64,000 nt of DNA from a virus (Duplodnaviria; Heunggongvirae; Uroviricota; Caudoviricetes). How positions within the stretch are numbered: the stretch's first letter is position 1; every line of letters begins with the position of its first letter. This document shows positions 1 to 64,000 of this stretch, one piece after another. The notes beneath the pieces are model-generated. The model saw only the letters and a program-made list of their open reading frames with translations, did no database searches and was not told the DNA's origin. The stretch lies in the IMG/VR virus record IMGVR_UViG_3300034160_000140; one strand, 5' to 3'. Made by a program: the position numbers and the translations under genes.

Positions 1-125
1 CATTTTTTTATTGACTTGCCTTATTGCTGTGTTACACTATTGAATACTTTTCTATCATTATGATAAAGAATACTAAACGAATATAGATTGCGTTTTTTGC
101 ATCTAGCTATTAGGAGAATTAAATA

Positions 126-437
126 ATGAAAAAGATAATGTTTGCCTGTTTACTGGTCGTCCCATTAACATCTATTGCGGTGATTGCTAATACCACTGAT
201 GTCATTAAATCCCGAAATGATCAGTTAGCCGAATTGGTTAAAGACTCATTTTACTCTGATGTGTCTCGTTTGAACTTGACGCCCGATCAATACACCACTA
301 TTGTTAGAAAAATCAGGACTACTAATGATGGGCTGACGACTGAAATTAAAGAAGTCCTTGATGATGACCAAAAAGATACATTTGAAACCATTATGGAAGA
401 GAAAAAAGCATCTATGGGTGATAAAATAGGCTTTTAA
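126..437 (+). CDS. small secreted protein (N-terminal signal peptide), unknown function
   Basis: ORF with hydrophobic N-terminus MKKIMFACLLVVPLTSIAVIA; AGGAGA Shine-Dalgarno site upstream. Confidence 0.5.
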   Translation: MKKIMFACLLVVPLTSIAVIANTTDVIKSRNDQLAELVKDSFYSDVSRLNLTPDQYTTIVRKIRTTNDGLTTEIKEVLDDDQKDTFETIMEEKKASMGDKIGF

Positions 438-624
438 AATTTCAATAAATTTACTTACCTTAAAAAAGAAGCCTGCAATGGTTTCTTTTTATTTTACTTT
501 TATATAATTAATTTTTATAATAATATCTTTTTTTAGATTAATCATATATTTAAGAATCTCTCTTGCCTTTTTACTTTAATACTATTTAATAAGAAATAAA
601 CAGTTCATTAATTCTGAGGTAAAA

Positions 625-1509
625 ATGACAAAGAAATATATTTTAGTGCTAATTGCTCTATCCAGTTTAGGCACTATATCGCAAGCTGATTATCAAATTA
701 GAATTCCAATTCAACAGGCAATCTCTTTCAAGGATGTTACTTCTGGGGGTGGATCAGGCGGTAGTGGCGGCAATGGTAATGGTGGCAGCAACGGTGGTGG
801 TGGATTAGTTTTTACTGACCCTACTATATTAGCTGCTTATGAGGAAAAGTGTGGAGCATTTCCTAACAAAATAAATCCGTTGGCTGATCCTATACGAGAC
901 TATGACATTAGTTGTGGTGATTATTCAAATAGAGATCTTTCTGGTTATGTGCTTGATAAAACAGGTATGCTTTTTACTAATTTTGCAAATTCAATATTAG
1001 ATGGAGCTATATTAGGTGATTCTAGCTTGGCTAACAGTAATCTATCAGGAGCATCCTTAATAGGTGCTCAGTTTACCGTAAATGGCGAAAGCACTACATT
1101 AACGAATGCTGATATTAGTAATGCTAACTTAACAAATGCTTATATGAACAAATCATATTTAGAAAAAACTAATTTTACTGACTCTAATTTAACAGGTGCT
1201 GTATTAACTAACACTAGTTTTGTTGGTGCAAACTTGAAAAATGCTAACTTAACGAATACTAATTTTGACACTTCCTATGTTATTGATACGAATTTTACTA
1301 GTTCAAATTTTACAGGAGCCACATTAACTAATACTGCATTTATTAATACTAATTTTACTAACGCAAATTTGATTGGAGCTGATCTCAGCACCAGTGCGTT
1401 CAGCAATGTTGATTTCACTAATATCTTGTATGATGCGACCACAAAATGGCCTTCATGGTACACACCACCACAATCTAGTAATGGATATCAGTTCACACCG
1501 CAATGGTAA
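625..1509 (+). CDS. secreted pentapeptide-repeat protein; Gly-rich linker; N-terminal module shared with the secreted modular family
   Basis: Signal peptide ...ISQA/DYQIRIP; GGGSGGSGGNGNGG linker; long run of A(D/N)LxN/SxxNLTGA pentapeptide repeats (seen directly); GAGG Shine-Dalgarno site. Confidence 0.6.
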   Translation: MTKKYILVLIALSSLGTISQADYQIRIPIQQAISFKDVTSGGGSGGSGGNGNGGSNGGGGLVFTDPTILAAYEEKCGAFPNKINPLADPIRDYDISCGDYSNRDLSGYVLDKTGMLFTNFANSILDGAILGDSSLANSNLSGASLIGAQFTVNGESTTLTNADISNANLTNAYMNKSYLEKTNFTDSNLTGAVLTNTSFVGANLKNANLTNTNFDTSYVIDTNFTSSNFTGATLTNTAFINTNFTNANLIGADLSTSAFSNVDFTNILYDATTKWPSWYTPPQSSNGYQFTPQW

Positions 1510-1688
1510 GAAAAAGATTGACAAATTTGAAAAAGTGTTGTCTAAAACAACAACCAAAATGATTGAGATCTTCAATTATCAACCATTTTGAATAAGGCAT
1601 TTTAACCAAATGTCTTATTTTTTTGTCTTAAGTTGCGTTGTTGAACCTTTTGGGCTAAAATATTTTTAAATTAACATGGGACTTTCTA

Positions 1689-2144
1689 ATGATTTTAACT
1701 ATCGAACTTGTACCTAAATCTTGCTGGTTTTCTAACTTGCGAGATCACCTCACGGAAGCACAATGGAAAGAAGTCAAGCTTAGCACATTTAAGGCTGCAG
1801 ATAATCGTTGTGAAATCTGTCATGGTGTTGGGGATAAGTGGCCGGTAGAATGCCATGAGGTTTGGGAATATGACGATATCAATAAGGTACAGCGTCTGGC
1901 AAGAACTGTTGCTCTTTGCCCATCATGTCATCAAGTTAAGCATATAGGTATGGCGATGGTTACTGGTCGTTACAATCATGCAAAATCACATTTCTCAGCT
2001 ATCAATAAAGTCCCTATGAGACAAGCAGAACGCTATATTGATAAAGCCTTCAACTTGTTTAATGACCGATCAAAGTTTGAATGGACACTAGACATTTCTT
2101 GGATTAACCAAAACTTCGGATTCACTATTAAAGAAAAACGTTAA
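1689..2144 (+). CDS. zinc-finger HNH-like nuclease (putative)
   Basis: CEICHGVGDKWPVECHEVWEYDD...ALCPSCHQVKH has two CxxC pairs bracketing an H-x-H HNH-like core; family assignment from memory of the motif. Confidence 0.4.
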   Translation: MILTIELVPKSCWFSNLRDHLTEAQWKEVKLSTFKAADNRCEICHGVGDKWPVECHEVWEYDDINKVQRLARTVALCPSCHQVKHIGMAMVTGRYNHAKSHFSAINKVPMRQAERYIDKAFNLFNDRSKFEWTLDISWINQNFGFTIKEKR

Positions 2145-2206
2145 TATATTGACTTTTTAAAGACTTTAAATAAACTATAGTAATAACATTTTGGAGTATT
2201 AGTATT

Positions 2207-2491
2207 ATGTTTTTTTCTTTATTTTTAATATCTTATTTGATAGCAAGTTTAACATTAAGTATCGTTTATTATGACTATTATGCTGCATTTTATTTGGTTG
2301 CTGTTAATCTTATCATGATGATATTAATTATGAAAGATAGAATCTTTGTTAATTTATACAAAAAATTAGAGAAAAAAGATCCTTCTATTTCAATAGGTCT
2401 AGGCATTTTTCAGTGTGTCTACATGATTTTAATTTTGCCTATTCTTTTCTTTAAAATCATGACAAGTATTGTTTCATATTTTGTTTCTTGA
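2207..2491 (+). CDS. small hydrophobic membrane protein
   Basis: GGAG Shine-Dalgarno site; several predicted TM segments. Confidence 0.4.
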   Translation: MFFSLFLISYLIASLTLSIVYYDYYAAFYLVAVNLIMMILIMKDRIFVNLYKKLEKKDPSISIGLGIFQCVYMILILPILFFKIMTSIVSYFVS

Positions 2492-2572
2492 TTAAAAAAA
2501 AATACGATATTGCTTGCCCCAAAATCATATTCTTGATAGAATAGTCTCATCAAAACCTAGAAGGTGATTGTT

Positions 2573-2806
2573 ATGACTATCCGTTCCCGTGAAGAAATGG
2601 CTCGAAAAGTTCAAATTGACCTCGGAGGTCAATCAGGAAATTCTTTTGCCCTTATGGCTATTGCCGAAAATATCGGTAAGCAACTGGGTGTTCCGAAAGA
2701 TGAGCGTGATTCTATTACCAAGGACATGATGTCAAGTGACTACGAACATCTGGTTGCCACACTGGAAAAGCATTACGGTGATTATATCGACATTTACGAG
2801 GTGTAA
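2573..2806 (+). CDS. hypothetical protein
   Basis: AGAAGGTGA Shine-Dalgarno site then ATG at 2573; terminator downstream. Confidence 0.5.
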   Translation: MTIRSREEMARKVQIDLGGQSGNSFALMAIAENIGKQLGVPKDERDSITKDMMSSDYEHLVATLEKHYGDYIDIYEV

Positions 2807-2905
2807 TCTATTTTTTAGTGTGGTTTTCACTTAAAAATGATAGCCACACTCATAAAACTCTGTTATAATACATCTACACAATCAGCAAGAGCAAGGATAT
2901 AAATC

Positions 2906-3229
2906 ATGTTCCCTCATTCAATCGTCACTGCCGATGTCATCAAGGTTGACTACGACTCAGCTAAGTTCGTGGTTGATGGGAAAAATGGAAAAGAAGAAGT
3001 GGCTACACGCTTTTTCTGCACCATCCTTGTTCGGGGTGGTTTCATCTTCCGCCATACCAGTCAACTGCTGGATGAGGTAACCGCCTCCAATGTCACCGAA
3101 AAGATTTACTCCCATGTCTTCAATGACAAGGGCACTGTAAATATGAAATTTTGGCAAGAATACCAATCGACATCCAGCACGCCACTGCTTGAAAAAATGC
3201 AGCTTGAAGCTCATCTCGAAACAGCGTAA
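2906..3229 (+). CDS. hypothetical protein
   Basis: AAGGATATAAATC-ATG; intergenic boundaries. Confidence 0.5.
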   Translation: MFPHSIVTADVIKVDYDSAKFVVDGKNGKEEVATRFFCTILVRGGFIFRHTSQLLDEVTASNVTEKIYSHVFNDKGTVNMKFWQEYQSTSSTPLLEKMQLEAHLETA

Positions 3230-3281
3230 ACTACTACTTCTTTGGGAGTGTTAAACTCCCACATCTCTTTTAAGGATTACC

Positions 3282-3680
3282 ATGACACAAGTTACTCAGC
3301 TAGAACGCGAAGTTATCTCCAGTATTGCAAAACTGGGCTATCGTTCAGTCAAGACCTCCGAAATTCACACCATTTCTGACATCATTAAAAAAGCACAAGT
3401 GAATGCCGTTCTGTTGAACTTGAAACGGAAAGGCATGGTTACTATTATGGTTGATGGCATTGCTTCGCTTACCGTCCAAGGGCTTAACTCTTTCAACACC
3501 AACTATGGTGAGCAAGCCATTTCTGATGTTCAAAGTGCTCATAATGCTAAAATGCTCTTTGGTCGCCCGATGAGCCGTAATGAATTGACATTTGTGAACA
3601 AGTGCATCGACATTCGTAATCAGGGTGTCAAAGTAGGTAAAACCATCAAAGGGATTAAGGTATGGCTCAACCGCCGTTAA
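3282..3680 (+). CDS. putative winged-helix DNA-binding protein (paralog of 59039..59551)
   Basis: N-terminus VTQLEREVISSIAKLG...QVNAVLLNLKRKGMV aligns with VTALETAVIVNIVALG...QVNAVLLNLKGKGLV at 59039; terminator 3700-3727. Confidence 0.5.
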   Translation: MTQVTQLEREVISSIAKLGYRSVKTSEIHTISDIIKKAQVNAVLLNLKRKGMVTIMVDGIASLTVQGLNSFNTNYGEQAISDVQSAHNAKMLFGRPMSRNELTFVNKCIDIRNQGVKVGKTIKGIKVWLNRR

Positions 3681-3699
3681 TTTGACGGTTACTGTAAAA

Positions 3700-3727
3700 A
3701 AAGAGAAGCTTAGGCTTCTTTTTTTTG
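3700..3727 (+). terminator. rho-independent terminator
   Basis: agaagcttaggcttct hairpin followed by a T8 run. Confidence 0.7.
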
Positions 3728-3815
3728 TACATTTTGTTTATACATTTTGTTAAGTCATATAATTGACACATATGAAATTACTTGTATTATAGTATTAACA
3801 ATAATAATAAAAATC

Positions 3816-4760
3816 ATGTACATTAAAAAATTGCTCTTAGTTCCTGCACTTTCATTGTTAGGAATGAATTCTTTCGCAGAATATCAAATACAATATCCAG
3901 ATGTTCCCGTTATCTTTAAAGATCTTGGTAAATGGGTTCCGGCTAATCCTATAATCTCTACTTGGGTTAATGTAGGCACTCCACATGATTGTCAAAGTGC
4001 TTCGCCACTTGAGAACACACAACAACTGGGTTTGTCATATGAAAAAACATTTTCAGGCTGCAAACAAGCACAAGAAAGAACTGTAACTACTTCTGAAAAA
4101 CAGACGTTTACAGGTGCTGTTCGTAATCAAGTGAGCACAAAAGAAACACAAGTGTTAACTAATGCTAGTTATAAAGTTAATTCTATTGGAACTACTGATT
4201 TTGGTCAATGGTTACAAACTGCTCCAGTTTATACAGGTTGGGTAAATCTTGAATCTCCACATGATTGTACAAGTGCTATACCACTTGAAAATACACAAAC
4301 ACTTAATTCAACTTATGTAAAAACATTTTCTGGTTGCACACAGTCACAGGAACGCACTGTCACAACTTCTGAAAAGAATACTGTTACAGGTGTTGTTCGT
4401 AACGTAGTTAATACTAAGGAAAATCAAGTTCTCACTAATGTAACTTATACTGCAAATGCAATAGGAACAAAGGTTGTTAAAGAATGTGGTTACTCAGCAG
4501 TCAGTGGACATGCTTACAGATGGTATGATATTGCCACTTATGATGGTTATACAACTACTTATGGAATGGGGTTACAATGGGATGGTTCTACTAAAATTGA
4601 TACCACAAACATTAGTAAGACTTACCCTAAAGCAGCAACTTTTGTGAATGGTGGTTATACTTATACTCGCGGTGCATTTAAAGAAAAAGGTTCACATTAT
4701 GACGGTCTACGTTCATACTATTATTACTATGAAGTGTGTAGAGAACCAATTGCACCATAA
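3816..4760 (+). CDS. secreted modular-family protein with two tandem Cys-pair repeat domains
   Basis: Signal peptide ...MNSFA/EYQIQYP; internal ~85-aa repeat WVN.G.PHDC.SA.PLENTQ...FSGC.Q.QERTVTTSEK..TG.VRN.V.TKE.QVLTN occurs twice; C-terminal YYYEVCREP tail shared by the family. Confidence 0.6.
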   Translation: MYIKKLLLVPALSLLGMNSFAEYQIQYPDVPVIFKDLGKWVPANPIISTWVNVGTPHDCQSASPLENTQQLGLSYEKTFSGCKQAQERTVTTSEKQTFTGAVRNQVSTKETQVLTNASYKVNSIGTTDFGQWLQTAPVYTGWVNLESPHDCTSAIPLENTQTLNSTYVKTFSGCTQSQERTVTTSEKNTVTGVVRNVVNTKENQVLTNVTYTANAIGTKVVKECGYSAVSGHAYRWYDIATYDGYTTTYGMGLQWDGSTKIDTTNISKTYPKAATFVNGGYTYTRGAFKEKGSHYDGLRSYYYYYEVCREPIAP

Positions 4761-4886
4761 TTGAAAAACAAAAAGAAGCTTCGGCTTCTTTTTTCTTGCT
4801 TAAAATAAGATTTTTAGGTATAATGACCTTATTGAAATCCACTATAAATATTGCCGAAAGGCATACTTTTAAAACGGAATATTAAC

Positions 4887-5387
4887 ATGACAGAAACTAC
4901 AGCAGAATATCAGAAAATCCGCAGTGATGTGCTCAGCCACCTTCGCCGGAAAGGTTACTACACCCAACCCAGTGTTCGGGCGTATCCTGTCACCATTCAA
5001 GTCCTTAAAGATTTGATTGCAGAACGATTGGTTACTGAGAATGAGCAATACACTGGTAGTCAACGGTTGTTTAATTCCACTGATCTGATGCCTTCGACGG
5101 TGGTGGTTCGTAAGCAGTTTGTTCAAAATCTCAAAGCTGGTAATTATTTTGGTCATTCTGGTGAGTTTGTTTCTGCTTTGAATGAACGCTTTGATGAAGT
5201 TAATAACAAAAGCTTTTTAAAAGTGGGTGTTGTTGCCGCTGTTGAAGTCAAATACATACCTAAGAACTTATGGGAAAAGCTGATTGGTCATAAGACTGAG
5301 CAGGCTGTTTTCATTACTTTGAATGATGGTAAAATCATCAAAACATTTTACAACAACATTTACCAAGTTGTTCGCACTCACCCCTAA
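4887..5387 (+). CDS. hypothetical protein
   Basis: ATG at 4887 (the track's 4851 is a TTG start); start uncertain. Confidence 0.45.
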   Translation: MTETTAEYQKIRSDVLSHLRRKGYYTQPSVRAYPVTIQVLKDLIAERLVTENEQYTGSQRLFNSTDLMPSTVVVRKQFVQNLKAGNYFGHSGEFVSALNERFDEVNNKSFLKVGVVAAVEVKYIPKNLWEKLIGHKTEQAVFITLNDGKIIKTFYNNIYQVVRTHP

Positions 5388-5454
5388 ATAAAAGACTTGC
5401 CTGAAAACAAGATTTTTGCTAATATAGCGTTATCAAAATCAAGGAGTTACAAAC

Positions 5455-5859
5455 ATGCATCCAGTAGACGCCCAACTCATTAAAGACCACGGCAATGTTT
5501 CCGATGACTATGAGACTTGGGTTTCCAGTAACGGTGTCGATGACTTCGTTAAAACCGAATTTACGTGCGGCAATTGCTTCATGCTTGCTTTGGCACTCCA
5601 TTACAAAACTCAGTGGCCTATCAAGGCTAAAATGATTGATGGTGATGTTGTTCACTGCTACGTTGTGAACCCAGACGGTAAAGCGGTTGATATTTACGGT
5701 GTCCGTCCTACTGAACAGGCTCCGACTCGTTATGACGCGGACTTGACAGAAGGCTTCACGGTTATCGACGCTCGCCCAGAAACGCCTTGGCCTTCGAACA
5801 AAGACTACCAGTGGGCAGAAGAACTGGTAAGCAAGTTCCCGGCTCACTTCGGTCTGTAA
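5455..5859 (+). CDS. hypothetical protein
   Basis: CAAGGAG Shine-Dalgarno site; terminator 5868-5895. Confidence 0.5.
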   Translation: MHPVDAQLIKDHGNVSDDYETWVSSNGVDDFVKTEFTCGNCFMLALALHYKTQWPIKAKMIDGDVVHCYVVNPDGKAVDIYGVRPTEQAPTRYDADLTEGFTVIDARPETPWPSNKDYQWAEELVSKFPAHFGL

Positions 5860-5988
5860 TTCAATTTGTCAAAAGACGCCTTTCGAGGCGTTTTTTTCCT
5901 CTAACTCATCAAAATATTTAAAATAAGTGTTGTTCATCAGATTGTTATTCGGTATAATTCACACATTAACTAGAACGGAATAAATACT

Positions 5989-6273
5989 ATGCAAACCACT
6001 ATCAAGTTCAAAGAAAACGCTGACCAAACCAAACTGAAATCTATCAAGGTTTCCAGCGACCAATTCCATGAAATGTCGGATACTCAGCAAATCATGGTAG
6101 ACATTCGCCAGTTGGTATTGAAAACCGTTGATCAGACTGTTCCTGACTATGCTGATAAGTTGGTCATCGAAGACCTTGAAACGGCTGCAAACAAAATTCG
6201 TCTGCACTTCGTTGATATGCGTCAATACATGCTTAAAGACGAAGATTTGGCTGACAATAGCGATTACCTGTAA
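5989..6273 (+). CDS. hypothetical acidic protein
   Basis: ORF with own promoter-like TATAAT at ~5953. Confidence 0.45.
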   Translation: MQTTIKFKENADQTKLKSIKVSSDQFHEMSDTQQIMVDIRQLVLKTVDQTVPDYADKLVIEDLETAANKIRLHFVDMRQYMLKDEDLADNSDYL

Positions 6274-6310
6274 TCGCTTTTAACCCTCTCATTTTCTGTA
6301 TAGGTGTACT

Positions 6311-6835
6311 ATGAATCAGCCAGATATTCAACTTGTCACATCCAAAATCACCATGCTCTTGAAGGTTGTTGAAAATATCCAAGGCGTTAGTCTGAAAGGG
6401 TGTTTCTTGGACATTGCTAAATTGCGTGGCTTTTTGGCTGACTCTGATTATTCCAGTGCGTTGTCTTATGTTATCCATACACAAGAAACCATCGCAAGTT
6501 TCAAACCGCATTTGGACATTGTTCAGATTTTTGAAAAAATTGAACGATATCTTTTGATTAACCTGCTTTATTTTGAACGTTATTATCAACAAGATATGGC
6601 TTATATTGTTATTGATACTTACGAAGCAGTTTCTCGTTACTCTCGAGAGTTCCAACTGGCAATGGAATATGAAGATACAGAGATTAAACGCAAAGCATTG
6701 AACGAAGTGATTGAAGGTCTTCAGGCCGATCCCTTCAAAGGCAGTGACATGATTATCACGTTGATTAATCTTCTTCTGGATTCCAACGAACGAGTAGGTC
6801 CACTGCTGAGCCGTGTTAATAAGGATTTAGCTTAA
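6311..6835 (+). CDS. hypothetical protein
   Basis: TAGGTG Shine-Dalgarno site. Confidence 0.5.
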   Translation: MNQPDIQLVTSKITMLLKVVENIQGVSLKGCFLDIAKLRGFLADSDYSSALSYVIHTQETIASFKPHLDIVQIFEKIERYLLINLLYFERYYQQDMAYIVIDTYEAVSRYSREFQLAMEYEDTEIKRKALNEVIEGLQADPFKGSDMIITLINLLLDSNERVGPLLSRVNKDLA

Positions 6836-6941
6836 TATCATTGTCGAATAGATTGATTTTTTTATTCTAAAAACTTGTTTATGATAGGTGACAGTGTTAT
6901 AATTGTCTCTCTTAAACGAAATCAACCAAGGATACAAGACC

Positions 6942-7169
6942 ATGAAAGAATTGACCTCCTTCGAATTCTACAAAGCCCGTCAAGAACTGCCAGTCGGTGC
7001 TTATCGCGTTATTGAAGAAGATGAAACTGTCAGTATTGCAGTGGTTGAATCTCACGATATTAAATGGTTTGACGAAGACGAATATCTTGAAATTGAACGC
7101 CGCGAATGTGAAGATCGCATGTGGGCTAATGATGGCATGGACTTGATTTACGGCTGCGAAGAAGACTAA
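6942..7169 (+). CDS. hypothetical acidic protein
   Basis: AAGGATAC Shine-Dalgarno site then ATG at 6942 (the track start at 6903 has no Shine-Dalgarno site). Confidence 0.45.
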   Translation: MKELTSFEFYKARQELPVGAYRVIEEDETVSIAVVESHDIKWFDEDEYLEIERRECEDRMWANDGMDLIYGCEED

Positions 7170-7265
7170 TTTAAGAAACAAATTGAAAAAGCTCAGAAAT
7201 GGGCTTTTTTTTCGTCTCTAATACTGCTATACTTGCGTTATCAAAACTTATTAAGGAAAACATTC

Positions 7266-7898
7266 ATGTCGCTTACTCAAATCATTGAAGCTGTTCAGGC
7301 ATCTCAGAAAACCCAACAAGAAATCCGTTCACAGTTGCTGCCAGTTTCTGATGCTCAAACGGTGTTCTTTGATGATCAAGACACTACCATCTCTTTGCTG
7401 GAAATAGCCGAATCCCTGAGTTGTTCGGATGATTCTGGTTTGTCTGATAAAGCTGTTGACATGCGTGATGAAATTGTCGCTTTGTTGAAAGCTTATAATG
7501 ATGAAGTGGAAGAATGTGTTAAAGAAAATAGCACTTACAATGCCGGTATTCATGGCAAAGAACGTCTTGAAGTGCTGAACATGGAAAAAATTGTAGCGAC
7601 TGCTCAAGAAAAAGCATTGACCATGAAAGTGCAAATCAACACCCTCAAATTTACAGATGAACACATGAAGGCGTTCCGCGAAATTTATTTCGAACTCGGT
7701 GTTACTCACTTCTTGAAAGAAGAACTCCGTGATGTGATCTACTTCGACCCAAAAGTAAGCCCTTATCTGCGAGATCTTATTGCAGAACGCTTCTTGGTGC
7801 GGTTTCCTGACTATGTAAATCCAAAAGGTTATATGAATGTGACTTCCGTTGACTTCATTAACCACCTTGAACGTATTCAGAAGGCTGCTGTTAATTAA
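7266..7898 (+). CDS. family-A protein (1 of 4 paralogs, ~210 aa, conserved C-terminal LG.TH...D(I/V)(I/V)Y(F/Y)(D/N)P motif)
   Basis: C-terminus IYFELGVTHFLKEELRDVIYFDPK aligns with the same region of 8825, 32475 and 33244; AAGGAAA Shine-Dalgarno site; terminator 7919-7945. Confidence 0.55.
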   Translation: MSLTQIIEAVQASQKTQQEIRSQLLPVSDAQTVFFDDQDTTISLLEIAESLSCSDDSGLSDKAVDMRDEIVALLKAYNDEVEECVKENSTYNAGIHGKERLEVLNMEKIVATAQEKALTMKVQINTLKFTDEHMKAFREIYFELGVTHFLKEELRDVIYFDPKVSPYLRDLIAERFLVRFPDYVNPKGYMNVTSVDFINHLERIQKAAVN

Positions 7899-7984
7899 AA
7901 GAATACATGTATCAATTAAAGGGCTTCGGCCCTTTTTTTTATTTCTAATTTATGGTATATTACACGTCTTAATGGGAGATTTTT

Positions 7985-8221
7985 ATGTCAAATAATGGTT
8001 GGACAGAGGTTGTTCCACAAGAAGTTGGTTCATATTACTTCTATGGTGATATTTCGTTTAAAAAAGATGATCCAAATTTTAAAGCAGAACTTTCAATTTT
8101 ACACATCCATAAAATTTCGAATGGCATCATGCATGTGATTGCGGGTCAGTTCTTTTTTCCTGATGACAACGGTGGTTATGGTTTGTTTAAAAAAGTTGAT
8201 TTGGATCTTCCAAAGTTGTAA
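7985..8221 (+). CDS. hypothetical protein
   Basis: GGGAG Shine-Dalgarno site. Confidence 0.45.
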   Translation: MSNNGWTEVVPQEVGSYYFYGDISFKKDDPNFKAELSILHIHKISNGIMHVIAGQFFFPDDNGGYGLFKKVDLDLPKL

Positions 8222-8248
8222 GACGCATTTAACTTAGGAGTTATTGTT

Positions 8249-8743
8249 ATGTTAGAAGTCATTAAAAATTCTATGATTACAAGTTATTCAAGCATGTTAA
8301 AAACTCCTGATATGTCTTTGGTTATTGGCGATTTATCCAATAATGAGTTTGATATTGTTACTCTTGAAGAACTTTCCACGTTATTTGAAGAAGATAATGG
8401 TCAAGACTTGATGTTAGGGCTATTTGATCACGCAGTTGCAACAGATGTATTTAAGTTGTTTACAAGTGAAACTTATTTGAACGCATTAGAAGGTTCGGGT
8501 GATTTGGTGTTTGTTGGTCGCTATCATTTGGGTGAGCAAGACCTTATTATTTGGTCTGAAACCAATGCTACTGGTCAGGAATTACTTTCAGAACAGTTTG
8601 AAGTTCTTCATGATTTTATCTATATTTCTAGTTTTTTTGTGAATAAAGCTATGTTGGATGATAAAACAAATGAATTCAATGATAATTTCATTGAATGCCC
8701 TCAAATTAAAGAAGCTTTGTATAAAGTCATTCTTGACGAATAA
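8249..8743 (+). CDS. hypothetical acidic protein
   Basis: TAGGAG Shine-Dalgarno site. Confidence 0.5.
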   Translation: MLEVIKNSMITSYSSMLKTPDMSLVIGDLSNNEFDIVTLEELSTLFEEDNGQDLMLGLFDHAVATDVFKLFTSETYLNALEGSGDLVFVGRYHLGEQDLIIWSETNATGQELLSEQFEVLHDFIYISSFFVNKAMLDDKTNEFNDNFIECPQIKEALYKVILDE

Positions 8744-8824
8744 TGGTAATTTGAAAAAAAGCTGTTTAAAAATCAATTTTTTGTGCTATAATAGCTTCAC
8801 TTAAATATAAACAGGATTTTCCAA

Positions 8825-9457
8825 ATGAACGCCCAAAAAGCTCAACAACTCGCCAAAGATACCGCAGTTAAAATTGATAACCTTCAAGACAATCGGCTTC
8901 CGGTTGTTGAAGTTTTGGATATTTATGCCGAAGATGGTTTTGTGATCGGGTCTGCAGAAATCCTTGAAGCTTTCACCAAGTTCAATACTCAAAACCTTCC
9001 GAAACGAGTTGAAGAACTGAAAAAGTCGATTATTGCTTCCATGAACGAGATGAACAAGCTTGTTGAGGCAGAAAAGGCCAAAGTGACCTTGCATAACCAA
9101 AAGATTGATTTGGAAGTGGGCAGCCTGACGGCCACTCTGTTGGACAACATCCGTGATGTGCCTGAAAGCCGATTGACTCGAAAACTTCGGATTGGTAAAA
9201 AAATCATTTCAGAAGCGGATCAGCCACTTTTGAAAGAAGCTTATCGAAACCTTGGATTCAAACATATCTCCATTGAACCAATCAGTGACTATATCTACTT
9301 TGATCCAGAAGCTGATGAAATCCGTCAACCGTTTCTGAGAGAGTTTCATCGTCTGACTGATAACAAATATCCTTCACTCAGTCAGTATGTTCAATATGAT
9401 AATTCTCGGATTGAAAATATGGATGTGCTGTTGCATGTGGTTGGACTGAACACCTAA
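8825..9457 (+). CDS. family-A protein (paralog 2 of 4)
   Basis: AYRNLGFKHISIEPISDYIYFDPEADEIRQPF motif. Confidence 0.55.
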   Translation: MNAQKAQQLAKDTAVKIDNLQDNRLPVVEVLDIYAEDGFVIGSAEILEAFTKFNTQNLPKRVEELKKSIIASMNEMNKLVEAEKAKVTLHNQKIDLEVGSLTATLLDNIRDVPESRLTRKLRIGKKIISEADQPLLKEAYRNLGFKHISIEPISDYIYFDPEADEIRQPFLREFHRLTDNKYPSLSQYVQYDNSRIENMDVLLHVVGLNT

Positions 9458-9593
9458 TCAGTCATTATGTAGTAAAAGGGGCTTCTGCTCCTTTTTGCAT
9501 TTTTCCGTAATATAATACAGTTTTTGTTGATAGTTTTTTGTGTTTGGTGTATAATCAGGTTTCTTTCTTAAAACATATTTTTTGGAGTTTCAC

Positions 9594-10118
9594 ATGGCTA
9601 ATAAAACAATCAAGGCAACATTGATTATCGAAGACAAAAACATTAGTGTTGACGAACTCAACGATCTGTTTTCCGGTGCGACCAACAAGATCAAAGGATT
9701 GAGCTTCTTGCTCAGGGATCAAGCCCACAAAGCAAATACGCTCTGTAAATATCTGTTGACGGCGATTAAGGATGATAAATCAGCCGCCATCGAAATTGAC
9801 GAAATCGACATGCCAAAGTCGCTGCCTGCCATTGTGAAGCTGGCCGCAAAAGTCGGTAACAAAATTGACCCTGCTGTTTACCGTGAACCCCACGATATTT
9901 TCTGCCGAGAGCTTGAAAAAGCAGATGTTGTTTATGTTTGCACTCATTTCTTGGGCATGAAACTGTTTGTCACTCGTATGGAAGATACGAAAGGCGAGCA
10001 AAAAGGGCGTCACAACAAAGAATGGCTCGAAAACTTTGTTGATATTAACTTCAACAAAGATCGTAAAGGCTTGTGCCTTGATGTAAGTGCGGTTTTCCTG
10101 AGTTCTCAACCCGAGTAA
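9594..10118 (+). CDS. hypothetical protein
   Basis: TTGGAG Shine-Dalgarno site then ATG at 9594; terminator 10155-10180. Confidence 0.5.
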   Translation: MANKTIKATLIIEDKNISVDELNDLFSGATNKIKGLSFLLRDQAHKANTLCKYLLTAIKDDKSAAIEIDEIDMPKSLPAIVKLAAKVGNKIDPAVYREPHDIFCRELEKADVVYVCTHFLGMKLFVTRMEDTKGEQKGRHNKEWLENFVDINFNKDRKGLCLDVSAVFLSSQPE

Positions 10119-10154
10119 TTGGTTGACGATTTTTTCAAAAAACTGTATAATCAA

Positions 10155-10180
10155 GGAGATCTTCGGATCTCCTTTTTTTT
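10155..10180 (+). terminator. rho-independent terminator (UUCG tetraloop)
   Basis: ggagatcttcggatctcc followed by T8. Confidence 0.75.
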
Positions 10181-10192
10181 GAGATTAAAATT

Positions 10193-10657
10193 ATGAACTT
10201 ACAACTTAGACACCGTTGTCTTCAGTTTGAAACGGAAGGGACTATTGTTTACGACCCCGACCGTGGAACCATGAAGAAAAACATTGAACATTGGGCTGTT
10301 ATCACGATAGAACCGGATATCGCGGCCTACTATCGCCATCAGTTTTATCAACGGTATGGTATCGAGTTGGATAAACCTAACTGGGATGTTCATTGCTCAG
10401 TGCTGAAAGGGTATACCAATACAGATACATCTAAGCCGTGGGGCTGGCTTGACCAACAACCTGTTGAACTGCATTACACCCATGAATTGTTCTGGAATGA
10501 TTCGCATGTGTGGATAAACTGTTATTCAGCCGAGTTTTTCAAAATTCGTGAATACTATAACGTGTTGGGCACAGACCAAGGCCATATCACTATTGGGAAG
10601 TTTAAGCATTATCAAAAAGACAGGCTAAAACCCTTCAAAAACTACGTTCCAGATTGA
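10193..10657 (+). CDS. hypothetical protein
   Basis: GAGA Shine-Dalgarno site; own promoter ctgTATAAT at ~10143. Confidence 0.5.
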   Translation: MNLQLRHRCLQFETEGTIVYDPDRGTMKKNIEHWAVITIEPDIAAYYRHQFYQRYGIELDKPNWDVHCSVLKGYTNTDTSKPWGWLDQQPVELHYTHELFWNDSHVWINCYSAEFFKIREYYNVLGTDQGHITIGKFKHYQKDRLKPFKNYVPD

Positions 10658-10705
10658 TTTATTTCTAAGTTTTTGCTATAATCAAAGCCTACTTGGAGTG
10701 TTCCC

Positions 10706-11077
10706 ATGATCAAACAAATTAAAGACAGCGTTCCTAATGAACTCTCGGAAGAATACCTGTCTCCAAAATCTATTTTTCTGGCGGTCGCTTTGTGGCGAAC
10801 GTTTGGCGGTGAAATCCAAATTCGCACGGAAGATGATTTGTCGATAAAAAATATCGAACATGCGTGGCTGTCTCTGGATGGTTGCCAAATCGACATTGAT
10901 GGAGCTTATCCACCTATCGTAGCACTTGATGAAAGTGATGAAGACCTTGTGTTAGGTTTAGACGAAACCACGGCCCTTGAGTTTGTGAGAACACTCGTTG
11001 AAATCAGTGATAAAGAATGGGAAAAAGAAGTTAAAAAAGCCATTAAAATTGTTAAACGTTGCTATATTGAGGAATAA
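10706..11077 (+). CDS. hypothetical acidic protein
   Basis: TTGGAG Shine-Dalgarno site; promoter tgcTATAAT at ~10673. Confidence 0.5.
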   Translation: MIKQIKDSVPNELSEEYLSPKSIFLAVALWRTFGGEIQIRTEDDLSIKNIEHAWLSLDGCQIDIDGAYPPIVALDESDEDLVLGLDETTALEFVRTLVEISDKEWEKEVKKAIKIVKRCYIEE

Positions 11078-11079
11078 AA

Positions 11080-11502
11080 ATGATCATTCTTTTGCAAATT
11101 ATGCTGTTGCGATTGTTCATTTTCATGAAGTTGAAAACAGAGGTCGAGTTTTCATACTTGAACACTGATTTTTTCAGGCGAGTAGGTTGTCGGATTAAAT
11201 TTAACAGAACAACCAGCCAACCTGTTATTCATCCTTCATCTGGCAAGGTGTTGTATTATAAATATGATCATAACTCCTTGACGATTACTCTTTTTAAAGG
11301 TGGCATGGTGGTTGACCACTGGAAAGGTGATAAATTGTATACTTATCACAGTGTTGACTTCCAGTCATTGAACTCATCAAGTGCTTTTGTTAAAATTAGA
11401 TACATGAGTTCGTTTTATGTAAAATTTGTGGAAACGATTTTACACACCATGCAAAAAAAAGATGAAAAAGTGCTTGAACTCGACGTAAAAAATTCTGTAT
11501 AA
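11080..11502 (+). CDS. hypothetical protein (weak call)
   Basis: Start abuts the previous stop; GAGG Shine-Dalgarno site; unusual hydrophobic N-terminus. Confidence 0.3.
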   Translation: MIILLQIMLLRLFIFMKLKTEVEFSYLNTDFFRRVGCRIKFNRTTSQPVIHPSSGKVLYYKYDHNSLTITLFKGGMVVDHWKGDKLYTYHSVDFQSLNSSSAFVKIRYMSSFYVKFVETILHTMQKKDEKVLELDVKNSV

Positions 11503-11637
11503 TAACCACTCACTTGGGCTGAAAAGCCCTTCGTATAAAGCTTCATCGCAAGTGCTAAGTAGCAGAGAACAATAACAAAACCTGCCTATTGAATACGACA
11601 AAACTGCCGATATTTATTCTCAGACAGGAGATTCACC

Positions 11638-11790
11638 ATGCTTAAAACCAAACGTATGCTTTTATTATTCCTTGCCTTGGGCTTTACTGGGGGTGGGGAT
11701 CACCATCAACACCATGACCGATCACCTTCGCAATCTAAGGTTCGTCGGTGGTCTTCACTGCACTACAAAAACAAACATTCGCAGCATTAA
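11638..11790 (+). CDS. small His-rich peptide with signal-like N-terminus (50 aa)
   Basis: Strong Shine-Dalgarno site cAGGAGattcaccATG; MLKTKRMLLLFLALGFTGGG then DHHQHHD; not in the >=60-aa ORF track. Confidence 0.3.
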   Translation: MLKTKRMLLLFLALGFTGGGDHHQHHDRSPSQSKVRRWSSLHYKNKHSQH

Positions 11791-11804
11791 ATCTAATTTT
11801 TCTG

Positions 11805-11833
11805 TTGTATCTAAGCCAAATACTTGGTATAAT
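11805..11833 (+). promoter_or_regulatory. sigma70-type promoter (TTGTAT-17-TATAAT with TG extension) for the lipoprotein gene
   Basis: ttgtat...cttgGTATAAT. Confidence 0.5.
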
Positions 11834-11842
11834 TAACCCATC

Positions 11843-11884
11843 GAAGCAGCAAGGGGCGAGCAACCCAATAAGCCTTTCCCCTTG
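11843..11884 (+). promoter_or_regulatory. conserved structured 5'-leader element (copy 1)
   Basis: gaagcagcaaggggcgagcaacccaataagcctttccccttg is ~85% identical to 41178-41219; inverted repeat caagggg/ccccttg. Confidence 0.5.
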
Positions 11885-11927
11885 CGATTGCTCATTCGAC
11901 CTTAATTGAAACGAGAAGGATACGACC

Positions 11928-12266
11928 ATGAAAGTAATGAAAATTGTTTTTGCTGCTCTTGCCCTTGTAATGATGACTGGCTGCATGTCAACCTCTCAGT
12001 ATGGCTCCTACAAAGAACGTCAAATTGAACGCAAGTGCATCGTGAATGCTGACAAACAAGCTCAAAATGCCTACATTCGCCGTCAAACTGATGTTCGGTT
12101 TGCAGACTCTCAGAAGGAAGCCATGCGAGCTAACCAAATGTTTCAGAAAAAGATTGCCAGCATTGAAACCAGCAAAGACCGTTGTTTGTCCAATGGTCAG
12201 CGTCGGGTGTTTGAAGAACAGCTTCGCCGCACGACTAACCGCATGTATAACCGTAGCTACTACTGA
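11928..12266 (+). CDS. lipoprotein, unknown function
   Basis: Lipobox LVMMTG/C; AAGGATAC Shine-Dalgarno site; terminator 12286-12308. Confidence 0.55.
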   Translation: MKVMKIVFAALALVMMTGCMSTSQYGSYKERQIERKCIVNADKQAQNAYIRRQTDVRFADSQKEAMRANQMFQKKIASIETSKDRCLSNGQRRVFEEQLRRTTNRMYNRSYY

Positions 12267-12285
12267 TAGTAGACAGCTTAAAAAA

Positions 12286-12308
12286 GCCCGCCAAGTGCGG
12301 GTTTTTTG
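12286..12308 (+). terminator. rho-independent terminator
   Basis: gcccgccaagtgcgggt followed by T6. Confidence 0.7.
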
Positions 12309-12360
12309 TTTATATTTTTTAAGTTTTATGGTATAATTTGACAAATTTTGGAGGTTAATC

Positions 12361-12660
12361 ATGCCTTATCATACTGCAGCACCTACCAAAGCCGTTATTC
12401 ATGAATCCTATAAACTGGTTTTTGAAGCTAATGGCTATACCGCTTATGAGTGGAGTGGTCGCCTATTCCTTTATCGTAAAGGTCTTTCGTTGGCTCAACT
12501 GGTTAATGGTTTTGAAAGCTTGAAGAAAAGTTATCGAAATAGCTTTGAAATCTGGATCGACAAAGTGAAAGAAAAGGATCTCGCCAAAATTGAAAGCATT
12601 AAGGCTGATATGGCGTTGATGATTAAAGATTGTGAAACCATTTTGGATGTTCATTCTTAA
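12361..12660 (+). CDS. hypothetical protein
   Basis: TTGGAGG Shine-Dalgarno site; promoter tgGTATAAT at ~12334. Confidence 0.5.
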   Translation: MPYHTAAPTKAVIHESYKLVFEANGYTAYEWSGRLFLYRKGLSLAQLVNGFESLKKSYRNSFEIWIDKVKEKDLAKIESIKADMALMIKDCETILDVHS

Positions 12661-12738
12661 TCATTTTTAAGGTTTTATTGTCTTTTAATCAGATAACGTG
12701 TATAATTCATTCATTAATTGATTTGAAGGCGATTAGAA

Positions 12739-13149
12739 ATGCTCACAGTTAAAGACATTCGTAGTATTTACCCAGCTAAAATAGCTTACACAGAACATAA
12801 TATGATTCGTGCAAACATTGCATTGGATTTTATGTGGGAAGAACGCTGTGCTGAGCGTGGAATCAATTATACAGGTGATCGGTCTGGTAGCTGCAAGTTT
12901 GCCGCTTTGCTTGCTCGTAGCCTGTTTGGTGGCCGTCTAGTGGGCAATCAAGAGCATGTTTTCACTGTCAGTGGTTGTGACATCATTGATCTTAATATTG
13001 TCCAGAAAGACGTGATTGACTTAAATCATATGGCCCATGTTCGTCTGGATACTGCTTTAATCCATAAAGATTATCGTGATGCCCTTTATTCCTGCTTACC
13101 CCGTGTTCAGAAATGGGAACAATGGGTTTTGGAGGAATTGAATAAATAA
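12739..13149 (+). CDS. hypothetical protein
   Basis: GAAGG Shine-Dalgarno site; promoter gtgTATAAT at ~12702. Confidence 0.5.
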   Translation: MLTVKDIRSIYPAKIAYTEHNMIRANIALDFMWEERCAERGINYTGDRSGSCKFAALLARSLFGGRLVGNQEHVFTVSGCDIIDLNIVQKDVIDLNHMAHVRLDTALIHKDYRDALYSCLPRVQKWEQWVLEELNK

Positions 13150-13213
13150 CTAGACTATAATTCAGTTTTTTGGTAAAATAACCCTATCATAACGACATAA
13201 AGGATACGCCACC

Positions 13214-13768
13214 ATGACGCAAGTTAAAATCAATTTGAATAATGCAAAAGATGCTCAGTCAGCCATTAATGCTGTGTTGTCTATTCAGTTGAAACTGGAA
13301 AAAATTGTAGCGGCACTGCAGCATACCAATGCTACTCCTGACTACAAATACCTGATCAATTATATGGTCGGCCCGGTTGGTATGGCTATCTCGGTTAGTT
13401 CAACTGAGTTGACAGAAGAAGGTTGCCATTTGGGCAATCGTTTGGCGGATGCTGGTGTTTTGGAACTCAAACATGAGAACCCTTACGCTGAAATTTCTAC
13501 GGCAACGCTTGATTACATGATTGATGAACACATGAAAAACAATACGCTGGTTATTAAAGGTTCTGATATTCGTTATTACCCAAAAGAACCTGTCAAAAAA
13601 CAACGTTGGGCCGCATTGACTGATGATGTTAAAATCATCGTGACCAAGCTGGAACTGACTAATGAAGACCATCAGGAATTCCGTGAACGTCAAATGAAAG
13701 AAGCTCTTGCTGCTGTTGCAAAGCTTGGCTACACCATTGATGAAACCGGGACACTGGTTGTTGTTTAA
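13214..13768 (+). CDS. family-B protein (paralog of 26811..27386)
   Basis: TLVIKGSDIRYYPKEP...DDVKIIVTKL aligns with VLTIKGSDVRFRAKHI...TDVVSIVVTRL; AAGGATAC Shine-Dalgarno site. Confidence 0.55.
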   Translation: MTQVKINLNNAKDAQSAINAVLSIQLKLEKIVAALQHTNATPDYKYLINYMVGPVGMAISVSSTELTEEGCHLGNRLADAGVLELKHENPYAEISTATLDYMIDEHMKNNTLVIKGSDIRYYPKEPVKKQRWAALTDDVKIIVTKLELTNEDHQEFRERQMKEALAAVAKLGYTIDETGTLVVV

Positions 13769-13937
13769 AACAGTTGAACGATACAAAAAGGCCGACTAGT
13801 TCGGTCTTTTTTTTTGTCTATAAAAAATCTATAATTACAGAATGTTATTTTAAAACGGAATTATGACCATCTTAAAAAACCATGTTGTTTATTTTCTGTA
13901 TTTGTTATATAATTTGGAAAATTGGAGACTTTAAAAT

Positions 13938-14504
13938 ATGTGTATATCCATTAGAAAAATTGGGCTTGGTTATGATGTTCAGGCAGTTTACAAAGAAAAG
14001 CTAGCTGACAATTATAATTATGAATCTTTGCCCAAAAACAAGATGTTTCATAATTTTTTTACGCTGGATCGTGAAAATGTTCGATTTGTTATTGGATCTG
14101 ACAGCAACAATGGCATTTCTATGATGGCTTATACGGAATCTGTTGACACCAATAAGATTAATGACATTTATGTGCGTTATCTGGAATTGTTCTTTAAGAA
14201 TCAATACGCCCCAATGCCGGAACATGCTAGAAAATCCATGTCCTCTGATAAAGAGATTACTATTTTAAATGGGGCCAGTGATTCATCAGGTGATATGGTC
14301 ATTTTGGGCACGATGATTGATCCAAAAGATCCTGAAAAAACGGTTTGGATGGCTATTTTACTTTCTCCAACAAGATTAGGATATAGAGTCCCTACCAGAA
14401 CGCAATACAGTCGTACATCTTCTGGTGATAGGGCAAGCTCGATAGACCTTTGGGATGTAATCGGTACAGCAGGGACGGTTGCAGGGCTTTTTAGCCTGTT
14501 CTAA
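13938..14504 (+). CDS. hypothetical protein
   Basis: TTGGAG Shine-Dalgarno site. Confidence 0.5.
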   Translation: MCISIRKIGLGYDVQAVYKEKLADNYNYESLPKNKMFHNFFTLDRENVRFVIGSDSNNGISMMAYTESVDTNKINDIYVRYLELFFKNQYAPMPEHARKSMSSDKEITILNGASDSSGDMVILGTMIDPKDPEKTVWMAILLSPTRLGYRVPTRTQYSRTSSGDRASSIDLWDVIGTAGTVAGLFSLF

Positions 14505-14522
14505 TGATTAAAATGCAAGCAC

Positions 14523-14556
14523 AAAAAAAGGTGTCCGTAGACACCTTTTCTTTTTC
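14523..14556. terminator. bidirectional rho-independent terminator
   Basis: A-run, aggtgtccgtagacacct, T-run; serves the convergent genes 13938 (+) and 14571..14693 (-). Confidence 0.7.
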
Positions 14557-14570
14557 AACTTACCGGAGAA

Positions 14571-14693
14571 TTACATCTCCTTGAGGTAAGCACGCTTATC
14601 GCGTTTGTTTTTGTCTTTACGTTTTTTGTCTACATGAGTAGCCGCCTTATTGACGGTGTTCATGTGTTTCGCTACGAAGTTTTGAATTTGCAT
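14571..14693 (-). CDS. small basic protein (40 aa) on the minus strand
   Basis: GAGGTGATACC-ATG on the minus strand; MQIQNFVAKHMNTVNKAATHVDKKRKDKNKRDKRAYLKEM; ends at the bidirectional terminator; not in the ORF track. Confidence 0.4.
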   Translation of the reverse strand: MQIQNFVAKHMNTVNKAATHVDKKRKDKNKRDKRAYLKEM

Positions 14694-14862
14694 GGTATCA
14701 CCTCAATAAGTTTTGTTTGGTTGTTTTGTTTCAGTGGGATTATTATACCAACATTTTATGGGTTTGAAAAGTGTTTTTTGATTTATTTTTAAGAAAAAGC
14801 TCCTTTTTATCTTGGCAGTTATTTGCTATAATAGCTGAAATCATTCAGTGAAGGTCGTTATC

Positions 14863-15033
14863 ATGGCTAGTTGCAAATGTGTTAAATGTGGTGGCACTGA
14901 CAAAAAGGCTATCTGTGAAAACACCATGTTCGCCCTGAAAGGTGCTGTTTACATTCAAGAAAAATTTGGTGTTTGGTTGTTTGTCATTGCCCTTTTAATT
15001 GCTTCTTGTGGCATGTTTGGTCTTTTTAATTAA
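14863..15033 (+). CDS. small Cys-rich (CxxC..C) protein with C-terminal TM helix
   Basis: GAAGG Shine-Dalgarno site then ATG 14863; promoter tgcTATAAT at ~14825. Confidence 0.4.
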   Translation: MASCKCVKCGGTDKKAICENTMFALKGAVYIQEKFGVWLFVIALLIASCGMFGLFN

Positions 15034-15097
15034 CGATTTATATTGACTTAAACATGATTTTTAGTTAAAATAGCCATTCAAATTTTGGAGTTCTACC

Positions 15098-15604
15098 ATG
15101 CTGACTGCTATCAAAGAAAAAGTATTCCTGACCTTTCAAACACTGTTTCCTGCGGAAATGTATCAGATGTCGCAAGCTGCAGTGAAAGCCGCTGAGCAAG
15201 AACGGCGTGAACGTGAAAACGCCTTTGAACATGTTGTCTTTCAAGAATTGGTTAACAAACCCGTTATTGCTGTGGGCAATGACTGGTCTAATCCGGTTAT
15301 CGGCATCGGGCTTGAAGTTCAAGGCGTTTCCAAGGCTAACCGGCCCCACCTTGTCATCAAAGACTATGTGTCTGGTGAAGAAGTCATGCCATACGGTGCT
15401 GTGATGGAATACAACGAAACTCGTTTTGACGCCATCATGAAACTGACCCCGGCTGAAATAACCAGTCTGGTTTATCGTTATTCTACCCCGCAAACTGTGC
15501 GTGAGGATCAGAAAGATAAACGCGATTCGCGGGAAGTCATTCTTCAAAAACTGACTACCAATGGTTTCTTTGAGGCTATCGCCGCTGTCAAGACCGATGA
15601 ATAA
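15098..15604 (+). CDS. hypothetical protein
   Basis: TTGGAG Shine-Dalgarno site; terminator 15603-15628. Confidence 0.5.
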   Translation: MLTAIKEKVFLTFQTLFPAEMYQMSQAAVKAAEQERRERENAFEHVVFQELVNKPVIAVGNDWSNPVIGIGLEVQGVSKANRPHLVIKDYVSGEEVMPYGAVMEYNETRFDAIMKLTPAEITSLVYRYSTPQTVREDQKDKRDSREVILQKLTTNGFFEAIAAVKTDE

Positions 15605-15707
15605 GACCGCTTAGGCGGTTTTTTCATTTTAATGAAAAATGTTGTTGTCAAAAATGATATTTTCCATTATAATCTGTTCATCAAAACACATCACCAAGGA
15701 TTAAAAA

Positions 15708-16025
15708 ATGCCTTTCAAATTTGAGAAAAAAGCATTGGTCTACGTTTCTGACACCCTGACCAGCACCAAGCGTGTTTGGGTCAATTGCACGACTGATATG
15801 CTTTATGCTCAGGGTGAAGCTTCTGCAATGCTGAAATCTCAGTTCTACGCACTGGACTGCATTTCTTGCTGGGGTGGTCGTGATAAGGTTGATGAGCAAT
15901 GTTCTGATGGTTCGCTGACTTCTTCGTGGGAAGTCCCCGCCGAGTTCGTTCCAGCCATGCAGCACATGATCATGAAGTTCAAATGGGAAGAAGAAAATTT
16001 CTTCTTGAAAGCTGCGAAAAGCTGA
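15708..16025 (+). CDS. hypothetical protein
   Basis: AAGGAT Shine-Dalgarno site; promoter ccatTATAAT at ~15665. Confidence 0.5.
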   Translation: MPFKFEKKALVYVSDTLTSTKRVWVNCTTDMLYAQGEASAMLKSQFYALDCISCWGGRDKVDEQCSDGSLTSSWEVPAEFVPAMQHMIMKFKWEEENFFLKAAKS

Positions 16026-16085
16026 AAATTAGCCATATCAACCCTCTTCGGAGGGTTTTTTGATTATTATACAGGAGAACTTGCT

Positions 16086-16277
16086 ATGAATGTATGGACA
16101 GATGAACATCCAACAGAACCCGGTTATTACTGGATTAAACGGGCTGTGACTGGTAGTAAAGATATTATTTATCTGACGAAAGAAATGTTGGTTCTTGAAG
16201 TCGGCAGTCGCAAACCTATCTCATCTTATTACGACATTCAAGCATGGGGATCTAAAGTCGATGAGCCGGATGAATAA
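16086..16277 (+). CDS. hypothetical small protein
   Basis: CAGGAG Shine-Dalgarno site. Confidence 0.45.
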   Translation: MNVWTDEHPTEPGYYWIKRAVTGSKDIIYLTKEMLVLEVGSRKPISSYYDIQAWGSKVDEPDE

Positions 16278-16398
16278 TCATCCATTTTTTTTGAAAATAA
16301 GAAAAAATACGGTGCTTTTTCATTTGAAAATGAGTTTTTTGTTGTAATTTTCCTCGTTCTTTGTTAAAATAAACAAACGAAATTAGGAATTACCGACA

Positions 16399-16797
16399 AT
16401 GTTTACTAACGAATTTTTAAATAGCCCGATGGGACAAGCTGCAATGGATTACGCCGAACAGGTGTATGCGTCCAGCTATAAGGCCGAAGAATTCACCCTC
16501 GCCCAAAACCCAGAAATGCTTGATGAGCTGGTTTCTTATCACATGGAACCAGTTTACAAGCATCAACCGGCTGACCCCTTGTTCCTTGATGATGATGAGT
16601 TTTTTGACTCGCCTGACAGCCCAGATTTGGAAATCATCCATGAAGGTATGAGCCGTGAGCAAGCCGAAGCAATGGCAAAGGTTTCGACCTATGTTTGGCT
16701 CGTTAACTACAAGGGTGAAGGTGAAGGTTTCATTCTCAAAGAACTGGCCTCAAAACTGAGCCGCTTCAATGGTAAATGGAACTACTCCGAAGATTGA
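16399..16797 (+). CDS. hypothetical acidic protein
   Basis: AGGAAT Shine-Dalgarno site. Confidence 0.5.
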   Translation: MFTNEFLNSPMGQAAMDYAEQVYASSYKAEEFTLAQNPEMLDELVSYHMEPVYKHQPADPLFLDDDEFFDSPDSPDLEIIHEGMSREQAEAMAKVSTYVWLVNYKGEGEGFILKELASKLSRFNGKWNYSED

Positions 16798-16908
16798 AAT
16801 CAGATTTAAAGACAGCAATCTAGCAATAGGTTGCTTTTTTTTGCAAAAAATATATTCCTAAAAAAGCTTTGTTATGTTATAATCGACAAAATTTAAAGGA
16901 TATCAACC

Positions 16909-17487
16909 ATGAACGAACATTCAGTTTTGAATACGAAAGATGAACAGTTGGCTCAAGAAGTCGGTATTGCGGTAGCTCGCACTATGTTCAAAGACCACCA
17001 GAACACTAAATATCAGTCATTCTTGTTCTCTTGGAAGACGCATGGCAGTATCGTGGCTGAAATGGCATCGGGCAAACTGTTTGTTTATTTCCGCTCTATT
17101 CCAGCGAACTATGCAGCTTTGCAAGCTATCACGGCAGACGCCGCACTTAATGAATGGAATAAATTGGTCAGTAATTCACCCGACTCGTTGCCTGTTGCTG
17201 TTTTCACCGTTGACGATATTGTGGAGCAATCAAAACAGTATTTCCATCGTTTCTACGAAACACTTGAAATTGAATTCGCACGGAAATACACGCAAGAACA
17301 TACAAAAGCTAATGACCTTGACTGGAAGGTTGTTTTCAATCATTTGCACACGCCGCTTTATGTGTATAACAAAGGCATTGAAAAACTGGAAGAGATTGTG
17401 CGAGATAAAGGTTTTTCAGTAGAAGAATCTGACATTATTTTCAAAAATGTTCGGCCTTACTTGAAACGTCTTTACATCGAAGATTAA
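16909..17487 (+). CDS. hypothetical protein
   Basis: AAGGATATC Shine-Dalgarno site; terminator 17493-17517. Confidence 0.5.
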   Translation: MNEHSVLNTKDEQLAQEVGIAVARTMFKDHQNTKYQSFLFSWKTHGSIVAEMASGKLFVYFRSIPANYAALQAITADAALNEWNKLVSNSPDSLPVAVFTVDDIVEQSKQYFHRFYETLEIEFARKYTQEHTKANDLDWKVVFNHLHTPLYVYNKGIEKLEEIVRDKGFSVEESDIIFKNVRPYLKRLYIED

Positions 17488-17492
17488 AAAAA

Positions 17493-17517
17493 GACCTAGC
17501 TTCGGCTAGGTTTTTTG
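17493..17517 (+). terminator. rho-independent terminator (duplicated at 18043-18068)
   Basis: acctagcttcggctaggt followed by T6. Confidence 0.75.
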
Positions 17518-17581
17518 TTTTAATGTTTGCGTATTTTTCAGTTTTTTGATATCATTGCTCTCTACATTACAGAGGATACAC

Positions 17582-18022
17582 ATGATGGGCGTAGGTAAAT
17601 ATTCTCCAACTGTCAGCACTTCCTATCGTAAAGATCAAGGTTGGTATGAAAAGAATGGCGGCGGTTTTGGCAATGGTAAAAACCCTGATTCCGATTACGA
17701 TGATGATGGATACGATTCGTATGGCTATAATGCCGATGGTCGTGACCGTGCTGGTCATCATGAAAATGATTATTCTTCTAGTTTTGAATGGAATGGTAAT
17801 TCAGAATGTTACCCACTGAATGAGGATGTGCAATCGGAATGGGGTGGTCGCTGTATTCTTGCCATGCGTAAAGCCCGTGAAGAAGCTGCTGCTAATCCAG
17901 AAATGCAAGAAGCCTTCCGTCAACTTGCAGAAGTTCAAGACATTCTCCGAAAAGCTGCTGAGCTTGAACGTGGGCTGAAAGCCGATATTACAAAGGCTTA
18001 TCCTGACCTTTTGCTAGATTGA
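17582..18022 (+). CDS. MGVGKYSPTVS-family protein (tandem paralog 1)
   Basis: MMGVGKYSPTVSTSYRKDQGWYEKNGGGFGNG...YDSYGY aligns with 18133; AGAGGATACACAC Shine-Dalgarno site. Confidence 0.55.
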   Translation: MMGVGKYSPTVSTSYRKDQGWYEKNGGGFGNGKNPDSDYDDDGYDSYGYNADGRDRAGHHENDYSSSFEWNGNSECYPLNEDVQSEWGGRCILAMRKAREEAAANPEMQEAFRQLAEVQDILRKAAELERGLKADITKAYPDLLLD

Positions 18023-18042
18023 TTTTGTCAATACGATTAAAG

Positions 18043-18068
18043 ACCTAGCTTCGGCTAGGTTTTTTTGT
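18043..18068 (+). terminator. rho-independent terminator (copy of 17493-17517)
   Basis: Identical agacctagcttcggctaggt followed by T7. Confidence 0.75.
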
Positions 18069-18132
18069 TTTAATGGTTGCTTATTTTTCAGTTTTTTGAT
18101 AGTATAGACTTCTAATTAAAGAGGATACACAC

Positions 18133-18705
18133 ATGGGCGTTGGAAAATATTCCCCAACTGTTAGCCGCTCTTACAGTCAAGACCAAGAATGGTTTGAGAA
18201 AAACGGCGGTGGCTTTGGTAATGGGCTGATGCCAGAATCTCAATTTGATAATCAGGGTTATGATTCGTATGGCTATTCCGGTTATACTGAACTTGACCGG
18301 GCGGGTTACAGTGAGAATGATTACCTGAATGATTCTTATGGTGATGAACAACGCGGTATCTATGACCGTGTTCGTGATTTGTGGGATCATTACAATGTGC
18401 CCACCATCCTCGATATGGCGATGATTGTTGCTACAAAAGTTGAAAATGACAAGCTGTTCGCCTTTAACCATGCGAAAATGGTGACGGTCATCAATATCTA
18501 CGAAGCTGCCAGCACAGCCAAGAACCAGCTAGATCAAACCTTCAAAATGGGGGCTGGTGCCGAAGGCAATGACATGTATCAAAAAGAGTTCAACGAATTT
18601 TTCAAGGAAGTCGCCAAAAACATTGCTGAACATAGTGTTTTCTTGGAAGAATTTTACGACAAATTTCTGACTGATTTCGTTCAACTTCAAAAAGCTTTTA
18701 AATAA
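18133..18705 (+). CDS. MGVGKYSPTVS-family protein (tandem paralog 2)
   Basis: MGVGKYSPTVSRSYSQDQEWFEKNGGGFGNG...YDSYGY; the upstream ~90 nt (terminator plus promoter) are near-identical to the region upstream of 17582. Confidence 0.55.
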   Translation: MGVGKYSPTVSRSYSQDQEWFEKNGGGFGNGLMPESQFDNQGYDSYGYSGYTELDRAGYSENDYLNDSYGDEQRGIYDRVRDLWDHYNVPTILDMAMIVATKVENDKLFAFNHAKMVTVINIYEAASTAKNQLDQTFKMGAGAEGNDMYQKEFNEFFKEVAKNIAEHSVFLEEFYDKFLTDFVQLQKAFK

Positions 18706-18778
18706 CAAAAATGTTGAAAATGTTTGTTATGTTTCGCAAACAATGCTATAATCAATTTTCAATTTAAGAGGTGTCACC

Positions 18779-19012
18779 ATGAAAAGCCAACTTCAAGAAG
18801 ACCAAGCAGAATCTCAATCGAACAACACTGTCGAAGCCAAAGCGGTTGCCATGCTGATGGCTCGTAATGAACGTCTCATTTCGCTGTTGGGTTGCCTTGT
18901 TGAAAGTGTGACTGCTGACACGGCAGGTAAAGAAATCAGTGAACAACTGAAAGCTGACCTTGATCTGGCTAACCTGACGCTTGATGAGTATGAAAAAACC
19001 CCGCTTTATTAA
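18779..19012 (+). CDS. hypothetical protein
   Basis: GAGGTG Shine-Dalgarno site; promoter tgcTATAAT at ~18745. Confidence 0.45.
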   Translation: MKSQLQEDQAESQSNNTVEAKAVAMLMARNERLISLLGCLVESVTADTAGKEISEQLKADLDLANLTLDEYEKTPLY

Positions 19013-19090
19013 TAGATAAAGCTTGTTTTAAAAGGTAATATTTGCTACACTTGCTTTTCACTAATCTAAACTAAATAAGGATACACATCA

Positions 19091-19945
19091 ATGCTTAAAA
19101 AGATTTTTGCTTCTCTTGTTCTTCTGGCATCAGTTGCCCTCAGTGGGTGTTCTGAAACCGTAGACGCTGGTTTTGTTGGTGTTGTTGAAAAACATCCCTA
19201 CGTTGGTCCGGGTGGTGTAGAGAAAGAATTTTACAAAGGTGGTGATCGCTACTATATCTCGCCAACCTCCATCATGCACCGCTATGACATTAAACCTATT
19301 CAGAAAGAAGAAGCGTTTAATGACTTGCCATCCAGTAGTTCAACTCCGGTAGACTTTAAAGCGGTGGTTCGTTATGAACTTATCCCTGAACAGGCTTACA
19401 TTTACCATGAAAAATTTGGTAATGCGATGTATGATAACAACTTGAAGAAAGACTTTCAAAATATGCTACGTGACTTTGCTCGACAGCATACAGTGAAACA
19501 ACTTACTACGGATCAGACTGTCACTGACGCTGGTGAAGATGCTGTCTACAAAAAGATGGTCGATATTGTGGTCACAAAAGGTATTCCAGTGCGAATTATG
19601 GCAGTGACCATCGGGGCGATTATGCCACCCGATGAAGTGCTTGCAGAGACGGCTCGGACAGAAGCACAAGTTCAACGAGCTTTGACAGAAGACTCCCGTG
19701 CAGACGCCGAAAAGAAACGTAAGCAGGCTGAAACAAACAAAGCTGACGCTGACAATGAATACATGACCAAGATGAAAATGACACCTGAGCAATACTTGCG
19801 AGGTCGTGAAATTGACAACCAGCGTGAGATTGTTGAAACGGTCAAAAAGAAAGATAACGTCAACATGTTGATTGTCTTGGGTGGTGGTGGTTCCCTTCCA
19901 CAAGGGGTAACAGTTCCACAGCCAATCGTTCAACCAAAGCAGTAA
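19091..19945 (+). CDS. lipoprotein with SPFH/band-7 (HflK/C-prohibitin-like) domain (tentative)
   Basis: Lipobox LSG/C; central region and Ala/Glu/Gln-rich coiled C-terminus (AETARTEAQVQRALTEDSRADAEKKRKQAETNKADADNEY) resemble SPFH proteins from memory; AAGGATAC Shine-Dalgarno site. Confidence 0.45.
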   Translation: MLKKIFASLVLLASVALSGCSETVDAGFVGVVEKHPYVGPGGVEKEFYKGGDRYYISPTSIMHRYDIKPIQKEEAFNDLPSSSSTPVDFKAVVRYELIPEQAYIYHEKFGNAMYDNNLKKDFQNMLRDFARQHTVKQLTTDQTVTDAGEDAVYKKMVDIVVTKGIPVRIMAVTIGAIMPPDEVLAETARTEAQVQRALTEDSRADAEKKRKQAETNKADADNEYMTKMKMTPEQYLRGREIDNQREIVETVKKKDNVNMLIVLGGGGSLPQGVTVPQPIVQPKQ

Positions 19946-20002
19946 ATAAGCAATAAGAAAAAAGGCCACTAGTTGGCCTTTTTTGTTGTCTTTAATTAAG
20001 TA

Positions 20003-20470
20003 TTAAAGGTTAGGATAGCGGCATATTTTATAGTAGTTATACTTGGTATCAGCTCTATTAAATGATCCTAATACATAAGTGTATTGACCAGAAACAAATG
20101 GAAAATACTTATTTTGTGTGTATACGCTATCAATCAATATGGCATTAGACCATTTGATATATCTAATCATTCCTGTTGGATAAGGTTTTGATGTATTAAA
20201 TGTCATTGCATAGTTAGAACTTTCTGAATAGTTTTGGCATGTATAACCTGCCCTATCTTCGTCCTTTGGTGGCACTGGTGGTTCAGGAATTACAGGGACT
20301 TCTGGCTCAGGCGGTATTGGTGGTGTTTCTGGATTTGTAGGCGGTTTGATCTTTGAAAATACGATGTCACCTTCATTTAAGTGAGCTTTTGGATGAATGA
20401 CCACTTGATAACTTGCATTCGCTATTGTTGTTACAGCCAATAAAGAGGCTATCATTATTATTTTTTTCAT
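20003..20470 (-). CDS. secreted modular-family protein (Pro-rich linker variant)
   Basis: Signal peptide ...TIANA/SYQVVIHP; PETPPIPPEPEVPVIPEPPVPP linker; C-terminal ...YNYYKICRYPNL family tail. Confidence 0.55.
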   Translation of the reverse strand: MKKIIMIASLLAVTTIANASYQVVIHPKAHLNEGDIVFSKIKPPTNPETPPIPPEPEVPVIPEPPVPPKDEDRAGYTCQNYSESSNYAMTFNTSKPYPTGMIRYIKWSNAILIDSVYTQNKYFPFVSGQYTYVLGSFNRADTKYNYYKICRYPNL

Positions 20471-20620
20471 ATTTTATTTTTATTGTTCTTAATATTATAA
20501 TACATCTGTTTAATAAAAAAACAACATAGCCAGTAATTACGGAAGTTTTTCTAAAAAAATATTGTCATTTTTCAGTTTTTGTTGTATAATTATTCCACAC
20601 TTATGTTGAGAGGATTTACC

Positions 20621-20875
20621 ATGACTACCGTTCAAACTCCAAAAGAAAGCGTGATTGAAGAAGCTACTGACATGATCGACCGTGTTCTGGCTGACGCTCG
20701 GGCTAAACTGCTGAAAGCGGTTGAATGTGGTGCCCTGAACATCACCGAAGATACATCGACACACATTGCTCTTGGTAAAGTTGTTGCCAAAGCTGTTTTG
20801 CTGGATGCTATCGACAATCAGTTGACTTTGGGTAGCCGTGATAAAGAAGTGAAGAACCTTCGCAGCCAGATTTAA
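20621..20875 (+). CDS. hypothetical protein
   Basis: GAGAGGATTTACC-ATG; promoter ttgTATAAT at ~20583; terminator 20895-20925. Confidence 0.5.
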   Translation: MTTVQTPKESVIEEATDMIDRVLADARAKLLKAVECGALNITEDTSTHIALGKVVAKAVLLDAIDNQLTLGSRDKEVKNLRSQI

Positions 20876-21002
20876 GCAGTAGCGACGTTCAAAAAAGCAG
20901 GCTTTCGGGGCTGCTTTTTTTTGACTTAAAATAAGATAAATGTTGTTTTTGTTTTTCATCCTTGTTATAATTGCTCCATCAAAACCAAAGGGGTTTACCA
21001 TC

Positions 21003-21281
21003 ATGTCTATCACTACTGTAACCGTCACTTTTAAAGTCGATACTGTTCTTCGTGACGATACCACTGACTTCTTTCATTTGGACGCTGAAATCCATCATAA
21101 GAATGTTTATGAGTTTCAGGTGCTGAGCTATGACAAAGACCGTAAACTGTGTGTGGCGGAACTCTACTTGCACAGTGCAGTAGACGAAAGCAAACTGCCA
21201 ACCCTTTTCGATGGTTCCCGACTGTCGGTTAGCGTGGATTGCCGCGAAGTTGAATACTCAGGTTTGACGATTGCTGCATAA
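21003..21281 (+). CDS. hypothetical protein
   Basis: AAAGGGG Shine-Dalgarno site; promoter ttgTTATAAT at ~20963. Confidence 0.5.
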   Translation: MSITTVTVTFKVDTVLRDDTTDFFHLDAEIHHKNVYEFQVLSYDKDRKLCVAELYLHSAVDESKLPTLFDGSRLSVSVDCREVEYSGLTIAA

Positions 21282-21346
21282 GGTCAACAAGGTTATTAAT
21301 CAGCAGTCCTTCTGGGCTGCTTTTTCTTTTTTTAAGGAGTTCACAG

Positions 21347-21529
21347 ATGTTAAAAGAAGATCTTTATCACTGGCAAGACACCCCAGAAGAAATGCAAAAA
21401 TGCGACGAAGTATTCGAAAAATTTAACGCGGCTGGTTTGCTGGATGATTTGAAATACATCATTGATAAACGCATGGCAGACGCCCGTTCAGAAGAAGCGT
21501 ATAATAATGCGAATTTTTCCGAAACGTAA
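21347..21529 (+). CDS. hypothetical small protein
   Basis: AAGGAG Shine-Dalgarno site. Confidence 0.4.
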   Translation: MLKEDLYHWQDTPEEMQKCDEVFEKFNAAGLLDDLKYIIDKRMADARSEEAYNNANFSET

Positions 21530-21579
21530 CAAGCAATCATCTTCAAGAAATTTGTAGATATTTTTCAATAATCTGTTTT

Positions 21580-21613
21580 TTGACTTGCCTTCACTGCTGT
21601 ATTTCGATATAAT
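21580..21613 (+). promoter_or_regulatory. promoter region of RNA ligase gene 1
   Basis: ttgact ... cgaTATAAT. Confidence 0.4.
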
Positions 21614-21644
21614 AGCCCAACTCAAACCAGTAGAGATTTGAACC

Positions 21645-22766
21645 ATGTCCAGCATCTTCCCGCGTATTGAAACCCTTGATGATATGCTTCCTCACATCAA
21701 AGACCGTGCCTATATTTCTGTTAATAAACAGGATAACGGTGCCAACATCGTTTGCTATAACATCAGCAACGGCGACTCTTTCAACACTCCGGTTGAAAAG
21801 GAAGCTCGCGGTATTACCTTTGACGACAACGGTAAAATCCTGTCGCGTCCATTGCACAAATTCTTCAACTTGGCAGAGCGTGCAGAAGTCCAACCAGCCG
21901 TTTTGGATTGGAACACGATGGTCGCCGGGTTTGATAAAATGGATGGCTCCATGATTACCACAGGGCTGTTCAACGGCGAATTTTTTGCTAAGTCCAAGAA
22001 GTCTTTCAAATCGGATGTGGCTGTTTCTGCAGAAAGTTTTGTGTCTCGTAACCAGAAATACTACGAGTTCACCAAATATTGCTCTCAGGCCCAACTGACC
22101 CCTATTTTTGAATTCACTTCGCCAAAACATCGTATCGTTTTGCGTTATGACGAAGACAACATGACACTTCTTCATGTTCGTCACAACATCACAGGCGATT
22201 ACTTAATGCCTGCTGACAAAGACCAACTGGCGTTGTTGTTTGATATTCCTGTTAACAAGCCACTGTTTGGTGAAGAATTTGATTTGGCTGCTTTATTGAA
22301 GTCGCTGAACACTGTTGAAGGGATTGAAGGCTACGTTATTCAGTTCGTTAACGGTAACATGATCAAAATCAAAACCAAATGGTATATGAACCTCCATCAT
22401 GCGGTTAGCTTTGTTCGTGAACGTGATATTGCTCGGTTGGTGGTTGAAGAAAAACTTGATGATTATATCGCTTATTTGTCGCTGAACTCGCCAACGGCTG
22501 ATTTGAGTGAGATTTATCGAATCAATGACGCTATCAAAGCTTCGATTGAAGCGTTGTCGAAAGAAGTTGATGATATTGCTGCTGAATTCCAAGGTGTTGA
22601 TGTGAAAACTGCAGCAATTCAGCTTAAAGGCCATAAACACTTTGGTTTTGTTATGGGTGCAATTCGTGGTCACAAAAACGACTACCTGTATCACTACTCT
22701 AAAAACCATCTGGTGGATTGGTCGTTGGAACAAATTGAGCTTGGCGACTTGTCAGCTCCGGTTTAA
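21645..22766 (+). CDS. rnlA: RNA ligase, T4 Rnl1 (gp63) family, paralog 1
   Basis: Nucleotidyltransferase motifs in T4 Rnl1 order: FDKMDGSM (motif I Lys), HKFFNLAE, EFTSPKHRIVLRY, GIEGYVIQF (motif IV), MIKIKTKWY (motif V); similar length (373 aa) to T4 Rnl1. Confidence 0.75.
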   Translation: MSSIFPRIETLDDMLPHIKDRAYISVNKQDNGANIVCYNISNGDSFNTPVEKEARGITFDDNGKILSRPLHKFFNLAERAEVQPAVLDWNTMVAGFDKMDGSMITTGLFNGEFFAKSKKSFKSDVAVSAESFVSRNQKYYEFTKYCSQAQLTPIFEFTSPKHRIVLRYDEDNMTLLHVRHNITGDYLMPADKDQLALLFDIPVNKPLFGEEFDLAALLKSLNTVEGIEGYVIQFVNGNMIKIKTKWYMNLHHAVSFVRERDIARLVVEEKLDDYIAYLSLNSPTADLSEIYRINDAIKASIEALSKEVDDIAAEFQGVDVKTAAIQLKGHKHFGFVMGAIRGHKNDYLYHYSKNHLVDWSLEQIELGDLSAPV

Positions 22767-22883
22767 ATCAGTATGAAGAAAGAAGCCCTGCACTTGCGGG
22801 GCTTTTTAATAATAATCTATTTTTTGGTTGTTAATATTTAGTGTTTGATGTATAATCAATCCATCAAAACAGAGGTTTATCTC

Positions 22884-23267
22884 ATGACAACCATCCGCGA
22901 TAAAGCAGCTAACGTAGACATCACCAGCAAAGGCTTTCTTGATTTTACTGCCCCATTCCGAAAAGGTCAGCATTCTGTTATTTGCTGGTCTTTGGTCGAA
23001 GATGGTTCTTGTGGCATAGAGGAAACCATTGCTTGTCCACCTAATTTTCAACTGGTGGCTATGATGTTTCCAGACGTTTCGGCTGTTGTTATGATGGATC
23101 TGGCTCAAAAACTGCGTAGCTTGTTCAACTCTTGGTGGATAACCGAAGAACCCGAAGCGTATGCAGAGCCGCCACGGAATTATTCGCGTTTTTCTGCCAC
23201 CATTGAATACACTCGTCTTTATGCTTTCTATCTTGAACAGAAAAAAGCGATGGACGCAAAAGCGTAA
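22884..23267 (+). CDS. hypothetical protein
   Basis: CAGAGG Shine-Dalgarno site; promoter gaTGTATAAT at ~22848. Confidence 0.5.
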   Translation: MTTIRDKAANVDITSKGFLDFTAPFRKGQHSVICWSLVEDGSCGIEETIACPPNFQLVAMMFPDVSAVVMMDLAQKLRSLFNSWWITEEPEAYAEPPRNYSRFSATIEYTRLYAFYLEQKKAMDAKA

Positions 23268-23358
23268 ATATCACAAGAAAAGGCAGTCTTTGACTGTCTT
23301 TTTCGTTGTTTGAAAACAATATTTCATGTATAATCCACTGATTAACCCAGAGGTTTCT

Positions 23359-23676
23359 ATGACTAAATTTCGAATTTCCTATGACCTAACGAATGGTGTT
23401 GCAACCCCAGATGGATTATGTGTCAGTCTGGTGGATGAACTGATTTCTTTGCGTCATCTTGGCGATGTGAGCTACACGACTTCGACGGTCAGTGTCATCA
23501 CGGCATTCCGGTTGGCTGCGGCTGAAAAGAAAATCAGCGTTGACGATATTGTCTTTGTTTTTGATGGGGCTGATGTCACAATGGACAACAAATTTGAACT
23601 GTCGGCTTGGCCTAAACAGGGCGACATTCAAGGCAACATGCTTGGAAAAATCATGCAAGCACGAAAAAAAGTTTGA
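23359..23676 (+). CDS. hypothetical protein
   Basis: CAGAGG Shine-Dalgarno site; promoter catGTATAAT at ~23328. Confidence 0.5.
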   Translation: MTKFRISYDLTNGVATPDGLCVSLVDELISLRHLGDVSYTTSTVSVITAFRLAAAEKKISVDDIVFVFDGADVTMDNKFELSAWPKQGDIQGNMLGKIMQARKKV

Positions 23677-23732
23677 ATTAAAAATCAGTTTTTGATATAA
23701 TCAATTCAGACAATTTAATCGTGGAGATTCAC

Positions 23733-24854
23733 ATGACTTATCAACAAGAACTGTATGCCCAACTGATGAACCTGTTGGTGACGAATCCGGGGTCGTTCAA
23801 ATACCGTGATGAAACCTCGGCAGTAGACGGCGGGACTTACCGTGTCTTCAACTATGACATTCCAAAGCACTCCGAATTCAAACTTCCGGGTGCTAAGGAT
23901 TGCCGTGGGGTCATGTTCTACATGGGCGGTGATGATCCAGTGCTGGTTGCATTGCCTATGCAGAAATTTTTCTCGCTCGGTGAAACCCCAGAGACTCAAA
24001 AGATCAAGCCAGAAGAAGCGGATCATGCTTACTTGAAGCCGGACGGTTCCTTGCTGACCAGCTATATCTCGCCGGTTAACAATACGCTTTACTACAAGAG
24101 CAAAAAGAAGCCAACTTTTGCCGATTATGACCTTGTTGAGAAGTCTATCAGCCCTGAGTTGCACGCTGACATTGAGCGTCTGACCCGCACAGGTATTTCT
24201 GTTGACTTGGAATTGACCACGCCCAAAAACCGCGTGTTCATTGAATACACTGATTACGCTGTTCATATCCTAAAAGCCCGTGATATGAGCACTGGTGCTT
24301 ATGTTGATATTCGTTCGGCTGAATTCGCTGCCAAATACCCGGTTATTGCGGCCCATTTGGTGAAACGTATCCCTATCAATGAACTCAACGTCAATGACCC
24401 TGAGATTGAGGGTTATGTGGTTGAATTTGGCACTGACATGTATAAGGTGAAGACAATTCCTTACCTGAAAATGTCGGCAGTTGTCAACATTCAGGATCGG
24501 TCGAAGGAACGTCAGGTTATTTATGAAGCAACCCTTCACGAAATTCTGGATGAAATCCGTTCGTTGTATCACTACCGGACGCACAGCGACAACTTCCCAC
24601 TGGCTGAAATTCTGGCTCGCTTGGATGAAGTAGAAGACTATGCACGTAAAAGCTACCATTACCTTGTTCGCACGGTCGATAGCTTCCACAATGAGCATAA
24701 AGGTCTGGAACGTGGCGATTACGCTCGTAAAGCCAAAGAAGTGGCTCCATTGCTTCTGTCGGTGTTGATGAGCAAGTTTTCGGGTGATGAGATTGATTAC
24801 AAACAAGCTGCTATCATGGTATTTGCTCGTAAACAAGTGCCTATTCCCGAGTAA
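23733..24854 (+). CDS. rnlA: RNA ligase, T4 Rnl1 (gp63) family, paralog 2
   Basis: DCRGVMF, MQKFFSLGE, YLKPDGSL (KxDG motif I), DLELTTPKNRVFIEY, EIEGYVVEF, MYKVKTIPY. These line up with T4 Rnl1 ECRGIMF / MEKFFNL / KEDGSL / NFEFVAPTNRIVLAY / NIEGYVAV / HFKIKSDWY. Confidence 0.85.
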   Translation: MTYQQELYAQLMNLLVTNPGSFKYRDETSAVDGGTYRVFNYDIPKHSEFKLPGAKDCRGVMFYMGGDDPVLVALPMQKFFSLGETPETQKIKPEEADHAYLKPDGSLLTSYISPVNNTLYYKSKKKPTFADYDLVEKSISPELHADIERLTRTGISVDLELTTPKNRVFIEYTDYAVHILKARDMSTGAYVDIRSAEFAAKYPVIAAHLVKRIPINELNVNDPEIEGYVVEFGTDMYKVKTIPYLKMSAVVNIQDRSKERQVIYEATLHEILDEIRSLYHYRTHSDNFPLAEILARLDEVEDYARKSYHYLVRTVDSFHNEHKGLERGDYARKAKEVAPLLLSVLMSKFSGDEIDYKQAAIMVFARKQVPIPE

Positions 24855-24873
24855 GTGACTGTTTAATAAAACG

Positions 24874-24897
24874 GCCCTAGTCTTCTAGGGCTTTTTT
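24874..24897 (+). terminator. rho-independent terminator
   Basis: gccctagtcttctagggc followed by T6. Confidence 0.7.
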
Positions 24898-24983
24898 ATT
24901 TCTATTCAAAAATAGCTTTACGAAAATTATGTTTTTTGCTATAATTCAACTGTTGAAACATACATACTACTCAGGAGCTGAAA

Positions 24984-25271
24984 ATGCCATTCACTGCAAG
25001 CATTGTTAACCGTCATGGTTACGCCCATGCTTTCTGCAAATCCAGCCACGGCCATTACTACATGGGTGGCCCGAAAACTGCAGAAGTGGTTTTTCAAACG
25101 GTAAAAGAGTTCAATGATTTTGTTGAACATCTGGAACATTTGACGGTTGAAGACCCGCGTGTTTCTCAGTATGACCTTGATGTGTTTGGTTTTGTTAAAG
25201 GTCGTGTTCAATTTGATTTGATTACACCGAAAACCGCTAGACCACCAGCACCCATTCATAAACTTAAATAA
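24984..25271 (+). CDS. hypothetical protein
   Basis: CAGGAG Shine-Dalgarno site. Confidence 0.45.
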   Translation: MPFTASIVNRHGYAHAFCKSSHGHYYMGGPKTAEVVFQTVKEFNDFVEHLEHLTVEDPRVSQYDLDVFGFVKGRVQFDLITPKTARPPAPIHKLK

Positions 25272-25284
25272 TATTGGAGTTGTC

Positions 25285-25596
25285 ATGAAAAAATTACTGT
25301 GCTTTTTGGCTGTACCCTTTTTGCTAACAGGTTGTTTGGATGAATTAAAAACGTCCGAAGCTTCACAGGTAAGCACTGCGAATACAATCAAGTATCAAAA
25401 GGAAATTGATATTGCTCGGGATAACGGCCCGCAAGATATTGTTTGTAGCTCAGGTGGTGTTGTTACCTATAAGCACGAAAATGTTATCTTGTATCGTAGC
25501 ATTTATTCAGATACTAGAAACATTGATGTCTATGAACAAGACACTACTGAGAAAGTTGTTGTTTCTGGGGACTGCACCATTCGCCCACATAAGTAA
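25285..25596 (+). CDS. small lipoprotein, family of 3 (with 25638 and 59650)
   Basis: Lipobox LLTG/C; DIVCSSGGVVTYKHENVILYRSI...DVYEQDT.EK...C.IRPHK. Confidence 0.55.
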   Translation: MKKLLCFLAVPFLLTGCLDELKTSEASQVSTANTIKYQKEIDIARDNGPQDIVCSSGGVVTYKHENVILYRSIYSDTRNIDVYEQDTTEKVVVSGDCTIRPHK

Positions 25597-25637
25597 CACA
25601 TATTTTCGTTTATTTAGAACAAATTATTGGAGACTTT

Positions 25638-25931
25638 ATGAAAAAAATATTAGTTGGATTAGCTCTTTCATTGGCACTGTCAGGTTGTGATCGTGTACAA
25701 CCCGCTGCTGTAGATCCTCAAAACAGGGTTATCAGTTATGAACGCGAATATGGCCCGAAAGATATCATTTGCCATTCTGGTTCAGTGGTGACTTATGATC
25801 ACAAAAATGTCATTATTTATCAAAATATTCAGCATAATTCTACCATTCTCGATGTTTATGAGAATGATACTCATGAAAAGATTGGTTTGCCAGTGGCTCA
25901 ATGTATTTGGCGACCTCACAAGCAAAGTTAA
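25638..25931 (+). CDS. small lipoprotein, family of 3
   Basis: Lipobox ALSG/C; DIICHSGSVVTYDHKNVIIYQNI...DVYENDTHEK...C.WRPHK. Confidence 0.55.
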   Translation: MKKILVGLALSLALSGCDRVQPAAVDPQNRVISYEREYGPKDIICHSGSVVTYDHKNVIIYQNIQHNSTILDVYENDTHEKIGLPVAQCIWRPHKQS

Positions 25932-26025
25932 CTGTTGAAAAAGCCGCTTTCGAGCGGTTTTTTGTTGTCTAATTGTTGATAAATCTGTATAATAACGATA
26001 TAGATAAATCCATGAGGCTACGCGA

Positions 26026-26703
26026 ATGAAACTGACTCACGCTGAAATCATTGTTAAACGCATCATGTTGACTAGTCCGCTTACGTCAAAAAGTCGTTTG
26101 TCCGTATTGTCTCATATTCTTTTGCGTGAGCCTTTCGCACAGTGGGGTGCTGATGGGTGTGTTCATATTCACAAAGTAAAAGACACCAATCCTCGAAAAG
26201 CAGTCATGTCCATGCCGGATCATTTGGTGAAACCGCTTGACATTGACAAGGAAATTCAGAAAATGATGCCTGATTACTATGAGGCTCGATTGGTAGAGCG
26301 TGAACTTGAAATCATGCAATATGCCTTCATGGAAAAGAACATTGATATTTATGCCAAAAAGAACCTGTCGCATCAACCCGGATTGAAAGCAGAAGTATTG
26401 ACTGCCAATGCCAGCAATGCTCTCATTTTTAGTATCCCTGACAATGTTGAAGCCAGTTGGAAAAAAGCTGCTCTGGAAGTGGTTGACGCTATTATCTTGG
26501 CGTTGCGGGAAGAAAAATTTATTACTCGCAACCTTAAAGGTGAAAAAAATGACCCGTTGAAAGCTGAAAACTGGCGAATGGGGTATTGGGCTAGCATGTA
26601 TGAAAAATTTCACAACGTTCGTGAAAAACTTTCTCTACCTGTGTCTAATCGTGCAGTTCTCGATATATCGGCAATGTGGGATTCGGTTGTGAATCCGAAA
26701 TAA
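26026..26703 (+). CDS. hypothetical protein
   Basis: GAGG Shine-Dalgarno site; promoter ctGTATAAT at ~25985. Confidence 0.5.
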   Translation: MKLTHAEIIVKRIMLTSPLTSKSRLSVLSHILLREPFAQWGADGCVHIHKVKDTNPRKAVMSMPDHLVKPLDIDKEIQKMMPDYYEARLVERELEIMQYAFMEKNIDIYAKKNLSHQPGLKAEVLTANASNALIFSIPDNVEASWKKAALEVVDAIILALREEKFITRNLKGEKNDPLKAENWRMGYWASMYEKFHNVREKLSLPVSNRAVLDISAMWDSVVNPK

Positions 26704-26810
26704 AAACAGTTCAAACCATTAAAAGACCGCTTTCGAGTGGTTTTTTTATTGTGAAAAACTCATATTTGTTGTATAATAGCCTCATCTTAACTCGAACAGG
26801 TAAATGAAAA

Positions 26811-27386
26811 ATGTCTACTATTAATGTTGGTAAACTCTCTGAAATCAAATCCAGCTCCGAATTGAAACGCAAGCTTGAACAAATCAAGTCTGGCATCAAA
26901 ATGGCCGTGAGCCAGTTGGAAAAGACTGCAGTGGTTATTCCACAAGAATTCCTGTTTACTTTCCGTATGGGTCACAAGATTTTCACCGTTGTTCCCAACA
27001 CGGAAGAACTTTCCAAAGGCACCTTCGACTTGGGCCAACAGCTTAAAAAACTGGATCTGGCTGACTTCCAAAAGGTCAACCTGCTGGTGGAGCTGGAATC
27101 TGTTTCGTTGGCCGACCGACTGAACAGCATGAAATCGGATGTGTTGACCATTAAAGGTAGCGATGTTCGTTTTCGTGCAAAACACATCATCAAGCCAGCA
27201 CAACCCGGCCAAGAACACCTGAACGCATGGTCGAATTTGACTGATGTTGTTTCGATTGTCGTCACCCGCCTTCCAGAAAATCCAGACGTGCGTGTTCAAG
27301 CCGAATTGGCACACTTGAAAGACGTTATCGAAAATTCGAGTTTTTTCGCAGTAGACAAAGATGAAAATCTTTTGATTAAACTGTAA
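26811..27386 (+). CDS. family-B protein (paralog of 13214..13768)
   Basis: Aligned blocks (see 13214). Confidence 0.55.
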   Translation: MSTINVGKLSEIKSSSELKRKLEQIKSGIKMAVSQLEKTAVVIPQEFLFTFRMGHKIFTVVPNTEELSKGTFDLGQQLKKLDLADFQKVNLLVELESVSLADRLNSMKSDVLTIKGSDVRFRAKHIIKPAQPGQEHLNAWSNLTDVVSIVVTRLPENPDVRVQAELAHLKDVIENSSFFAVDKDENLLIKL

Positions 27387-27458
27387 AAAAAGCTTGTCCA
27401 AATAAGAGTTTTTCGGTATACTACACCCATCAAATCAACGAAGTGAAGGAAATCAAAA

Positions 27459-28079
27459 ATGACTAAGACTACTGTTCTCAACCACTCCGCAATGTCCGCT
27501 AAACTGCGTAGCATCTTCACCGCCAACAAAGACATGAAGGCTGTTTCGAAAATGCTGACCCAAGAATTCACCCTGTCGAAAACCGACGTTCCAAACGTCA
27601 TGACGCTCACCATGAAAAACGGTGAAGCTCAATCGGTTACCATCATCGACAACCGTTTTGCAGTCATCAGCTACGCCAAGCCGAAGGGTGCGAAGGCCAG
27701 CACGATTTTCCTAAACAAATCAACGCCTATCACTTCGATGAAAGCCAGCAAAGTGGTTGTGGTTGACCTCGAAGAACGCACTGTCGAAAACGGCGACTCG
27801 TTCGTAGGCTTCTCGCTGAAAAACGGTGGTAATGTGCCGGTTGACTTCTTGCTGGGTAGCTCGCTGGAACTGGTCGCTGTTCGTAACTACATCAACCACA
27901 CTCAGCTCTATGTTGCCACCCTTGACAACAAAGTGCTGGTAGCCGACAACATCAAAGCAGTTCGTTCCTTCATCAACGCCGAAGTGAAAGTAGTTTCTGA
28001 CGCTTTCGCACCACGCGAAATGGAAGCCTTCGAAGCAGACATGACCACCGCTCTGGAAGGTTCGGTAGCGACTGCTTAA
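27459..28079 (+). CDS. hypothetical protein
   Basis: GAAGGAAA Shine-Dalgarno site; terminator 28098-28126. Confidence 0.5.
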   Translation: MTKTTVLNHSAMSAKLRSIFTANKDMKAVSKMLTQEFTLSKTDVPNVMTLTMKNGEAQSVTIIDNRFAVISYAKPKGAKASTIFLNKSTPITSMKASKVVVVDLEERTVENGDSFVGFSLKNGGNVPVDFLLGSSLELVAVRNYINHTQLYVATLDNKVLVADNIKAVRSFINAEVKVVSDAFAPREMEAFEADMTTALEGSVATA

Positions 28080-28207
28080 CCTTTCGAAGTAATCAAAAGC
28101 CCTTGACCAGTTCAGGGGCTTTTTTCATTCAAAAATAAGTTTTTTGTTGCCTTTAACGGCTATTTTTGATATACTTATCGCAACTTAAAATGAATGAGGA
28201 TTTTACA

Positions 28208-29080
28208 ATGTTCCATACCAACGGAAACCGTCGCCCAAACCCTGTTCTGTCCATTGTGATCAATCATCATGGTAAAAGCTTCAATGAAGTGGTTCGTTTT
28301 GTAAATGGCTATTTCAGTGAGGTTAAAAACAGTCGCGTTTCCATGCTGTTGGATAAAAAGGTTTTTGCACAGGCACTGTATCCGCTGAAAACAGTGAACC
28401 GTATTGAGTGGAAATCGGTTGAAGACACTTACAAAAGTGAAGGTAACTACACTTTGTTCAACATCACCAAAACAGCCACTAAACATGAGGCTCTGTTGAA
28501 TATCTACATCATCCCACAAGAAATGTTGCTGGAAATGCCAAAGCAAAAGGACACTAACTTTGAAGCTACGATGAATCCTGATTTTGTCGTGGAAGAAAAA
28601 CGTCTTAGCCAAGGCCCGGTCATTACCGTTTTCACGACCGAAGACATTGATGGTGTTCATTACTTCAAAAGTCAAACGGAAGCTCTGTATTACGTCAAAG
28701 GCAATCAGTCTGCACTGTCTACTGTTGATGTTATTTGTGTCGGTGATGAATACTTTGAAGTGAAGGCTAAATTGCCCGCTTTCAAAGCCGTCAATGTCAA
28801 TGAACATAAACTGTTTGCTTTCCTGCCACACAAGGCACCAAAAGACCAGACAATGTTTTCGGCCAGTGTTGACCGTGCTGATCGAAATGTCTTCACTCAT
28901 GACGTGGATAGCTTCGAAGATGGCCTTTACAAAGTTCAAGGTAGCTTGACTGGGGCGGTTCTGGTTGAGACTTTGACCAGCAAAATCAAATCCAGCACTC
29001 GCAAAGCTTACTTCTTGAAATATGGTTCGGATGAATACAAAAAAGTAGTGGCTGAAATGCCAATGGTTACGACTGTTTAA
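28208..29080 (+). CDS. hypothetical protein
   Basis: ATGAGGA Shine-Dalgarno site then ATG 28208. Confidence 0.5.
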   Translation: MFHTNGNRRPNPVLSIVINHHGKSFNEVVRFVNGYFSEVKNSRVSMLLDKKVFAQALYPLKTVNRIEWKSVEDTYKSEGNYTLFNITKTATKHEALLNIYIIPQEMLLEMPKQKDTNFEATMNPDFVVEEKRLSQGPVITVFTTEDIDGVHYFKSQTEALYYVKGNQSALSTVDVICVGDEYFEVKAKLPAFKAVNVNEHKLFAFLPHKAPKDQTMFSASVDRADRNVFTHDVDSFEDGLYKVQGSLTGAVLVETLTSKIKSSTRKAYFLKYGSDEYKKVVAEMPMVTTV

Positions 29081-29221
29081 CCATTCAAGACTATTATAAA
29101 AGACCTAGTGATAGGTCTTTTTTTATTACAAAAAATGCAAAAAACATATTTTTCAAAGTAATAATCGACAATTCTTCATTTCTTTGATATAATTCCACCA
29201 ACTTAAAAACGAGATAATATT

Positions 29222-29641
29222 ATGTCAAATCCAGAACCAGCGACTAGCCTAATGCCAGAAAGTGGACAACAATGGAAATATGTTGAAGAATTTGATTTTT
29301 TAAATAATTCAATTCCGTTCACTGTTCTTGATGTCACTGAGAATGTGGTTTATTTCACACCTGACAAAATGCACTTTAAAGACGGTGCCTTTCACAATGA
29401 ACTCACTATTCATAATGCTTATGGCACAACTTGTTTTTCAATGGAACCTTTTACTTACAGAAAGGGCATTCCAAGTAAAATTTTGCACAAGCCGTTGAAT
29501 TACCGTAAACTTCGGCTGGATTTGTTCTTGAATGAGTTTCAGCTTGCTCCCGAGACAATCACTGTTGTAGAAAATCGCAAATCTTCAGGTTTTCTATCCA
29601 CATTGTTTGGTAAACTAAAATCCAAAGTGTCTGCTATTTGA
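29222..29641 (+). CDS. hypothetical protein
   Basis: Promoter ttgaTATAAT at ~29185. Confidence 0.5.
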   Translation: MSNPEPATSLMPESGQQWKYVEEFDFLNNSIPFTVLDVTENVVYFTPDKMHFKDGAFHNELTIHNAYGTTCFSMEPFTYRKGIPSKILHKPLNYRKLRLDLFLNEFQLAPETITVVENRKSSGFLSTLFGKLKSKVSAI

Positions 29642-29719
29642 TAATTAAATAGCAACATCATCGTGTATCTTTTTATCGACACTTAGATATTTTTTTGGTA
29701 TAATTCAGGTTATCCAATA

Positions 29720-30514
29720 ATGTCTAGGTGTCTTCACATGTCTATCAATCCCAAAGGTGTTTACGATACGTTTTATAAGGACACCTATATTCCTTTGAGT
29801 GAAACGATTGTTCGGCTGAATATGCTGGCTGCCTTCATTGAAAGAAAATCATGTTTTCTTGATGCAAAAAAAGCACACATGACGGCTGATGATCAGACTG
29901 GTCGCAAGGAAAACACTGATCAGTGCAGTATCATGGAGTGGGCTGCACAAGATCCGGTTTTTAATGCCAAGGGATTGTGGTTGACTGACAAACAAAGCAC
30001 TGACAGTAAAGATTTTGTGCCGTCGCCCTACCCCCATTTTAAAACTTTTTACAATCTCTCTTTTGCACCTTCTGCGAAGACGAAAGAAGACGCCACTGAA
30101 TTTCATGGTAACTTTATTCCTTTGCCTGTTTTCTTTGGATTGCATCCAGCCGTGTATAAATACCTGATGTCAGCTCTTAACTACGAGTATGATTTTGGTA
30201 TTTTCAGACACTCTATCATTTTCTGGCTACAACAACTTCAAATTCCAGAAAGTTACTGGTCGAAACTTGACCTTTCAGAAACACATAAGTTTTTTAGATT
30301 CGGCCCTAATGATATGGTAAAACGTATTCGTTTTTTTATCAGCCTACTTGAACAATCTCCATTGACCAGCAGCTATGAAGCTACTTATGAGTTGTTAGGC
30401 TATCAAGAATGGGATCTTGAGAGACAATCCAAAAGCATGTCCACCAAAATCAAAAACTTCATAAAAAAAAGACCCGCACTTAATTTTTTGACATCTTTTT
30501 CTAAATCATCTTGA
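29720..30514 (+). CDS. hypothetical protein (start uncertain: 29720 or 29738)
   Basis: Promoter tgGTATAAT at ~29697; no clear Shine-Dalgarno site. Confidence 0.45.
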   Translation: MSRCLHMSINPKGVYDTFYKDTYIPLSETIVRLNMLAAFIERKSCFLDAKKAHMTADDQTGRKENTDQCSIMEWAAQDPVFNAKGLWLTDKQSTDSKDFVPSPYPHFKTFYNLSFAPSAKTKEDATEFHGNFIPLPVFFGLHPAVYKYLMSALNYEYDFGIFRHSIIFWLQQLQIPESYWSKLDLSETHKFFRFGPNDMVKRIRFFISLLEQSPLTSSYEATYELLGYQEWDLERQSKSMSTKIKNFIKKRPALNFLTSFSKSS

Positions 30515-30565
30515 TTAAAAACTAGTTTTGGGTGTATAATCAGCTATCTTAATGAGGGATTACCT

Positions 30566-30979
30566 ATGTACATTGAAAAATCAAATGTTGCTAACATTCC
30601 TAATCCAGTTGCAATTGCCGCTGAATTCTTTAATCGTTTGGATCAACTCAATTGTCAAGAATTTTTTAATTTTGATGATTTGTTTGATGTTAAAGAAGTT
30701 GTTGATAATATGTTGGCGTTGGAGCGTGATCTGGTTGATCCTTGCGAAACAGGTTACTCTCAACTTCCACGTAAAGGATTCCGTTTTGCTTATTACGGCA
30801 TGTTGGCCGATGATGCTCAGCTTTTTGATATGAATGGTTATCATGAAATTGAAAAACAAGCAAAAGAACTTGGGTACCATTTCTTCTCTGATGAAGCCTA
30901 TATTTATGTAGGTATTCCAGAAAATCAATTTTTGACACCTTATGTTGGAAAACTTAAAACGGCCTTTGAAGACGCTTAA
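30566..30979 (+). CDS. hypothetical acidic protein
   Basis: GAGGGA Shine-Dalgarno site; promoter gtGTATAAT at ~30530. Confidence 0.5.
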   Translation: MYIEKSNVANIPNPVAIAAEFFNRLDQLNCQEFFNFDDLFDVKEVVDNMLALERDLVDPCETGYSQLPRKGFRFAYYGMLADDAQLFDMNGYHEIEKQAKELGYHFFSDEAYIYVGIPENQFLTPYVGKLKTAFEDA

Positions 30980-31059
30980 AATCAGTTTTTTCTAAAAAAA
31001 ATATGACTTCTTTCTAAGAATGGGGTATAACAGCCCCATTAACTCAACAGGTGATTATC

Positions 31060-31326
31060 ATGGTTGATCGACATATTGTACCAAAAGATGCTTTGGAACT
31101 GATCACTACACAGAAGACCGTGCCCTCTGGATCTACTATTGTCATTCTCGCCAGTGACGTTCTGGCATTGCGTGAAAAACTGGGTTTTTTTGAAATCATT
31201 GCAAAAGAACACCGTGACCTGTTGCAACGCCTTCGCTATTCGGATAATGATGAAGGTGATCGTGATGCGGATCGTGCCCGCGAAACCATTCGTGTAATCA
31301 ATGTAAAATTAGCTCAAAAAGTTTAA
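31060..31326 (+). CDS. hypothetical protein
   Basis: CAGGTGA Shine-Dalgarno site then ATG 31060. Confidence 0.45.
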   Translation: MVDRHIVPKDALELITTQKTVPSGSTIVILASDVLALREKLGFFEIIAKEHRDLLQRLRYSDNDEGDRDADRARETIRVINVKLAQKV

Positions 31327-31398
31327 AATTCCCTTGTAAATGTGGTTTTTGATTGATATAATTACCCCACACAAACAGATACCTAAGAGGTTATCAAC

Positions 31399-31758
31399 AT
31401 GGCTACTCTTCAACAGTTGAAGAACAAAGAAATGTCCTACAACGAAACCAACAAAGACCAATTTCACCGTGCCGGTAAAAAAGCACTGAAAGAACTGGCT
31501 GTGAAGCTGAATCTTCCAGCAGGTGGTTTTGAAGTTCGTAGCAATAAAGGTGGCATTGCAGTCTCGGGTGAAGTCACCCTGCACAGCGAAAGCCTGTATG
31601 TTCAAATCTCCGACTCTTCTTCGGGTCGTGGCCTGCAGGTTCTGTTCCGCACTTGCAAAGGTATGAAAGACTACTCTGGTGGTCAAAACAACTTTGCTGA
31701 CATCGACCGCTTCGAATCGGAAGCTTTTGTTGAGCAACTGAAAAAAATGGCCGCATAA
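31399..31758 (+). CDS. hypothetical protein
   Basis: AGAGG Shine-Dalgarno site; promoter tgaTATAAT at ~31352; terminator 31775-31800. Confidence 0.5.
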   Translation: MATLQQLKNKEMSYNETNKDQFHRAGKKALKELAVKLNLPAGGFEVRSNKGGIAVSGEVTLHSESLYVQISDSSSGRGLQVLFRTCKGMKDYSGGQNNFADIDRFESEAFVEQLKKMAA

Positions 31759-31933
31759 CCAAACGGTCTACCAAAGACCCGGACTTAGTTCCGGGTTTTT
31801 TATTTCTTAAATTTGTCTCAATTGTCAAGCCTTAAATCTAGAATAAATGTCATTTTTATTTGATAAATTGCTTGTCGATTTATCCATACGCTGTTATAAT
31901 AATCCCACTTAACCCAATCAAGGAAACAAAAAC

Positions 31934-32338
31934 ATGAAAGCATCTACTCTCTCCATTCTCATCGGTGCCTTGATCGCAGCCGTTCACCAGCTCGATAAAA
32001 ACATGGCGTTGTTGGACAGCGTTACCGGCTTCGACACTGTTGACCAAGAAGCCAATGGCCGTTTGGCTAACAAGCACAAGTCCACAATCACCCGTCTTGA
32101 CGGCCTCGTTTGCGACATGCGTGCCGCTGACCTTGATGGTGAACGTTCGGTTCGTCTTGACCCAATGCAACTGCATAGCGTTAACCGGGCAGTGGCTGAA
32201 CACATTGCCGAACTGGAAAAAGCAATGTCCTACTTCTGCCAAATGAAAGAAGCTGAATTTACGGTTCGCTCTTTCCAAGACAAAATCGAAGACCTGCATA
32301 TGGCTGTGTTCCAAGCCAATAGCTGGGGCATTCGCTAA
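31934..32338 (+). CDS. hypothetical protein
   Basis: AAGGAAA Shine-Dalgarno site; promoter ctGTTATAAT at ~31893. Confidence 0.5.
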   Translation: MKASTLSILIGALIAAVHQLDKNMALLDSVTGFDTVDQEANGRLANKHKSTITRLDGLVCDMRAADLDGERSVRLDPMQLHSVNRAVAEHIAELEKAMSYFCQMKEAEFTVRSFQDKIEDLHMAVFQANSWGIR

Positions 32339-32361
32339 CCCATAGCGATAAGTCATTGAAA

Positions 32362-32391
32362 AGGCATTCCAGCGATGGGGTGCCTTTTTTG
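32362..32391 (+). terminator. rho-independent terminator; near-copies at ~33125-33160 and ~33915-33945
   Basis: ggcattccagcgatggggtgcc followed by T6; the related hairpins ggcattccagcattggagtgcc and gggcagtccagcgatggagtgcc follow the next two genes. Confidence 0.7.
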
Positions 32392-32474
32392 CTTTCAATA
32401 AATGTTGTTTTTGTCTTCGGATAATGTTACAATGTCGGCACGATTAAAGAATCTTTCAACTTATGGTGAACTTG

Positions 32475-33119
32475 ATGAATCTGACTTATGAAGAACTTCA
32501 AACTTTGACCACTGCCTACAAATCAGCGAAAGAAGAGTTGGGTAAAAAATTGGTGAGCTTGCCTGCAAGCACAAAAGTCTATAACCCAGCTACTCAGACA
32601 GAATCGAGCCTCTTTGACATTCTTCGTGCTATGAATGACGATGTTATGCCAGAAGAAGTAAAACCCGCTCACGAAGCCGCTCTACAAGCTTTGTTGACCT
32701 TTCAAAACCTCATGAATGAAAAGATTTATGAAGCCAAGGCCAACAACTACACGGTAAGCATGGCTATTAGAAACTTGCATTCGGAATACCTTAAAGCTAC
32801 TGACATTCCAGAACGTTTGCTTTCAGCCGTCTTGTTGGTTAACAAGAAAAATATTGCAGAAGCCGACCACTCTATTCTGGTGGATATTTATAAATCATTG
32901 GGACTGACGCATTACTCCACCCATACTGCCCGTGACATCGTATATTACAATCCAGCCCAGCTTGATTTGGACGGTTTGAAAAATATGGTTGTCATGAATT
33001 CACCTTCACTGTTTCAACACAATTACCCCAACTTTTGGGATAACATGACGGGTGAATACGTTGATGCGGACCCTTTGACGGCTTGTATGTTGATGGTTTT
33101 TAATGCACGAAAAGCTTAA
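32475..33119 (+). CDS. family-A protein (paralog 3 of 4)
   Basis: IYKSLGLTHYSTHTARDIVYYNPAQL; N-terminus MNLTYEELQTLTTAYKSAKEEL parallels 33244 MTLTVEDVKKLTADFQAAKQEL. Confidence 0.55.
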   Translation: MNLTYEELQTLTTAYKSAKEELGKKLVSLPASTKVYNPATQTESSLFDILRAMNDDVMPEEVKPAHEAALQALLTFQNLMNEKIYEAKANNYTVSMAIRNLHSEYLKATDIPERLLSAVLLVNKKNIAEADHSILVDIYKSLGLTHYSTHTARDIVYYNPAQLDLDGLKNMVVMNSPSLFQHNYPNFWDNMTGEYVDADPLTACMLMVFNARKA

Positions 33120-33243
33120 CGTCCACAATATAGGCATTCCAGCATTGGAGTGCCTTTTTCTTTTTTATAATGTTGTTTTTGTAGTGTTTCAATGCTATAA
33201 TAGCTCATTAGTTTAATCATCAAACCTACTTAGGGTGACAAAA

Positions 33244-33891
33244 ATGACATTGACTGTTGAAGACGTAAAAAAACTGACGGCTGATTTTCAAGCAGCAAAG
33301 CAAGAACTTCAAGCAAAAATTCAACGTGCCCCTGACTCTCCTGATATTTGGGATGAAGATCATGAAGAAAGTTCCTCATTGGCTGATCTTATTCGTGGTT
33401 TGAATACCGACACCATGCCGCCTGCTGCATTGGCAATGCAAGAACAGCTTATTGCTGACCTTGAAGTTTTCGGTAACGCTATCAATAGCAAAATTTCCGA
33501 AGTTTCAATTCATAACACCCGTATTCAGCTTGAAATTGAAAAGCTGACCAAAGACTTCTTGGCCGCTATTCGCGTTCCTGAGAGCGATTTGGGAGCCGCA
33601 TTGCTCATCAACAAGAAAATCATCGACCCTCTTGATTATGAGGCTCTGGTGTCGGTGTATCGTGAGCTGGGCTTTACCAACTTTGAAATCAAAGCTCAAA
33701 AAGACATTGTGTATTACAACCCAGACATTAAGCATTTCAACACCTTGAAGGACGAAATCTTCGAGGCTTTCCCGAAAGACTTTCGTAAAAAATATCCAAC
33801 ATTCTTGAACTTTATTCAAAACAGTATTGTCCGCACCAATCCTGTTTATGGGCATGGACTCATTCAAGTAATGGAAGCACGCCAAGTATAA
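33244..33891 (+). CDS. family-A protein (paralog 4 of 4)
   Basis: VYRELGFTNFEIKAQKDIVYYNPDIK. Confidence 0.55.
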   Translation: MTLTVEDVKKLTADFQAAKQELQAKIQRAPDSPDIWDEDHEESSSLADLIRGLNTDTMPPAALAMQEQLIADLEVFGNAINSKISEVSIHNTRIQLEIEKLTKDFLAAIRVPESDLGAALLINKKIIDPLDYEALVSVYRELGFTNFEIKAQKDIVYYNPDIKHFNTLKDEIFEAFPKDFRKKYPTFLNFIQNSIVRTNPVYGHGLIQVMEARQV

Positions 33892-34027
33892 AAAAACCCA
33901 GTTGATGAAAGGGCAGTCCAGCGATGGAGTGCCTTTTTTGTTTATACAGCATTTAAAAATCAGCTTCTATTCTTTATTTACAGGCACAAAAAAACCGGAG
34001 TCACCCGGCTTTTCATTTCTGATGTAT

Positions 34028-34285
34028 TTAGCTTTTTACTTCGAAAAATGGTTCACGTTCGACCAGATCAGTCATTTGGCGTTTCAGTGTTTTGCCATAA
34101 TGCTTCCATGCTTCTAGTTCGCGATTAGCTATACGGTAAGCGTTATACGTGTTAACACCATACCATTCACCGTTTTCATACCGATACCAGCTTTCACAAT
34201 ATTGAAAGTCTGCACTTTCAGGAGCGTAGTGTGTGGTACCAGAAGGAGCTTCATGCCAAGGAATTTCTTTTATGGGTGCGTTCAT
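34028..34285 (-). CDS. hypothetical Trp/Tyr-rich protein on the minus strand
   Basis: Non-repetitive 85-aa ORF, convergent with the + genes, ending at hairpin ~33968-33992; weak Shine-Dalgarno site. Confidence 0.35.
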   Translation of the reverse strand: MNAPIKEIPWHEAPSGTTHYAPESADFQYCESWYRYENGEWYGVNTYNAYRIANRELEAWKHYGKTLKRQMTDLVEREPFFEVKS

Positions 34286-34428
34286 TTTTAAGATTCCATT
34301 ATGTAGTTTTGGATATCTATTATAATACTATTGATACAAAATAACAAGCCTTCATAACCTTGACAAAATCTTGATTTTGAACATTTTCAATGGTATAATT
34401 ACGCCATATCTTACAGAGAGCAATCATC

Positions 34429-34860
34429 ATGTCGAACCCAACCATTTCAATGTCCAAAGTTGAAGATGATATTTCTAAAATTGTCGCATCAATCCGTGAA
34501 CGCATCAATGTTCCGGGTTACGCTTACCCAGCGATCACTGAAAAGCTCAATCTCAAAGCTTACTCTGTTGATTTGGCGTTTCTTTCTGAAATCTTGAAAC
34601 ATTCAGAAGTTTATTTTAACCGCGATTCTGAACTGTTTTACATGGCAGTTGCTCGCCCAAGTTGGGAAAAAGCCCCTGAATGGGCCAACTTCTTGACGGG
34701 TAGTAAAGATGGCTTTTGGTGCTGGCATGAGAAGAAACCGACGTTTCAGGCGTTTGATATGTTCAACCCTGTTGCTCGTATGCAGTCGATTGACACTGGC
34801 TTGAGCAATCCAATGTGGGGACGTGAAATTTTCGAACGACCTACAAAGGTTGACGCATGA
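34429..34860 (+). CDS. hypothetical protein
   Basis: GAGAG Shine-Dalgarno site; promoter tgGTATAAT at ~34388. Confidence 0.5.
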   Translation: MSNPTISMSKVEDDISKIVASIRERINVPGYAYPAITEKLNLKAYSVDLAFLSEILKHSEVYFNRDSELFYMAVARPSWEKAPEWANFLTGSKDGFWCWHEKKPTFQAFDMFNPVARMQSIDTGLSNPMWGREIFERPTKVDA

Positions 34861-35282
34861 CGGCTTTGAATGTGGGTGATATTTTCGAGTATCACCAATT
34901 TAGCGATTCTTATATTGCGTTTGTCGCTAAGGATGAACGCATTGTTCTTTTTAAACCGGCTACAACTTATAGTAAGTATTACTTGAAGTATTGTGCAGCA
35001 TTAACAGAAGCAAGCCATGCCGAAGTTATTAAAGATCCTAAGTTTAAAAAATGTCACTTGGACAATATGCCGGATGATTTTAAAGCCTGCTATGCACAAG
35101 AGTTCTCGACATTGAAAAAAGGCTCGAAAGTTGACTTCAATTATCGTGGAACCATTATTTCTGGTGTTGTTGTTCAGCGTCATACATTAGTGATGGCGAA
35201 ATTTTCTCTTAATTCAACCATCATTCATATCACGGCAGAACCTTATCTTTTCACTCAGAAAACTGATTTATGTGTATCATGA
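34857..35282 (+). CDS. hypothetical protein (translationally coupled, ATGA overlap)
   Basis: 4-nt overlap with the upstream gene. Confidence 0.5.
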   Translation: MTALNVGDIFEYHQFSDSYIAFVAKDERIVLFKPATTYSKYYLKYCAALTEASHAEVIKDPKFKKCHLDNMPDDFKACYAQEFSTLKKGSKVDFNYRGTIISGVVVQRHTLVMAKFSLNSTIIHITAEPYLFTQKTDLCVS

Positions 35283-35337
35283 AACTTCGGTTTCTGTTAC
35301 AATAGATTTAACATCAATAGAACAAGGCAACACCATC

Positions 35338-35832
35338 ATGAAATCATTCAAAAAAGATGAAAAAATTCCCGGTTGTGGTTATTTCTTTGTGCGTGAACGT
35401 GGTGTTGATGGTATTCATGCTTTCGAAAAGCACCGTCGCCTTCGTGTCTTTTTTCATAAAGGTTTATCTTGTGTAACGCCTAATTGCCAGAATGTGGGTA
35501 ATCGGTTGATTTTTTCCCGTGATAGCCAAGGTGGTGGACATTGGGACTTGTTTACTGACGATATGGTTTTGATGACTATTGACCATATTACTGCCAAGAA
35601 AAATGGCGGTAGCAATGAACTTGAAAACCTTCAGCCTATGTGCTGCCACTGTAATACTACGAAAGGCCATCAGGTTATCACGTTGGATGAACTGGCTGTC
35701 CAAATGATTGATTTTGAGGCAAGGATGGAAGCTAAAAAGCAAAAAAAACGTGAACGTCGAGATCCTGTTGTTATTGCAAGAAAAAGGGAAGAACGGAAGA
35801 AAAAACGCGAAATGGTTGCCGAAGCAGCTTAA
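35338..35832 (+). CDS. HNH endonuclease (free-standing, homing-endonuclease-like)
   Basis: MTIDHITAKKNGGSNELENLQPMCCHCNTTKG carries the canonical DH..K..GG.....N...C..CN motif, with an upstream Cys pair; own promoter ctgTTACAAT and terminator 35843-35870. Confidence 0.7.
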   Translation: MKSFKKDEKIPGCGYFFVRERGVDGIHAFEKHRRLRVFFHKGLSCVTPNCQNVGNRLIFSRDSQGGGHWDLFTDDMVLMTIDHITAKKNGGSNELENLQPMCCHCNTTKGHQVITLDELAVQMIDFEARMEAKKQKKRERRDPVVIARKREERKKKREMVAEAA

Positions 35833-35921
35833 AAAAACACTATTAAAAGCCGCCTTCTTGGCGGTTTTTTGTTTCATTAAACTTAATTTTGTGCTATAAT
35901 TACGCCAAATTAGGAGGATTT

Positions 35922-36728
35922 ATGGCTATCAGCAATCCCATTACCGTAACGAAAAAATACTTTTCAGACAAGATTGATAGTTTCTATATCAATGCTCTCT
36001 GTCCTGTCAATAATCGTTTGGCTTGGTTTATGCGGGATATGATGAGAGCCACACCTGACCGAAAAACGTGGAATCGTTTCTTTGTCGATAGCGATTATGA
36101 TTTACTTCGTCATGCTGGTGAGGATATTGGCATTCTGGCCGAAGATTACAATGCTGTAATGGTGTTTAACGAAAACTATGTTAAATCCCTTAAAATCAGT
36201 TATCCTGAACAATTCTTGGATTTGAGCAATCAAGTGCTGCAAGTCGCTTACATGGCTGCTTATTTCTATCCCGCCAGTAAAAATGAAGCCGTTATGATGC
36301 ATAATTCAATCGGCCTTATTCAAAGTAAAAAAGGCACTTTGCAATACGATTACGAATTTCAACATAATAGTAACTATAAAAATAATAATTTTGAACAACG
36401 CACCCAAATTTTAAAACGAAAAGGCCATGATGATATTTTCATTTGCCGTTTTGAAGTCGGTTCGATTTACGAACATGAAAAAGTCAGTGTGTTTGTGGGT
36501 TATGATAATGAAAACTTGTATTATAATTATCACCCAAGTGAGTCTGGCTCTGTTTTTACAATAACGCCTATGAAAACTGATGAATTGATGACTAAATTTA
36601 AAGTTGTCAGTCGGGATGAACTTTTTAAAAATCTGACTGTCGATTTGATTGGTTTTATGACTGGCGTGAAACCTGCGACCATTCCAACTCAGCGTGACAA
36701 GCTTCTTTTAGACATGATTGAAATATAA
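35922..36728 (+). CDS. hypothetical protein
   Basis: TAGGAGG Shine-Dalgarno site then ATG 35922; promoter gtgcTATAAT at ~35893. Confidence 0.5.
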   Translation: MAISNPITVTKKYFSDKIDSFYINALCPVNNRLAWFMRDMMRATPDRKTWNRFFVDSDYDLLRHAGEDIGILAEDYNAVMVFNENYVKSLKISYPEQFLDLSNQVLQVAYMAAYFYPASKNEAVMMHNSIGLIQSKKGTLQYDYEFQHNSNYKNNNFEQRTQILKRKGHDDIFICRFEVGSIYEHEKVSVFVGYDNENLYYNYHPSESGSVFTITPMKTDELMTKFKVVSRDELFKNLTVDLIGFMTGVKPATIPTQRDKLLLDMIEI

Positions 36729-36798
36729 ATCATAGAAAATTATTGCCAAAACATGGTTTTTTGGTGTATAATAGCTTATCAATCAGGAGTTATATCGT

Positions 36799-37002
36799 AT
36801 GACCAACAAAACAGTTAAACGCGAAGGTATTGTCCATATCACCCCAGATGGCAAAATTGCTCCTGTTAAGTTTTCTGTTTCCAGTGATCTTCATTTTGAT
36901 TTTCCGCGTGGTGGTTTTGGTGGGCATGTTGATGATGAACCCTTTGTGATTCCCGTTCAACGAGAATTTAAAGAAGAACGAAGAGTCTTCCTTTCCCAGT
37001 AA
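36799..37002 (+). CDS. hypothetical small protein
   Basis: CAGGAG Shine-Dalgarno site. Confidence 0.4.
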   Translation: MTNKTVKREGIVHITPDGKIAPVKFSVSSDLHFDFPRGGFGGHVDDEPFVIPVQREFKEERRVFLSQ

Positions 37003-37060
37003 AATTCAGTTATAATACCGCTATTCGCAAGACATTAAATGACCAAGGAGTTCCACCTTT

Positions 37061-37663
37061 ATGACCATTCCAGTATTCAATATCAAAGAAATCATTTCTC
37101 ATGTTAAGCGTTCCTTTATGCAAGTGGAACAGGTGAAAGGCTCCTATGAGAGTATTTTTGGCGGCACCAAAGAAATCGATCATTATGTGCTCACTAAACC
37201 GTCAGCCATCTGCCTGACCCTGTATGACAAGGCGACTGATGAATTCGTTTTCGTGAAGCAATTCCGCATGGGTGCCTTCAAACATCCTGACGAAACTGAT
37301 GCTTGGGTTATCGAGCCTGTGGCCGGTCATATCGACCCGAAAGAAGACCCCCTGCTGGCCGCTCAGCGTGAAGGTGAAGAAGAAACCAATATGCTGATCA
37401 AGTTGGAAGACATTCGTTACCTGTGCAAAGGCTACACCAGTGCTGGTATTTCCAACGAAATGCACCACACCTACTTTGCCTATGTGGACTCTTCGAGCTT
37501 CGACCTGAACCGTTCGCATGGTATTGATGATGAAGACATTCAAATCATCAAAATCAGTCGTGAAGATACCATGAAGATGATTGAAAGTGGCGAAATTCGC
37601 ACTTGCAGTGCTATCATCGGTGTTTCACTGGCAATTGCAAAAGGTTTGGTGCCAGCACAATAA
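37061..37663 (+). CDS. Nudix hydrolase (ADP-ribose/NDP-sugar pyrophosphatase-like)
   Basis: Nudix box GHIDPKEDPLLAAQREGEEETNM fits Gx5Ex7REUxEExGU; AAGGAG Shine-Dalgarno site. Confidence 0.7.
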   Translation: MTIPVFNIKEIISHVKRSFMQVEQVKGSYESIFGGTKEIDHYVLTKPSAICLTLYDKATDEFVFVKQFRMGAFKHPDETDAWVIEPVAGHIDPKEDPLLAAQREGEEETNMLIKLEDIRYLCKGYTSAGISNEMHHTYFAYVDSSSFDLNRSHGIDDEDIQIIKISREDTMKMIESGEIRTCSAIIGVSLAIAKGLVPAQ

Positions 37664-37728
37664 AAGCTTTCAATATCAAGGTCTTTGTTGTATAATGAAG
37701 ACCTTCCCACCTTGTAGGAGTTTACACC

Positions 37729-37953
37729 ATGAGCCAGCCTGTTCACGCTAACGTTCCTGACAAAATGAGCATCCCACAAATCCTGCGTATGCATCAAGCC
37801 GGTGGTGTTTTGCACAGTGAACCTGCTTTTCCAACCAAAGACCTGTTGGTGGATACGCCAGAAGCTCAACTTCTTGCCAGCTTGTGGGACGACTTCAATA
37901 AAGCTAAAAAAGCTCTTGAAGCAAAAATTGCAGAGCTTTCTGCCACCGTTTAA
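37729..37953 (+). CDS. hypothetical protein
   Basis: TAGGAG Shine-Dalgarno site; terminator 37962-37996. Confidence 0.45.
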   Translation: MSQPVHANVPDKMSIPQILRMHQAGGVLHSEPAFPTKDLLVDTPEAQLLASLWDDFNKAKKALEAKIAELSATV

Positions 37954-38053
37954 AACTAACATTTTTTCATGGCCTATCGCTTGATAGGCTTTTTTTTGTT
38001 TTTAATTCGTGTTATAATGATTGCCTAATTTGATAAACCATTTGGAGTTTGAT

Positions 38054-38497
38054 ATGAGTAAGATTCTTGTTGTAGGTGCTGACGCCGATATCGTTGAACT
38101 GCTGAAAGCAAAACTTCCAGAACACGAATTCGTTACCGAAAATTCTGGGTCGATGGCTATGCTTATGGTTAATCTCAATGATAAAAAGATTTCAGTTACT
38201 GAGGTTGAGCATGTTCTTGTTCACGAAATCCATGAAGCTCACGAACGCATCAAACAAGAAACAGCCCGTGTTAACAAAATCCTTATTGTTGATGATGGTG
38301 TTGTAAACTTTGCTCCACTCATGTTGAGTCTTTGTGAACAACCTATGAATTCGGGAGATGTTGAGCGAATTCTGATTCATGAAATGCACGAGGCTTTTAA
38401 CATGCCAATTATCGCTCATGTCAACGATCCATCAGCTCGTTATTACCATGCTTACACCAAACCTTATGGAAAGCATCACCGTAACAAACCTTTTTGA
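38054..38497 (+). CDS. hypothetical protein
   Basis: TTGGAG Shine-Dalgarno site then ATG 38054. Confidence 0.5.
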   Translation: MSKILVVGADADIVELLKAKLPEHEFVTENSGSMAMLMVNLNDKKISVTEVEHVLVHEIHEAHERIKQETARVNKILIVDDGVVNFAPLMLSLCEQPMNSGDVERILIHEMHEAFNMPIIAHVNDPSARYYHAYTKPYGKHHRNKPF

Positions 38498-38551
38498 CTT
38501 TCAATCAGGTAGCTGTTATACTGCACACCACACAAATACAGGGGACATCCT

Positions 38552-38836
38552 ATGATTATTACGATGGCAGGCGATGTGAAACATGCAATCAAAGTTACTC
38601 GCTTGCATGATTGCTGGGGTGTCCGTTGCTTTACGAATGGCACGTTGAACCAAGAAATTCGTGTCCACTGTAAAGAAGACATCGGCGTGGCTGCAGCAGA
38701 AATGCTTCGTTTTGAAGACAAGTGCGGTAATATTTCTGAACATGCGGCCTGTGCTCGGGAACGCTTTTTTAAAGCCGATGGTGCCAACTATCGCACTTAC
38801 AAGAAGCCTCATCGAGAAATCACGATTACAAAATAA
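38552..38836 (+). CDS. hypothetical Cys-containing protein
   Basis: CAGGGG Shine-Dalgarno site; terminator 38855-38876. Confidence 0.45.
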   Translation: MIITMAGDVKHAIKVTRLHDCWGVRCFTNGTLNQEIRVHCKEDIGVAAAEMLRFEDKCGNISEHAACARERFFKADGANYRTYKKPHREITITK

Positions 38837-38854
38837 TAAAACATCTATCAAAAG

Positions 38855-38876
38855 ACCCGCTTCGGCGGGTTTTTTG
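38855..38876 (+). terminator. rho-independent terminator
   Basis: acccgcttcggcgggt followed by T6. Confidence 0.75.
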
Positions 38877-38941
38877 TTGTCTATTATTTGACTTATTATG
38901 CTTTTGTGCGAGGATATATGAAATTTATTTAGGAGTTTTAT

Positions 38942-39712
38942 ATGTCTGAGCATAAACCTGACCTTACGGGGCAAGAAAATGTTGAATCTACACTTGTTCA
39001 AAAATTAATTGCAGTGCTAGTGTCCATTGTTTTAGTGCCATTGGCACTCTATTATATAACACTGACTGTAATGAACATGATTAATCATAAAATAGCCATT
39101 AGTGCTGGTTACACGTATGCTGATTTGTTTCAACCGGGGGATTATTCATTCAACATGATAGCATTAATGTTTTTCTTTACTTATTTTACGTTCGTAGTCG
39201 CAACTGTTTTATCTTGGATTAAACGTGATAATTTAAAAAAATCAATAATCATGACTATTCTTTCCTTGATACCTGCAGTTTTCTTTGTTTATAATTATCA
39301 GAATACAGATGAATACATGTATCAACCTATTAGTGAACTTTATGAAAAATTAGTGTTGGCTAATCCAACTTTTGCAAAATCAGATATTGGATTACAGTTT
39401 TCAAAGGCTTTAACTACTCATGATTATGCATCATTGAAGAAGATCACTAATAATATGGATTCTTTAAAACCTATGGACTTTAAATTTAACAAAATATCAG
39501 AAGTTGTTCATTTACTCCCATTAAATAAATCAGTTGATTCTTTTAATAATATGACAAAAAATACAAATGCTTTTATTTCTGTTGCTGATTATAAGAACTT
39601 CTATAATGATCTGTTAGTTGAATTTAAAGCCAGTGATATTGCAAGTAAAAAAGAGTTTATTTACTTGATTGATTCGATTAATCCTGATAGGTTTTATTTT
39701 ACATTACCATAA
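38942..39712 (+). CDS. polytopic membrane protein
   Basis: TAGGAG Shine-Dalgarno site; several hydrophobic segments; terminator 39720-39742. Confidence 0.5.
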   Translation: MSEHKPDLTGQENVESTLVQKLIAVLVSIVLVPLALYYITLTVMNMINHKIAISAGYTYADLFQPGDYSFNMIALMFFFTYFTFVVATVLSWIKRDNLKKSIIMTILSLIPAVFFVYNYQNTDEYMYQPISELYEKLVLANPTFAKSDIGLQFSKALTTHDYASLKKITNNMDSLKPMDFKFNKISEVVHLLPLNKSVDSFNNMTKNTNAFISVADYKNFYNDLLVEFKASDIASKKEFIYLIDSINPDRFYFTLP

Positions 39713-39764
39713 GACAAAAGGCCACATATGTGGCTTTTTTTATGCTTATTAGTTTTTTATAGAC

Positions 39765-39790
39765 GAAAAAAAAGAGGCATTCAGCCTCTC
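39765..39790 (-). terminator. rho-independent terminator for the minus-strand islet
   Basis: gaggcattcagcctc hairpin preceded on the + strand by an A-run (a T-run on the minus strand). Confidence 0.6.
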
Positions 39791-39885
39791 CCAAAAAGAA
39801 GATAGGACTCCTTTTGTGCGGTAAGTGTTCCCTCGTAGCTTACCAGACTACGAAGATCTACCATGTCGGCAGAGGCTCTGAAAAA

Positions 39886-40152
39886 CTACTTAGCTACTCG
39901 GGCGTGCTTCAAAAAGAGCCATTTTGGTTCTTCTTTTACATTGCCCACATGATCAGCAAATACAGCTTTCCCATCTTTAACCCATATGAAGGTCAGGTTT
40001 ACAAAAAATCCAAAACGAGCAATCGGATGGCCGATGTTAAAATTGTCTAACATTTCTTCAGTTATCGAATGTTCGTTTACTTTATTCTTTGCCATGATAA
40101 AAACCTCTTTGGTTTGTGAGGCTATTATACCTAATACTTGAAGCAAAAACAA
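39886..40152 (-). CDS. hypothetical protein on the minus strand
   Basis: AAGAGG Shine-Dalgarno site on the minus strand; minus-strand promoter TAGGTATAAT (revcomp of ~40120-40135); preferred over the overlapping + ORF 39814..40050, which has no Shine-Dalgarno site. Confidence 0.45.
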   Translation of the reverse strand: MFLLQVLGIIASQTKEVFIMAKNKVNEHSITEEMLDNFNIGHPIARFGFFVNLTFIWVKDGKAVFADHVGNVKEEPKWLFLKHARVAK

Positions 40153-40162
40153 GATTTTTCTA

Positions 40163-40324
40163 TTACTTTTGAAGCTTTTTAGAATCTATCTGGGTGGTCG
40201 CTTCGCTTTTTATATCACTTGTTTTTGAGCTGTCTTCAGCCATAACACCAGTGCCAAACAATCCCATAAACACGCTTAAAACCAATCCAGTCATTTCTTT
40301 TTTCACGTTTTCTTTCTTCATCAT
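40163..40324 (-). CDS. small secreted/membrane peptide (53 aa) on the minus strand
   Basis: ATGATG start after AAAGGTAA; MMKKENVKKEMTGLVLSVFMGLFGTGVMA/EDSSK signal-like; competes with the + GTG-start ORF 40194..40394. Confidence 0.3.
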   Translation of the reverse strand: MMKKENVKKEMTGLVLSVFMGLFGTGVMAEDSSKTSDIKSEATTQIDSKKLQK

Positions 40325-40473
40325 ATTACCTTTTATATTGTTAGCTTGCTATCTAATTTATAAGTATACTCCTGTTATTTTTGATTGCAAGTGATTGATT
40401 TGTGAATGTTTTCGTTGAAAAATTGAGAAAAAAGTGCTATAATTGACACTTCAAACAACGGAGAATCATCATT

Positions 40474-40665
40474 ATGCCACTCGCCCCGAACCCTAATCCA
40501 GTTGAAGAAGTATTTGGTATCTGCCCCGGCTGTAACACTCAGATCGAGGCTCATGAAGTGATTCATTGCATTTGCCGTTGTGGTGACCAAGATGCGGATG
40601 TTTATGATCGCATGGCCGAAGAGATGGATGCAAAAGAAGCTCTCGACAAACAAAAACCCGAATAA
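40474..40665 (+). CDS. small zinc-ribbon protein (CxxC...CxC..C)
   Basis: AACGGAGAA Shine-Dalgarno site; promoter tgcTATAAT at ~40436. Confidence 0.45.
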   Translation: MPLAPNPNPVEEVFGICPGCNTQIEAHEVIHCICRCGDQDADVYDRMAEEMDAKEALDKQKPE

Positions 40666-40796
40666 TAGGAAATTGATATAGCAAGGAATTGAAAGAGCTT
40701 GACGTTTTTTCAGTTCTTTGCTAATATCACTCCCGTTAACGTTCTGTAGTCGAATACCTCAAGCTTTCGTTTAGATTGTCAACTGAGGATACTATT

Positions 40797-41063
40797 ATGA
40801 CCAAAACAGAACTGATTCACCTGCTGCAAACTGATGTTGATGTACGTTCGGCTGTTACCGAACTGTTGAAAGAATCCATTGTTGATATGATGGAGGCTGA
40901 TGTTGAGTTAAGGGCGGCTGTTGTGTCCATTGTCAAAGAAGATGTGTCGTTTGAGCTTAGTTGCTCGGATTACTATGATTACGATTACTCTGGTTATCGA
41001 ATCGCACTTTCTCTTGATGGTTCAGAAGTGTCATCAGACTCTTTCACTGTAAAAAGTTCGTAA
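40797..41063 (+). CDS. hypothetical acidic protein
   Basis: GAGGATAC Shine-Dalgarno site then ATG 40797; terminator 41072-41095. Confidence 0.45.
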   Translation: MTKTELIHLLQTDVDVRSAVTELLKESIVDMMEADVELRAAVVSIVKEDVSFELSCSDYYDYDYSGYRIALSLDGSEVSSDSFTVKSS

Positions 41064-41138
41064 TATTAAGCCCCAGCGATGGGGCTTTTTTGTTTCTAAA
41101 TTTTATTTTTTTATAGAATTGGTTTTTGATAGAAAAAG

Positions 41139-41167
41139 CTTGTTTTTGATTTCTGCTTTTGATATAC
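41139..41167 (+). promoter_or_regulatory. sigma70-type promoter (TTGTTT-17-TATACT with TG extension)
   Basis: cttgtttttgatttctgcttttgaTATACT. Confidence 0.45.
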
Positions 41168-41177
41168 TAACCACGTT

Positions 41178-41219
41178 GAAGCAGCAAGAGGCGAGCAAAC
41201 CAGTAAGTCTTTCCCCTTG
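41178..41219 (+). promoter_or_regulatory. conserved structured 5'-leader element (copy 2)
   Basis: gaagcagcaagaggcgagcaaaccagtaagtctttccccttg; similarity to the locus at 11843 continues up to the AAGGATAC Shine-Dalgarno site. Confidence 0.5.
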
Positions 41220-41261
41220 TTAATGCTTACTCATCATAATCAGTTAAAAAGGATACAAAAC

Positions 41262-41396
41262 ATGCAAGGTTCTTTCGGTGACGCAGTAGAACGTTTTCGC
41301 GGCGGCAAGAAAAAAGACAATGAACAAGCAAAGTTCCACAAAAAAGATAACGAGTTTCGGAATAAACGCCGGAATCGTCATCAAGACGCAGAGTAA
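41262..41396 (+). CDS. small Lys/Arg-rich protein (44 aa), copy 1 of 4
   Basis: MQGSFGDAVERFRGGKKKDNEQAKFHKKDNEFRNKRRNRHQDAE; AAGGATAC Shine-Dalgarno site; ~93% nucleotide identity to 48141..48275. Confidence 0.5.
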   Translation: MQGSFGDAVERFRGGKKKDNEQAKFHKKDNEFRNKRRNRHQDAE

Positions 41397-41465
41397 TCAA
41401 CCAGCAAAGCAGTAGCCAGTCTACTGCTTTCTTGCTAAAGTCTTTCTTTAACGAGGTTTGTCATC

Positions 41466-41714
41466 ATGAAAAATCAATCAGAAAGTGGGCTTGGTAATCA
41501 GAAATATCTTAAAATTGCCTTGACCTTTTTGGCAAGTATCTTGATTTTATCCACTGCGGCTGGTGTTGTTTATCACATTTGGTTGGGCACTCACCTTGTG
41601 GCCGTTGCTTTGAGTATTGTTTTGGTGGTAGAAGCTTTGGCCGTGTGCTACTGTAATGCCATTGTTCAATTGTTTAAGACGTTGGATAACGTTAACGACC
41701 TTATCAGCGATTAA
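41466..41714 (+). CDS. small membrane protein
   Basis: CGAGG Shine-Dalgarno site; 2 TM helices. Confidence 0.45.
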   Translation: MKNQSESGLGNQKYLKIALTFLASILILSTAAGVVYHIWLGTHLVAVALSIVLVVEALAVCYCNAIVQLFKTLDNVNDLISD

Positions 41715-41735
41715 GCCTATTATTTGAGGAAATTT

Positions 41736-42050
41736 ATGTTGAAAATTCCACCCGGAACACGAATCCTTCTGGTCTATGATCCAGTTCATGGTGTTCCGAC
41801 ATCTGATGGTCTAGCTGCTGAATTTGTGGCGGATATTGTTGAAAGTAATGATGATCAGTTGATTTACACATCCAGTTCGCTGGTTATTGATTATTTCCGA
41901 TTGGCTGTCTTCAAGAAAGAGTTGTCGCCAAACGATATTGTCATTCGTTTTAATGATAAGGAAATTCTTCTTACGAAGGAAGGCCGATTTTCTGAGTGTC
42001 CAGTTGGTTTTTGCGACTATATGGAAAACATTCTTATGCAGTTGATTTAA
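41736..42050 (+). CDS. hypothetical protein
   Basis: GAGGAAA Shine-Dalgarno site then ATG 41736. Confidence 0.5.
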   Translation: MLKIPPGTRILLVYDPVHGVPTSDGLAAEFVADIVESNDDQLIYTSSSLVIDYFRLAVFKKELSPNDIVIRFNDKEILLTKEGRFSECPVGFCDYMENILMQLI

Positions 42051-42133
42051 TTCATCAAAAATGAGTTTTTACTTTACTCAACAAGGCGATTTTGATATAA
42101 TACAGACAAATCAGTTAGCCTTGGTATCTCATC

Positions 42134-42523
42134 ATGAAGACCAACAATCAGACAATCCTTAATGCCATTGTAGAACGCTGTAAAGAGCGTAAGGCTTCTG
42201 CCTATACAGAACGCTTGACTGTGAATGGCGTCGAGTATGCCTACATGTCTGAGGTCGATCCACATTGTGATGAGCCTATGGGCGATGAGCGTGTTTGGAC
42301 AATTACGTTTGTTGCAGTGAAACCCGGTTATTTTTTCATTTATCATTTGGATGGCGAGCGGTTTTGTGTTGAGCCTGAACTCGACAAACCTTACCAATTC
42401 AATTTTACTGAGCTTCACGCTTTGTTGAAAAAGAAAAATGTTAAACATTTTGATAATGAAAGTATTTGGGATAATGAGATTGAACCAGATAAAAAACTGG
42501 CTTGCATTTTCACTATTGGTTAA
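42134..42523 (+). CDS. hypothetical protein
   Basis: Promoter ttgaTATAAT at ~42093. Confidence 0.5.
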   Translation: MKTNNQTILNAIVERCKERKASAYTERLTVNGVEYAYMSEVDPHCDEPMGDERVWTITFVAVKPGYFFIYHLDGERFCVEPELDKPYQFNFTELHALLKKKNVKHFDNESIWDNEIEPDKKLACIFTIG

Positions 42524-42554
42524 TTATTAAGAAAAATAATCGGAGTTTGAACTA

Positions 42555-42887
42555 ATGAAAACTAATGCACCATTTAATTTAACTATTAAATTCATGCAAT
42601 ATGGAGTTAATCCAGAAGCTGATCAATATGTTCATCAATGTTATTTTAATGCTGATGGCTCTATTGTAAAGCTTTCCCCTGACATGTCTGATCGGCCTGA
42701 TGAAATCTTCTTTGCAGTCGAAACAAAACATGGTTGGAAAAAGATTGAAAATCGTGATTTGGTTGTATTAGAAAATGGTAAACCTTATGTATATCCGCTG
42801 GCTCTTTTTTTGTCAAATCCACCTGTGGTATATGAAACACCTAAATCTAAAAGTTACGGCCTTTTTGGTTTGGTTATCGTGGATTAG
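42555..42887 (+). CDS. hypothetical protein (paralog of 42957..43238)
   Basis: FMQYGVNPEADQYVHQCYF...GWKKIENRDLVVLENGK aligns with FQYGTDPEAAEHVHQCYM...GWQRIEDGDFVVLKNGE. Confidence 0.5.
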   Translation: MKTNAPFNLTIKFMQYGVNPEADQYVHQCYFNADGSIVKLSPDMSDRPDEIFFAVETKHGWKKIENRDLVVLENGKPYVYPLALFLSNPPVVYETPKSKSYGLFGLVIVD

Positions 42888-42956
42888 TCGATCAATATTT
42901 TTACAAAAAATAAAGTTTATGTTATAATCGTTATCACAATTTATATGAGAGACATT

Positions 42957-43238
42957 ATGAAGAATTATAAAAGTAAAGAAATTGTTGAATGTCAAGCCTT
43001 TCAGTATGGCACTGACCCAGAAGCTGCAGAACATGTTCATCAATGCTATATGGGCTATGAAAACAAAGTTGTCAAGGTTCCCGGTGATATGATGGGAACA
43101 CCTAAAAATGCATTTTTCGGTGTGAAAACTAATGATGGCTGGCAACGCATTGAAGACGGTGACTTTGTTGTCCTGAAAAATGGCGAAAAACTGGTGGTGC
43201 CTTACTCGGTATTCAAACTCACTTTCTCGGAAGTTTAA
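42957..43238 (+). CDS. hypothetical protein (paralog of 42555..42887)
   Basis: See 42555; GAGAGA Shine-Dalgarno site; promoter tgTTATAAT at ~42918. Confidence 0.5.
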   Translation: MKNYKSKEIVECQAFQYGTDPEAAEHVHQCYMGYENKVVKVPGDMMGTPKNAFFGVKTNDGWQRIEDGDFVVLKNGEKLVVPYSVFKLTFSEV

Positions 43239-43263
43239 AAAATCCTTTTTTGGAGTTGAAATT

Positions 43264-43434
43264 ATGCAAGGTTATATGGTTTATGCGTGGGATCAGTATT
43301 ATCCGACAACCGCTGACAAGCAAGTGAAAGGTGTTTTTCTTGACGAAGTAAAGGCAGAAGCCTTGAAAAAGGAACTTGAGTCATCAGGTCATTACAACTA
43401 CGTTGAATGCGAGCCTATTCCTATCATTGAATAA
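43264..43434 (+). CDS. hypothetical small protein (56 aa)
   Basis: TTGGAG Shine-Dalgarno site then ATG 43264; terminator 43470-43500. Confidence 0.4.
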   Translation: MQGYMVYAWDQYYPTTADKQVKGVFLDEVKAEALKKELESSGHYNYVECEPIPIIE

Positions 43435-43513
43435 GATCTCAGCTAACTTCGATCATATTAGGATATGAATAACAAAACCCCATTCTTGGGGTTTTGTTTG
43501 TGTGTTATATAGT

Positions 43514-44380
43514 TTAGTTAACTTGGCAAACTTGATATCCGCCTGATTGATATGGCCCACGTCTGTATAGTTTACCATCAGTTCCTCTTACATCTGGATA
43601 GTTAGTTAAGTAGTCTGGATTGACATAATTTCTATATACAACATTACCTTGCCATAAAACAGTTAATTCTGTAATGTAACCTTCATCTTCTTGATAACCC
43701 CATTCATAAGAACTCCATGCGAAGTTACATACTGTCGCTGGTTTTGTTCCAATACTTGTTCTGGTTGATGTGGTTGTAATGGATTGATTTTCAATAGTCG
43801 ATGATCCTACATTTCTTATCACATTTGTGGTTGTTTCTTGTTCACGATTTTGTTTGCTACGAGTTTGAGGTTGCTTACAATCCGTTGCAGTTTGTGTGAA
43901 TGATTGACCAGATGTGACCGTTGATGTGGCTGGACTCCAGTTCGTGCAGCTTGTTACAGCCCCACTATTAACCCATGTTGTGACATCAGCAGCAATCGCC
44001 ACCCATGTTTCTAATGTGCCTACAGCACTCCGTGTTTGAGTTGTGTTAATACTTTGGGATTCATTGTAAGGATTTCCAATGTTACGAATACTGCCTGAAA
44101 CATTATCAACTTCTCGATCTTGCACTGTTCTGGTTTGATCTTGCTTACAGTCGTTTGCTGTTTGTGTAAACGTATTTCCGATGGTTATTGCAGATACTGC
44201 AGGACTCCAATTTAAACATGAATGCACACTTCCTGTGTTTTCCCAATCGCCATACAATGGAGAATTTGCAGTCCAACTGGCAAATCTTACTGGTTCATCT
44301 AAGTTAAATTTAACAATATATTCAGCTTGTATTATGCCACCAGCTAATGCCAGCGTTAATGATAGTAATGTTTTTTTCAT
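43514..44380 (-). CDS. secreted modular-family protein with two Cys-pair repeat domains
   Basis: Signal peptide ...GGIIQA/EYIVKF; two copies of W.N(T/S)G.V.SC.NWSP..S....G..FTQTA.DCKQ.QTR..Q.RE; C-terminal ...GGYQVCQVN tail. Confidence 0.6.
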   Translation of the reverse strand: MKKTLLSLTLALAGGIIQAEYIVKFNLDEPVRFASWTANSPLYGDWENTGSVHSCLNWSPAVSAITIGNTFTQTANDCKQDQTRTVQDREVDNVSGSIRNIGNPYNESQSINTTQTRSAVGTLETWVAIAADVTTWVNSGAVTSCTNWSPATSTVTSGQSFTQTATDCKQPQTRSKQNREQETTTNVIRNVGSSTIENQSITTTSTRTSIGTKPATVCNFAWSSYEWGYQEDEGYITELTVLWQGNVVYRNYVNPDYLTNYPDVRGTDGKLYRRGPYQSGGYQVCQVN

Positions 44381-44643
44381 AAATATTTTATTATTTTTTT
44401 ATATTTTAACATACAATAATATAAATGGAAGATATTAAACTAAAAAAAACTTTTAATTTTGCTTAATTAACAATATAATTATGTGTATTTTACATATATT
44501 TATTTTGTAATATTGAGTTGAATGTTGTAATTTTATTGTTACCTATTTTAATGGGATGCTGTCAGCAATATCCTTAGATGATATTTTTGCTTTTGTCAAT
44601 TTATAATTCATATAACTATTTGAAAAATAAGCTAAAAAAGTTC

Positions 44644-44672
44644 TTGACCTTAACAGTGATTTTCTCTATAAT
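44644..44672 (+). promoter_or_regulatory. strong sigma70 promoter (TTGACC-17-TATAAT) driving the tRNA cluster
   Basis: cTTGACCttaacagtgattttctcTATAAT; downstream leader ccccatcaagacgaaac resembles the CA-rich leaders of the small basic-protein genes. Confidence 0.6.
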
Positions 44673-44835
44673 TACCCCATCAAGACGAAACGGAGAAACA
44701 AACATCTTGCCAGAATAAACCAGCACTTCTTATAAGCAGCTTGTTTTGGAATAATAACTTCGGTTACCAATATAGCTTGTAAGTATGGAACACTACTCGG
44801 TGCAGATATAAATAGAGTAGTCCATATCATATTAA

Positions 44836-44921
44836 GCCCGAGTGGTGAAATGGTAGACACGGGAGACTTAAAATCTCCTTCTCGTGAGGGAGTGCCGGTT
44901 CGAGTCCGGCCTCGGGCACCA
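44836..44921 (+). tRNA. tRNA-Leu (anticodon UAA), 86 nt with long variable arm and encoded CCA
   Basis: Manual fold: acceptor GCCCGAG/CTCGGGC, 3-bp D stem, anticodon stem GGAGA/TCTCC with loop CTTAAAA, 15-nt variable arm, T arm GCCGG-TTCGAGT-CCGGC. Confidence 0.85.
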
Positions 44922-45187
44922 AATTAAAAGTTGCACAATGTTCTTGAATGGCTTAAAATAGCCTAACTTTAATCAGATGGAGATAAACAGAGATTTTCGT
45001 AGGTTGGCATCCTGCGAATTCAAGCAGAACCAAAGACCTTTGGTAGACAAATAAATCCAAAGTAGGGGCTTCGATAAAGAGATTAGAAGTCGCTTGGAAT
45101 AGATTGCTAGGTATTTATATTTTAAAATAGAGAATATATAATTGAGGATACTGGGTGGTTTAGACATGTTTCTAAGCCACCAACCAC

Positions 45188-45264
45188 GGGACTTTAGCTC
45201 AGTTGGTTAGAGCAACCGACTCATAATCGGCAGGTCACAGGTTCAAGTCCTGTAAGTCCCACCA
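45188..45264 (+). tRNA. tRNA with CAU anticodon (Met, or Ile2 if C34 is modified), 77 nt with encoded CCA
   Basis: Manual fold: acceptor GGGACTT/AAGTCCC, D arm GCTC-AGTTGGTTA-GAGC, anticodon loop CTCATAA, T arm ACAGG-TTCAAGT-CCTGT. Confidence 0.85.
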
Positions 45265-45383
45265 GATTGAAAGATTGAAAATAATATTAACCACTAGATA
45301 ATCTAATCGAGTGCCCGAGGTGAACTACCGATGCAGCCATGACCTTAAACTAAATCAGAGAATTTAATTAAGATGATATAAAA

Positions 45384-45407
45384 ACCCCGTTGATACGGGG
45401 TTTTTTG
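45384..45407 (+). terminator. rho-independent terminator closing the tRNA transcription unit
   Basis: ccccgttgatacgggg followed by T6. Confidence 0.75.
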
Positions 45408-45481
45408 TTTATAAAATATAATAGCTTTACATTAATTGCTTTTTTTGTTATCATAACACCATTCAAAAAAGGAATCTTTCT

Positions 45482-45811
45482 ATGACTAATAATGTTGAAT
45501 TGTCGTCTCGGTATCAAACATTTGTAGACCGTGCAGTAGGCAATTTTTCAGATTATGAGAAAAATTTGAAAGGTGATGGTTCTTTTCAATATTCTGACCA
45601 AGTAGTTGAACTTCTTCAACTGTCTAATAAAATGAATGGAAACTTGTTGGTTTATTTGTTTGGTGAACAACTTGGACATCATTTGGCTGAGAAGTTTGTG
45701 ATTGAGTGCCGTCGCAACTTGCTTGAATTCTTCAATTGTATTGACAGTCAGTATCGTTTTTTTATCTTGCACGAACTTAAAAACAACAAACATTTGTTTG
45801 CTTATTGCTAG
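45482..45811 (+). CDS. hypothetical protein
   Basis: AAAAGGAA Shine-Dalgarno site. Confidence 0.5.
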   Translation: MTNNVELSSRYQTFVDRAVGNFSDYEKNLKGDGSFQYSDQVVELLQLSNKMNGNLLVYLFGEQLGHHLAEKFVIECRRNLLEFFNCIDSQYRFFILHELKNNKHLFAYC

Positions 45812-45838
45812 TCTATCATTTAAAGAGGATATATTTCC

Positions 45839-46015
45839 ATGCACGAAGAAATTCGAAAGACCTATTACCGTAAGCGTGCTGATGGTAGTATGGGTTATGC
45901 CGAAATCAGCAGTTATAGTTATCCCGATCAGGATCGTTTCCTTCAAGCCTGCTATTTTTTTGAGGCTGATGGCTATTACGAATCCTTCGAAGACGCTCAA
46001 GACGCCAATGATTAA
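45839..46015 (+). CDS. hypothetical small acidic protein (58 aa)
   Basis: AAAGAGGA Shine-Dalgarno site; terminator 46030-46060; not in the ORF track. Confidence 0.4.
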   Translation: MHEEIRKTYYRKRADGSMGYAEISSYSYPDQDRFLQACYFFEADGYYESFEDAQDAND

Positions 46016-46115
46016 TCTGTTTTTTGTTGTTATTAAGCCGCCATTTTGGCGGTTTTTTATTGCCCATTCTTTTGTTTTTTGCTATAATAAGTCATCAACC
46101 AAAGACAGGTTTATC

Positions 46116-46586
46116 ATGATTTCTATCGAACTGTATCCTAATCCAGCCGAAAACCCAGAGATTGTAAAACTGGTGTTTCAATCCATGCGGAATAAATACA
46201 CTGCAGATTCAGACCCTGCTGGATTGACCTTTAAAGAGGTTCGTTCGATTATCACCACTCACCCTGTCACTGTCATCAAAGATGGTGATAAAATTGTGGG
46301 TATTGTTAACGTCAATGAAGTTCACTTTTCGCTCAAAAATAGATTGGGTTTAGAACATCAGTATTTCAACCTTGGCATGATTTATATTGCGAAAAAAGAA
46401 CGTGGTAATGGCTATGCCAGTCAGGTAGTTGAACATTTCCTTAAAATTCACAAAAACCTTATTTACATTGTTCATGAAAGCAATAAAGCAAGCAATAAAA
46501 TTGCCGTAAAATATTTCAAATTCTTTAAACAGCAAGGATCTTTCAGATCATTTGAACCCTATAACATTTATAAGATAGAACAATAA
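46116..46586 (+). CDS. GNAT-family N-acetyltransferase (putative)
   Basis: VGIVNV...FNLGMIYIAKKERGNGYASQVVEHF resembles the acetyl-CoA-binding motif A (R/Q-x-x-G-x-G/A); start at the ATG after promoter tgcTATAAT, since the track ORF at 45702 runs through the promoter. Confidence 0.5.
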   Translation: MISIELYPNPAENPEIVKLVFQSMRNKYTADSDPAGLTFKEVRSIITTHPVTVIKDGDKIVGIVNVNEVHFSLKNRLGLEHQYFNLGMIYIAKKERGNGYASQVVEHFLKIHKNLIYIVHESNKASNKIAVKYFKFFKQQGSFRSFEPYNIYKIEQ

Positions 46587-46689
46587 TCTGTAAAAAAATA
46601 GTGAACAATAATCCGGCTTAGTTGTCGGATTTTTTGCTTCAGTTTGAATAAATGTGCTATAATCTAAGAATAATTTTAGAGGTGTTATC

Positions 46690-47298
46690 ATGACCGATCT
46701 CATTATTCCTGACCATGTGTTGGCGTCAGCAAAAGATTTTTTAGAACAAGAAACCTTTTTCTTTCAGAGTCGTGTGAGTGCTGTTTTTAAGCCGATGAAA
46801 ATGGTTTATGATGATGTTGGCTGTTATTGTGTCATTGCCATGACTAATGGTGATGAGCGATTTTTTGATAGTTATCCATCCCTTAACCAAGTTGTTCGAC
46901 ATAGAGTTCCTATTTCCATAAAAGAAGGCAAAAAAAGAATTCCTTATGCTATTGATTTGAATGCTATCAATAGTTCAATCAAACTGAATCATAGAAATCT
47001 TTATCGCAATAATTTGTGGTTTGAGTTTACGGGTAATGATTTAAATAAGGTCATACTTAATCAATCTATTACACCAGATGGTTCAGAGGATGTTAGGTAC
47101 TTGTTATATTCTGATGAGTTGAGCAGTCAGTTTAAGTTAAATGAAAGCAACAGTGCTGCTTTTTATGTTTTCAATCATTTAATGACGCATACTCAGTTGA
47201 AAGAGATTTTGCCAGAAGATAACTACTTTTCACAGTTTAAACATTTTGTAAAAACAGATAGTTCTCATATTGAACTTTTAAAGATGTATGCAATTTAA
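46690..47298 (+). CDS. hypothetical protein
   Basis: AGAGGTG Shine-Dalgarno site; promoter gtgcTATAAT at ~46655. Confidence 0.5.
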   Translation: MTDLIIPDHVLASAKDFLEQETFFFQSRVSAVFKPMKMVYDDVGCYCVIAMTNGDERFFDSYPSLNQVVRHRVPISIKEGKKRIPYAIDLNAINSSIKLNHRNLYRNNLWFEFTGNDLNKVILNQSITPDGSEDVRYLLYSDELSSQFKLNESNSAAFYVFNHLMTHTQLKEILPEDNYFSQFKHFVKTDSSHIELLKMYAI

Positions 47299-47342
47299 CA
47301 ATAACACGTTACAAAAAATCATAAATTATATAGGAGAACTTT

Positions 47343-47600
47343 ATGAGTAAACCGCTTTATATTTTAGTCACTGATGGTGGTGATGGCAGTTATAGCACTT
47401 CGTTTACGTTGGATTCAGAACTCATTCAACGGCTTGAAGCTGCGGCGGATAAGGGTTTGATGGATCATCCACATGCTGGTTATGATGGTGATGGCTTCCA
47501 TTATGATACTATTCAGGTGCCTGATGATGCAACATATGAATCATTAGATATTTCATTTGTTTTGAGTGATGATGCCGCTGATAAATTTGATAATCTTTGA
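47343..47600 (+). CDS. hypothetical acidic protein
   Basis: TAGGAGAA Shine-Dalgarno site; terminator 47625-47650. Confidence 0.45.
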   Translation: MSKPLYILVTDGGDGSYSTSFTLDSELIQRLEAAADKGLMDHPHAGYDGDGFHYDTIQVPDDATYESLDISFVLSDDAADKFDNL

Positions 47601-47702
47601 TATTTATACATTTTCACCAATTAACCGTCCTAGTGGCGGTTTTTTATTGCTTCTAAATTCAGTTTTATGGTATAATCAATTTCCAACATCGGAGGTTTAA
47701 AC

Positions 47703-47891
47703 ATGATTTTTACACCACATGCTCAGATTTACGTTAATGGACTTGGTGCATGGTTTCGCATTATTGATCAAACTGATGATAAGGTGCGGTTGGTTAACTC
47801 GGATGGTTACGCCAAGTGGGAAAGTAAAGCTGAAATCGAATCGTTGATGGAAAAGGATGAACCTTCTCTTTGCACTGATGGTGATCTATAA
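47703..47891 (+). CDS. hypothetical small protein
   Basis: CGGAGG Shine-Dalgarno site; promoter tgGTATAAT at ~47667. Confidence 0.4.
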   Translation: MIFTPHAQIYVNGLGAWFRIIDQTDDKVRLVNSDGYAKWESKAEIESLMEKDEPSLCTDGDL

Positions 47892-48028
47892 TGTGCAAGC
47901 CTTTTGAGTGGTTCTCAGTGGAAGCTTTTCCATTGTGGTTTGTGGGCACGATGGGCTTTTGTATGCTGCTTTTCATGGTAGCTTCGATGGTTGAACATCA
48001 TGTTAAATATGAACGAGTAGTGGGTTAA
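47891..48028 (+). CDS. small membrane peptide (45 aa), TAATG-coupled to the upstream gene
   Basis: 1-nt stop/start overlap; hydrophobic WFVGTMGFCMLLFMVASMV. Confidence 0.3.
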   Translation: MCKPFEWFSVEAFPLWFVGTMGFCMLLFMVASMVEHHVKYERVVG

Positions 48029-48058
48029 ATTGTTTTGAAGATTTTTGAAAAAAAATGA

Positions 48059-48087
48059 TTGACCGATAAACCGCTTCTTGATATACT
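48059..48087 (+). promoter_or_regulatory. sigma70 promoter (TTGACC-17-TATACT with TG extension) for small basic protein copy 2
   Basis: TTGACCgataaaccgcttcttgaTATACT. Confidence 0.55.
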
Positions 48088-48140
48088 TATCCCATCAAAA
48101 CGAAACAACACAAACAAACTAATAGGTTAGGAGATACAAA

Positions 48141-48275
48141 ATGCAAGGCTCTTTCGGTGACGCAGTAGAACGTTTTCGCGGTGGCAAGAAAAAAGACAAT
48201 GAACAAGCGAAGTATCACAAAAAAGATAACGAGTTTCGGAAGCGTCGCCGTAATCGTCATCAAGACGCAGAGTAA
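48141..48275 (+). CDS. small Lys/Arg-rich protein (44 aa), copy 2 of 4
   Basis: MQGSFGDAVERFRGGKKKDNEQAKYHKKDNEFRKRRRNRHQDAE; leader cccatcaaaacgaaacaacacaaac; GGAGATACA Shine-Dalgarno site. Confidence 0.5.
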   Translation: MQGSFGDAVERFRGGKKKDNEQAKYHKKDNEFRKRRRNRHQDAE

Positions 48276-48388
48276 AATCCTGTAAAAAAGGCATCCGAAA
48301 GGGTGCCTTTTTTGTTTCCGTTATAAAAATAGATTGCTTTAAAATCTGTTTTTTGTTATACTGTCACATCAATCAAAAAAGGTGACTT

Positions 48389-48769
48389 ATGAAAAATGTT
48401 ATTGTTTTTCAACCAAGCTTTGGAAAAGAAGAACGTAAAATTTACGAACTGAACGCCGAAGGCAAGTTTTATGGTTCGCTTCTTGATCCGGGAACTGGTT
48501 TTTCGTGGCAGAAAGTCGCTGATAATATCAATGGTTTTCATTTTTTTGATTCGGTTGATGAAGCTCAACTGTATATCAAAGAAAAACACGCGGGGGTTGT
48601 TGAAAAGTCAGAAGCTGATGTGTTTTGCCCTAAATGTAATCGCGGTTATATGGCGTGTGACCATTCGGATTTAGAAGTTTTTTGGTCGTATAAAAAAACA
48701 TGTGCCTGTGACCATACATTCAAAATTGAAGGTCGCCAAATCATCTTGTATAACGTAGTGTCAGATTAG
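48389..48769 (+). CDS. hypothetical protein with zinc-ribbon (CPKC...CAC)
   Basis: AAAAGGTGA Shine-Dalgarno site; promoter ttgTTATACT at ~48352. Confidence 0.5.
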   Translation: MKNVIVFQPSFGKEERKIYELNAEGKFYGSLLDPGTGFSWQKVADNINGFHFFDSVDEAQLYIKEKHAGVVEKSEADVFCPKCNRGYMACDHSDLEVFWSYKKTCACDHTFKIEGRQIILYNVVSD

Positions 48770-48794
48770 TTTCATTAAAATAGGAGAAAAGATC

Positions 48795-49148
48795 ATGACG
48801 AAGAAAAAAGTAAAAGAACCCGACATTGACCAAAAATCACCAGATTTTATTGCCTTTGTGAAGCAGTTTAACTACCGCATGAGCAAGGATAAGAAATCTT
48901 TCTACATGGAAGCCACCAGTTCTTGCATTGCTGATGAGGCTGTTGCGAAACCTCCACATTATGAAATCACGTTGGTGTTGTTTCCTGATAGTTCGTTGAC
49001 AACTTTTTTGGCAATTGCGGAAGAAATTTACAACAAGGGCCAGTCTTGCATGGATGAAATTCACGACTACTACGACACTCACTATCCAGAATATTCTTTC
49101 CAAATCACCTTTGTTGATTTGTATCGAATTTATTTAAAACATAAATAA
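48795..49148 (+). CDS. hypothetical protein
   Basis: TAGGAGAA Shine-Dalgarno site. Confidence 0.5.
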   Translation: MTKKKVKEPDIDQKSPDFIAFVKQFNYRMSKDKKSFYMEATSSCIADEAVAKPPHYEITLVLFPDSSLTTFLAIAEEIYNKGQSCMDEIHDYYDTHYPEYSFQITFVDLYRIYLKHK

Positions 49149-49238
49149 AAACAAGTTTTTCCATTTTTCCATAAATCATTGGTAAGTGGCTTAGTATTTT
49201 GCTATACTGCAGTCACTTAACCAAATCGAGTAATCATC

Positions 49239-49496
49239 ATGAATAACGTTCAGCAGCCAGCCTTTGAAACGACTGTAACCAACAAAGAACAGTTGGTCAA
49301 TCTTCTTGAACGAAACCGTGTTACATGCGTTGACCAGATGGGTGCTCTGTTCGATTTTATCGAATCAAGCAAATGGTCTACCTCTTTTCATATAAAAGCC
49401 TTCTGGGTTTATTCTACTATTCATGTCCATATGACCAATGCTGATGGCTTGATTATAGGTTTTGTAGAACGTAAACCTGCCCAACAAAATCTTTAA
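49239..49496 (+). CDS. hypothetical protein
   Basis: Promoter tgcTATACT at ~49203. Confidence 0.45.
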   Translation: MNNVQQPAFETTVTNKEQLVNLLERNRVTCVDQMGALFDFIESSKWSTSFHIKAFWVYSTIHVHMTNADGLIIGFVERKPAQQNL

Positions 49497-49670
49497 TTGA
49501 TTACTTATTGACTTATTTAATTTACTTGTTATATTGTTAATAACTGTTCCTCGACAGGTAATTGAGTAAAACAAAAAGAGATCTTCGGATCTCTTTTTTG
49601 TTGCCTAAAATTCTTATTTTTGATATAATAGACACTTATCTTATTATCTTAATGACCTATCTGGTGATTT

Positions 49671-49877
49671 ATGAAAATTGTTCAAACAATCAAAAAATTC
49701 TTCATTGAACTTCATCATGTTGCCACCTACAACATCGCTAACGAAGCTTTGGAGCGTATCAGGAAGCATAAAGAAATCATGGCTAACGGCACACCAGAAG
49801 AAAAGAAAGCAGCTCGCTTGAAAAAGCGAGTTGAAACCAAGGCACGACTCAAATGTTATCGCAATATGAGTGCTTAA
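49671..49877 (+). CDS. hypothetical small basic protein
   Basis: Promoter tgaTATAAT at ~49622. Confidence 0.4.
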   Translation: MKIVQTIKKFFIELHHVATYNIANEALERIRKHKEIMANGTPEEKKAARLKKRVETKARLKCYRNMSA

Positions 49878-49952
49878 ATTTAAAAAACATTGATAATGTG
49901 TTCATTTTTTGATATAATGGACACCTTCCCAAACAGAATAAGGTAACAGAAA

Positions 49953-50120
49953 ATGAAAGAAGTATGCAAAGAAGATGGTGTAATGTCCCCAGACTTCATG
50001 GCGGCAGTGGCTGCTGGTGCAGAAGTTCAAATCAATACTGAAACAGTTGTGGGTTGGATTACTGTTTCCGGTTCTGATCTGGAATTCCGTAATAGCCTCG
50101 AATATCGCATTAAACCATAA
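49953..50120 (+). CDS. hypothetical small protein (55 aa)
   Basis: AAGGTAACAGAAA-ATG; promoter tgaTATAAT at ~49905; not in the ORF track. Confidence 0.35.
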   Translation: MKEVCKEDGVMSPDFMAAVAAGAEVQINTETVVGWITVSGSDLEFRNSLEYRIKP

Positions 50121-50145
50121 TCAATAACGGTTGAGGCAAAAAAAA

Positions 50146-50355
50146 ATGATCTCAGTAAATGACAAAGTGGCAATAGGAAAAAATTCATCTTGCCTTGTTA
50201 TTGGTCAAATTTGTAAAATCATTCGTGTAACGGATATCCATAGTGGATCTTTGCTTTATACCGTTGAAGGTATATGTGTTGATGATGACAATCCACCACA
50301 TTACACCCGCACCTATGTATCTAGGAGCGAAATAACCAAAATAATTGGTGACTAG
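50146..50355 (+). CDS. hypothetical small protein
   Basis: GAGG Shine-Dalgarno site then ATG 50146; terminator 50405-50435. Confidence 0.45.
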   Translation: MISVNDKVAIGKNSSCLVIGQICKIIRVTDIHSGSLLYTVEGICVDDDNPPHYTRTYVSRSEITKIIGD

Positions 50356-50503
50356 TTATTTAGTCCGCAATTTGTGATTGCATGTTTTCATTCATGCAAT
50401 CCAACACCAAACCTGCAGAGATGCGGGTTTTTTATTGTCAAAACATAGCTTTTCGATCACCGATGTGGTATAATCAACTTTCAAAACCAATCGAGACATT
50501 CTC

Positions 50504-50947
50504 ATGAAAAAAGTACCAGCATCTACCCTCCTGACAGCTCTCAACAATACGAGTGAATATTCTTACCCGGATATCATTCCCATTATTCAAGAAATTAAGA
50601 ATGCACGGAGTCAAATTGGTGAGAAGCAACTGATTATTGAGATTAATACTGATGACGATTTTTTTGTCAATGGTGAATACTCTTACAGAGGCGTTTTTCC
50701 TATTGGCAATAGTTTTGTTTGTCAGGTTTACCTTAACGCCATCAATGGACTTACTTTCAGCCCGTTGAAAGGTAAAGAATATAAGTTGGAGCGTTTTCTT
50801 GAATTTATCCGTCAACTTTCGGTTATTTCAGACCTTGAGCAATCAAGCCGTGCTGAAACGGGTGGTAATCAAACACTTGAAGCCTACGTTCATACTCCTT
50901 CCAAAGTAATCCACTTTGGTTCTGTTGTCATTGACTTGGAAGCATAA
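50504..50947 (+). CDS. hypothetical protein
   Basis: Promoter tgGTATAAT at ~50468. Confidence 0.5.
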   Translation: MKKVPASTLLTALNNTSEYSYPDIIPIIQEIKNARSQIGEKQLIIEINTDDDFFVNGEYSYRGVFPIGNSFVCQVYLNAINGLTFSPLKGKEYKLERFLEFIRQLSVISDLEQSSRAETGGNQTLEAYVHTPSKVIHFGSVVIDLEA

Positions 50948-50972
50948 CGTCAATAATTAATAGGTGATTTTA

Positions 50973-51185
50973 ATGACTATTCCACTTTTTTCATACTTTC
51001 ATGCCGAAACGGGTATTCTAACCACTCAGCAAGCCCCTTACATTGAGGATGGCTGGTATATTGAATCGCATCCTGACGGTAAGTTCAAGGTGTTTGAAAT
51101 TCCACAGTATGGCGGTGGAAGCTGCGAACAAGGGGAATTCACTTCGTTTCAACTGGCTTATGAATTTGCCTTGGCGTTGACTTAA
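50973..51185 (+). CDS. hypothetical small protein
   Basis: TAGGTGA Shine-Dalgarno site then ATG 50973. Confidence 0.4.
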   Translation: MTIPLFSYFHAETGILTTQQAPYIEDGWYIESHPDGKFKVFEIPQYGGGSCEQGEFTSFQLAYEFALALT

Positions 51186-51430
51186 ATTTAATTGAAAGGT
51201 CTTGCTTTTTTCATGACCTTTTGTTATAGTTATTAAGTCGGCCTTTGAGCCATGTTCCACGGTGTAGGCGTTCTCCTATGACTCAACATTGACGAGTGTT
51301 GTTTAGTTTCCCTTTGAGGCAGTTAGAAGACGGTTTTGACTACACAGAAAGAGATCTTCGGATCTCTTTTTTTGTTGGTCATTTTTAATTTTTATGGTAT
51401 AATCATGACCTATCTTAAAGGATTAGAACC

Positions 51431-51823
51431 ATGTCCAGTATTGCTAATTTTGTCGATTTCGGTTGTGACAAACTGAATGCACTGGCGTTGGATATTTTGA
51501 CTAGTCTTGAAACTAAATACGGTCAACCTTCTTGTGGGCGTAACCGTGCAGCCTTCACCAGCAGGCATTGCGTAATCAAATTCCCGCTTAATTTTGATGG
51601 CCTTCGTGACAATTCGATTGAAGCCAAAGGTTATTCCGATGACTATGCAGCCTATGCCAAAGGCCGTAAAATCATGCTGGGTGATTTTAATTGTGTGGTT
51701 CAAGAAAAACTCACCATGCCAGAAAAACTGCAAGGATTGCCAACTTGGGTGTTGTCGATTGATTGCTGTCAGGTAGGTTACGATAGCAAAGGCCGATTGA
51801 AAGCTTATGATTTTGGTGGTTGA
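51431..51823 (+). CDS. hypothetical protein
   Basis: AAGGAT Shine-Dalgarno site; promoter tgGTATAAT at ~51398. Confidence 0.5.
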   Translation: MSSIANFVDFGCDKLNALALDILTSLETKYGQPSCGRNRAAFTSRHCVIKFPLNFDGLRDNSIEAKGYSDDYAAYAKGRKIMLGDFNCVVQEKLTMPEKLQGLPTWVLSIDCCQVGYDSKGRLKAYDFGG

Positions 51824-51873
51824 TTAAAATGTTATTTTTTGGTATAATAAGCCATTGAAAAGAGGATTTATTA

Positions 51874-52248
51874 ATGCCAATTGTTGATCTGAAGGTGCTT
51901 GAAGTAAGCCCTAGTCCTTATGCCAATCAGTATGTGGTTGAAATTACATTTCTTCATCCTTATGATGAGATCACGGCAACCGAAACAGCCGTGTTTTCAG
52001 TTGGTCAAAAAGCTGACGTGATTGAATTTGTAAACTTCTTGAACGAAGCCGGTGACTATGTTCGAGAACATGGCCTAGAACCTGATGAAGTTAAAGGTTA
52101 TGAGAAATGGTGCGAATACAGTGAACCCGGCTTGCAAGTTTGGCCTTCTGATGCGAACGGTAATTACTTTGCTAACTTGGAAGACGTTGATGTCTCCTAC
52201 TTCGATGTTTTTGGTAATTGCTTTGATGTAGAGTTGGTCGAGGGCTGA
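51874..52248 (+). CDS. hypothetical acidic protein
   Basis: AGAGGA Shine-Dalgarno site; promoter tgGTATAAT at ~51840. Confidence 0.5.
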   Translation: MPIVDLKVLEVSPSPYANQYVVEITFLHPYDEITATETAVFSVGQKADVIEFVNFLNEAGDYVREHGLEPDEVKGYEKWCEYSEPGLQVWPSDANGNYFANLEDVDVSYFDVFGNCFDVELVEG

Positions 52249-52285
52249 TTTTAGTCCTATCTTAAATCTTGAAAGGATATTGATT

Positions 52286-52753
52286 ATGCGTATCAACAAA
52301 AACTTGAAATCGATCACCGCCGCTTCTGCGAAATTCGCCAAGCATCAATATCCTTTTGGCTCGATTTATGATTTTAACAAAGCCATCGTCAAAATGGATC
52401 TTGAAAAGAATCTATTTTCCGTGACCTATCTTGAATCGTCCAGCTATGACAGTGACGATGACAGTCTTTTTTATCAGGCTTCGGATACTGAGTATTTTGG
52501 TCTTGATAACTCTACACTTCTGTCTATCGTCCGTTTCCATGTTGGGCTGGTATTTCCAAAGGAAAAGAGCCGTGTTGTTCGTCAGGTAGCCCGTGATGTA
52601 GTCAAATCCATGCGAAACAAGCACGCTTACACCCAAGTTGGTTGGTATGGTCATTCGAAAGATTATTCGCAGTATATTATGCCAATTGATGAGTTCGTTA
52701 ATTTAGTGGCTGCTGCTGTTATTCCAGTCAATCAGGAAATGGAGGTAGCATGA
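52286..52753 (+). CDS. hypothetical protein
   Basis: GAAAGGA Shine-Dalgarno site then ATG 52286. Confidence 0.5.
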   Translation: MRINKNLKSITAASAKFAKHQYPFGSIYDFNKAIVKMDLEKNLFSVTYLESSSYDSDDDSLFYQASDTEYFGLDNSTLLSIVRFHVGLVFPKEKSRVVRQVARDVVKSMRNKHAYTQVGWYGHSKDYSQYIMPIDEFVNLVAAAVIPVNQEMEVA

Positions 52754-53025
52754 GTATTCTTGGATATATCGGCCTTGGTCTTTTTCTGTTGTTTTGTATC
52801 GGTATGATCTGGCAAATCCACTCTGATATGCAAGATACCAGTAGTGCGATTTCTCGCGGTTATGGTTTTGCTAATATTACGCACTCAGCACAGGTTTTTG
52901 AAGCTACTGGCGTTGATTTGTTGGGTGATATTGACTACTTGGCCCATGACCATAAACCAGCAAAGCAGAAAAAAACGAAACCTCGAAAATCAAACCCAAA
53001 CAGCGGTTTCGAATTTGAAATTTAA
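52750..53025 (+). CDS. small membrane protein (ATGA-coupled to 52286)
   Basis: 4-nt overlap; N-terminal TM helix. Confidence 0.45.
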   Translation: MSILGYIGLGLFLLFCIGMIWQIHSDMQDTSSAISRGYGFANITHSAQVFEATGVDLLGDIDYLAHDHKPAKQKKTKPRKSNPNSGFEFEI

Positions 53026-53133
53026 AAAGCTTGTGTAAAAACTGCTTTTTATGTATAATAGCCCTAAGAAAGATGAATTGAACAAAAGACAAAGTTTTCA
53101 GAAATGATTTACTCACTTATTAGAGGATCTAAA

Positions 53134-53430
53134 ATGAACACTTCAACAGCTTCTAGCGGTCATTTGTTGTTTGTTAATGGTTCTATTATGGATGGTACGT
53201 TTGAGTGCGATCCTGTTCAATTGCCTGTTCTTAACGAGGCAATCACTACCTATTCATCGTTGGTCAATAAGCACTCTCTTGCAACGGATCAGAAGCCTTT
53301 CACGGGTGAAGTCTCCTTGGTTGAGTTGTTGGCCTACATCCATGCTTATTATGACATCACAAACCCTTTGCTTAAAGACATGGCTGAATGTTTGTTGATC
53401 ATTCATCGCAAGAGCATCACTATCCATTAA
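53134..53430 (+). CDS. hypothetical protein
   Basis: GAGGAT Shine-Dalgarno site then ATG 53134; promoter atGTATAAT at ~53053. Confidence 0.45.
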   Translation: MNTSTASSGHLLFVNGSIMDGTFECDPVQLPVLNEAITTYSSLVNKHSLATDQKPFTGEVSLVELLAYIHAYYDITNPLLKDMAECLLIIHRKSITIH

Positions 53431-53495
53431 TTGTTGTGGACAAAAAAACTCATTTTTGCTATAATCATTTTCTAAATTTGAAGTGGAGTGGCGTC

Positions 53496-53846
53496 ATGGT
53501 TGGTTACGAGCGTAAATTTGAAATCAGTAAAAGTTCCATTATGCAGCCAGACCGCCAATGGATCGTAATCACGTTTAAACCGAATGGTTACTGGTCTGAG
53601 GAAGCGATCAAGGTTCGGGCCGTTGTTATTAATAAACAAGGTATTGAAGTCTCCATCAATAACTCAATGGGTGGTGAAGCTGAATATGACTCGATTGCTC
53701 GGGCTGAATCTTTTCATTCGGCCTATGGTCAAGCCATTCTGGATATGAAACGTATTCACGAAGCGTTCGCGTCTGGACAGCGGGATATTGATGACATCAT
53801 GAACCATGTCAATGACCAATATGCCATTGACAAAGCCAGTCGTTAA
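53496..53846 (+). CDS. hypothetical protein
   Basis: GAAGTGGAG Shine-Dalgarno site then ATG 53496; promoter tgcTATAAT at ~53457; terminator 53855-53885. Confidence 0.5.
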   Translation: MVGYERKFEISKSSIMQPDRQWIVITFKPNGYWSEEAIKVRAVVINKQGIEVSINNSMGGEAEYDSIARAESFHSAYGQAILDMKRIHEAFASGQRDIDDIMNHVNDQYAIDKASR

Positions 53847-53955
53847 TCGACACTGCTAAAAGACCTTCTTCGGAAGGTTTTTTTATTTCCAAAAAAAGAT
53901 TGTATGAAAACTTATTTTTGTGTATAATCAATCTACTTTCTTAGGAGATACACCC

Positions 53956-54699
53956 TTGAAAAACATGACTCCGATGGCAATGTTGAAACCAGAATTGGCT
54001 CAGTTTAAAGAACTGGCGTTCATTTCTTACTTTGAACTCAATCGCAAAGAAGAACGTCATACGTTTGCCAACGAGCAAATGTATGTGTCGGCGGCTGTAA
54101 CGTTTGACTTCATGGGTATTTTTAACATTCGTGGTGGTATTCACTACAATGAGAAAGGCCATCAGCGATTTGATCGCAGCTTCTCGTTTTGTTTCAATTT
54201 CAAAGATGGTGAACCTACCGTTCGGGCATCTATTAAGCCATCGAAAGACCTGTCGGCTGAATACTCGCGTGAATTCTCGGTTGCTGAAATCAAACCCAAG
54301 ATGAATGCTTTGCTGACCTTGGGTATCACTGACAAAGAAGAATTCCTGAAAGCGTTTGTTCAAGAATTTGACATTATTATCAGCTCGGCTTTGACAATTT
54401 CAGCTCTGAACGCCATCAAGGCCGAACGTGTCAAAGAAGTTGAAGATGTCATGGCTCGCTTCAAAGCCGCTAATCAGGCCGTTGACGCTGCTCGGGAACT
54501 GTTATGGGCTACCGAAATTGCAAACCGTGGCGATGCTCAATTGCCAAAACAACGTGCTCAAATGGGCGAAGCAATGGACAAGGCACGGGAATTACTGACT
54601 CAGCGAACGTTTCTGTTGACCAACAACACAAAAAACATTCCAGCGTATGCCCGTGACCTGTTCTACAAAGAGTTGAAGCAAAAAAATATCATTTCTTGA
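53956..54699 (+). CDS. hypothetical protein (TTG start at 53956, or ATG at 53965)
   Basis: GGAGATACACCC-TTG reproduces the GGAGATACA-N3-start spacing seen at 48141, 55860, 59039 and 60840. Confidence 0.45.
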   Translation: MKNMTPMAMLKPELAQFKELAFISYFELNRKEERHTFANEQMYVSAAVTFDFMGIFNIRGGIHYNEKGHQRFDRSFSFCFNFKDGEPTVRASIKPSKDLSAEYSREFSVAEIKPKMNALLTLGITDKEEFLKAFVQEFDIIISSALTISALNAIKAERVKEVEDVMARFKAANQAVDAARELLWATEIANRGDAQLPKQRAQMGEAMDKARELLTQRTFLLTNNTKNIPAYARDLFYKELKQKNIIS

Positions 54700-54799
54700 T
54701 AGTCGCTTGTTAAGAACCATTAAAAGCCCTGAATAATCTTGTTTTTGTTCGGGGCTTTTGCTATAATAGCCTTACTCAAACACAAATGGATTAAATATC

Positions 54800-55555
54800 A
54801 TGAATCGAGTCACCATCAAGAACTCCCCGATTGAAGGTCAGTGGATGTTGGTTGACACTCCAGAAAATTTGATGACTTTCATGGAACATACTTCCAGCCA
54901 AGTGGTTGCACAAGTTAGCCATTTGATCCGTGAGAAAGCCGAAATTGAAAGCTGGGGTGATGTTCCACGCACTACACCGGCTGCTGGCATCCTTGCAGCA
55001 ACTGTTGCTCACTGCAAACTTCATGGTAAAAACCCAATTTATGAATTGGATGGCATTATCAACAAACGTTTCTCCAATATGCTGGCAGAAATTCTTGATG
55101 GTAAACGAGTGCTGATTAACTCAGCAGGTGGCTATTGCTTCATGCTTCCAGAATGGGAAGTGGAGACAGAGGAACCTGTTGATATGGGGTGGAAACCTAC
55201 TCACGTCATCAATGCAAACACCCAATACATCAACCTTGAAAATGACCCGTATCTGGAAGAACACACACGTCAGTATTTGGGACAACGAGATGCGAATTTT
55301 TCCTACATCTTGAATTTGGGCGGTTATACAAAAGAAGCTTTGGTGTCGGTGTTTACCGAATTCAAAGCAAACGGTGGCAAAATCGTTTATGTTTACACCA
55401 CAGGTATGAACGTGCCTCAGATGTATGAATACTTTGATGCTGCACAGAAGGCAGGTTTGAAGGACTTTGAGTTCCATTTTAATGCCTTCATCACTGATGG
55501 TATCCAAGGCTTTATTGAGCATATCAAAGATCGGGCCAATGTGACTATCCTGTAA
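54800..55555 (+). CDS. hypothetical protein
   Basis: Promoter ttgcTATAAT at ~54761; terminator 55575-55600. Confidence 0.5.
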   Translation: MNRVTIKNSPIEGQWMLVDTPENLMTFMEHTSSQVVAQVSHLIREKAEIESWGDVPRTTPAAGILAATVAHCKLHGKNPIYELDGIINKRFSNMLAEILDGKRVLINSAGGYCFMLPEWEVETEEPVDMGWKPTHVINANTQYINLENDPYLEEHTRQYLGQRDANFSYILNLGGYTKEALVSVFTEFKANGGKIVYVYTTGMNVPQMYEYFDAAQKAGLKDFEFHFNAFITDGIQGFIEHIKDRANVTIL

Positions 55556-55656
55556 TACGAAGACATCAAAACAAAGGCACCTTCTGGTGTCCTTTTTTGT
55601 TGAGATAACTAATCAATTTTGGTATAATCAACATTCCATAACAGCGGTGAAAAATC

Positions 55657-55770
55657 ATGAAAGAAATGGTTGAAGGAATGAACAGTATCGTCATTATCGG
55701 TTTTTTGGCTATTGGTGTTTTTGCAGTTATTGAATTCTATTACCGGCATCAATTCAAAAAACACCTTTAA
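55657..55770 (+). CDS. small membrane peptide (37 aa)
   Basis: AGCGGTGAAAAATC-ATG; promoter tgGTATAAT at ~55620; single TM segment IVIIGFLAIGVFAVI. Confidence 0.3.
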   Translation: MKEMVEGMNSIVIIGFLAIGVFAVIEFYYRHQFKKHL

Positions 55771-55859
55771 TTGAACAAAAATATCTTTACATAAAATCTG
55801 ATTTTCGCTATACTTGTCTCATCAAAACGAAACACCACAAACCAGTCGGAGATACACAA

Positions 55860-55991
55860 ATGCAAGGTTCTTTCGGTGAAGCAACAGAACGTTTTCGCGG
55901 CAAGCAACAAGACGCTTCCAAGACCAAAGAAAATCGCAAAGAACGTCAGTTCCGTGATGCTCGCCGCAACCGTCATCAAGACTCCGAATAA
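55860..55991 (+). CDS. small Lys/Arg-rich protein (43 aa), copy 3 of 4
   Basis: MQGSFGEATERFRGKQQDASKTKENRKERQFRDARRNRHQDSE; leader ctcatcaaaacgaaacaccacaaac. Confidence 0.5.
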   Translation: MQGSFGEATERFRGKQQDASKTKENRKERQFRDARRNRHQDSE

Positions 55992-56002
55992 GGAAATCCA
56001 TC

Positions 56003-56311
56003 ATGTATTTAATTGCCGTTAAAGACCTCGATCCGAAAAATGCTCTTGGCTACATGTTCTGGTCTGGATTCAAAGCTGACGCACAAGGCGATGGCTCTCT
56101 GCCTACCTTCAACAAACCAATGGTCAGTGCTGACAAAGGCTTTCAAGAAAACGAAAAAAGCCTGCAGGCTACTCTGTTCACCACCAAAGAGTATGCTGAA
56201 AAAGAAGTTATTCGACTCAAAGAACTTATCCATAAACATACAGGTAAGTATTACGAGATGGAAACAATCAGTGCCGACTTGGCTGGTAGTATGTTGAAGC
56301 TCTGGAAGTAA
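56003..56311 (+). CDS. hypothetical protein
   Basis: AAGGAAATCCATC-ATG; terminator 56325-56350. Confidence 0.5.
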   Translation: MYLIAVKDLDPKNALGYMFWSGFKADAQGDGSLPTFNKPMVSADKGFQENEKSLQATLFTTKEYAEKEVIRLKELIHKHTGKYYEMETISADLAGSMLKLWK

Positions 56312-56403
56312 CCAGACTTTAAAGAAAAGGGAGCTTAGGCTCCTTTTTTGTTGCCTATTATTCTGTTTTTTGTTATCATCATAATCTAAATTAAGGAGGC
56401 TTC

Positions 56404-56646
56404 ATGAAAACGCTTACGACAAAAAATGTTGCTGGTTCAGTTGCTGAAATGATCGGTGTTGAAGATATGATTGCCGCCTTGAAAGAGCTTCCAGCCGGTT
56501 CAAAGCTATGTGTTCGTCAAGAAGGTTTTTACGCTCTTGGTAAATTTGCTGACATCAATTTGCCGGAAGCCATCACTGTAACCGATGAGGTTACAAAAGA
56601 ACAAGTTGTCGTCTACTCCATCGGAGACAGTGATCAAAACTACTAA
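56404..56646 (+). CDS. hypothetical protein
   Basis: AAGGAGG Shine-Dalgarno site. Confidence 0.45.
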   Translation: MKTLTTKNVAGSVAEMIGVEDMIAALKELPAGSKLCVRQEGFYALGKFADINLPEAITVTDEVTKEQVVVYSIGDSDQNY

Positions 56647-56838
56647 TCGACAGGTTTCAAAAGAAGACAGCTACGGCTGTTTTCTTTGTTTATATATTTA
56701 TTTTTATATGAATGTGATAGCATTTTGATATTTAAATTTATATAAAAAATAATTGACATCATTGTACTCCGAGGTAAATTATTAATTAAGAGTTGGGTTT
56801 AGACTAACTTGGAAGTTAATATTAATAACGGAGAATAC

Positions 56839-57321
56839 ATGTTTTCACTTATTATCTCGATCATTTCTATTGCTCTTATGGCTGCGTTATCTGTTGCAAC
56901 AATTGCTTATGGATTTTATGCCTATAACAACAATTCTATTTATACAAAAGCAACTTACTTATTAAATACTGCAAACACTATTGCTACTGCTGCTATTTTT
57001 GCGAAAAATGAAGGCGTTTCCATGACTGGCATGAGCGTTGACAATGTGAGTAAACTTAAAGATGCTGCCTATTTAACACACGTTCCTAACTATGAAAGTG
57101 TTGACTTTGTAATTGATGCGGATGAGTCCTTAGTTAAAATACAAGACTCAGCATTACTTTCACTTGATGTTTGTAAACAGATTATTGCTAATTATGACAC
57201 CCTTAAATTTGACACTGTTTCAACTATTCCTGATGACCCTATTGATGGTCGTAAATATGGTTGTCATGTTGGTTCAAGTGGTGCTGGTTATTACACGTTT
57301 TATTATCGTATTGATAAATAA
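56839..57321 (+). CDS. hypothetical protein with N-terminal TM helix
   Basis: AACGGAGAA Shine-Dalgarno site then ATG 56839; preceded by a 190-nt AT-rich spacer. Confidence 0.45.
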   Translation: MFSLIISIISIALMAALSVATIAYGFYAYNNNSIYTKATYLLNTANTIATAAIFAKNEGVSMTGMSVDNVSKLKDAAYLTHVPNYESVDFVIDADESLVKIQDSALLSLDVCKQIIANYDTLKFDTVSTIPDDPIDGRKYGCHVGSSGAGYYTFYYRIDK

Positions 57322-57329
57322 TCAAGTCG

Positions 57330-57362
57330 AAAAAAAAGACTGTTTCAACAGTCTTCTTTTGT
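57330..57362. terminator. bidirectional rho-independent terminator
   Basis: A-run, agactgtttcaacagtct, T-run between convergent genes. Confidence 0.7.
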
Positions 57363-57773
57363 TTATTCGTCCATCTTGTCTTGGGCCATTGAAAGGCGTC
57401 TTCTAAACTCAAGTGGGTCAGCAATATACTTGATAGGGGCATTGCCATGACCAGTCCCTGATACGATAATTGTTCCAAAATTAAACATTCGGCCCATCAA
57501 CCCTTGATTAACTTGAATACTTTCAACTTTTTTCAAGTTTATTTCAACAGTGTCTCTCTGGATAAATCCTTTTTTAGCAATCAATCGTTTATTGGTGACA
57601 GCGAGTTCTGTACACTTTTTCTGAATGTAGACAACCACTAAAATTACAATACCTACAATAACAGGAATAAGTAGTACACCGAAAAAGATCTGCCAAAAGA
57701 AACCCCAGTTACTTAAACTTGCTTCATATTCAATTTTCTCACCGTCCATCAAGTTGTCACTTACATAACTCAT
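57363..57773 (-). CDS. membrane protein with bacterial PH (YdbS/YdbT, DUF304-like) domain
   Basis: N-terminal TM helices then ...AVTNKRLIAKKGFIQRDTVEINLKKVESIQVNQGLMGRMFNFGTIIV, typical of bPH_2; GGAGGAATGCT-ATG on the minus strand. Confidence 0.5.
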   Translation of the reverse strand: MSYVSDNLMDGEKIEYEASLSNWGFFWQIFFGVLLIPVIVGIVILVVVYIQKKCTELAVTNKRLIAKKGFIQRDTVEINLKKVESIQVNQGLMGRMFNFGTIIVSGTGHGNAPIKYIADPLEFRRRLSMAQDKMDE

Positions 57774-57924
57774 AGCATTCCTCCATTGTTCCACATAATA
57801 TATCAAATATTGATATTTTTTCAAGACATATTTTAGATTATTATGTAAGTTTCCATTACAACTTAAAATGCTTGATTAAAAAGCTTGAATTTGATATAAT
57901 TAACCAACATTTAGAGGGCTTTAT

Positions 57925-58194
57925 ATGAAACATATCACTCGCTTTAATTCTGGCTTGATTGCAATTATTTTTGCGTTGCTGGCGATTGTCTTTTTTCAAA
58001 GTGTTCGGTATTCCGCTCATATGGAATATCATGTATCCAAAGATCTTCCGATTTGGTTTCATATCGGGCTTGTGCTGATGTTGGTTTCGATTGTTTTTTC
58101 ATCTCTATTTTGTTTGATCGCTTGGGCATATACACCACACAATAACTTTCAGCCGAAGGCCGAAGAAACAACAGAACTTGACACTGTTGTTTGA
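57925..58194 (+). CDS. small membrane protein
   Basis: TAGAGGG Shine-Dalgarno site; promoter ttgaTATAAT at ~57890; 2 TM helices. Confidence 0.4.
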   Translation: MKHITRFNSGLIAIIFALLAIVFFQSVRYSAHMEYHVSKDLPIWFHIGLVLMLVSIVFSSLFCLIAWAYTPHNNFQPKAEETTELDTVV

Positions 58195-58257
58195 TAAATC
58201 ACTTTACTAAAAATGTGTTTTTTGATAGAATAGCTCATCAACTTAAAATGGAATGAC

Positions 58258-58473
58258 ATGATGAAACTCATTATAAAAATGTTGGCTTTGTTTTTGCTGG
58301 CCTGCTTTTTCATTTTTGCTGGTGTTATGATGTGTGTTCGTGGTCAATTTTCATCCGATATTACATTTTTGATGTTTCTTTTTGGAGCGTTTTCTTTTTT
58401 CATTATGTTTGTTCATTATGATTTGGATAAGCATAGCAAGCCTTATGAAGCAGCCATCAAAAAAAATTATTAA
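58258..58473 (+). CDS. small membrane protein
   Basis: Promoter tgaTAGAAT at ~58225; 2 TM helices. Confidence 0.4.
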   Translation: MMKLIIKMLALFLLACFFIFAGVMMCVRGQFSSDITFLMFLFGAFSFFIMFVHYDLDKHSKPYEAAIKKNY

Positions 58474-58506
58474 TTTAATCGTTCATCACTTCAAAGGATA
58501 AACACA

Positions 58507-58974
58507 ATGAAACGGTTTATTTTCTCTAAAATCACAATTGTTTTTGTTGTCCACATACTGCTTTTAGTTGGCCTTTATTATGGAACCAAATCAATTGCAA
58601 TGGTTCATGATCGGGCAGTAGTTCCTGTTTATCTGGTTGCTGTTAAACCTGATTCTGCAAAAACTTATGATGAAAATGGTTTTTTTATCGGTCAATTTGT
58701 TGGTGAATTTGACTATGAAGGTCACCGATTTGAACAAAATATTTCAATAAGCCAACGATTTGAGTTGATTCAATCGAAAAAGCCTGTTAGACACATGAAA
58801 CTTCTTTCAGCGGCTGAAATAGGTCTTGACACTCCTTTCAATGGGCCGGGAACATATCTTTTTTATATACTTTCGATGGCTACATTCTTCTTAATGTTTT
58901 TGTTTACTGACCTTCCAAAATTTTACAGGGCTAATCAAAAAACTGTTTTTGATGAAAATAAAGCTTGCTCGTAA
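58507..58974 (+). CDS. membrane protein
   Basis: AAAGGATAAACACA-ATG; N- and C-terminal TM helices. Confidence 0.45.
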   Translation: MKRFIFSKITIVFVVHILLLVGLYYGTKSIAMVHDRAVVPVYLVAVKPDSAKTYDENGFFIGQFVGEFDYEGHRFEQNISISQRFELIQSKKPVRHMKLLSAAEIGLDTPFNGPGTYLFYILSMATFFLMFLFTDLPKFYRANQKTVFDENKACS

Positions 58975-59038
58975 ATGTGTTTTTTGATATGATAGACACA
59001 TCAAAACGAGATACCCAATCAAATATCGGAGATACACC

Positions 59039-59551
59039 ATGACCAAAGTTACCGCTCTCGAAACCGCAGTAATCGTGAACATCGTTGCTCTCGGCACTTC
59101 GTCGGTAAATGTTCAAACTATCACTACCGGCCCAGAAGCTGTAAAGCTCTCTCAGGTGAATGCAGTTCTCTTGAACCTGAAAGGCAAAGGTCTGGTTTCC
59201 CGTGATGGCGAAGGTGTTTCGCTGACTGAGGCTGGTGTTGCTCTCCACGCCGAACTGTTCCCGGCTCAGAAAGACCTCGACACCCTGCGTCACGAAAGCA
59301 ACTTGGAACTGAATCGCCCAGCCAAGCCATCTTCGGCCCATGAACTGAAACTCATCAATGAACTGATTGAGCTTCGCACCAAGGCCCGCCGTCTGGCAGC
59401 CGATTTGACTGAACTCGAAACAGAAGTCATGCCACGTAGCTTCTCGGAAGTCATTTTTAGCATGTTCCCAAATGCTGTGAATGTCAAAATGGCTCATATC
59501 GAACCGATTGACCTGACTGGCTACCCAATTGCCGCCGTAGTTGTCGAATAA
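59039..59551 (+). CDS. putative winged-helix DNA-binding protein (paralog of 3282..3680)
   Basis: See 3282; CGGAGATACACC-ATG; terminator 59565-59595. Confidence 0.5.
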   Translation: MTKVTALETAVIVNIVALGTSSVNVQTITTGPEAVKLSQVNAVLLNLKGKGLVSRDGEGVSLTEAGVALHAELFPAQKDLDTLRHESNLELNRPAKPSSAHELKLINELIELRTKARRLAADLTELETEVMPRSFSEVIFSMFPNAVNVKMAHIEPIDLTGYPIAAVVVE

Positions 59552-59649
59552 TAAAAAGAACTTCACTAGAAAGGGGCTTCGGCCCTTTTTGTTTTTATAA
59601 TTAAATCTTTTTTGATACAATGAGTAACTTATATTAATTAGGAGCATTC

Positions 59650-59928
59650 ATGAAAAAGACATTTATTCTTGCACTTGCACTCGCTCTTTCTGTGTCGGCA
59701 GGTTGTAATGCGGAAGAAAAAAGTAACACTAACACACAAAGTAATATTTCAGGAAAAAAGACTAGATCTGTCACTTGTTATTCAGGAAATGCAGTAACTT
59801 ACCAACATGACAATGTTATTTTGGTCGCTGGCATTACTGATACTGACATTTCTGCAAGAATTCAAGAAGCTGATACGGGAATTAACATCCGGGTTCCTGT
59901 TTCGCAATGTTATTTTAAAGATAATTGA
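59650..59928 (+). CDS. small lipoprotein, family of 3
   Basis: Lipobox SVSAG/C; VTCYSGNAVTYQHDNVILVAGI...CYFKDN aligns with 25285 and 25638. Confidence 0.5.
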   Translation: MKKTFILALALALSVSAGCNAEEKSNTNTQSNISGKKTRSVTCYSGNAVTYQHDNVILVAGITDTDISARIQEADTGINIRVPVSQCYFKDN

Positions 59929-60013
59929 GTAAGAGGCTTCGGCCTCTTTTCTTGTTGTCATTAGAACCATTTTTTGATATAATTATCATCCAATCAATGA
60001 GATAGAGTACATC

Positions 60014-60190
60014 ATGAGCTACTTTGAAGAAGACTCCCATCCAGTCACTCGTTTTGCACTTTTTCCACGGATTATTGAAGGCCAATGGATTTGGATGAAA
60101 TCCTTTGTATCTGATCGTGTGCTTGTTCATGGCCGTATGGATGGGTGCAGCACTGACATCTATGAATATCAGAACCATCGCTTGGCCTAA
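60014..60190 (+). CDS. hypothetical small protein (58 aa)
   Basis: GAGATAGAGTACATC-ATG; promoter tgaTATAAT at ~59976; not in the ORF track. Confidence 0.35.
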   Translation: MSYFEEDSHPVTRFALFPRIIEGQWIWMKSFVSDRVLVHGRMDGCSTDIYEYQNHRLA

Positions 60191-60253
60191 ACCAGTTGTG
60201 AAATATCATTTTTAATGATATAATAACCCCATAAAACATTCCGAGGATTTAAA

Positions 60254-60679
60254 ATGAAAGGTTTTGATTTTCACAAAAAAATGCAATTTCTTGAACTGGT
60301 TGTTCGTGATCACTGCAAGTCCATGCATATCTCTTTGGTTTGCTATGTCATGAACCCAAATAAAGACAAAAAAAGCATGGCCGAATTTCATAAGCTTTCG
60401 GCTCTCAATGATGGTTTTGAGCACAGTCTTAAAACTATCTTCCGTAAATATTTCCGTAACCTCGAAGGGAAAACGGGAGTGGATGTTGTTGTCTCGAATG
60501 AAGAATTGAATGCTTTTACCAAAGCCTATAATCTTCAAAAAGACTTAATGAAAAAGGAATTTGAAAACTTGACATTGTTGGGTGCATCCGAAGATGCTCT
60601 TGATCGCCTTGAAGTTGATATTGCTGATTTTGCTGCATTCTATCGTGATTTCATTGAAGAAGTTCAAGATTTCAAGTAA
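60254..60679 (+). CDS. hypothetical protein
   Basis: CGAGGA Shine-Dalgarno site; promoter tgaTATAAT at ~60217; terminator 60695-60722. Confidence 0.5.
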   Translation: MKGFDFHKKMQFLELVVRDHCKSMHISLVCYVMNPNKDKKSMAEFHKLSALNDGFEHSLKTIFRKYFRNLEGKTGVDVVVSNEELNAFTKAYNLQKDLMKKEFENLTLLGASEDALDRLEVDIADFAAFYRDFIEEVQDFK

Positions 60680-60839
60680 CAAATTTTGACTTCACAAAAA
60701 AGAGGCTTCGGCCTCTTTTTTATTATCAATTATCAATAAACTATAAAATGATAAAAAACTGCTTTACATGATGGATCAATTTCGTTATAATTATCCCATC
60801 AAAACGAAACACCACAATCAAACAGTTAGGAGATACACC

Positions 60840-60971
60840 ATGCAAGGTTCTTTCGGTGAAGCCACAGAGCGTTTTCGCGGCAAGCAACAAGACACTTCGA
60901 AATCCAAAGAAAATCGGAAAGAACGTAACTTCCGCGACAAACGTCGCAATCGTCATCAAGACGCCGAATAA
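60840..60971 (+). CDS. small Lys/Arg-rich protein (43 aa), copy 4 of 4
   Basis: MQGSFGEATERFRGKQQDTSKSKENRKERNFRDKRRNRHQDAE; leader cccatcaaaacgaaacaccacaatc; GGAGATACACC Shine-Dalgarno site. Confidence 0.5.
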   Translation: MQGSFGEATERFRGKQQDTSKSKENRKERNFRDKRRNRHQDAE

Positions 60972-60984
60972 CAGATAACAAAAA

Positions 60985-61009
60985 AGCCCTAGCGATAGGG
61001 CTTTTTTTA
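60985..61009. terminator. rho-independent terminator between convergent genes
   Basis: A-run, gccctagcgatagggc, T-run. Confidence 0.7.
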
Positions 61010-61021
61010 TTTCTATTATTT

Positions 61022-61633
61022 TTACATTGGCACTCTACATACAGTCCATATTGACGAGTATCCAGAGTTACTAGTAATAGTTCCTTTTTTATAGGTATAG
61101 GTTCCAACAACTTTTTCAGTTGCTGCATATTCGCCACCACTATACACTAAGGTACCAGCCCATTTTATATTAAGAAGTGCATATGCTGGAGAACCTGCTG
61201 TCCAACTAGAATCAGCAACATTACATTCCTCAACAGTCTTTGTTCCAATAGCTGTTCGGGTAGTTGTTTGATTTTTTAATGTTTGACTCTCATTTTTTAT
61301 AGACCCAACATTTCTATATTCATGACTGACATTGTTTTGCTCTCTTTCCTGCACTGTTCTGGTTTGCTCTTGATTACACCCACTACCAGTTTGAGGAAAG
61401 GATACTCCCATATTTACTGTGTTGGTGTCTGGTGTCCATGCTGTGCATCCTGTTGGAGAACCCACATTGACCCATGAACTCAATAATGGGGCGGAACTTA
61501 ACCATTTACTTACAAAACTAATATTTTCACCATTAATTTGTTTTTCACCGTATATAACTTGGTAATTTGCGTTTGCACTAGCCATTATACCTAATAAAGC
61601 AAATGGCAATATCATTAAACTTGTTTTTTTCAT
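61022..61633 (-). CDS. secreted modular-family protein (one Cys-pair domain), tandem-array member 1
   Basis: Signal peptide ...MASANA/NYQVIYGEKQINGENISFVSKWLSS; WVNVGSPTGCTAWTPD...FPQTGSGCNQEQTRTVQEREQNN; C-terminal ...YKKGTITSNSGYSSIWTVCRVPM. Confidence 0.6.
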   Translation of the reverse strand: MKKTSLMILPFALLGIMASANANYQVIYGEKQINGENISFVSKWLSSAPLLSSWVNVGSPTGCTAWTPDTNTVNMGVSFPQTGSGCNQEQTRTVQEREQNNVSHEYRNVGSIKNESQTLKNQTTTRTAIGTKTVEECNVADSSWTAGSPAYALLNIKWAGTLVYSGGEYAATEKVVGTYTYKKGTITSNSGYSSIWTVCRVPM

Positions 61634-61667
61634 ATCTTACTCATTATTATTATTATTGATTTAAAAT

Positions 61668-62075
61668 TTATATTTTTTCTCTACATATTGTATAGGTATA
61701 ACTACTACCAGAACCACCTACTAGATCACTTCCTCTAGTATATTTGTAACCATCAATAACTTTTTCGGTTGCTAAATAGTCACCATCTACACTTATTTGA
61801 ACACCACCCCATGATAAAGCAAGCACAGCATATGAAGGAGAACCAGCCGTCCAAGACGCAAAATTGGATGGTGTTTCTCTTACACTGCATTCTTTTCCTG
61901 AGCCACTTGGTGGAACAGATGGCCCAGATCCAGAATTAGAATCATTTGTAACAAACTTTATGTTATCACCATTTATTTGTTTTTCACCATAAACAACCAT
62001 GTATGACGCATTCGCCATTGTTGTAATACTTAATAAACCCAATACTGTTATTATTTTTTTTATATTTGCTATCAT
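61668..62075 (-). CDS. secreted modular-family protein (short; Ser/Gly/Pro linker, no Cys-pair domain), array member 2
   Basis: Signal peptide ...TTMANA/SYMVVYGEKQINGDNIKFVTN; C-terminal ...YKYTRGSDLVGGSGSSYTYTICREKI. Confidence 0.55.
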   Translation of the reverse strand: MIANIKKIITVLGLLSITTMANASYMVVYGEKQINGDNIKFVTNDSNSGSGPSVPPSGSGKECSVRETPSNFASWTAGSPSYAVLALSWGGVQISVDGDYLATEKVIDGYKYTRGSDLVGGSGSSYTYTICREKI

Positions 62076-62140
62076 TTTAATCTTCTTTATTTATTGTTAT
62101 TTATATATCGCATTACATTTAGTTAAAATTAGTATACTTT

Positions 62141-62185
62141 TTATTATATTGGAACTCTACAAACGCTATGGAATGTGTAATAACC
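62141..62185. repeat. 45-nt exact repeat (3' end plus 3' flank of a secreted gene), copy A
   Basis: ttattatattggaactctacaaacgctatggaatgtgtaataacc is identical at 62863..62907. Confidence 0.8.
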
Positions 62186-62770
62186 TGCGTTAGCAGTTTG
62201 AGCACCTTTGGTATATTTATATCCATTATACGTGTATTCTGTTAAGTAGATATTGCCACTGTCAGGGAATACTTTTACACCTTCCCACATAACATACATA
62301 ACACCGAATGATGGTGTGCCATTAACCCAGCGTGTATTTTGATCTTTTGAACATTCTTCAATGACCTTTGTTCCGTTTGCAGAACGGGTTAGTGTTTGAT
62401 TAGTTAGCGTTTGATTCTCATTTTTAACAGAACCTAAATTTCTGGACTCTCCACTGACATTATTTTTCTCTCTTTCCTGAACTGTTCTTGTTTGATTTTG
62501 ACTGCATCCAGTAGCTGTTTGATCAAAGGTCACTCCAATATTTTTTGTGCTTACGTCTGGTGTCCATGCTGAACAACCTGTTGGAGAACCTACATTTGTC
62601 CAGTTACCTAACAATGGATCAGAACTTAACCATTTGCTTACAAAACTAATATTGTCACCATTAATTTGTTTTTCACCATAAACTACAGTGTAGGATGGTT
62701 CTTTTGCTTGTGCATTAACTGCCAAACCTAGCAAAGCTAACGATAGTATTTTTATCATTGATTTTTTCAT
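62144..62770 (-). CDS. secreted modular-family protein (one Cys-pair domain), array member 3
   Basis: Signal peptide ...AVNAQA/KEPSYTVVYGEKQINGDNISFVSKWLSS; WTNVGSPTGCSAWTPD...FDQTATGCSQNQTRTVQEREKNN; C-terminal ...YKYTKGAQTANAGYYTFHSVCRVPI. Confidence 0.6.
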   Translation of the reverse strand: MKKSMIKILSLALLGLAVNAQAKEPSYTVVYGEKQINGDNISFVSKWLSSDPLLGNWTNVGSPTGCSAWTPDVSTKNIGVTFDQTATGCSQNQTRTVQEREKNNVSGESRNLGSVKNENQTLTNQTLTRSANGTKVIEECSKDQNTRWVNGTPSFGVMYVMWEGVKVFPDSGNIYLTEYTYNGYKYTKGAQTANAGYYTFHSVCRVPI

Positions 62771-62862
62771 TTAATCTCTCATATCTTATTATTATTGTTA
62801 TTTATATATTATCATGTGTTTTCCTAATTGAAATACTTTAATGCTAATATATTTATTATCAT

Positions 62863-62907
62863 TTATTATATTGGAACTCTACAAACGCTATGGAATGTGT
62901 AATAACC
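62863..62907. repeat. 45-nt exact repeat, copy B
   Basis: Identical to 62141..62185; similarity (~88%) continues through the C-terminal coding half. Confidence 0.8.
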
Positions 62908-63489
62908 ATAGTTAGCAGTTAATGCACCTTTAGTGTATTTATATCCATTATAGGTATATTCTGTTAAGTTAATATTACCAATATCAGGGAATACTTTTAC
63001 ACCTTCCCACATGATATACATCATACTCATTGATGGTGTGCCATTAACCCAACGTGTGTTCATATCTTTTGAACATTCATCCACAACCTTTGTTCCATTT
63101 GCCGAACGGGTTATTGTCTGATTAGTGAGTGTTTGTGATTCATTTATTGGATTGCCAATAGGTCGAAATGCTAACGTATAATTGTTTTGTTCTCTGTTCT
63201 GGACTGTTCTCGATTGTTCTTGTTCGCAGTCACTGGCTGTTTGGTCAAAAGTTATTCCAATTGCCATTGTGCTCGGGTCAGGTGTCCAACCAGAACAACC
63301 AGATGGAGAGCCTACATCAGCCCATGCTGATATTTCTGGTGATGCTTTTATCCACTTGCCTTTTTTGACAAACGTGATGTTGTCTCCATTGATTTGTTTC
63401 TCTCCATATATAGCAGTATATGAAGCATTTGCTGTTAATGCAGTGCTCGCTAAAAGGGCACTTGTTAACATAAGTATTGTCTTTTTCAT
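62866..63489 (-). CDS. secreted modular-family protein (one Cys-pair domain), array member 4
   Basis: Signal peptide ...ALTANA/SYTAIYGEKQINGDNITFVKKGKW; WADVGSPSGCSGWTPD...FDQTASDCEQEQSRTVQNREQNN; C-terminal half (from ECSKD..NTRWVNGTPS to YTFHSVCRVPI) nearly identical to 62144..62770. Confidence 0.6.
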   Translation of the reverse strand: MKKTILMLTSALLASTALTANASYTAIYGEKQINGDNITFVKKGKWIKASPEISAWADVGSPSGCSGWTPDPSTMAIGITFDQTASDCEQEQSRTVQNREQNNYTLAFRPIGNPINESQTLTNQTITRSANGTKVVDECSKDMNTRWVNGTPSMSMMYIMWEGVKVFPDIGNINLTEYTYNGYKYTKGALTANYGYYTFHSVCRVPI

Positions 63490-63781
63490 ACTAATATTAT
63501 TATTATTATCTTACTACAAATTTAACACATTTTAGATAAAATCAAATATAAAAACGCACAATTATAGCTTAATATATAAGGTTTTATATTAAAAACACTT
63601 ATTATGGTTTGATATTGTTTTTTATAAAGTTTTTTATTTAATCAACATTAAAACTATAAAAAATAAAACAACAACACCTCTAAAAATATTTATCAAATTC
63701 TTATAAATTTCATAAAAAGCTTCCATTTCAGAGGTTTTCTTGCTATAATTTGGTTACTTTAGTGAGGTTGGAGCTTTCATC

Positions 63782-63886
63782 ATGTGCGATAAATGCAAAG
63801 TCTGCAAAAAAGACAATAAAGATGACACTAAACAGGTTACTGAAACACCTTCTGGTGATGTGTCTGTTATCGTTAAGTCGAAATAA
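63782..63886 (+). CDS. small Cys-rich peptide (34 aa)
   Basis: GAGGTTGGAGCTTTCATC-ATG; promoter ttgcTATAAT at ~63742; MCDKCKVCKKDNKDD... Confidence 0.3.
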   Translation: MCDKCKVCKKDNKDDTKQVTETPSGDVSVIVKSK

Positions 63887-63897
63887 GGAACTATTCC

Positions 63898-64000
63898 ATG
63901 AACCAGTTAATGCCAGAAGAACCTTCGATTGATTACGCAATGGATCGAATGTCTATTGATGAAGCGATTGCTTATCTGCAGTCCCTGAAAGAACGGTTCA
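63898..64000 (+). CDS. hypothetical protein, 5' fragment (continues beyond the window)
   Basis: AAGGAACTATTCC-ATG; open to the end of the window. Confidence 0.35.
   Translation, partial: MNQLMPEEPSIDYAMDRMSIDEAIAYLQSLKERF

Follow-up and report, generated by a model that had tools for sequence, protein, structure and literature searches.

The question raised by this locus is whether eight genes scattered over both strands of a 64,000-nucleotide stretch of DNA (hereafter, the window) belong to one family of exported proteins assembled from interchangeable parts and, if so, what such proteins may do for the element that encodes them. The original prediction had described eight members with shared terminal modules and swapped middles, and its coordinates and quoted sequences proved correct on checking.

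Eight genes with a common modular build

The eight window genes encode predicted exported proteins with common parts: a signal peptide, an N-terminal module (N-module), a variable spacer and, usually, a C-terminal head. All eight begin with an MKK-hydrophobic-AxA segment of the Sec type, for which cleavage was predicted by the simple A-x-A rule, and a strand of the form (D/E/S/N)-Y-x-(I/V)-x-(Y/I/F) follows directly in each. Two further domains recur. An approximately 88-aa two-Cys domain (CD) is present in one or two copies in five of the eight genes (seven copies altogether), and a C-terminal domain of approximately 70–95 aa (CTD) is common to all but 625..1509, which carries pentapeptide repeats instead. 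The parts common to the family had no match in the domain and structure libraries searched.

The gene 625..1509 (plus strand) consists of a signal peptide (aa 1–21, nt 625–687), the N-module DYQIRIPIQQAISFKDV (aa 22–38, nt 688–738), a Gly-rich linker (aa 39–61) and a pentapeptide-repeat head at about aa 93–271, with the C-terminus ...NGYQFTPQW; it has neither CD nor CTD. The repeats, already recognized in the original prediction, match PF00805 in four stretches (E 8e-28; 96 bits, the cut-off being 20.2), and many Qnr/PipB-type NCBIfam models match as well, all under their equivalog cut-offs. The orthologue of this gene in L008 retains ADYQIRIPIQHAINF and the C-terminus. A terminator (463–490) and a promoter-like site (493–521) lie upstream. 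The gene 3816..4760 (plus strand), whose start agrees with an identical 314-aa protein on record, carries two CDs: its signal peptide (nt 3816–3878) and N-module EYQIQYPDVPVIFKDLG (nt 3879–3929) are followed by CD1 (nt 3930–4193), CD2 (nt 4206–4478) and a CTD (nt ~4470–4757; AlphaFold model pLDDT 90.7). It forms a self-contained unit with a terminator (3697–3726) and a promoter-like site (3763–3790) before it and a terminator (4770–4793) after it.

Two members are lone minus-strand genes. The short gene 20003..20470, located amid plus-strand genes, has a signal peptide (nt 20470–20414), the N-module SYQVVIHPKAHLNEGDIVFS (nt 20413–20354), a Pro-rich linker (nt 20353–20255) and a CTD (nt 20251–20006), but no CD, and is accompanied by a two-way terminator (19958–19984). 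In 43514..44380, the signal peptide (nt 44380–44324) and N-module EYIVKFNLDEPVRFA (nt 44323–44279) precede CD1 (nt 44275–44015), CD2 (nt 44005–43742) and the CTD (nt 43744–43517), with a hairpin downstream (43471–43498). The remaining four genes form a minus-strand tandem array (61022..63489). Three of them (62866..63489, 62144..62770 and 61022..61633) each encode a signal peptide, an N-module of the form (S/N)Y.V.YGEKQING(D/E)NI.FV, one CD and a CTD, and the AlphaFold model of 62144 has a pLDDT of 83, exceeding 90 in its CD part; in 61668..62075, a Gly/Ser/Pro linker joins the signal peptide and N-module to the CTD. The Gly-rich and Pro-rich linkers are thus present as originally quoted. No terminators were found between the genes of the array, and a two-way terminator (60980–61007) lies past its last gene. 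The 5' regions of the family genes are very AT-rich (13–27% G+C), and the genes are independent units with their own terminators.

Homology of the modules was established with profiles. The CD profile, built solely from outside homologues (consensus W..P.Y..W.N.G....C..W.P......G..F.QT...C.Q.Q.R....RE, with both Cys conserved in at least 90% of sequences), was searched against the six-frame window and matched 3816 twice (E 3e-19 and 2e-19), 43514 twice (3e-29 and 2e-26) and 61022, 62144 and 62866 once each at about 1e-47, the range over the seven copies being 2e-19 to 3e-49. There was no further match in the six frames (next E 0.5), and 625, 20003 and 61668 contain no CD. The CTD profile (87 outside representatives; consensus C...W...W.G...GYxYxRG...Y..CR.P, with both Cys invariant) matched exactly seven window ORFs, of which 20003 (E 3e-7) and 43514 (E 1.3e-6) were the weakest; the next ORF, at E 0.78, marked the start of noise. 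The gene 625..1509 has no CTD, in agreement with the original view that it lacks the C-terminal tail. Comparison by hhalign linked the tandem CTD type with the 3816 type (P 1e-8) and the 3816 type with the 20003 type (P 6e-7). Searches for C-terminal sorting signals (T9SS CTD, GlyGly-CTERM or PEP-CTERM) found none, either in Pfam up to E 1 or in NCBIfam up to E 0.1.

In each of the eight genes, the N-module begins immediately behind the predicted A-x-A site. Of 120 outside representatives, 81 show an aromatic-x-hydrophobic-x-hydrophobic start at this point, a pattern seen at 3.9% of random internal positions. When 650 window ORFs were ranked with a 20-position profile made from 44 outside proteins, 625..1509 came top (E 0.004, aligned residues 22–38) and seven family members were within the top 11, and hhalign against the outside profile gave P 3.8e-6 for 625, 3.6e-6 for the 3816 type and 0.01 for the 20003 type. 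The profiles thus support the module well in 625, 3816, 43514 and the tandem genes; as it is short, the evidence convinces for the set as a whole and for 625 and 3816, but is weak for 20003 taken singly. The N-module showed no homology to CD or CTD fragments (hhalign P 0.4–0.8).

Such short motifs might have arisen through the compositional bias of AT-rich coding, with the genes being unrelated or ordinary paralogues; the N-module is indeed rich in I, Y, K and N, and its heterogeneous profile on its own gave no significant match. However, when profiles are made from outside sequences alone, exactly the family members stand out among 650 window ORFs of like composition, the module-specific identities conflict with a single gene tree, and the profile–profile comparison of the terminal modules, which the original prediction itself had named as the test that might refute it, yielded hhalign P values of 1e-8 to 4e-6. 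These significant comparisons rule out compositional bias as the source of the N- and C-terminal motifs, and the probability left to this explanation is negligible. The eight genes are one modular family, as had been proposed.

Exchange of modules between paralogues

The clearest mosaic junction lies within 62144..62770 (minus strand, 62147..62635). The CD of this gene (nt 62635–62363) is closest to that of 61022, with 71% aa and 77% nt identity, whereas its CTD (nt 62362–62147) is closest to that of 62866, with 86% identity at both levels, and shares just 37% aa identity with the CTD of 61022. Module exchange between paralogues is thus real, and the module shuffling of the original prediction is confirmed by this pairing of a 61022-like CD with a 62866-like CTD. 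The relatives join 10 types of signal peptide with 9 of CD and 9 of CTD, giving 23 combinations.

Intragenic duplication of the CD had been proposed for both two-CD genes. It stands for 3816, whose CD1 and CD2 are sister copies with 62% aa identity lying 276 nt apart (repeat pair 3962–4192 and 4238–4468, 73% nt identity), but not for 43514, in which the two copies fall in different, position-specific CD clades and represent old types rather than a recent duplication. The further suggestion of a dedicated diversification mechanism found no support: no template/variable repeat pair of the diversity-generating retroelement (DGR) kind and no inverted repeats were found at the family genes, where the only repeats were the paralogous modules themselves, and neither a reverse transcriptase nor a recombinase was detected among the window proteins scanned, which were part of the ORFs. 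Ordinary duplication, together with the gain and loss of repeats and homologous recombination among tandem paralogues, would fit the pattern seen.

A conserved N-terminus, a variable and recombining C-terminus and a tandem gene order would also be expected of polymorphic toxins or bacteriocins, in which a conserved N-terminal part serves delivery and a variable C-terminal part is the toxin. We consider this very unlikely for the present family: the gaps between the tandem genes (34–95 nt) contain no ORFs and no small immunity genes lie between or after them, the core residues of the CTD are conserved rather than swapped wholesale, and PADLOC, Pfam and NCBIfam gave no toxin matches. The "effector" half of the earlier label "effector or adhesin-like" is unsupported, and the adhesin-like half is the better one, judged from architecture.

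Relatives and genetic setting

The family comprises 720 clusters at 50% identity, and CD copy number within it ranges from 0 to 24. The heads of the relatives include a range of binding or enzyme domains, namely, FG-GAP and RCC1 propellers, Big_1 with invasin D3, an S8 protease and ChitinaseA_N, together with a sub-threshold F5/8 type C match. The CD was found in 106 plasmid records, mostly Pseudomonas and Vibrio plasmids of 0.3–1 Mb, including pMPPla107, and members with the full architecture reside on conjugative-type megaplasmids such as this one. At the same time, no family homologue was detected by tblastn in 50,697 phage records, and PHROGs gave no match for seven of the eight genes, 625 matching only pentapeptide families of unknown function. 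Because the CD occurs in 106 plasmid records and in none of the phage records, the phage setting assumed by the original prediction ("related phages", "during infection") is unsupported.

The window itself resembles a phage early region, with a promoter and a Shine-Dalgarno site before each small gene, and encodes two T4 Rnl1-like ligases. This resemblance would suit a giant phage whose virions bore these proteins as fibres or decoration, with conserved N-terminal attachment, a variable shaft and a variable receptor-binding tip; the anchor/shaft/tip mosaic logic is that of tail fibres, in whose genes, as in phage "morons", such modules are exchanged by recombination. The dispersed family members also resemble morons in being self-contained promoter–gene–terminator units, and two of these run opposite to the genes around them. 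However, cleavable Sec signal peptides and conserved disulfide pairs are unfit for cytoplasmic assembly, and the family differs from phage fibres and morons in being exported, as predicted, and in its absence from sequenced phage records. With no supporting PHROG matches and full-architecture members on megaplasmids, a virion role is highly improbable.

Proposed stalks and heads, and the N-terminal module

For the family as a whole, we give about even chances to a reading in which these are Sec-exported, disulfide-stabilised, envelope-tethered stalk-and-head binding proteins of a Gram-negative-type host, encoded by a very large mobile element. The signal peptide would be cleaved at A-x-A, exposing as the new N-terminus the N-module, a putative beta-hairpin of ~17–25 aa acting as a self-standing docking or tethering unit. 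The spacer would take one of two forms, a rigid rod with 1 to more than 20 copies of the CD or a flexible linker rich in Pro or Gly, and the far end would bear the head, usually the small, all-beta CTD closed by its Cys–Cys pair and, in other members, a different binding or enzymatic domain. With an anchor, a spacer and a distal head, the element would therefore display, on or near the cell surface, heads differing in ligand specificity and reach, a set that would diversify as genes duplicate, CD repeats are gained or lost and paralogues recombine homologously at module borders. Export to an oxidising compartment is favoured by the N-termini of all eight proteins, by the conserved Cys pairs of the CD and CTD and by the lipobox lipoproteins also encoded in the window. 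That the N-module is self-standing is suggested by its retention beside quite different spacers and heads, as detailed below.

Several known systems have a comparable build. The staphylococcal proteins SasG and Aap are likewise exported and hold a binding domain off the cell on a rod of flat, elongated beta repeats, the number of which differs between alleles; among structural neighbours of the CD, which is predicted to contain strands of 17 and 23 residues, only their G5-E rod repeats recur, although all these matches are weak and the fold match to the solved G5-E modules is not significant. The inverse autotransporters invasin and intimin also have an N-terminal anchor and carry a disulfide-closed binding head at the C-terminal end of a rod made up of beta-domain repeats; moreover, the relative P0117 joins CDs with Big_1 and invasin D3 domains, and plasmid homologues are annotated as "Ig-like / invasin domain 3-containing". 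The window family differs in having no beta-barrel translocator, the proposed anchor being a ~20-aa hairpin, and neither its CD nor its CTD is related to Big_1 or to the C-type-lectin-like head. The thrombospondin type 1 repeat (PF23260, TSP1_2), which is extracellular, is likewise elongated, stapled by disulfides and conserved in Trp and Arg, and the CD core C..W.P...G..F.Q.R.C.Q.Q.R aligns to its positions 30–64 in P0222, P0213, P0103, P0107 and P0116. However, only whole-protein scores summed over many repeats pass the cut-off, in two relatives (38 and 30 bits versus 27); no single repeat does so, one of 26 isolated CDs matches (E 0.02), and no window protein matches.

The proteins could instead be soluble in the periplasm or released, binding their ligands there, with the N-module serving as a folding cap or an outer-membrane transport signal rather than a tether. 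This reading accounts for export and disulfides just as well, no partner of the N-module was detected, and very large elements often encode many envelope-directed proteins (the window also encodes at least five lipobox lipoproteins). Against a cap for the first CD, the N-module is retained where flexible linkers replace the CDs (20003, 61668 and P0031–33); it also persists with a pentapeptide beta-helix head (625 and its orthologue) and where 500–700 other residues come before the first CD (P0105, P0194 and P0213). Up to 24 repeats in a rigid stalk are easiest to explain if one end is fixed, and pilin-fused relatives exist, so that the soluble alternative appears unlikely.

The position of the N-module at the extreme N-terminus of the mature protein, its alternating aromatic and hydrophobic residues, as in pilin N-terminal extensions, and its conservation across otherwise different paralogues would also suit self-assembling fibre subunits, in which the N-terminal strand of one subunit would lodge in its neighbour's head or CD. 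Such donor-strand exchange, known from chaperone-usher pili, would let the paralogues co-polymerise. We regard this as distinctly improbable. With a longest ORF of 377 aa and no corresponding Pfam match, the window has no room for the chaperone and nearby ~800-aa usher of such systems, and the CD and CTD models are complete, high-confidence domains with no strand missing, rather than folds without the last strand.

Returning to the proposed tethered stalk-and-head proteins, the PilV tip adhesins of IncI-type MPF_I thin pili, with their shufflon, offer a further parallel, as these too are encoded on conjugative plasmids and keep their N-terminal anchor constant while the C-terminal binding part alternates. 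For two plasmids that carry the CD, pMPPla107 and pPABL048, the typing was read, and both are MPF_I; in pPABL048, a CD-CTD ORF directly follows a prepilin gene. In P0116 and P0140, the N-terminal domain of a type IV pilin, a filament anchor (PRK10574, E 3e-9 and 9e-15), stands before the CDs and CTD in place of the signal peptide and N-module, a substitution seen only in these two among 156 proteins examined. The window proteins differ from PilV in having SPase-I signal peptides rather than prepilin leaders, the pilin domain being confined to these two distant relatives, and their variation involves separate paralogous genes and recombination rather than site-specific inversion, with no inverted repeats at the genes and no recombinase among the window proteins scanned.

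A more speculative proposal, which we hold to be rather unlikely, is that the N-module is a new N-terminal docking signal, a beta-hairpin of ~20 aa (predicted structures are of low confidence, pLDDT 41–58) that signal-peptidase cleavage would expose and that would plug the head repertoire of the element onto one common surface structure. If this were true, the docking target might be, for example, a conjugative type IV pilus or an outer-membrane protein, and very large mobile elements would possess a set of "plug-in" adhesins in which the number of CDs sets the reach and the head sets the specificity. Mosaic recombination would then diversify this set as a paralogue-based counterpart of the PilV shufflon.

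Module homology in the eight window genes

The proteins encoded by the eight family genes, namely 625..1509, 3816..4760, 20003..20470 (-), 43514..44380 (-) and a tandem array of four adjoining minus-strand genes (61022..61633, 61668..62075, 62144..62770 and 62866..63489), are referred to here by their gene starts. Their translations agree with the protein sequences quoted in the original prediction. In every member the N-terminus has the form MKK-hydrophobic-A-x-A and is followed by (D/E/S/N)-Y-x-(I/V)-x-(Y/I/F) and, a few residues on, by (I/V)-x-F; this short segment is the N-module, or N-hairpin. The middle consists of a Gly-rich linker and pentapeptide repeats in 625 (PF00805, E 8e-28), a Pro-rich linker in 20003, a Gly/Ser/Pro linker in 61668, and one or two copies of a ~88-aa two-Cys domain (CD) in the other five, while a C-terminal domain (CTD) of ~70-95 aa is found in seven of the eight. 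All-against-all comparison of the window ORFs linked 3816, 43514 and the four array genes, and linked 20003 weakly to other members; no BLAST link to other members was found for 625.

The similarity could have been a product of AT-rich coding composition, as the original prediction itself had allowed, and profiles were therefore compared within a single compositional background: they were built from outside homologues, with no window sequence among them, and run against all 650 stop-to-stop window ORFs, which have the same base composition. The CD profile identified two copies in 3816, two in 43514 and one each in 61022, 62144 and 62866, at E values of 2e-19 to 3e-49, the next ORF standing at E 0.5. 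Exactly seven ORFs were matched by the CTD profile (87 representatives), the weakest being 20003 (E 3e-7) and 43514 (E 1.3e-6), with noise beginning at E 0.78. With narrow profiles of the tandem type, the CTDs of 3816, 20003 and 43514 had gone undetected (E 0.2-7), as had the N-modules of the dispersed genes, and broader profiles were used for this reason. Profile-profile comparison joined the CTD types named after the window genes (tandem versus 3816 type, P 1e-8; 3816 versus 20003 type, P 6e-7). The CTD alignment shows no variation at its two Cys residues or at one Tyr of the GYxY motif (Y65), and almost none at the other GYxY Tyr (Y63) or at the Arg that follows the last Cys.

A single heterogeneous profile of the N-module gave nothing significant, the module being too short. 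The 20-position profile from 44 outside proteins placed 625 at the top of the 650 ORFs (E 0.004), aligned at residues 22-38, immediately after the signal peptide, and seven family members fell within the top 11. With hhalign, the outside N-module profile matched 625 and its orthologue at P 3.8e-6 and the 3816 type at P 3.6e-6; the 20003 type reached only P 0.01. The predicted mature chain begins with aromatic-x-hydrophobic-x-hydrophobic in 81 of 120 outside representatives, against 3.9% of random internal positions. On comparison of the modules, the N-module proved not to be a reduced CD or CTD. Taken together, the CD, CTD and N-module profiles single out family members among ORFs of the same composition, so the modules are real, and the profile-profile comparison named in the original prediction as a possible refutation gave significant matches.

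AlphaFold modelled 62144 with a pLDDT of 83; the value was above 90 for the CD, which has one strand of 23 residues and one of 17, and about 88 for the CTD, with the N-module poorly defined (41-58). The CTD of 3816 modelled alone was all beta (pLDDT 90.7, pTM 0.80). A sequence search of the PDB found no match, and neither Pfam 2025, NCBIfam 2026, PHROGs and PADLOC nor the PDB has an entry for the N-hairpin, the CD or the CTD, with one partial exception for the CD. Weak, patchy matches of the CD core to Pfam TSP1_2, confined to many-repeat relatives, may serve as a lead and not as an assignment of membership.

As gene units, 3816 has a terminator on both sides and a near-consensus promoter-like site, 20003 and 43514 are lone minus-strand genes within plus-strand arrays, each ending in a hairpin terminator, and the tandem array has a single terminator, placed beyond the final gene. 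Over the 150 nt preceding each member the G+C content is 13-27%, compared with 38% for the window. A reading of TATAAATA, found upstream of 61668 and 62144, as a T4 late promoter was dropped, this element not being common to the other members.

Duplication and exchange of modules

The proposed intragenic duplication of the CD was confirmed in 3816, in which CD1 and CD2 are sister copies 276 nt apart (62% aa and 73% nt identity) from a lineage-specific event; a one-CD version of this gene also occurs (P0071). In 43514 the duplication is old, since its CD1 and CD2 belong to different clades, which are those of the "first" and "later" repeats in several proteins.

Module exchange in the tandem type is clear from the sequences. 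The CD of 62144 resembles that of 61022 (71% aa, 77% nt), and its CTD resembles that of 62866 (86% aa and nt), being only 37% identical to the CTD of 61022. Among relatives, P0013 and P0015 have the CD (99% identical) and the CTD (94%) in common but differ in the signal peptide (48%), and P0013 and P0005 have the signal peptide in common (100%) but differ in the CD (46%) and the CTD (43%). Altogether, 23 combinations were seen, drawn from 10 types of signal peptide and 9 types each of CD and CTD. The modular and shuffled character proposed for the family thus stands; a dedicated diversification mechanism does not, as neither a template/variable repeat pair nor inverted repeats were found at the family genes, and the pattern resembles that of ordinary recombination among paralogues.

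Plasmid distribution and the nature of the element

The phage setting originally assumed for the family was not borne out. Using 43514 as the tblastn query, 106 plasmid records were matched (92 Pseudomonas, 13 Vibrio, 1 Stutzerimonas) and no phage record; the best-scoring plasmid records listed were 0.3-1 Mb in size. Among them are pMPPla107, pQBR103, the Leaf58 megaplasmid and, from P. aeruginosa and P. putida, megaplasmids of ~0.3-0.6 Mb, pPABL048 being one. At the nucleotide level, window 3000-12000 had no match in the phage collection, and nothing was found with 43514 in IMG/VR or with the related protein P0063 in GTDB genomes. With 22 matching places on pMPPla107 (972 kb) and eight genes in 64 kb here, very large mobile elements carry the family in expanded form. 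One pMPPla107 protein of 982 aa, annotated as hypothetical, has a signal peptide and an N-module (NIIRTPAMI) ahead of ten CDs and a CTD; these proteins go unmentioned in a comparative paper on the pMPPla107 plasmid family (PMC6482414). The family points to megaplasmid-like biology and not to a phage infection cycle.

The element itself may be a giant phage or megaplasmid-like, the family pointing to plasmids. It is not a close relative of pMPPla107, since a concatenate of 15 other window proteins matched only SPFH and HNH relatives on plasmids. Exact or near-exact counterparts of window proteins are encoded on metagenome contigs of up to 1.92 Mb. The contigs with window relatives (loci L003, L008, L004 and L001) measure 1,917,244, 1,859,102, 1,843,594, 1,071,457 and 773,483 bp, and every sampled stretch of them was dense in small ORFs with almost no Pfam matches. 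If these are phage genomes, they reach more than twice the 841 kb of the largest phage genome in the literature compared (10.1101/2025.01.14.633092); if plasmids, they exceed in size every plasmid record met in the searches (pMPPla107, 972 kb).

The window further contains two tRNAs, and Shine-Dalgarno sites and TATAAT boxes precede nearly every small gene. Two paralogous ligases resembling T4 Rnl1 (T4 RNA ligase 1/tail-fibre attachment catalyst) lie 1 kb apart at 21645-22766 and 23733-24854 with 26% identity, their best phage relative being that of the Ralstonia jumbo phage RsoM2USA (42% identity). At least five lipobox lipoproteins are encoded (25285-25931, 59650-59928, 11928-12266, 19091-19945), including a small three-member paralogue family (25285, 25638, 59650) and an SPFH/Band-7 lipoprotein with closest relatives on 0.3-Mb Vibrio plasmids. 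A promoter with leader, TTGAC-N17-TATAAT followed by conserved CATCAAAACGAAAC, occurs in five copies (repeat family D5; 44635-44700, 48050-48115, 55777-55842, 58956-59021 and 60754-60819), and terminator plus promoter junctions recur as GCGGGTTTTTTGTT...TGGTATAAT (repeat families D6 and D12). A 147-nt direct repeat, D7, is present 6.9 kb apart in 90% identical copies at 41250-41396 and 48129-48275, the second directly 3' of one conserved promoter; it might code for a small and highly basic peptide and had no match in Rfam. The all-against-all comparison also revealed several further scattered paralogue families, at 7266-7898, 8825-9457, 32463-33119 and 33244-33891; at 3282-3680 and 59039-59551; at 42555-43238; at 17582-18705; and at 55767-56004 and 60741-61128. 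Those scanned against PHROGs gave no match.

The wider family and its proposed function

When 1.84 billion cluster representatives were searched by profile, 720 proteins scored E 1e-3 or better, so that the CD by itself marks no fewer than 720 clusters of proteins at 50% identity. In nearly all relatives examined, a signal peptide and an N-module are followed by 1-24 CDs and, after these, by a head, which is a CTD or another domain: FG-GAP or RCC1 propellers, Big_1 with invasin D3, an S8 protease with He_PIG, or ChitinaseA_N, with a sub-threshold F5/8-C match as a further candidate. The CD copy number ranges from 0 to 4 in near homologues and up to 24 across the wider family, and CD-less forms recur (P0031-33, P0052-57). 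In P0105, P0194 and P0213 the N-module is retained with the first CD 500-700 residues further on, and in P0116 and P0140 a type IV pilin domain occupies the N-terminus in its place.

Just upstream of the 625 orthologue in a 1.86-Mb relative (L008, 73-1101 (-)), a 342-aa member comprises a signal peptide, the N-module KYEVIMGTVEVKF, one CD and a different head of ~200 aa; this head was guessed to be fibrinogen-like, but Pfam gave no match for it. The matching position falls beyond the left end of the window. On pPABL048 (NZ_CP039294.1, 7638-9537), a PilV-like prepilin gene is followed after 150 nt by a Big_1-CD-CTD ORF without a signal peptide of its own, and two tyrosine-recombinase genes lie ~1.5 kb downstream. 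Such a layout might represent a cassette or shufflon-like system for adhesins of the pilus tip.

The N-module is kept with any spacer and head and sits exactly at the new N-terminus, and it is replaced in two relatives by a filament-anchoring pilin domain, which argues for an autonomous docking unit. Under such a scheme the N-module at the new N-terminus would serve for docking, the CD array or linker would set the distance and the head would supply binding. We infer that the proteins are exported, cleaved, disulfide-bonded and tethered, and that they bind a target; the competing explanations are that they are fibres that polymerise by themselves, soluble binders, fibres of the virion, or toxins. 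The original observation is confirmed and its interpretation in part: the adhesin-like character holds up together with modularity and shuffling, and the phage setting and the special mechanism do not.

The family is uncharacterised but widespread, and it takes a new form of the known "anchor-stalk-head" design. Should its proteins act as binders tethered to the surface, they would give very large elements a principal means of altering the surface behaviour of their hosts, including adhesion, aggregation, mating contacts and receptor masking, and the conserved N-terminal hairpin would be a candidate signal of a new kind for tethering or sorting.

Follow-up and report, generated by a model that had tools for sequence, protein, structure and literature searches.

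The Periscope Proteins, which are among the closest described systems, are built from tandem, highly similar domains that are encoded by long, highly identical DNA repeats. Their repeat number differs between homologs, and the array forms an extended rod, which is anchored to the cell surface by one end and bears a ligand-binding domain on the opposite end (PMC8201768). The G5 and E repeats of SasG and Aap are also tandem, elongated three-stranded β modules of exported proteins, which vary in copy number and form a stalk with a projecting functional domain at its end (PMC8201768; PMC9999234). Another module to be considered is the thrombospondin type-1 repeat (TSR; Pfam TSP1_2, PF23260), a domain of ~55-60 residues with six Cys (three disulfides), in which a W-x-x-W-x-x-W segment faces an R-x-R-x-R segment. 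True sequence homologs of the repeat unit described here occur in megaplasmid proteins, e.g., WP_054068201.1 (981 aa) and WP_044298824.1 (224 aa), both from pMPPla107, and WP_019437248.1 from the pBT2436/IncP-2-type plasmids, which is annotated as an 'Ig-like domain-containing protein'. None of the megaplasmid homologs has been characterised, and their annotation is mostly 'hypothetical protein'.

In this study, we analysed gene A and its paralogs in the window, i.e., the whole stretch of 64,000 nucleotides. The unit that recurs in these genes shares with the SasG/Aap repeats its tandem arrangement, its predicted elongated three-stranded form, its place in an exported protein, its variable copy number, and the role that we propose for it. 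However, neither A nor its paralog B gave a Pfam G5 (PF07501) match at E ≤ 1. As in the Periscope Proteins, copy number differs between homologs, from 0-2 in the window and 1-4 in close relatives to as many as 26 across the family, but in contrast to them the two units of A show identities of 71% (DNA) and 64-65% (protein), with a dS of ~1.1. The unit differs from the TSR in having two Cys rather than six, ~90 residues rather than ~55-60, and Trp residues spaced 10-12 apart instead of a W-x-x-W motif. It does contain a strand B of Q-x-Q-x-R-x-R type. Several of the megaplasmid homologs resemble the window proteins in their Cys-clamped head and overall plan, and some differ from them by other C-terminal domains or an extra Ig-like domain; unlike the window genes, they reside in hosts of 54-56% G+C and lack the AAT-repeat leader. 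The unit most likely represents a domain family without a database description, of the same kind as the tandem stalk repeats of exported bacterial proteins.

Gene A and its paralogs

Gene A reads from an ATG at 3816 to a stop codon at 4758-4760 (Table 1). A longer ORF with a TTG start at 3747 is unlikely to represent the gene, because the promoter lies inside that ORF and the ATG at 3816 begins a typical signal peptide. As the gene upstream of A is closed by a terminator at 3697-3726, gene A appears to be a separate transcription unit. An AAT-repeat leader is located upstream of all seven paralogs, and of the 99 ORFs that were called over the whole window, ~60 have a Shine-Dalgarno motif.

Table 1. 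Coordinates of the features of gene A and of its paralogs in the window.
Feature	Position	Strand	Description
Gene A	3816..4760	+	314 aa; signal peptide, N-motif, two units, C-terminal head
Promoter-like site	3763..3790	+	Sigma-70 type, near-consensus TTGACA-16-TATTAT (11/12); before gene A
Leader	3797..3815	+	Short, A/T-rich, AACAATAATAATAAAAATC, without Shine-Dalgarno; before gene A
Predicted signal peptide of A	3816..3878	+	MYIKKLLLVPALSLLGMNSFA, then EY...; read from sequence
N-motif of mature protein A	3879..3932	+	EYQIQYPDVPVIFKDLGK; low model confidence
Unit 1 of A	3933..4208	+	aa 40-131, Cys59-Cys82; from alignment and model
Unit 2 of A	4209..4484	+	aa 132-223, Cys151-Cys174; from alignment and model
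Head of A	4485..4757	+	C-terminal, all-β, bracketed by Cys224 and Cys308 (C...vCRxP)
Intrinsic terminator	4770..4793	+	3' of gene A
Paralog B	43514..44380	-	288 aa; two units (44006-44275, 43730-44005), head 43517-43729
Paralog C	61022..61633	-	203 aa; one unit (61226-61504) and head
Paralog D	61668..62075	-	135 aa; zero units; Gly/Ser/Pro linker NDSNSGSGPSVPPSGSGK between N-motif and head
Paralog E	62144..62770	-	208 aa; one unit (62354-62632) and head
Paralog F	62866..63489	-	207 aa; one unit (63076-63354) and head
Paralog G	20003..20470	-	155 aa; zero units; Pro-rich linker PTNPETPPIPPEPEVPVIPEPPVPP between N-motif and head

The initial annotation of gene A had pointed to two near-perfect internal repeats of ~85 residues, about 65% identical and with exactly two Cys each, inside one secreted gene. 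The two 83-residue segments on which it was based, aa 51-133 (nt 3963-4211) and aa 143-225 (nt 4239-4487), are identical at 54 of 83 positions (65.1%) in protein and at 71.1% in DNA, and their local BLOSUM62 score is 284, compared with 32 ± 6 (maximum 58) in 500 shuffles. The repeats are therefore genuine and their reported identity is correct, but the likeness starts ten residues upstream of the segments, at W40/W132, and the actual period is 92 aa. 'Near-perfect' is also an overstatement, as units 1 and 2 share 56 of 87 residues in an ungapped alignment and have a dS of ~1.1. Together with a dN/dS of 0.24, this divergence indicates an old duplication kept by purifying selection. Each unit does contain exactly two Cys, with the same spacing of 23 in both, and a further pair (224/308) flanks the C-terminal domain.

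Besides A and B, five paralogs (C-G) were recovered when the window was searched with these two proteins by tblastn. All seven proteins follow one plan, which consists of a signal peptide, the N-motif, zero to two units, and the head. The earlier description of gene A as secreted is in keeping with the N-terminal signal peptides of all seven, each of which has an A-x-A-type cleavage site as read from the sequence; the site in A was placed by the A-x-A rule. This site lacks a Cys, and a lipoprotein reading was rejected on that ground. No lipobox, sortase/LPXTG motif, β-barrel, or transmembrane segment is visible in the seven paralog sequences. Right after the cleavage site is the N-motif, a strand-like segment of ~15-20 residues (e.g., SY.VVYGEKQINGDNI.FV or EYQIQYPDVPVIF) with alternating hydrophobic residues, which is present in all window paralogs and in many relatives. 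The head comprises 67-91 aa and has Cys at both ends (C...vCRvPi) in every paralog.

Two further statements of the initial annotation, i.e., that 43514..44380 has the same organisation as A and that copy number ranges over 0, 1, or 2, agree with our results. The two units of paralog B measure 90 and 92 aa and are identical at 45 of 87 positions, its Cys layout is that of A (55/78, 145/168, and 218/285), and the paralogs contain no unit (D and G), one (C, E, and F), or two (A and B). An alignment of all seven unit copies of the window shows 15 invariant columns, and the general pattern of the unit, which is ~77-92 aa long, is W-x9-W-x-N-x-G ... C-x22-C-x-Q-x-Q-x-R ... G-T. As judged by eye from the sequences, the head seems better conserved than the unit in the E/F pair.

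Predicted fold and disulfide of the unit

An AlphaFold2 model of mature A, computed with a 32-sequence alignment, has a pLDDT of 89.3 and a pTM of 0.40, which leaves the orientation between units and between domains unfixed. The first 20 residues of the mature protein have pLDDT values of 48-75. Both units are alike in the model and consist of short N-terminal strands followed by a hairpin (53-75/81-104 and 145-167/173-195), whose strands are ~23 residues long. Covariation among 903 distinct unit copies (MI-APC, Neff 775) placed the pair C20-C43, in unit profile positions, at the top. Of the 30 top covarying pairs, 25 fall on two anti-diagonals, i+j ~59-64 (strand A/strand B) and ~115-123 (strand B/strand C), where 12% would be expected, although the bands were picked post hoc and kinship among the sequences inflates such scores. 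The two bands suggest an A-B-C antiparallel meander in which the Cys pair belongs to the A-B ladder. The model and the independent covariation thus agree in predicting three strands for the unit, arranged as an elongated antiparallel meander in which one hairpin is very long. The irregular N-terminal strand with its conserved Trp would pack on this hairpin, and the disulfide would join strands A and B.

One disulfide per unit, as had been proposed earlier, is strongly supported by Cys co-occurrence, covariation, and strand register. In 862 aligned unit copies, positions 20 and 43 are both Cys in 743, neither is Cys in 116, and only one is Cys in three. The Cys-less copies have aromatic residues at both positions (Y/H/F and Y/F). 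The Cys pair also lies in the antiparallel A/B register, as inferred from the strand register and covariation, so that the two residues are predicted to come close enough to pair.

The initial annotation also advised looking for an Ig-like or lectin-like fold. Such a fold was rejected, as the model shows an elongated three-stranded sheet and the nearest structural neighbours are stalk repeats. The best Foldseek matches in the PDB were the SasG G5-E-G5 and Aap B-repeats, with E values of 1e-3 to 1e-2, probabilities up to 0.99, and low TM; all structural neighbours of the unit are weak. At the sequence level (Pfam, NCBIfam, PHROGs, and PDB), the unit of the window proteins had no match.

Trp occupies positions 1 and 11 of the unit and, in most copies, also 23, and the conserved polar residues are Q45, Q47, R49, E55, R64, E71, and Q73. 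Covariation links R49 to position 72 and E55 to R64. Either a binding face or an internal ladder fits the conserved polar residues.

Distribution of the family

Searches with A and B gave nothing significant in Pfam, PHROGs, or NCBIfam, and the same was true of PDB sequences searched with the unit and head profiles and of the PADLOC defence models. No homolog was found in 50,697 phage records by megablast and tblastn, or in IMG/VR scanned with the unit alignment and protein A. A full-text literature search for the unit motifs matched no paper, and the megaplasmid papers do not mention the family. Word-indexed searches returned ~65 close relatives with 0 to 4 units, all of them unnamed or 'hypothetical'. 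An exhaustive HMM search, with a profile built from the seven window units, matched 681 representative proteins (clusters) at E ≤ 1e-3, including 163 at E ≤ 1e-30.

Among the 215 proteins that were fetched, hmmsearch identified ~880-900 unit copies with usual periods of 88-90, 81-82, or 77 residues. The longest arrays in the exhaustive HMM search contain 26 (P0071, 2195 aa), 25 (P0130), and 23 (P0069) stretches. In the typical layout, the first unit begins within 50 residues of the N-terminus and a tail of 50-150 aa forms the C-terminus. The window-type head is present in 88 of the 215 proteins, behind zero to nine units, and the other partner domains include Peptidase_S8 (subtilase) with I9 and He_PIG, F5/8 type C (discoidin), LRR, and Y_Y_Y/ChitinaseA_N. 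P0068 and P0023 have a common N-motif but different C-termini. Across 13 orthologs, the mean pairwise identity of the units and the head is 0.79 and 0.74, respectively, indicating similar rates; stalk and head are not separated by this per-region comparison, and the head is not singled out as a fast-evolving carrier of specificity.

In annotated records, the unit has been seen only on large plasmids, with the scan of species-representative genomes using two narrow peptide patterns. A tblastn search with B matched 106 plasmid records, 92 from Pseudomonas, 13 from Vibrio, and one from Stutzerimonas. They include the pBT2436/IncP-2-type megaplasmids of P. aeruginosa, in which a homolog adjoins a prepilin-type gene, as well as pQBR103 and the 972-kb pMPPla107, which was matched in 22 places. 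The same search with A matched nine Vibrio plasmids of 300-370 kb. The two peptide patterns gave a single locus, which lies on pMPCFBP13716, a P. fluorescens plasmid of 971 kb (E = 1e-27). An identical copy of protein A is encoded by a 1,917,244-bp contig of a JGI metagenome, and contigs with lengths of 1.84, 1.07, and 0.77 Mb carry orthologs that are 70-80% identical. The association of the family with very large extrachromosomal elements is unusual. Other genes of the window that were compared have no homologs on pMPPla107-type plasmids: the RNA ligase at 21645 hits unrelated plasmids only, and the ORF at 29720 hits none. The window's element therefore does not simply belong to the pMPPla107 group.

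Proposed role of the units and the head

On balance, we consider it somewhat probable that the unit is a spacer, i.e., part of a stiff stalk that carries the small C-terminal head, and not the binding part of the protein. This reading follows from the zero-unit paralogs with their linkers, the occurrence of arrays beside unrelated domains, and the nearest folds, which are stalk repeats. The proteins would be exported by the Sec system, and a periplasmic oxidase of the host would form a single disulfide in every unit plus another that spans the head. Head-to-tail stacking of the units would then give a stiff stalk, although the model with its pTM of 0.40 does not define this arrangement, and unit number would set the distance from the N-terminal end to the head, comparable to fibrillar adhesins and Periscope Proteins (PMC8201768). 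Specificity would reside in the head rather than in the unit. Counting against this reading are the absence of a visible anchor for the stalk in the paralog sequences and the conserved polar residues of the unit, which might equally make up a binding face. Changes in unit number would arise by in-register recombination between units; the one-unit relative P0014, whose body is unit-1-like and whose end is unit-2-like, is consistent with such an event. No known fold or ligand was identified for the head. Our best guess for the cellular role is envelope or surface recognition, such as adhesion, partner-cell recognition, or exclusion.

The initial annotation regarded the unit as a modular binding domain. 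Its nature as an autonomous module is borne out by the copy numbers (zero to two in the window, three to four in close relatives, and up to 26 in the family), whereas the binding function is disfavoured by the replacement of units with linkers and by the stalk-like folds. Each unit could still be a ligand-binding module of lectin or adhesin type, the number of copies tuning avidity and the head being accessory, but we regard this as rather unlikely. The invariant polar residues are of a surface type, which would suit a binding face; however, they pair across the predicted hairpin (R49/72 and E55/R64), as expected for an internal ladder. In D and G, the N-motif and head are retained while a low-complexity linker takes the place of the unit, and arrays of up to 26 units of nearly identical type are typical of stalks. 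A faint likeness to the TSRs, which are binding modules, also speaks for binding by the unit. TSP1_2 matches 8 of 44 diverse unit copies (best E = 8e-5), and some unit subtypes start with W-S-x-W-S. The multi-unit proteins P0073 (61 bits) and P0182 (30 bits) even exceed the TSP1_2 gathering score of 27, with scores that are sums of partial matches, always at profile positions 30-64. On the other hand, A and B have no match to Pfam TSP families even at E ≤ 1, and hhalign gave a probability of 1% for the unit profile against a canonical TSR alignment. As neither a gathering-score match by A or B nor a six-Cys module of ~55-60 aa is present, we do not claim membership in the TSR family; a topological resemblance is noted, and a distant link is possible. 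A more far-reaching proposal, to which we assign a small chance, is that the eukaryotic TSR has a prokaryotic relative in the unit, and that the family consists of diversifying proteins for recognition at the envelope which are peculiar to very large extrachromosomal elements, from megaplasmids of 300 kb to 1 Mb up to the 1.9-Mb element of the window, which would serve in partner-cell recognition, competitor exclusion, or attachment in transfer.

The N-motif invites a different explanation, in which the proteins polymerise by donor-strand exchange as in pili, the N-motif of one molecule completing the head of the next and the units setting the length of the subunit. A conserved strand-like segment with alternating hydrophobic residues directly after the cleavage site would be well suited for this purpose. 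It is also the sole part of the model with low confidence, as expected of a segment that needs a partner, and the prepilin-type gene beside the homolog on pBT2436-type megaplasmids points in the same direction. However, the window shows neither chaperone nor usher genes, and N-motif and head types are uncoupled, as illustrated by P0068 and P0023, so that polymerisation appears quite improbable. Least probable, to the point of being hardly credible, is that the proteins are fibres, decorations, or other virion parts of a giant phage. The window does resemble a phage accessory region, with ~99 small ORFs (83 on the + strand), two T4-type RNA ligases, HNH endonuclease, NUDIX, GNAT, and SPFH-domain proteins, two tRNAs, and matches to ~30 PHROG families, and elongated β-rich repeats are frequent in fibres. 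However, cleavable Sec signal peptides and conserved disulfides direct the proteins to the periplasm or beyond, whereas virions of tailed phages assemble in the cytoplasm. The family lacks homologs in the phage records and in IMG/VR as well as any PHROG match, and its known carriers are plasmids. A phage structural protein was rejected on these grounds.

With the spacer carrying a head as the favoured reading, the present results define a previously unannotated domain that is present in hundreds of protein clusters. The unit recurs on clinically and agriculturally relevant megaplasmids of Pseudomonas and Vibrio, including the pBT2436/IncP-2 type, pMPPla107, and pQBR103. Most genes of these plasmids are annotated as 'hypothetical'. 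An exported family that occupies 22 places on pMPPla107 and seven genes in a 64-kb window therefore provides a handle on the roles that such elements play at the cell envelope, and as pMPPla107 is experimentally tractable, the function can be tested directly. The weak link to the TSR, if true, would bear on the origin of a major adhesion module of animals.

Leaders and expression of the paralogs

A Shine-Dalgarno sequence, clear in about 60 of the 99 ORFs of the window, is absent in front of all seven paralogs (gene A and B-G). Each of them is instead preceded on its 5' side by an AAT-repeat leader (AACAATAATAATAA...), and the motif AATAATAATAA, with at most one mismatch, occurs 23 times in the window against 4.9 expected, the majority of copies lying at these leader sites. 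At least five of the seven paralogs are carried on the minority strand. Taken together, the leader, the missing Shine-Dalgarno sequence and the strand bias suggest that the paralogs share a distinct mode of expression. In contrast to the paralogs of the window, the Pseudomonas homologs lack the AAT-repeat leader.

A further motif, TATAAATA, the T4 late promoter consensus, is found 12 times in the window where 3.7 occurrences are expected. Two of the 12 copies lie immediately upstream of paralogs D and E, and two others are within the coding sequences of paralogs E and F, where they code for the conserved Y-K-Y of the C-terminal head.

Features located in the window
Feature	Coordinates	Strand	Remark
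Pentapeptide-repeat protein gene	625-1509	+	Pfam E 8e-28
AAT-repeat leader, gene A	3797-3815		
AAT-repeat leader, paralog G	20471-20484		
T4 Rnl1-type RNA ligase gene	21645-22766	+	the two ligase genes are neighbours
T4 Rnl1-type RNA ligase gene	23733-24854	+	
AAT-repeat leader, paralog B	44381-44398		
tRNA-Leu(TAA) gene	44836-44921	+	away from RNA ligases
tRNA-Met(CAT) gene	45188-45264	+	away from RNA ligases
AAT-repeat leader, paralog C	61634-61657		
AAT-repeat leader, paralog D	62076-62101		
TATAAATA site (example)	62098-62105	-	
AAT-repeat leader, paralog E	62771-62802		
TATAAATA site (example)	62799-62806	-	
AAT-repeat leader, paralog F	63490-63510		

Other genes of the window and the source element

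The best phage match of the RNA ligases is the Ralstonia jumbo phage RsoM2USA (42% identity). On the Pseudomonas megaplasmid pMPPla107, an RNA 2'-phosphotransferase is encoded near one unit-bearing gene. Residues 1-38 of the pentapeptide-repeat protein are 47% identical to the signal peptide of gene A (tblastn), and this protein may likewise be an exported product of the element.

The window belongs to a 1,917,244-bp metagenome contig (JGI 3300034157, Ga0370506_000001; locus L001, record 1384076-1405020). Further contigs, 1.84 Mb, 1.07 Mb and 0.77 Mb long, carry orthologs of gene A. The genes of the 64-kb window are small, phage-like and mostly of unknown function, with no cellular housekeeping genes among them. 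An element of ~1.9 Mb with such phage-like content would be unusual; a giant plasmid, a phage-like element and part of a chromosome all stand as candidates for its nature.

Megaplasmid homolog and annotation of the unit family

WP_019437248.1, encoded on the Pseudomonas megaplasmid pBT2436 (NZ_CP039989.1; locus L009, 7500-8537; also at locus L006), is annotated as an 'Ig-like domain-containing protein'. Its annotated start is probably too far downstream; an in-frame stretch, MFANLKAVAAAFILAAVTTTVSA, that resembles its signal peptide lies upstream of it. In IncP-2-type megaplasmids, the gene directly follows a prepilin-type gene, an adjacency that might point to a connection with pili.

Both cysteines of the unit, the ~90-residue exported repeat module (profile positions 20 and 43), are jointly lost in ~13% of copies, e.g., in P0073-type multi-unit proteins. 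These copies carry aromatic residues instead, Y/H/F at position 20 and Y/F at position 43, and the aromatic pair seems to substitute for the disulfide. Two multi-unit relatives from outside the window, P0073 and P0182, pass the gathering cut-off of the animal-type Pfam model TSP1_2 (thrombospondin type-1 repeat, SEMA5B-like) by adding up many partial matches. The relative P0129 reaches 25.1 bits, slightly under the 27-bit cut-off. Multi-unit relatives may therefore receive a thrombospondin-like label from automatic annotation.

Follow-up and report, generated by a model that had tools for sequence, protein, structure and literature searches.

In lambdoid phages, the nut site is made of boxA and boxB RNA that is bound by the arginine-rich N protein; boxB, a 5-bp stem with a GNRA-like pentaloop lying after boxA, is a short hairpin placed just after early promoters, recognized by sequence and shape and reused at several transcription units. 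Phage translational operators, such as those of T4 RegA, gp32 and gp43 and of MS2 and PP7, depend on one RNA-binding protein that acts on a shared tag for timed shut-off, and they overlap or abut the ribosome-binding site or the start codon. The operators of gp43, MS2 and PP7 are hairpins with a covarying stem and invariant bulge or loop bases, and the RegA sites of T4 are unstructured, AU-rich and overlap the start codon. Hairpins near the 5′ end of an mRNA are also known from the Escherichia coli ompA-type stabilizers and from the bulged RNase III hairpins of phage T7, and RNase III sites usually span about two helical turns (about 20 bp). At the DNA level, PeSLs of T4-like phages are composites of a terminator stem-loop and early promoter DNA between ORFs, and in the hyperplastic regions of these phages small ORFan genes are flanked by PeSLs, with recombination breakpoints at the PeSL motifs (PMC2839356, PMC4122927).

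The motif described here is new, but its kind is familiar, since it is a structured 5′-leader element. It is a hairpin of ~46 nt from P1 to P1, modeled as 55 nt with its flanks, and forms a portable 5′ tag on several otherwise uncharacterized genes of an uncultivated lineage. Two copies are present in the window, by which we mean the whole 64,000-nt stretch of DNA that was analyzed, one in the leader of a predicted lipoprotein gene and the other in the leader of a small basic protein gene (Table 1).

Table 1. Coordinates, strand and supporting observations of the two tagged transcription units and of the basic-protein paralogs in the window.
Feature	Position	Strand	Details
Predicted sigma-70-type extended −10 promoter, copy 1	11805..11833	+	TTGTAT, 17-nt spacer, TGgTATAAT; pattern scan
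Hairpin motif, copy 1	11842..11896	+	Covariance model; minimum-energy fold equals the consensus structure, −19.3 kcal/mol; covariation
P1-to-P1 part, copy 1	11846..11891	+	GCA, GCAAGGGG, C, GAGC, 10-nt loop, G-C-CUU, U, CCCCUUGC, GAU bulge, UGC
Spacer and ribosome-binding site, copy 1	11897..11927	+	AAGGATAC at 11916-11923
Downstream gene 1, predicted 112-aa lipoprotein	11928..12266	+	LMTGC lipobox; translation
Intrinsic-terminator-like hairpin closing the lipoprotein transcription unit	12281..12307	+	Terminator listing
Terminator-like hairpin closing the upstream unit, immediately 5′ of the copy 2 promoter	41068..41087	+	Terminator listing
Predicted extended −10 promoter, copy 2	41140..41168	+	TTGTTT, 17-nt spacer, TGaTATACT; consensus only, family D15
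Hairpin motif, copy 2	41177..41231	+	P1-to-P1 at 41181-41226; one A·C mismatch in P2
Ribosome-binding site, copy 2	41249..41256	+	AAGGATAC; read in sequence
Downstream gene 2, 44-aa arginine/lysine-rich protein	41262..41396	+	One of four window paralogs
Basic-protein paralog	48141..48275		
Basic-protein paralog	55860..55991		
Basic-protein paralog	60840..60971		

The two window copies are 82% identical over the 55 nt of the hairpin element (45/55) and 90% identical over a 42-nt core (38/42), and a global alignment of the leaders at 11836-11927 and 41170-41261 contains 69 identities in 94 columns (73%). The first-pass annotation had located two leader copies at these sites, where they were indeed found, blastn with a word size of 7 aligning them over 81 nt at 76.5% identity (E 1e-11). 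Its estimate of ~80-85% identity is right for the hairpin part and too high for the leader as a whole, and the similarity that it saw continuing to the start codon is weak, the only solid block after the hairpin being AAGGATAC, a generic ribosome-site consensus. Six copies of this octamer are present in the window, where 1.35 would be expected, and the sites read in the sequence (6928, 11916, 13200, 19077 and 41249) lie just 5′ of plus-strand starts. Similarly, the initial transcribed CCCATC and the TGnTATAAT −10 box are common to many other promoters of the window, and the copy 1 promoter, which a stricter −35 rule leaves unlisted, belongs to a genome-wide promoter repeat family. The element specific to both genes is the ~55-nt hairpin, and the −10 box, CCCATC and the octamer are generic to the genome; the copy 1 spacer is conserved among lipoprotein orthologs only and lies outside the shared element. 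In both tagged leaders, which are unusually long, the −10 box and the ATG are ~94 nt apart, compared with ~20-35 nt for most other leaders of the window.

A third copy of the element could not be found in the 64,000 nt, the next-best blastn match having an E value of at least 0.24. Degenerate core patterns of 25 and 39 nt matched the two window sites only, with 0 matches expected from 100 shuffles. A covariance model built from 11 versions of the leader scored copy 1 at 80.3 bits (E 1.3e-17) and copy 2 at 71.2 bits (E 2.4e-15), and the next match in the window, with the filters off, reached 14.5 bits.

The lipoprotein has nine homolog clusters in metagenomes (67-99% identity), and a pattern scan of JGI metagenomes supplied two further lipoprotein loci. 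The hairpin was present upstream of every recovered lipoprotein ortholog with upstream sequence, in 12 distinct leader versions. With the covariance model, two new hairpins (66 and 64 bits) were detected in L024, a 16-kb locus on a 1.84-Mb ENA contig, one before a 241-aa ORF and the other before a 151-aa membrane protein overlooked by the gene caller. The public call at 12000-12587 of this locus is a 195-aa minus-strand ORF; the promoter, the hairpin leader, the ribosome site and a similar-looking membrane protein in locus L042 indicate that the plus-strand ORF at 12108-12563 is the real gene. A loop-only pattern scan revealed two more hairpins on a 290-kb IMG/VR viral contig (IMGVR_UViG_3300024308_000302), of which the first (60.6 bits) precedes a 158-aa membrane protein and the second (68.6 bits) precedes the most distant tagged lipoprotein ortholog, which is 49.5% identical to the window protein and has syntenic neighbors of 48-59% identity. 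The 158-aa and 151-aa membrane proteins look orthologous in a by-eye comparison of their translations, in which the alignment was left unscored.

Altogether, the related metagenomic contigs and the 290-kb viral contig yielded 15 distinct hairpin versions, at 2-3 copies per genome region sampled, and the hairpin precedes at least four unrelated gene families, namely the lipoprotein, the 44-aa basic protein, the 151-158-aa membrane protein and the 241-aa protein. The earlier suggestion of a structured noncoding leader shared by unrelated genes therefore holds. Pfam and PHROG gave no significant match for any of these tagged proteins, and they have no recognizable shared function or common metabolic theme.

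The RNAalifold consensus comprises P1 (GCA/UGC), a 3-nt bulge on the 3′ side (shortened to 2 nt in L042), P2 of 8 bp, a C·U mismatch, and an invariant P3, in which GAGC pairs with G-(Y)-CUU around a 1-nt bulge and closes a 10-nt loop, giving 15 bp (3+8+4). For 10 of 13 sequences, the minimum-energy fold matches this consensus or differs from it by at most one extra pair, and the hairpin stability ranges from −10 to −19 kcal/mol. Among the 15 distinct sequences, 99.1% of the 225 stem cells hold standard pairs, in comparison with 48-56% after the 3′ partners were slid by 1-3 columns. Five P2 pairs occur with more than one standard pair type and four of them were changed on both sides, including G-C to U-A, so that position 12-40 is found as GC, GU, AU or UA and position 15-37 as GC, AU or UA; 11 cells have both sides changed. 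Examples of the stem versions are CAAGGGA/UCCCUUG (L003), CAAGAGG/CCUCUUG (L012) and CAAGAAG/CUUCUUG (L019), and a P2 mismatch is confined to two copies, window copy 2 and L001. The covariation score was 0.273, compared with 0.157 ± 0.018 after shuffling, and 0/500 shuffles reached 0.273. This control ignores relatedness, which inflates it, and does not give a probability, but the two-sided transversions of the distant IMG/VR relative arose independently.

The pair 17-35 is G·U throughout, and G·U is also found at 8-44 (7/15 sequences) and at 7-48 (3/15). Since G·U pairs would be C·A on the opposite strand, the plus-strand structure is that of the sense RNA, and a DNA palindrome or an antisense RNA is excluded by the same pairs. 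Invariant columns make up 28 of the 55, including CGAGCA and A-R-UAAG-Y-CUUU, whereas four loop-tip bases, the bulge and the flanking stems vary; the invariant stretches include CGAGCA and UAAGCCUUU. The loop and internal-loop bases are unchanged even where the neighboring proteins are only ~50% (48-59%) identical. The hairpin is a real, selected, sense-strand RNA structure. The stem put forward in the first-pass annotation (caag.gg with ccccttg) turned out to be the core of the 8-bp helix, with compensatory changes among the further homologs, and conservation across strains, which had been set against a recent duplication, extends down to ~50% protein identity.

Relative to the promoter, the hairpin is fixed in position, as its column 1 follows the −10 box by 7-8 nt in every context, and it begins ~5-6 nt after transcription starts that were placed by promoter consensus only. 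On the other side, ~10 to 28 nt separate it from the ribosome site, with variation even between orthologs, and 21-36 nt lie between the hairpin end and the AUG. Most lipoprotein leaders have an additional outer helix, UCGA/UCGA (11841-11844 with 11897-11900), which pairs nucleotides ~+2 to +5; L018 shows a double change in it (UCAA/UUGA) and L008 a single disruptive change. It is absent from window copy 2, from both L024 leaders (L024a and L024b) and from L056, and ~5-8 nt at the 5′ end are unpaired in three other contexts. An intrinsic terminator or attenuator was rejected as an identity of the element, as neither 11842-11896 nor 41177-41231 contains a listed terminator-like site and neither 3′ flank (CAUUCGACC and UACUCAUCA) has a U-run.

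Rfam 15, applied to the whole window at gathering thresholds, returned the two tRNAs only, and in permissive scans covering 11780-11960 and L024 no family came within 27 bits of its threshold, the best hits (E 4.6 and 0.12) being to unrelated families. The window DNA had no near or distant match among 50,697 phage records by megablast or blastn, and with neither an Rfam match nor similarity in these records the hairpin represents a new structured RNA motif. Strict core patterns had no match in IMG/VR and GTDB genomes, the lipoprotein was not found in IMG/VR by peptide patterns, and looser loop-only patterns in IMG/VR produced 21 further chance loci, all lacking the hairpin. No further hairpins were detected in ~60 kb of non-redundant relative sequence (L025-L036). 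The motif looks confined to the present lineage, at few copies per genome.

The stems covary, ~20 bases of the upper internal loop, P3 and the loop base are fixed, and there is no expression platform, and for these reasons we tentatively favor, at a little below an even chance, the reading that an RNA-binding protein reads the hairpin and thereby co-controls a small set of early mRNAs post-transcriptionally. On this view, a trans-acting factor, probably an RNA-binding protein encoded by the phage or by its host, would recognize the hairpin by both sequence and shape, and its binding could subject a few early mRNAs to joint post-transcriptional control, for example by repressing them at a set time, activating them or altering their stability. 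Counting against this reading are the lack of a shared recognizable function among the downstream proteins, which blurs the logic of a regulon, the small number of sequences behind the covariation (15, from related genomes) and the P2 mismatches of window copy 2 and L001. A tertiary fold of a ligand sensor, or a nuclease site, could account for the invariant bases equally well. Such a tag resembles the phage translational operators in idea, and the gp43, MS2 and PP7 hairpins in its combination of a covarying stem with invariant unpaired bases, but it bears no sequence resemblance to these operators and lies at a variable distance from the start codon instead of overlapping or abutting it. The analogy with RegA and gp32 that had been drawn for this leader is consequently poor, as the structured hairpin ends well short of the AUG.

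The likeness to nut extends to the small arginine-rich protein family encoded in the present genome, and differs in that the hairpin has three helices, bulges, 15 bp and a 10-nt loop. A boxA (CGCTCTTTA-like) is not conserved beside it, the 5′ flank being CCCAUC in all copies and TGCTCTTT appearing 3′ of the hairpin in 1/15 sequences (L024b). A speculative extension, to which we give very little credence, is that the 44-aa arginine-rich protein (genes at 41262, 48141, 55860 and 60840) binds the hairpin as lambda N binds boxB, with one paralog autoregulating through copy 2 and the pair co-controlling envelope proteins (the lipoprotein and the membrane protein, possibly for superinfection exclusion) in a phage-like replicon of ~1.85-1.92 Mb.

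Few handles exist for sorting ORFan phage genes into co-regulated groups, and shared RNA tags are among them; by linking a conserved lipoprotein to a membrane protein, the present tag suggests that both have an early function related to the envelope. The 55-nt element is also a concrete bait for a new RNA-binding regulator.

Among the other explanations, a role in RNA processing or stability is unlikely but the best placed: the hairpin might be cut or protected by a ribonuclease (RNase III, RNase E or a phage endoribonuclease) or act as a 5′-terminal stabilizer, and would then set the lifetime of tagged mRNAs or split them from read-through transcripts. The fixed promoter-side spacing would suit such a role, as would the outer helix, which buries the 5′ end in most lipoprotein leaders and was kept by the double change in L018; no terminator separates the upstream gene from the lipoprotein promoter in the window, and read-through RNA would hold the hairpin internally. 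The bulged shape of the hairpin resembles the T7 RNase III sites. Nevertheless, a pure stabilizer needs no invariant loop sequence, yet half of the columns are invariant, and it would be poorly served by the contexts with unpaired 5′ nucleotides or by L056 without the outer helix; for RNase III, 15 bp interrupted by a 2-3-nt bulge, a C·U mismatch and a 1-nt bulge are short. A small riboswitch or direct sensor, which would bind a metabolite, an ion or another RNA in a pocket built from the invariant internal loop and loop base, seems quite improbable. The concentration of invariant bases in unpaired regions between covarying helices is the usual aptamer signature and the element is always in a 5′ leader, but the same pattern is equally typical of protein-binding sites, and the riboswitch-like option raised in the first-pass annotation is left without any expression platform: there is neither a terminator nor conserved ribosome-site pairing, the spacing to the ribosome site varies, and the complementarity of CCUUU to AAAGG is lost in L024b, whose ribosome site is GGTGA. 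The single hairpin has no junction and no detected pseudoknot partner, and the missing Rfam match and metabolic theme also speak against a sensor.

An element acting at the level of transcription, in which the promoter-proximal nascent hairpin would modify RNA polymerase for nut- or put-like antitermination or pausing, appears very unlikely. Its placement directly after the promoter in all contexts, a genome dense in intrinsic terminators after nearly every gene (families D10 and D16-D18) and several copies of an arginine-rich 44-aa protein family encoded nearby would all be in keeping with it; however, the gene beyond the lipoprotein terminator is served by a promoter of its own and so needs no read-through or antitermination, boxA is not conserved, the 10-nt loop is not a GNRA-like pentaloop, and a single hairpin contrasts with the two of put. 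Least credible of all is the absence of any RNA function, with the leader being a hitch-hiking piece of a promoter cassette moved by PeSL-like recombination or the product of a recent segmental duplication. Leaders have clearly been swapped by recombination in this genome, homology between relatives ending exactly at the −10 box and copy 2 breaking at the ribosome site, but compensatory double changes including transversions preserve the helix, the invariant loop bases persist beside neighboring proteins of low identity, and window copies that are only 82% identical argue against a recent duplication.

Several further candidates for the structure or identity of the element were rejected. An alternative helix, AGGGGC/GCCUUU (columns 11-16 with 31-36), had seemed to explain two of the four core differences between the window copies and is 96% compatible with the sequences; 199/500 shuffles were as good, it is broken by L009, L019, L042 and L056, and it was attributed to slippage between purine and pyrimidine runs. 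An anti-ribosome-site pseudoknot between the loop CCUUU and AAAGG fails on the L024b site and on the variable spacing. Coding sequence was dismissed, as the four core differences lack codon periodicity (phases 0, 1, 2 and 1), TAA is always present in one of the frames and the stems covary. Mimicry of a CRISPR repeat was set aside because ATTGAAAC, which occurs in lipoprotein spacers, is not preserved in L018, L019 and L056 or with the other tagged genes, and a T-loop (UUCRAAU in some versions) is not conserved at its first position.

The gene following copy 2 is one of four paralogs that encode a 43-44-aa arginine/lysine-rich protein (MQGSFG...RRNRHQD), which has 32 homolog clusters in metagenomes and no match in Pfam, PHROG or PDB. 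It is 90% identical at the nucleotide level to the paralog at 48141, and the homology starts at the ribosome site, at ~41250 (family D8); the other three paralogs have a different, unstructured, CA-rich leader, which is also found with most of those database relatives that were called with N-terminal extensions. Because the paralog homology begins at the ribosome site and the other paralogs differ in leader, the hairpin leader was evidently joined to one paralog by recombination at that site. Upstream of the −10 box, different genes occur in different relatives of the lipoprotein locus (L001-L019), and the homology stops at the box; the breakpoint regions in the window are ~11790-11835 and, for copy 2 at the ribosome site, ~41245-41255. 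These boundaries indicate that genes have been shuffled by recombination at regulatory motifs in PeSL style (PMC4122927), and the case shows leader exchange between genes at promoter and ribosome-site junctions. The genomic background is the same as that of the PeSLs, with composites across the window (D2, D10 and D14-D18) and breakpoints at such motifs, and this background explains how a leader can move between cargo genes. PeSLs, however, lie upstream of the transcription start, whereas the hairpin follows the promoter, is no terminator and is under selection as an RNA structure.

A second shared leader family, CCCATCAAAACGAAACACCACAA, is CA-rich, apparently unstructured and located directly after promoters. 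Its 4 matches, against 0.07 expected, are at 44676-44691, 48091-48106, 55818-55833 and 60795-60810, and family D7 adds 58956-59021; the genes concerned are the three basic-protein paralogs, the tRNA cluster and one other gene. Another leader hairpin was noticed at 11516-11529, where 5 bp and a GAAA tetraloop (GGGCU GAAA AGCCC) give a shape like lambda boxB. The promoter at 11474-11503 has its −10 box ~12 nt before this hairpin, which opens the 135-nt leader of a 50-aa gene just upstream of the lipoprotein unit; the fetched relative loci contain no exact match to it.

Small ORFans account for nearly all genes of the window; they share one strand, each has a strong promoter and many also have a terminator, and the region content resembles a jumbo-phage hyperplastic region. 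The recognizable genes encode two Rnl1-type RNA ligases, NUDIX, GNAT, SPFH and HNH proteins, and two tRNAs. The T4 Rnl1-type RNA ligase genes (21645-22766 and 23721-24854) are ~1 kb apart, with two small ORFs between them, and the nearest match to the first ligase (41.7%) is a hypothetical protein encoded by the 344-kb jumbo Ralstonia phage RsoM2USA. Distant homologs of a conserved 154-aa neighbor were confined to giant myoviruses, CBB, GAP32 and Atu_ph07 among them, and one relative is listed as viral in IMG/VR. From these gene contents, assignment of the region to a phage is reasonable, and the lineage may be distantly related to the giant jumbo phages.

The phage assignment should still be taken as provisional, because relatives repeatedly sit on contigs of 1.84-1.92 Mb. 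Relatives including loci L002, L020, L023, L024 and L031 were found on independently assembled contigs of 1,917,244, 1,859,102, 1,858,324, 1,851,360 and 1,843,594 bp, and the contigs in this size range include JGI Ga0308158_10000001 and Ga0308423_1259934 and ENA ERZ27281805 k141_522346; a real replicon of ~1.9 Mb is suggested. Other relative contigs are 1.54 Mb, 835 kb, 678 kb and 290 kb long, and lipoproteins on the large relative contigs are 99%, 90% and 72% identical to that of the window. To our knowledge, the largest phage genomes are ~0.7 Mb, and a literature search for megabase phages found no report.

Tandem paralogs of ~205 aa, which had no match in Pfam, occupy the minus strand at 61022-63489 (families D1, D3, D4 and D9), with a distant copy at 43514-44380, also on the minus strand. 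An HNH endonuclease gene (E 1e-10) was recognized at 35272-35832, and a 304-aa protein encoded at 28166-29080 weakly resembles, below threshold, a Csm6-type HEPN RNase domain (E 0.006). Furthermore, a locus resembling an insertion hot spot, with the same conserved flanks in L031 (2807-4123), L032 (2937-4085) and L033, carries a PAS/methyl-accepting chemotaxis gene, an IS605-type TnpB or neither of them in these three relatives.
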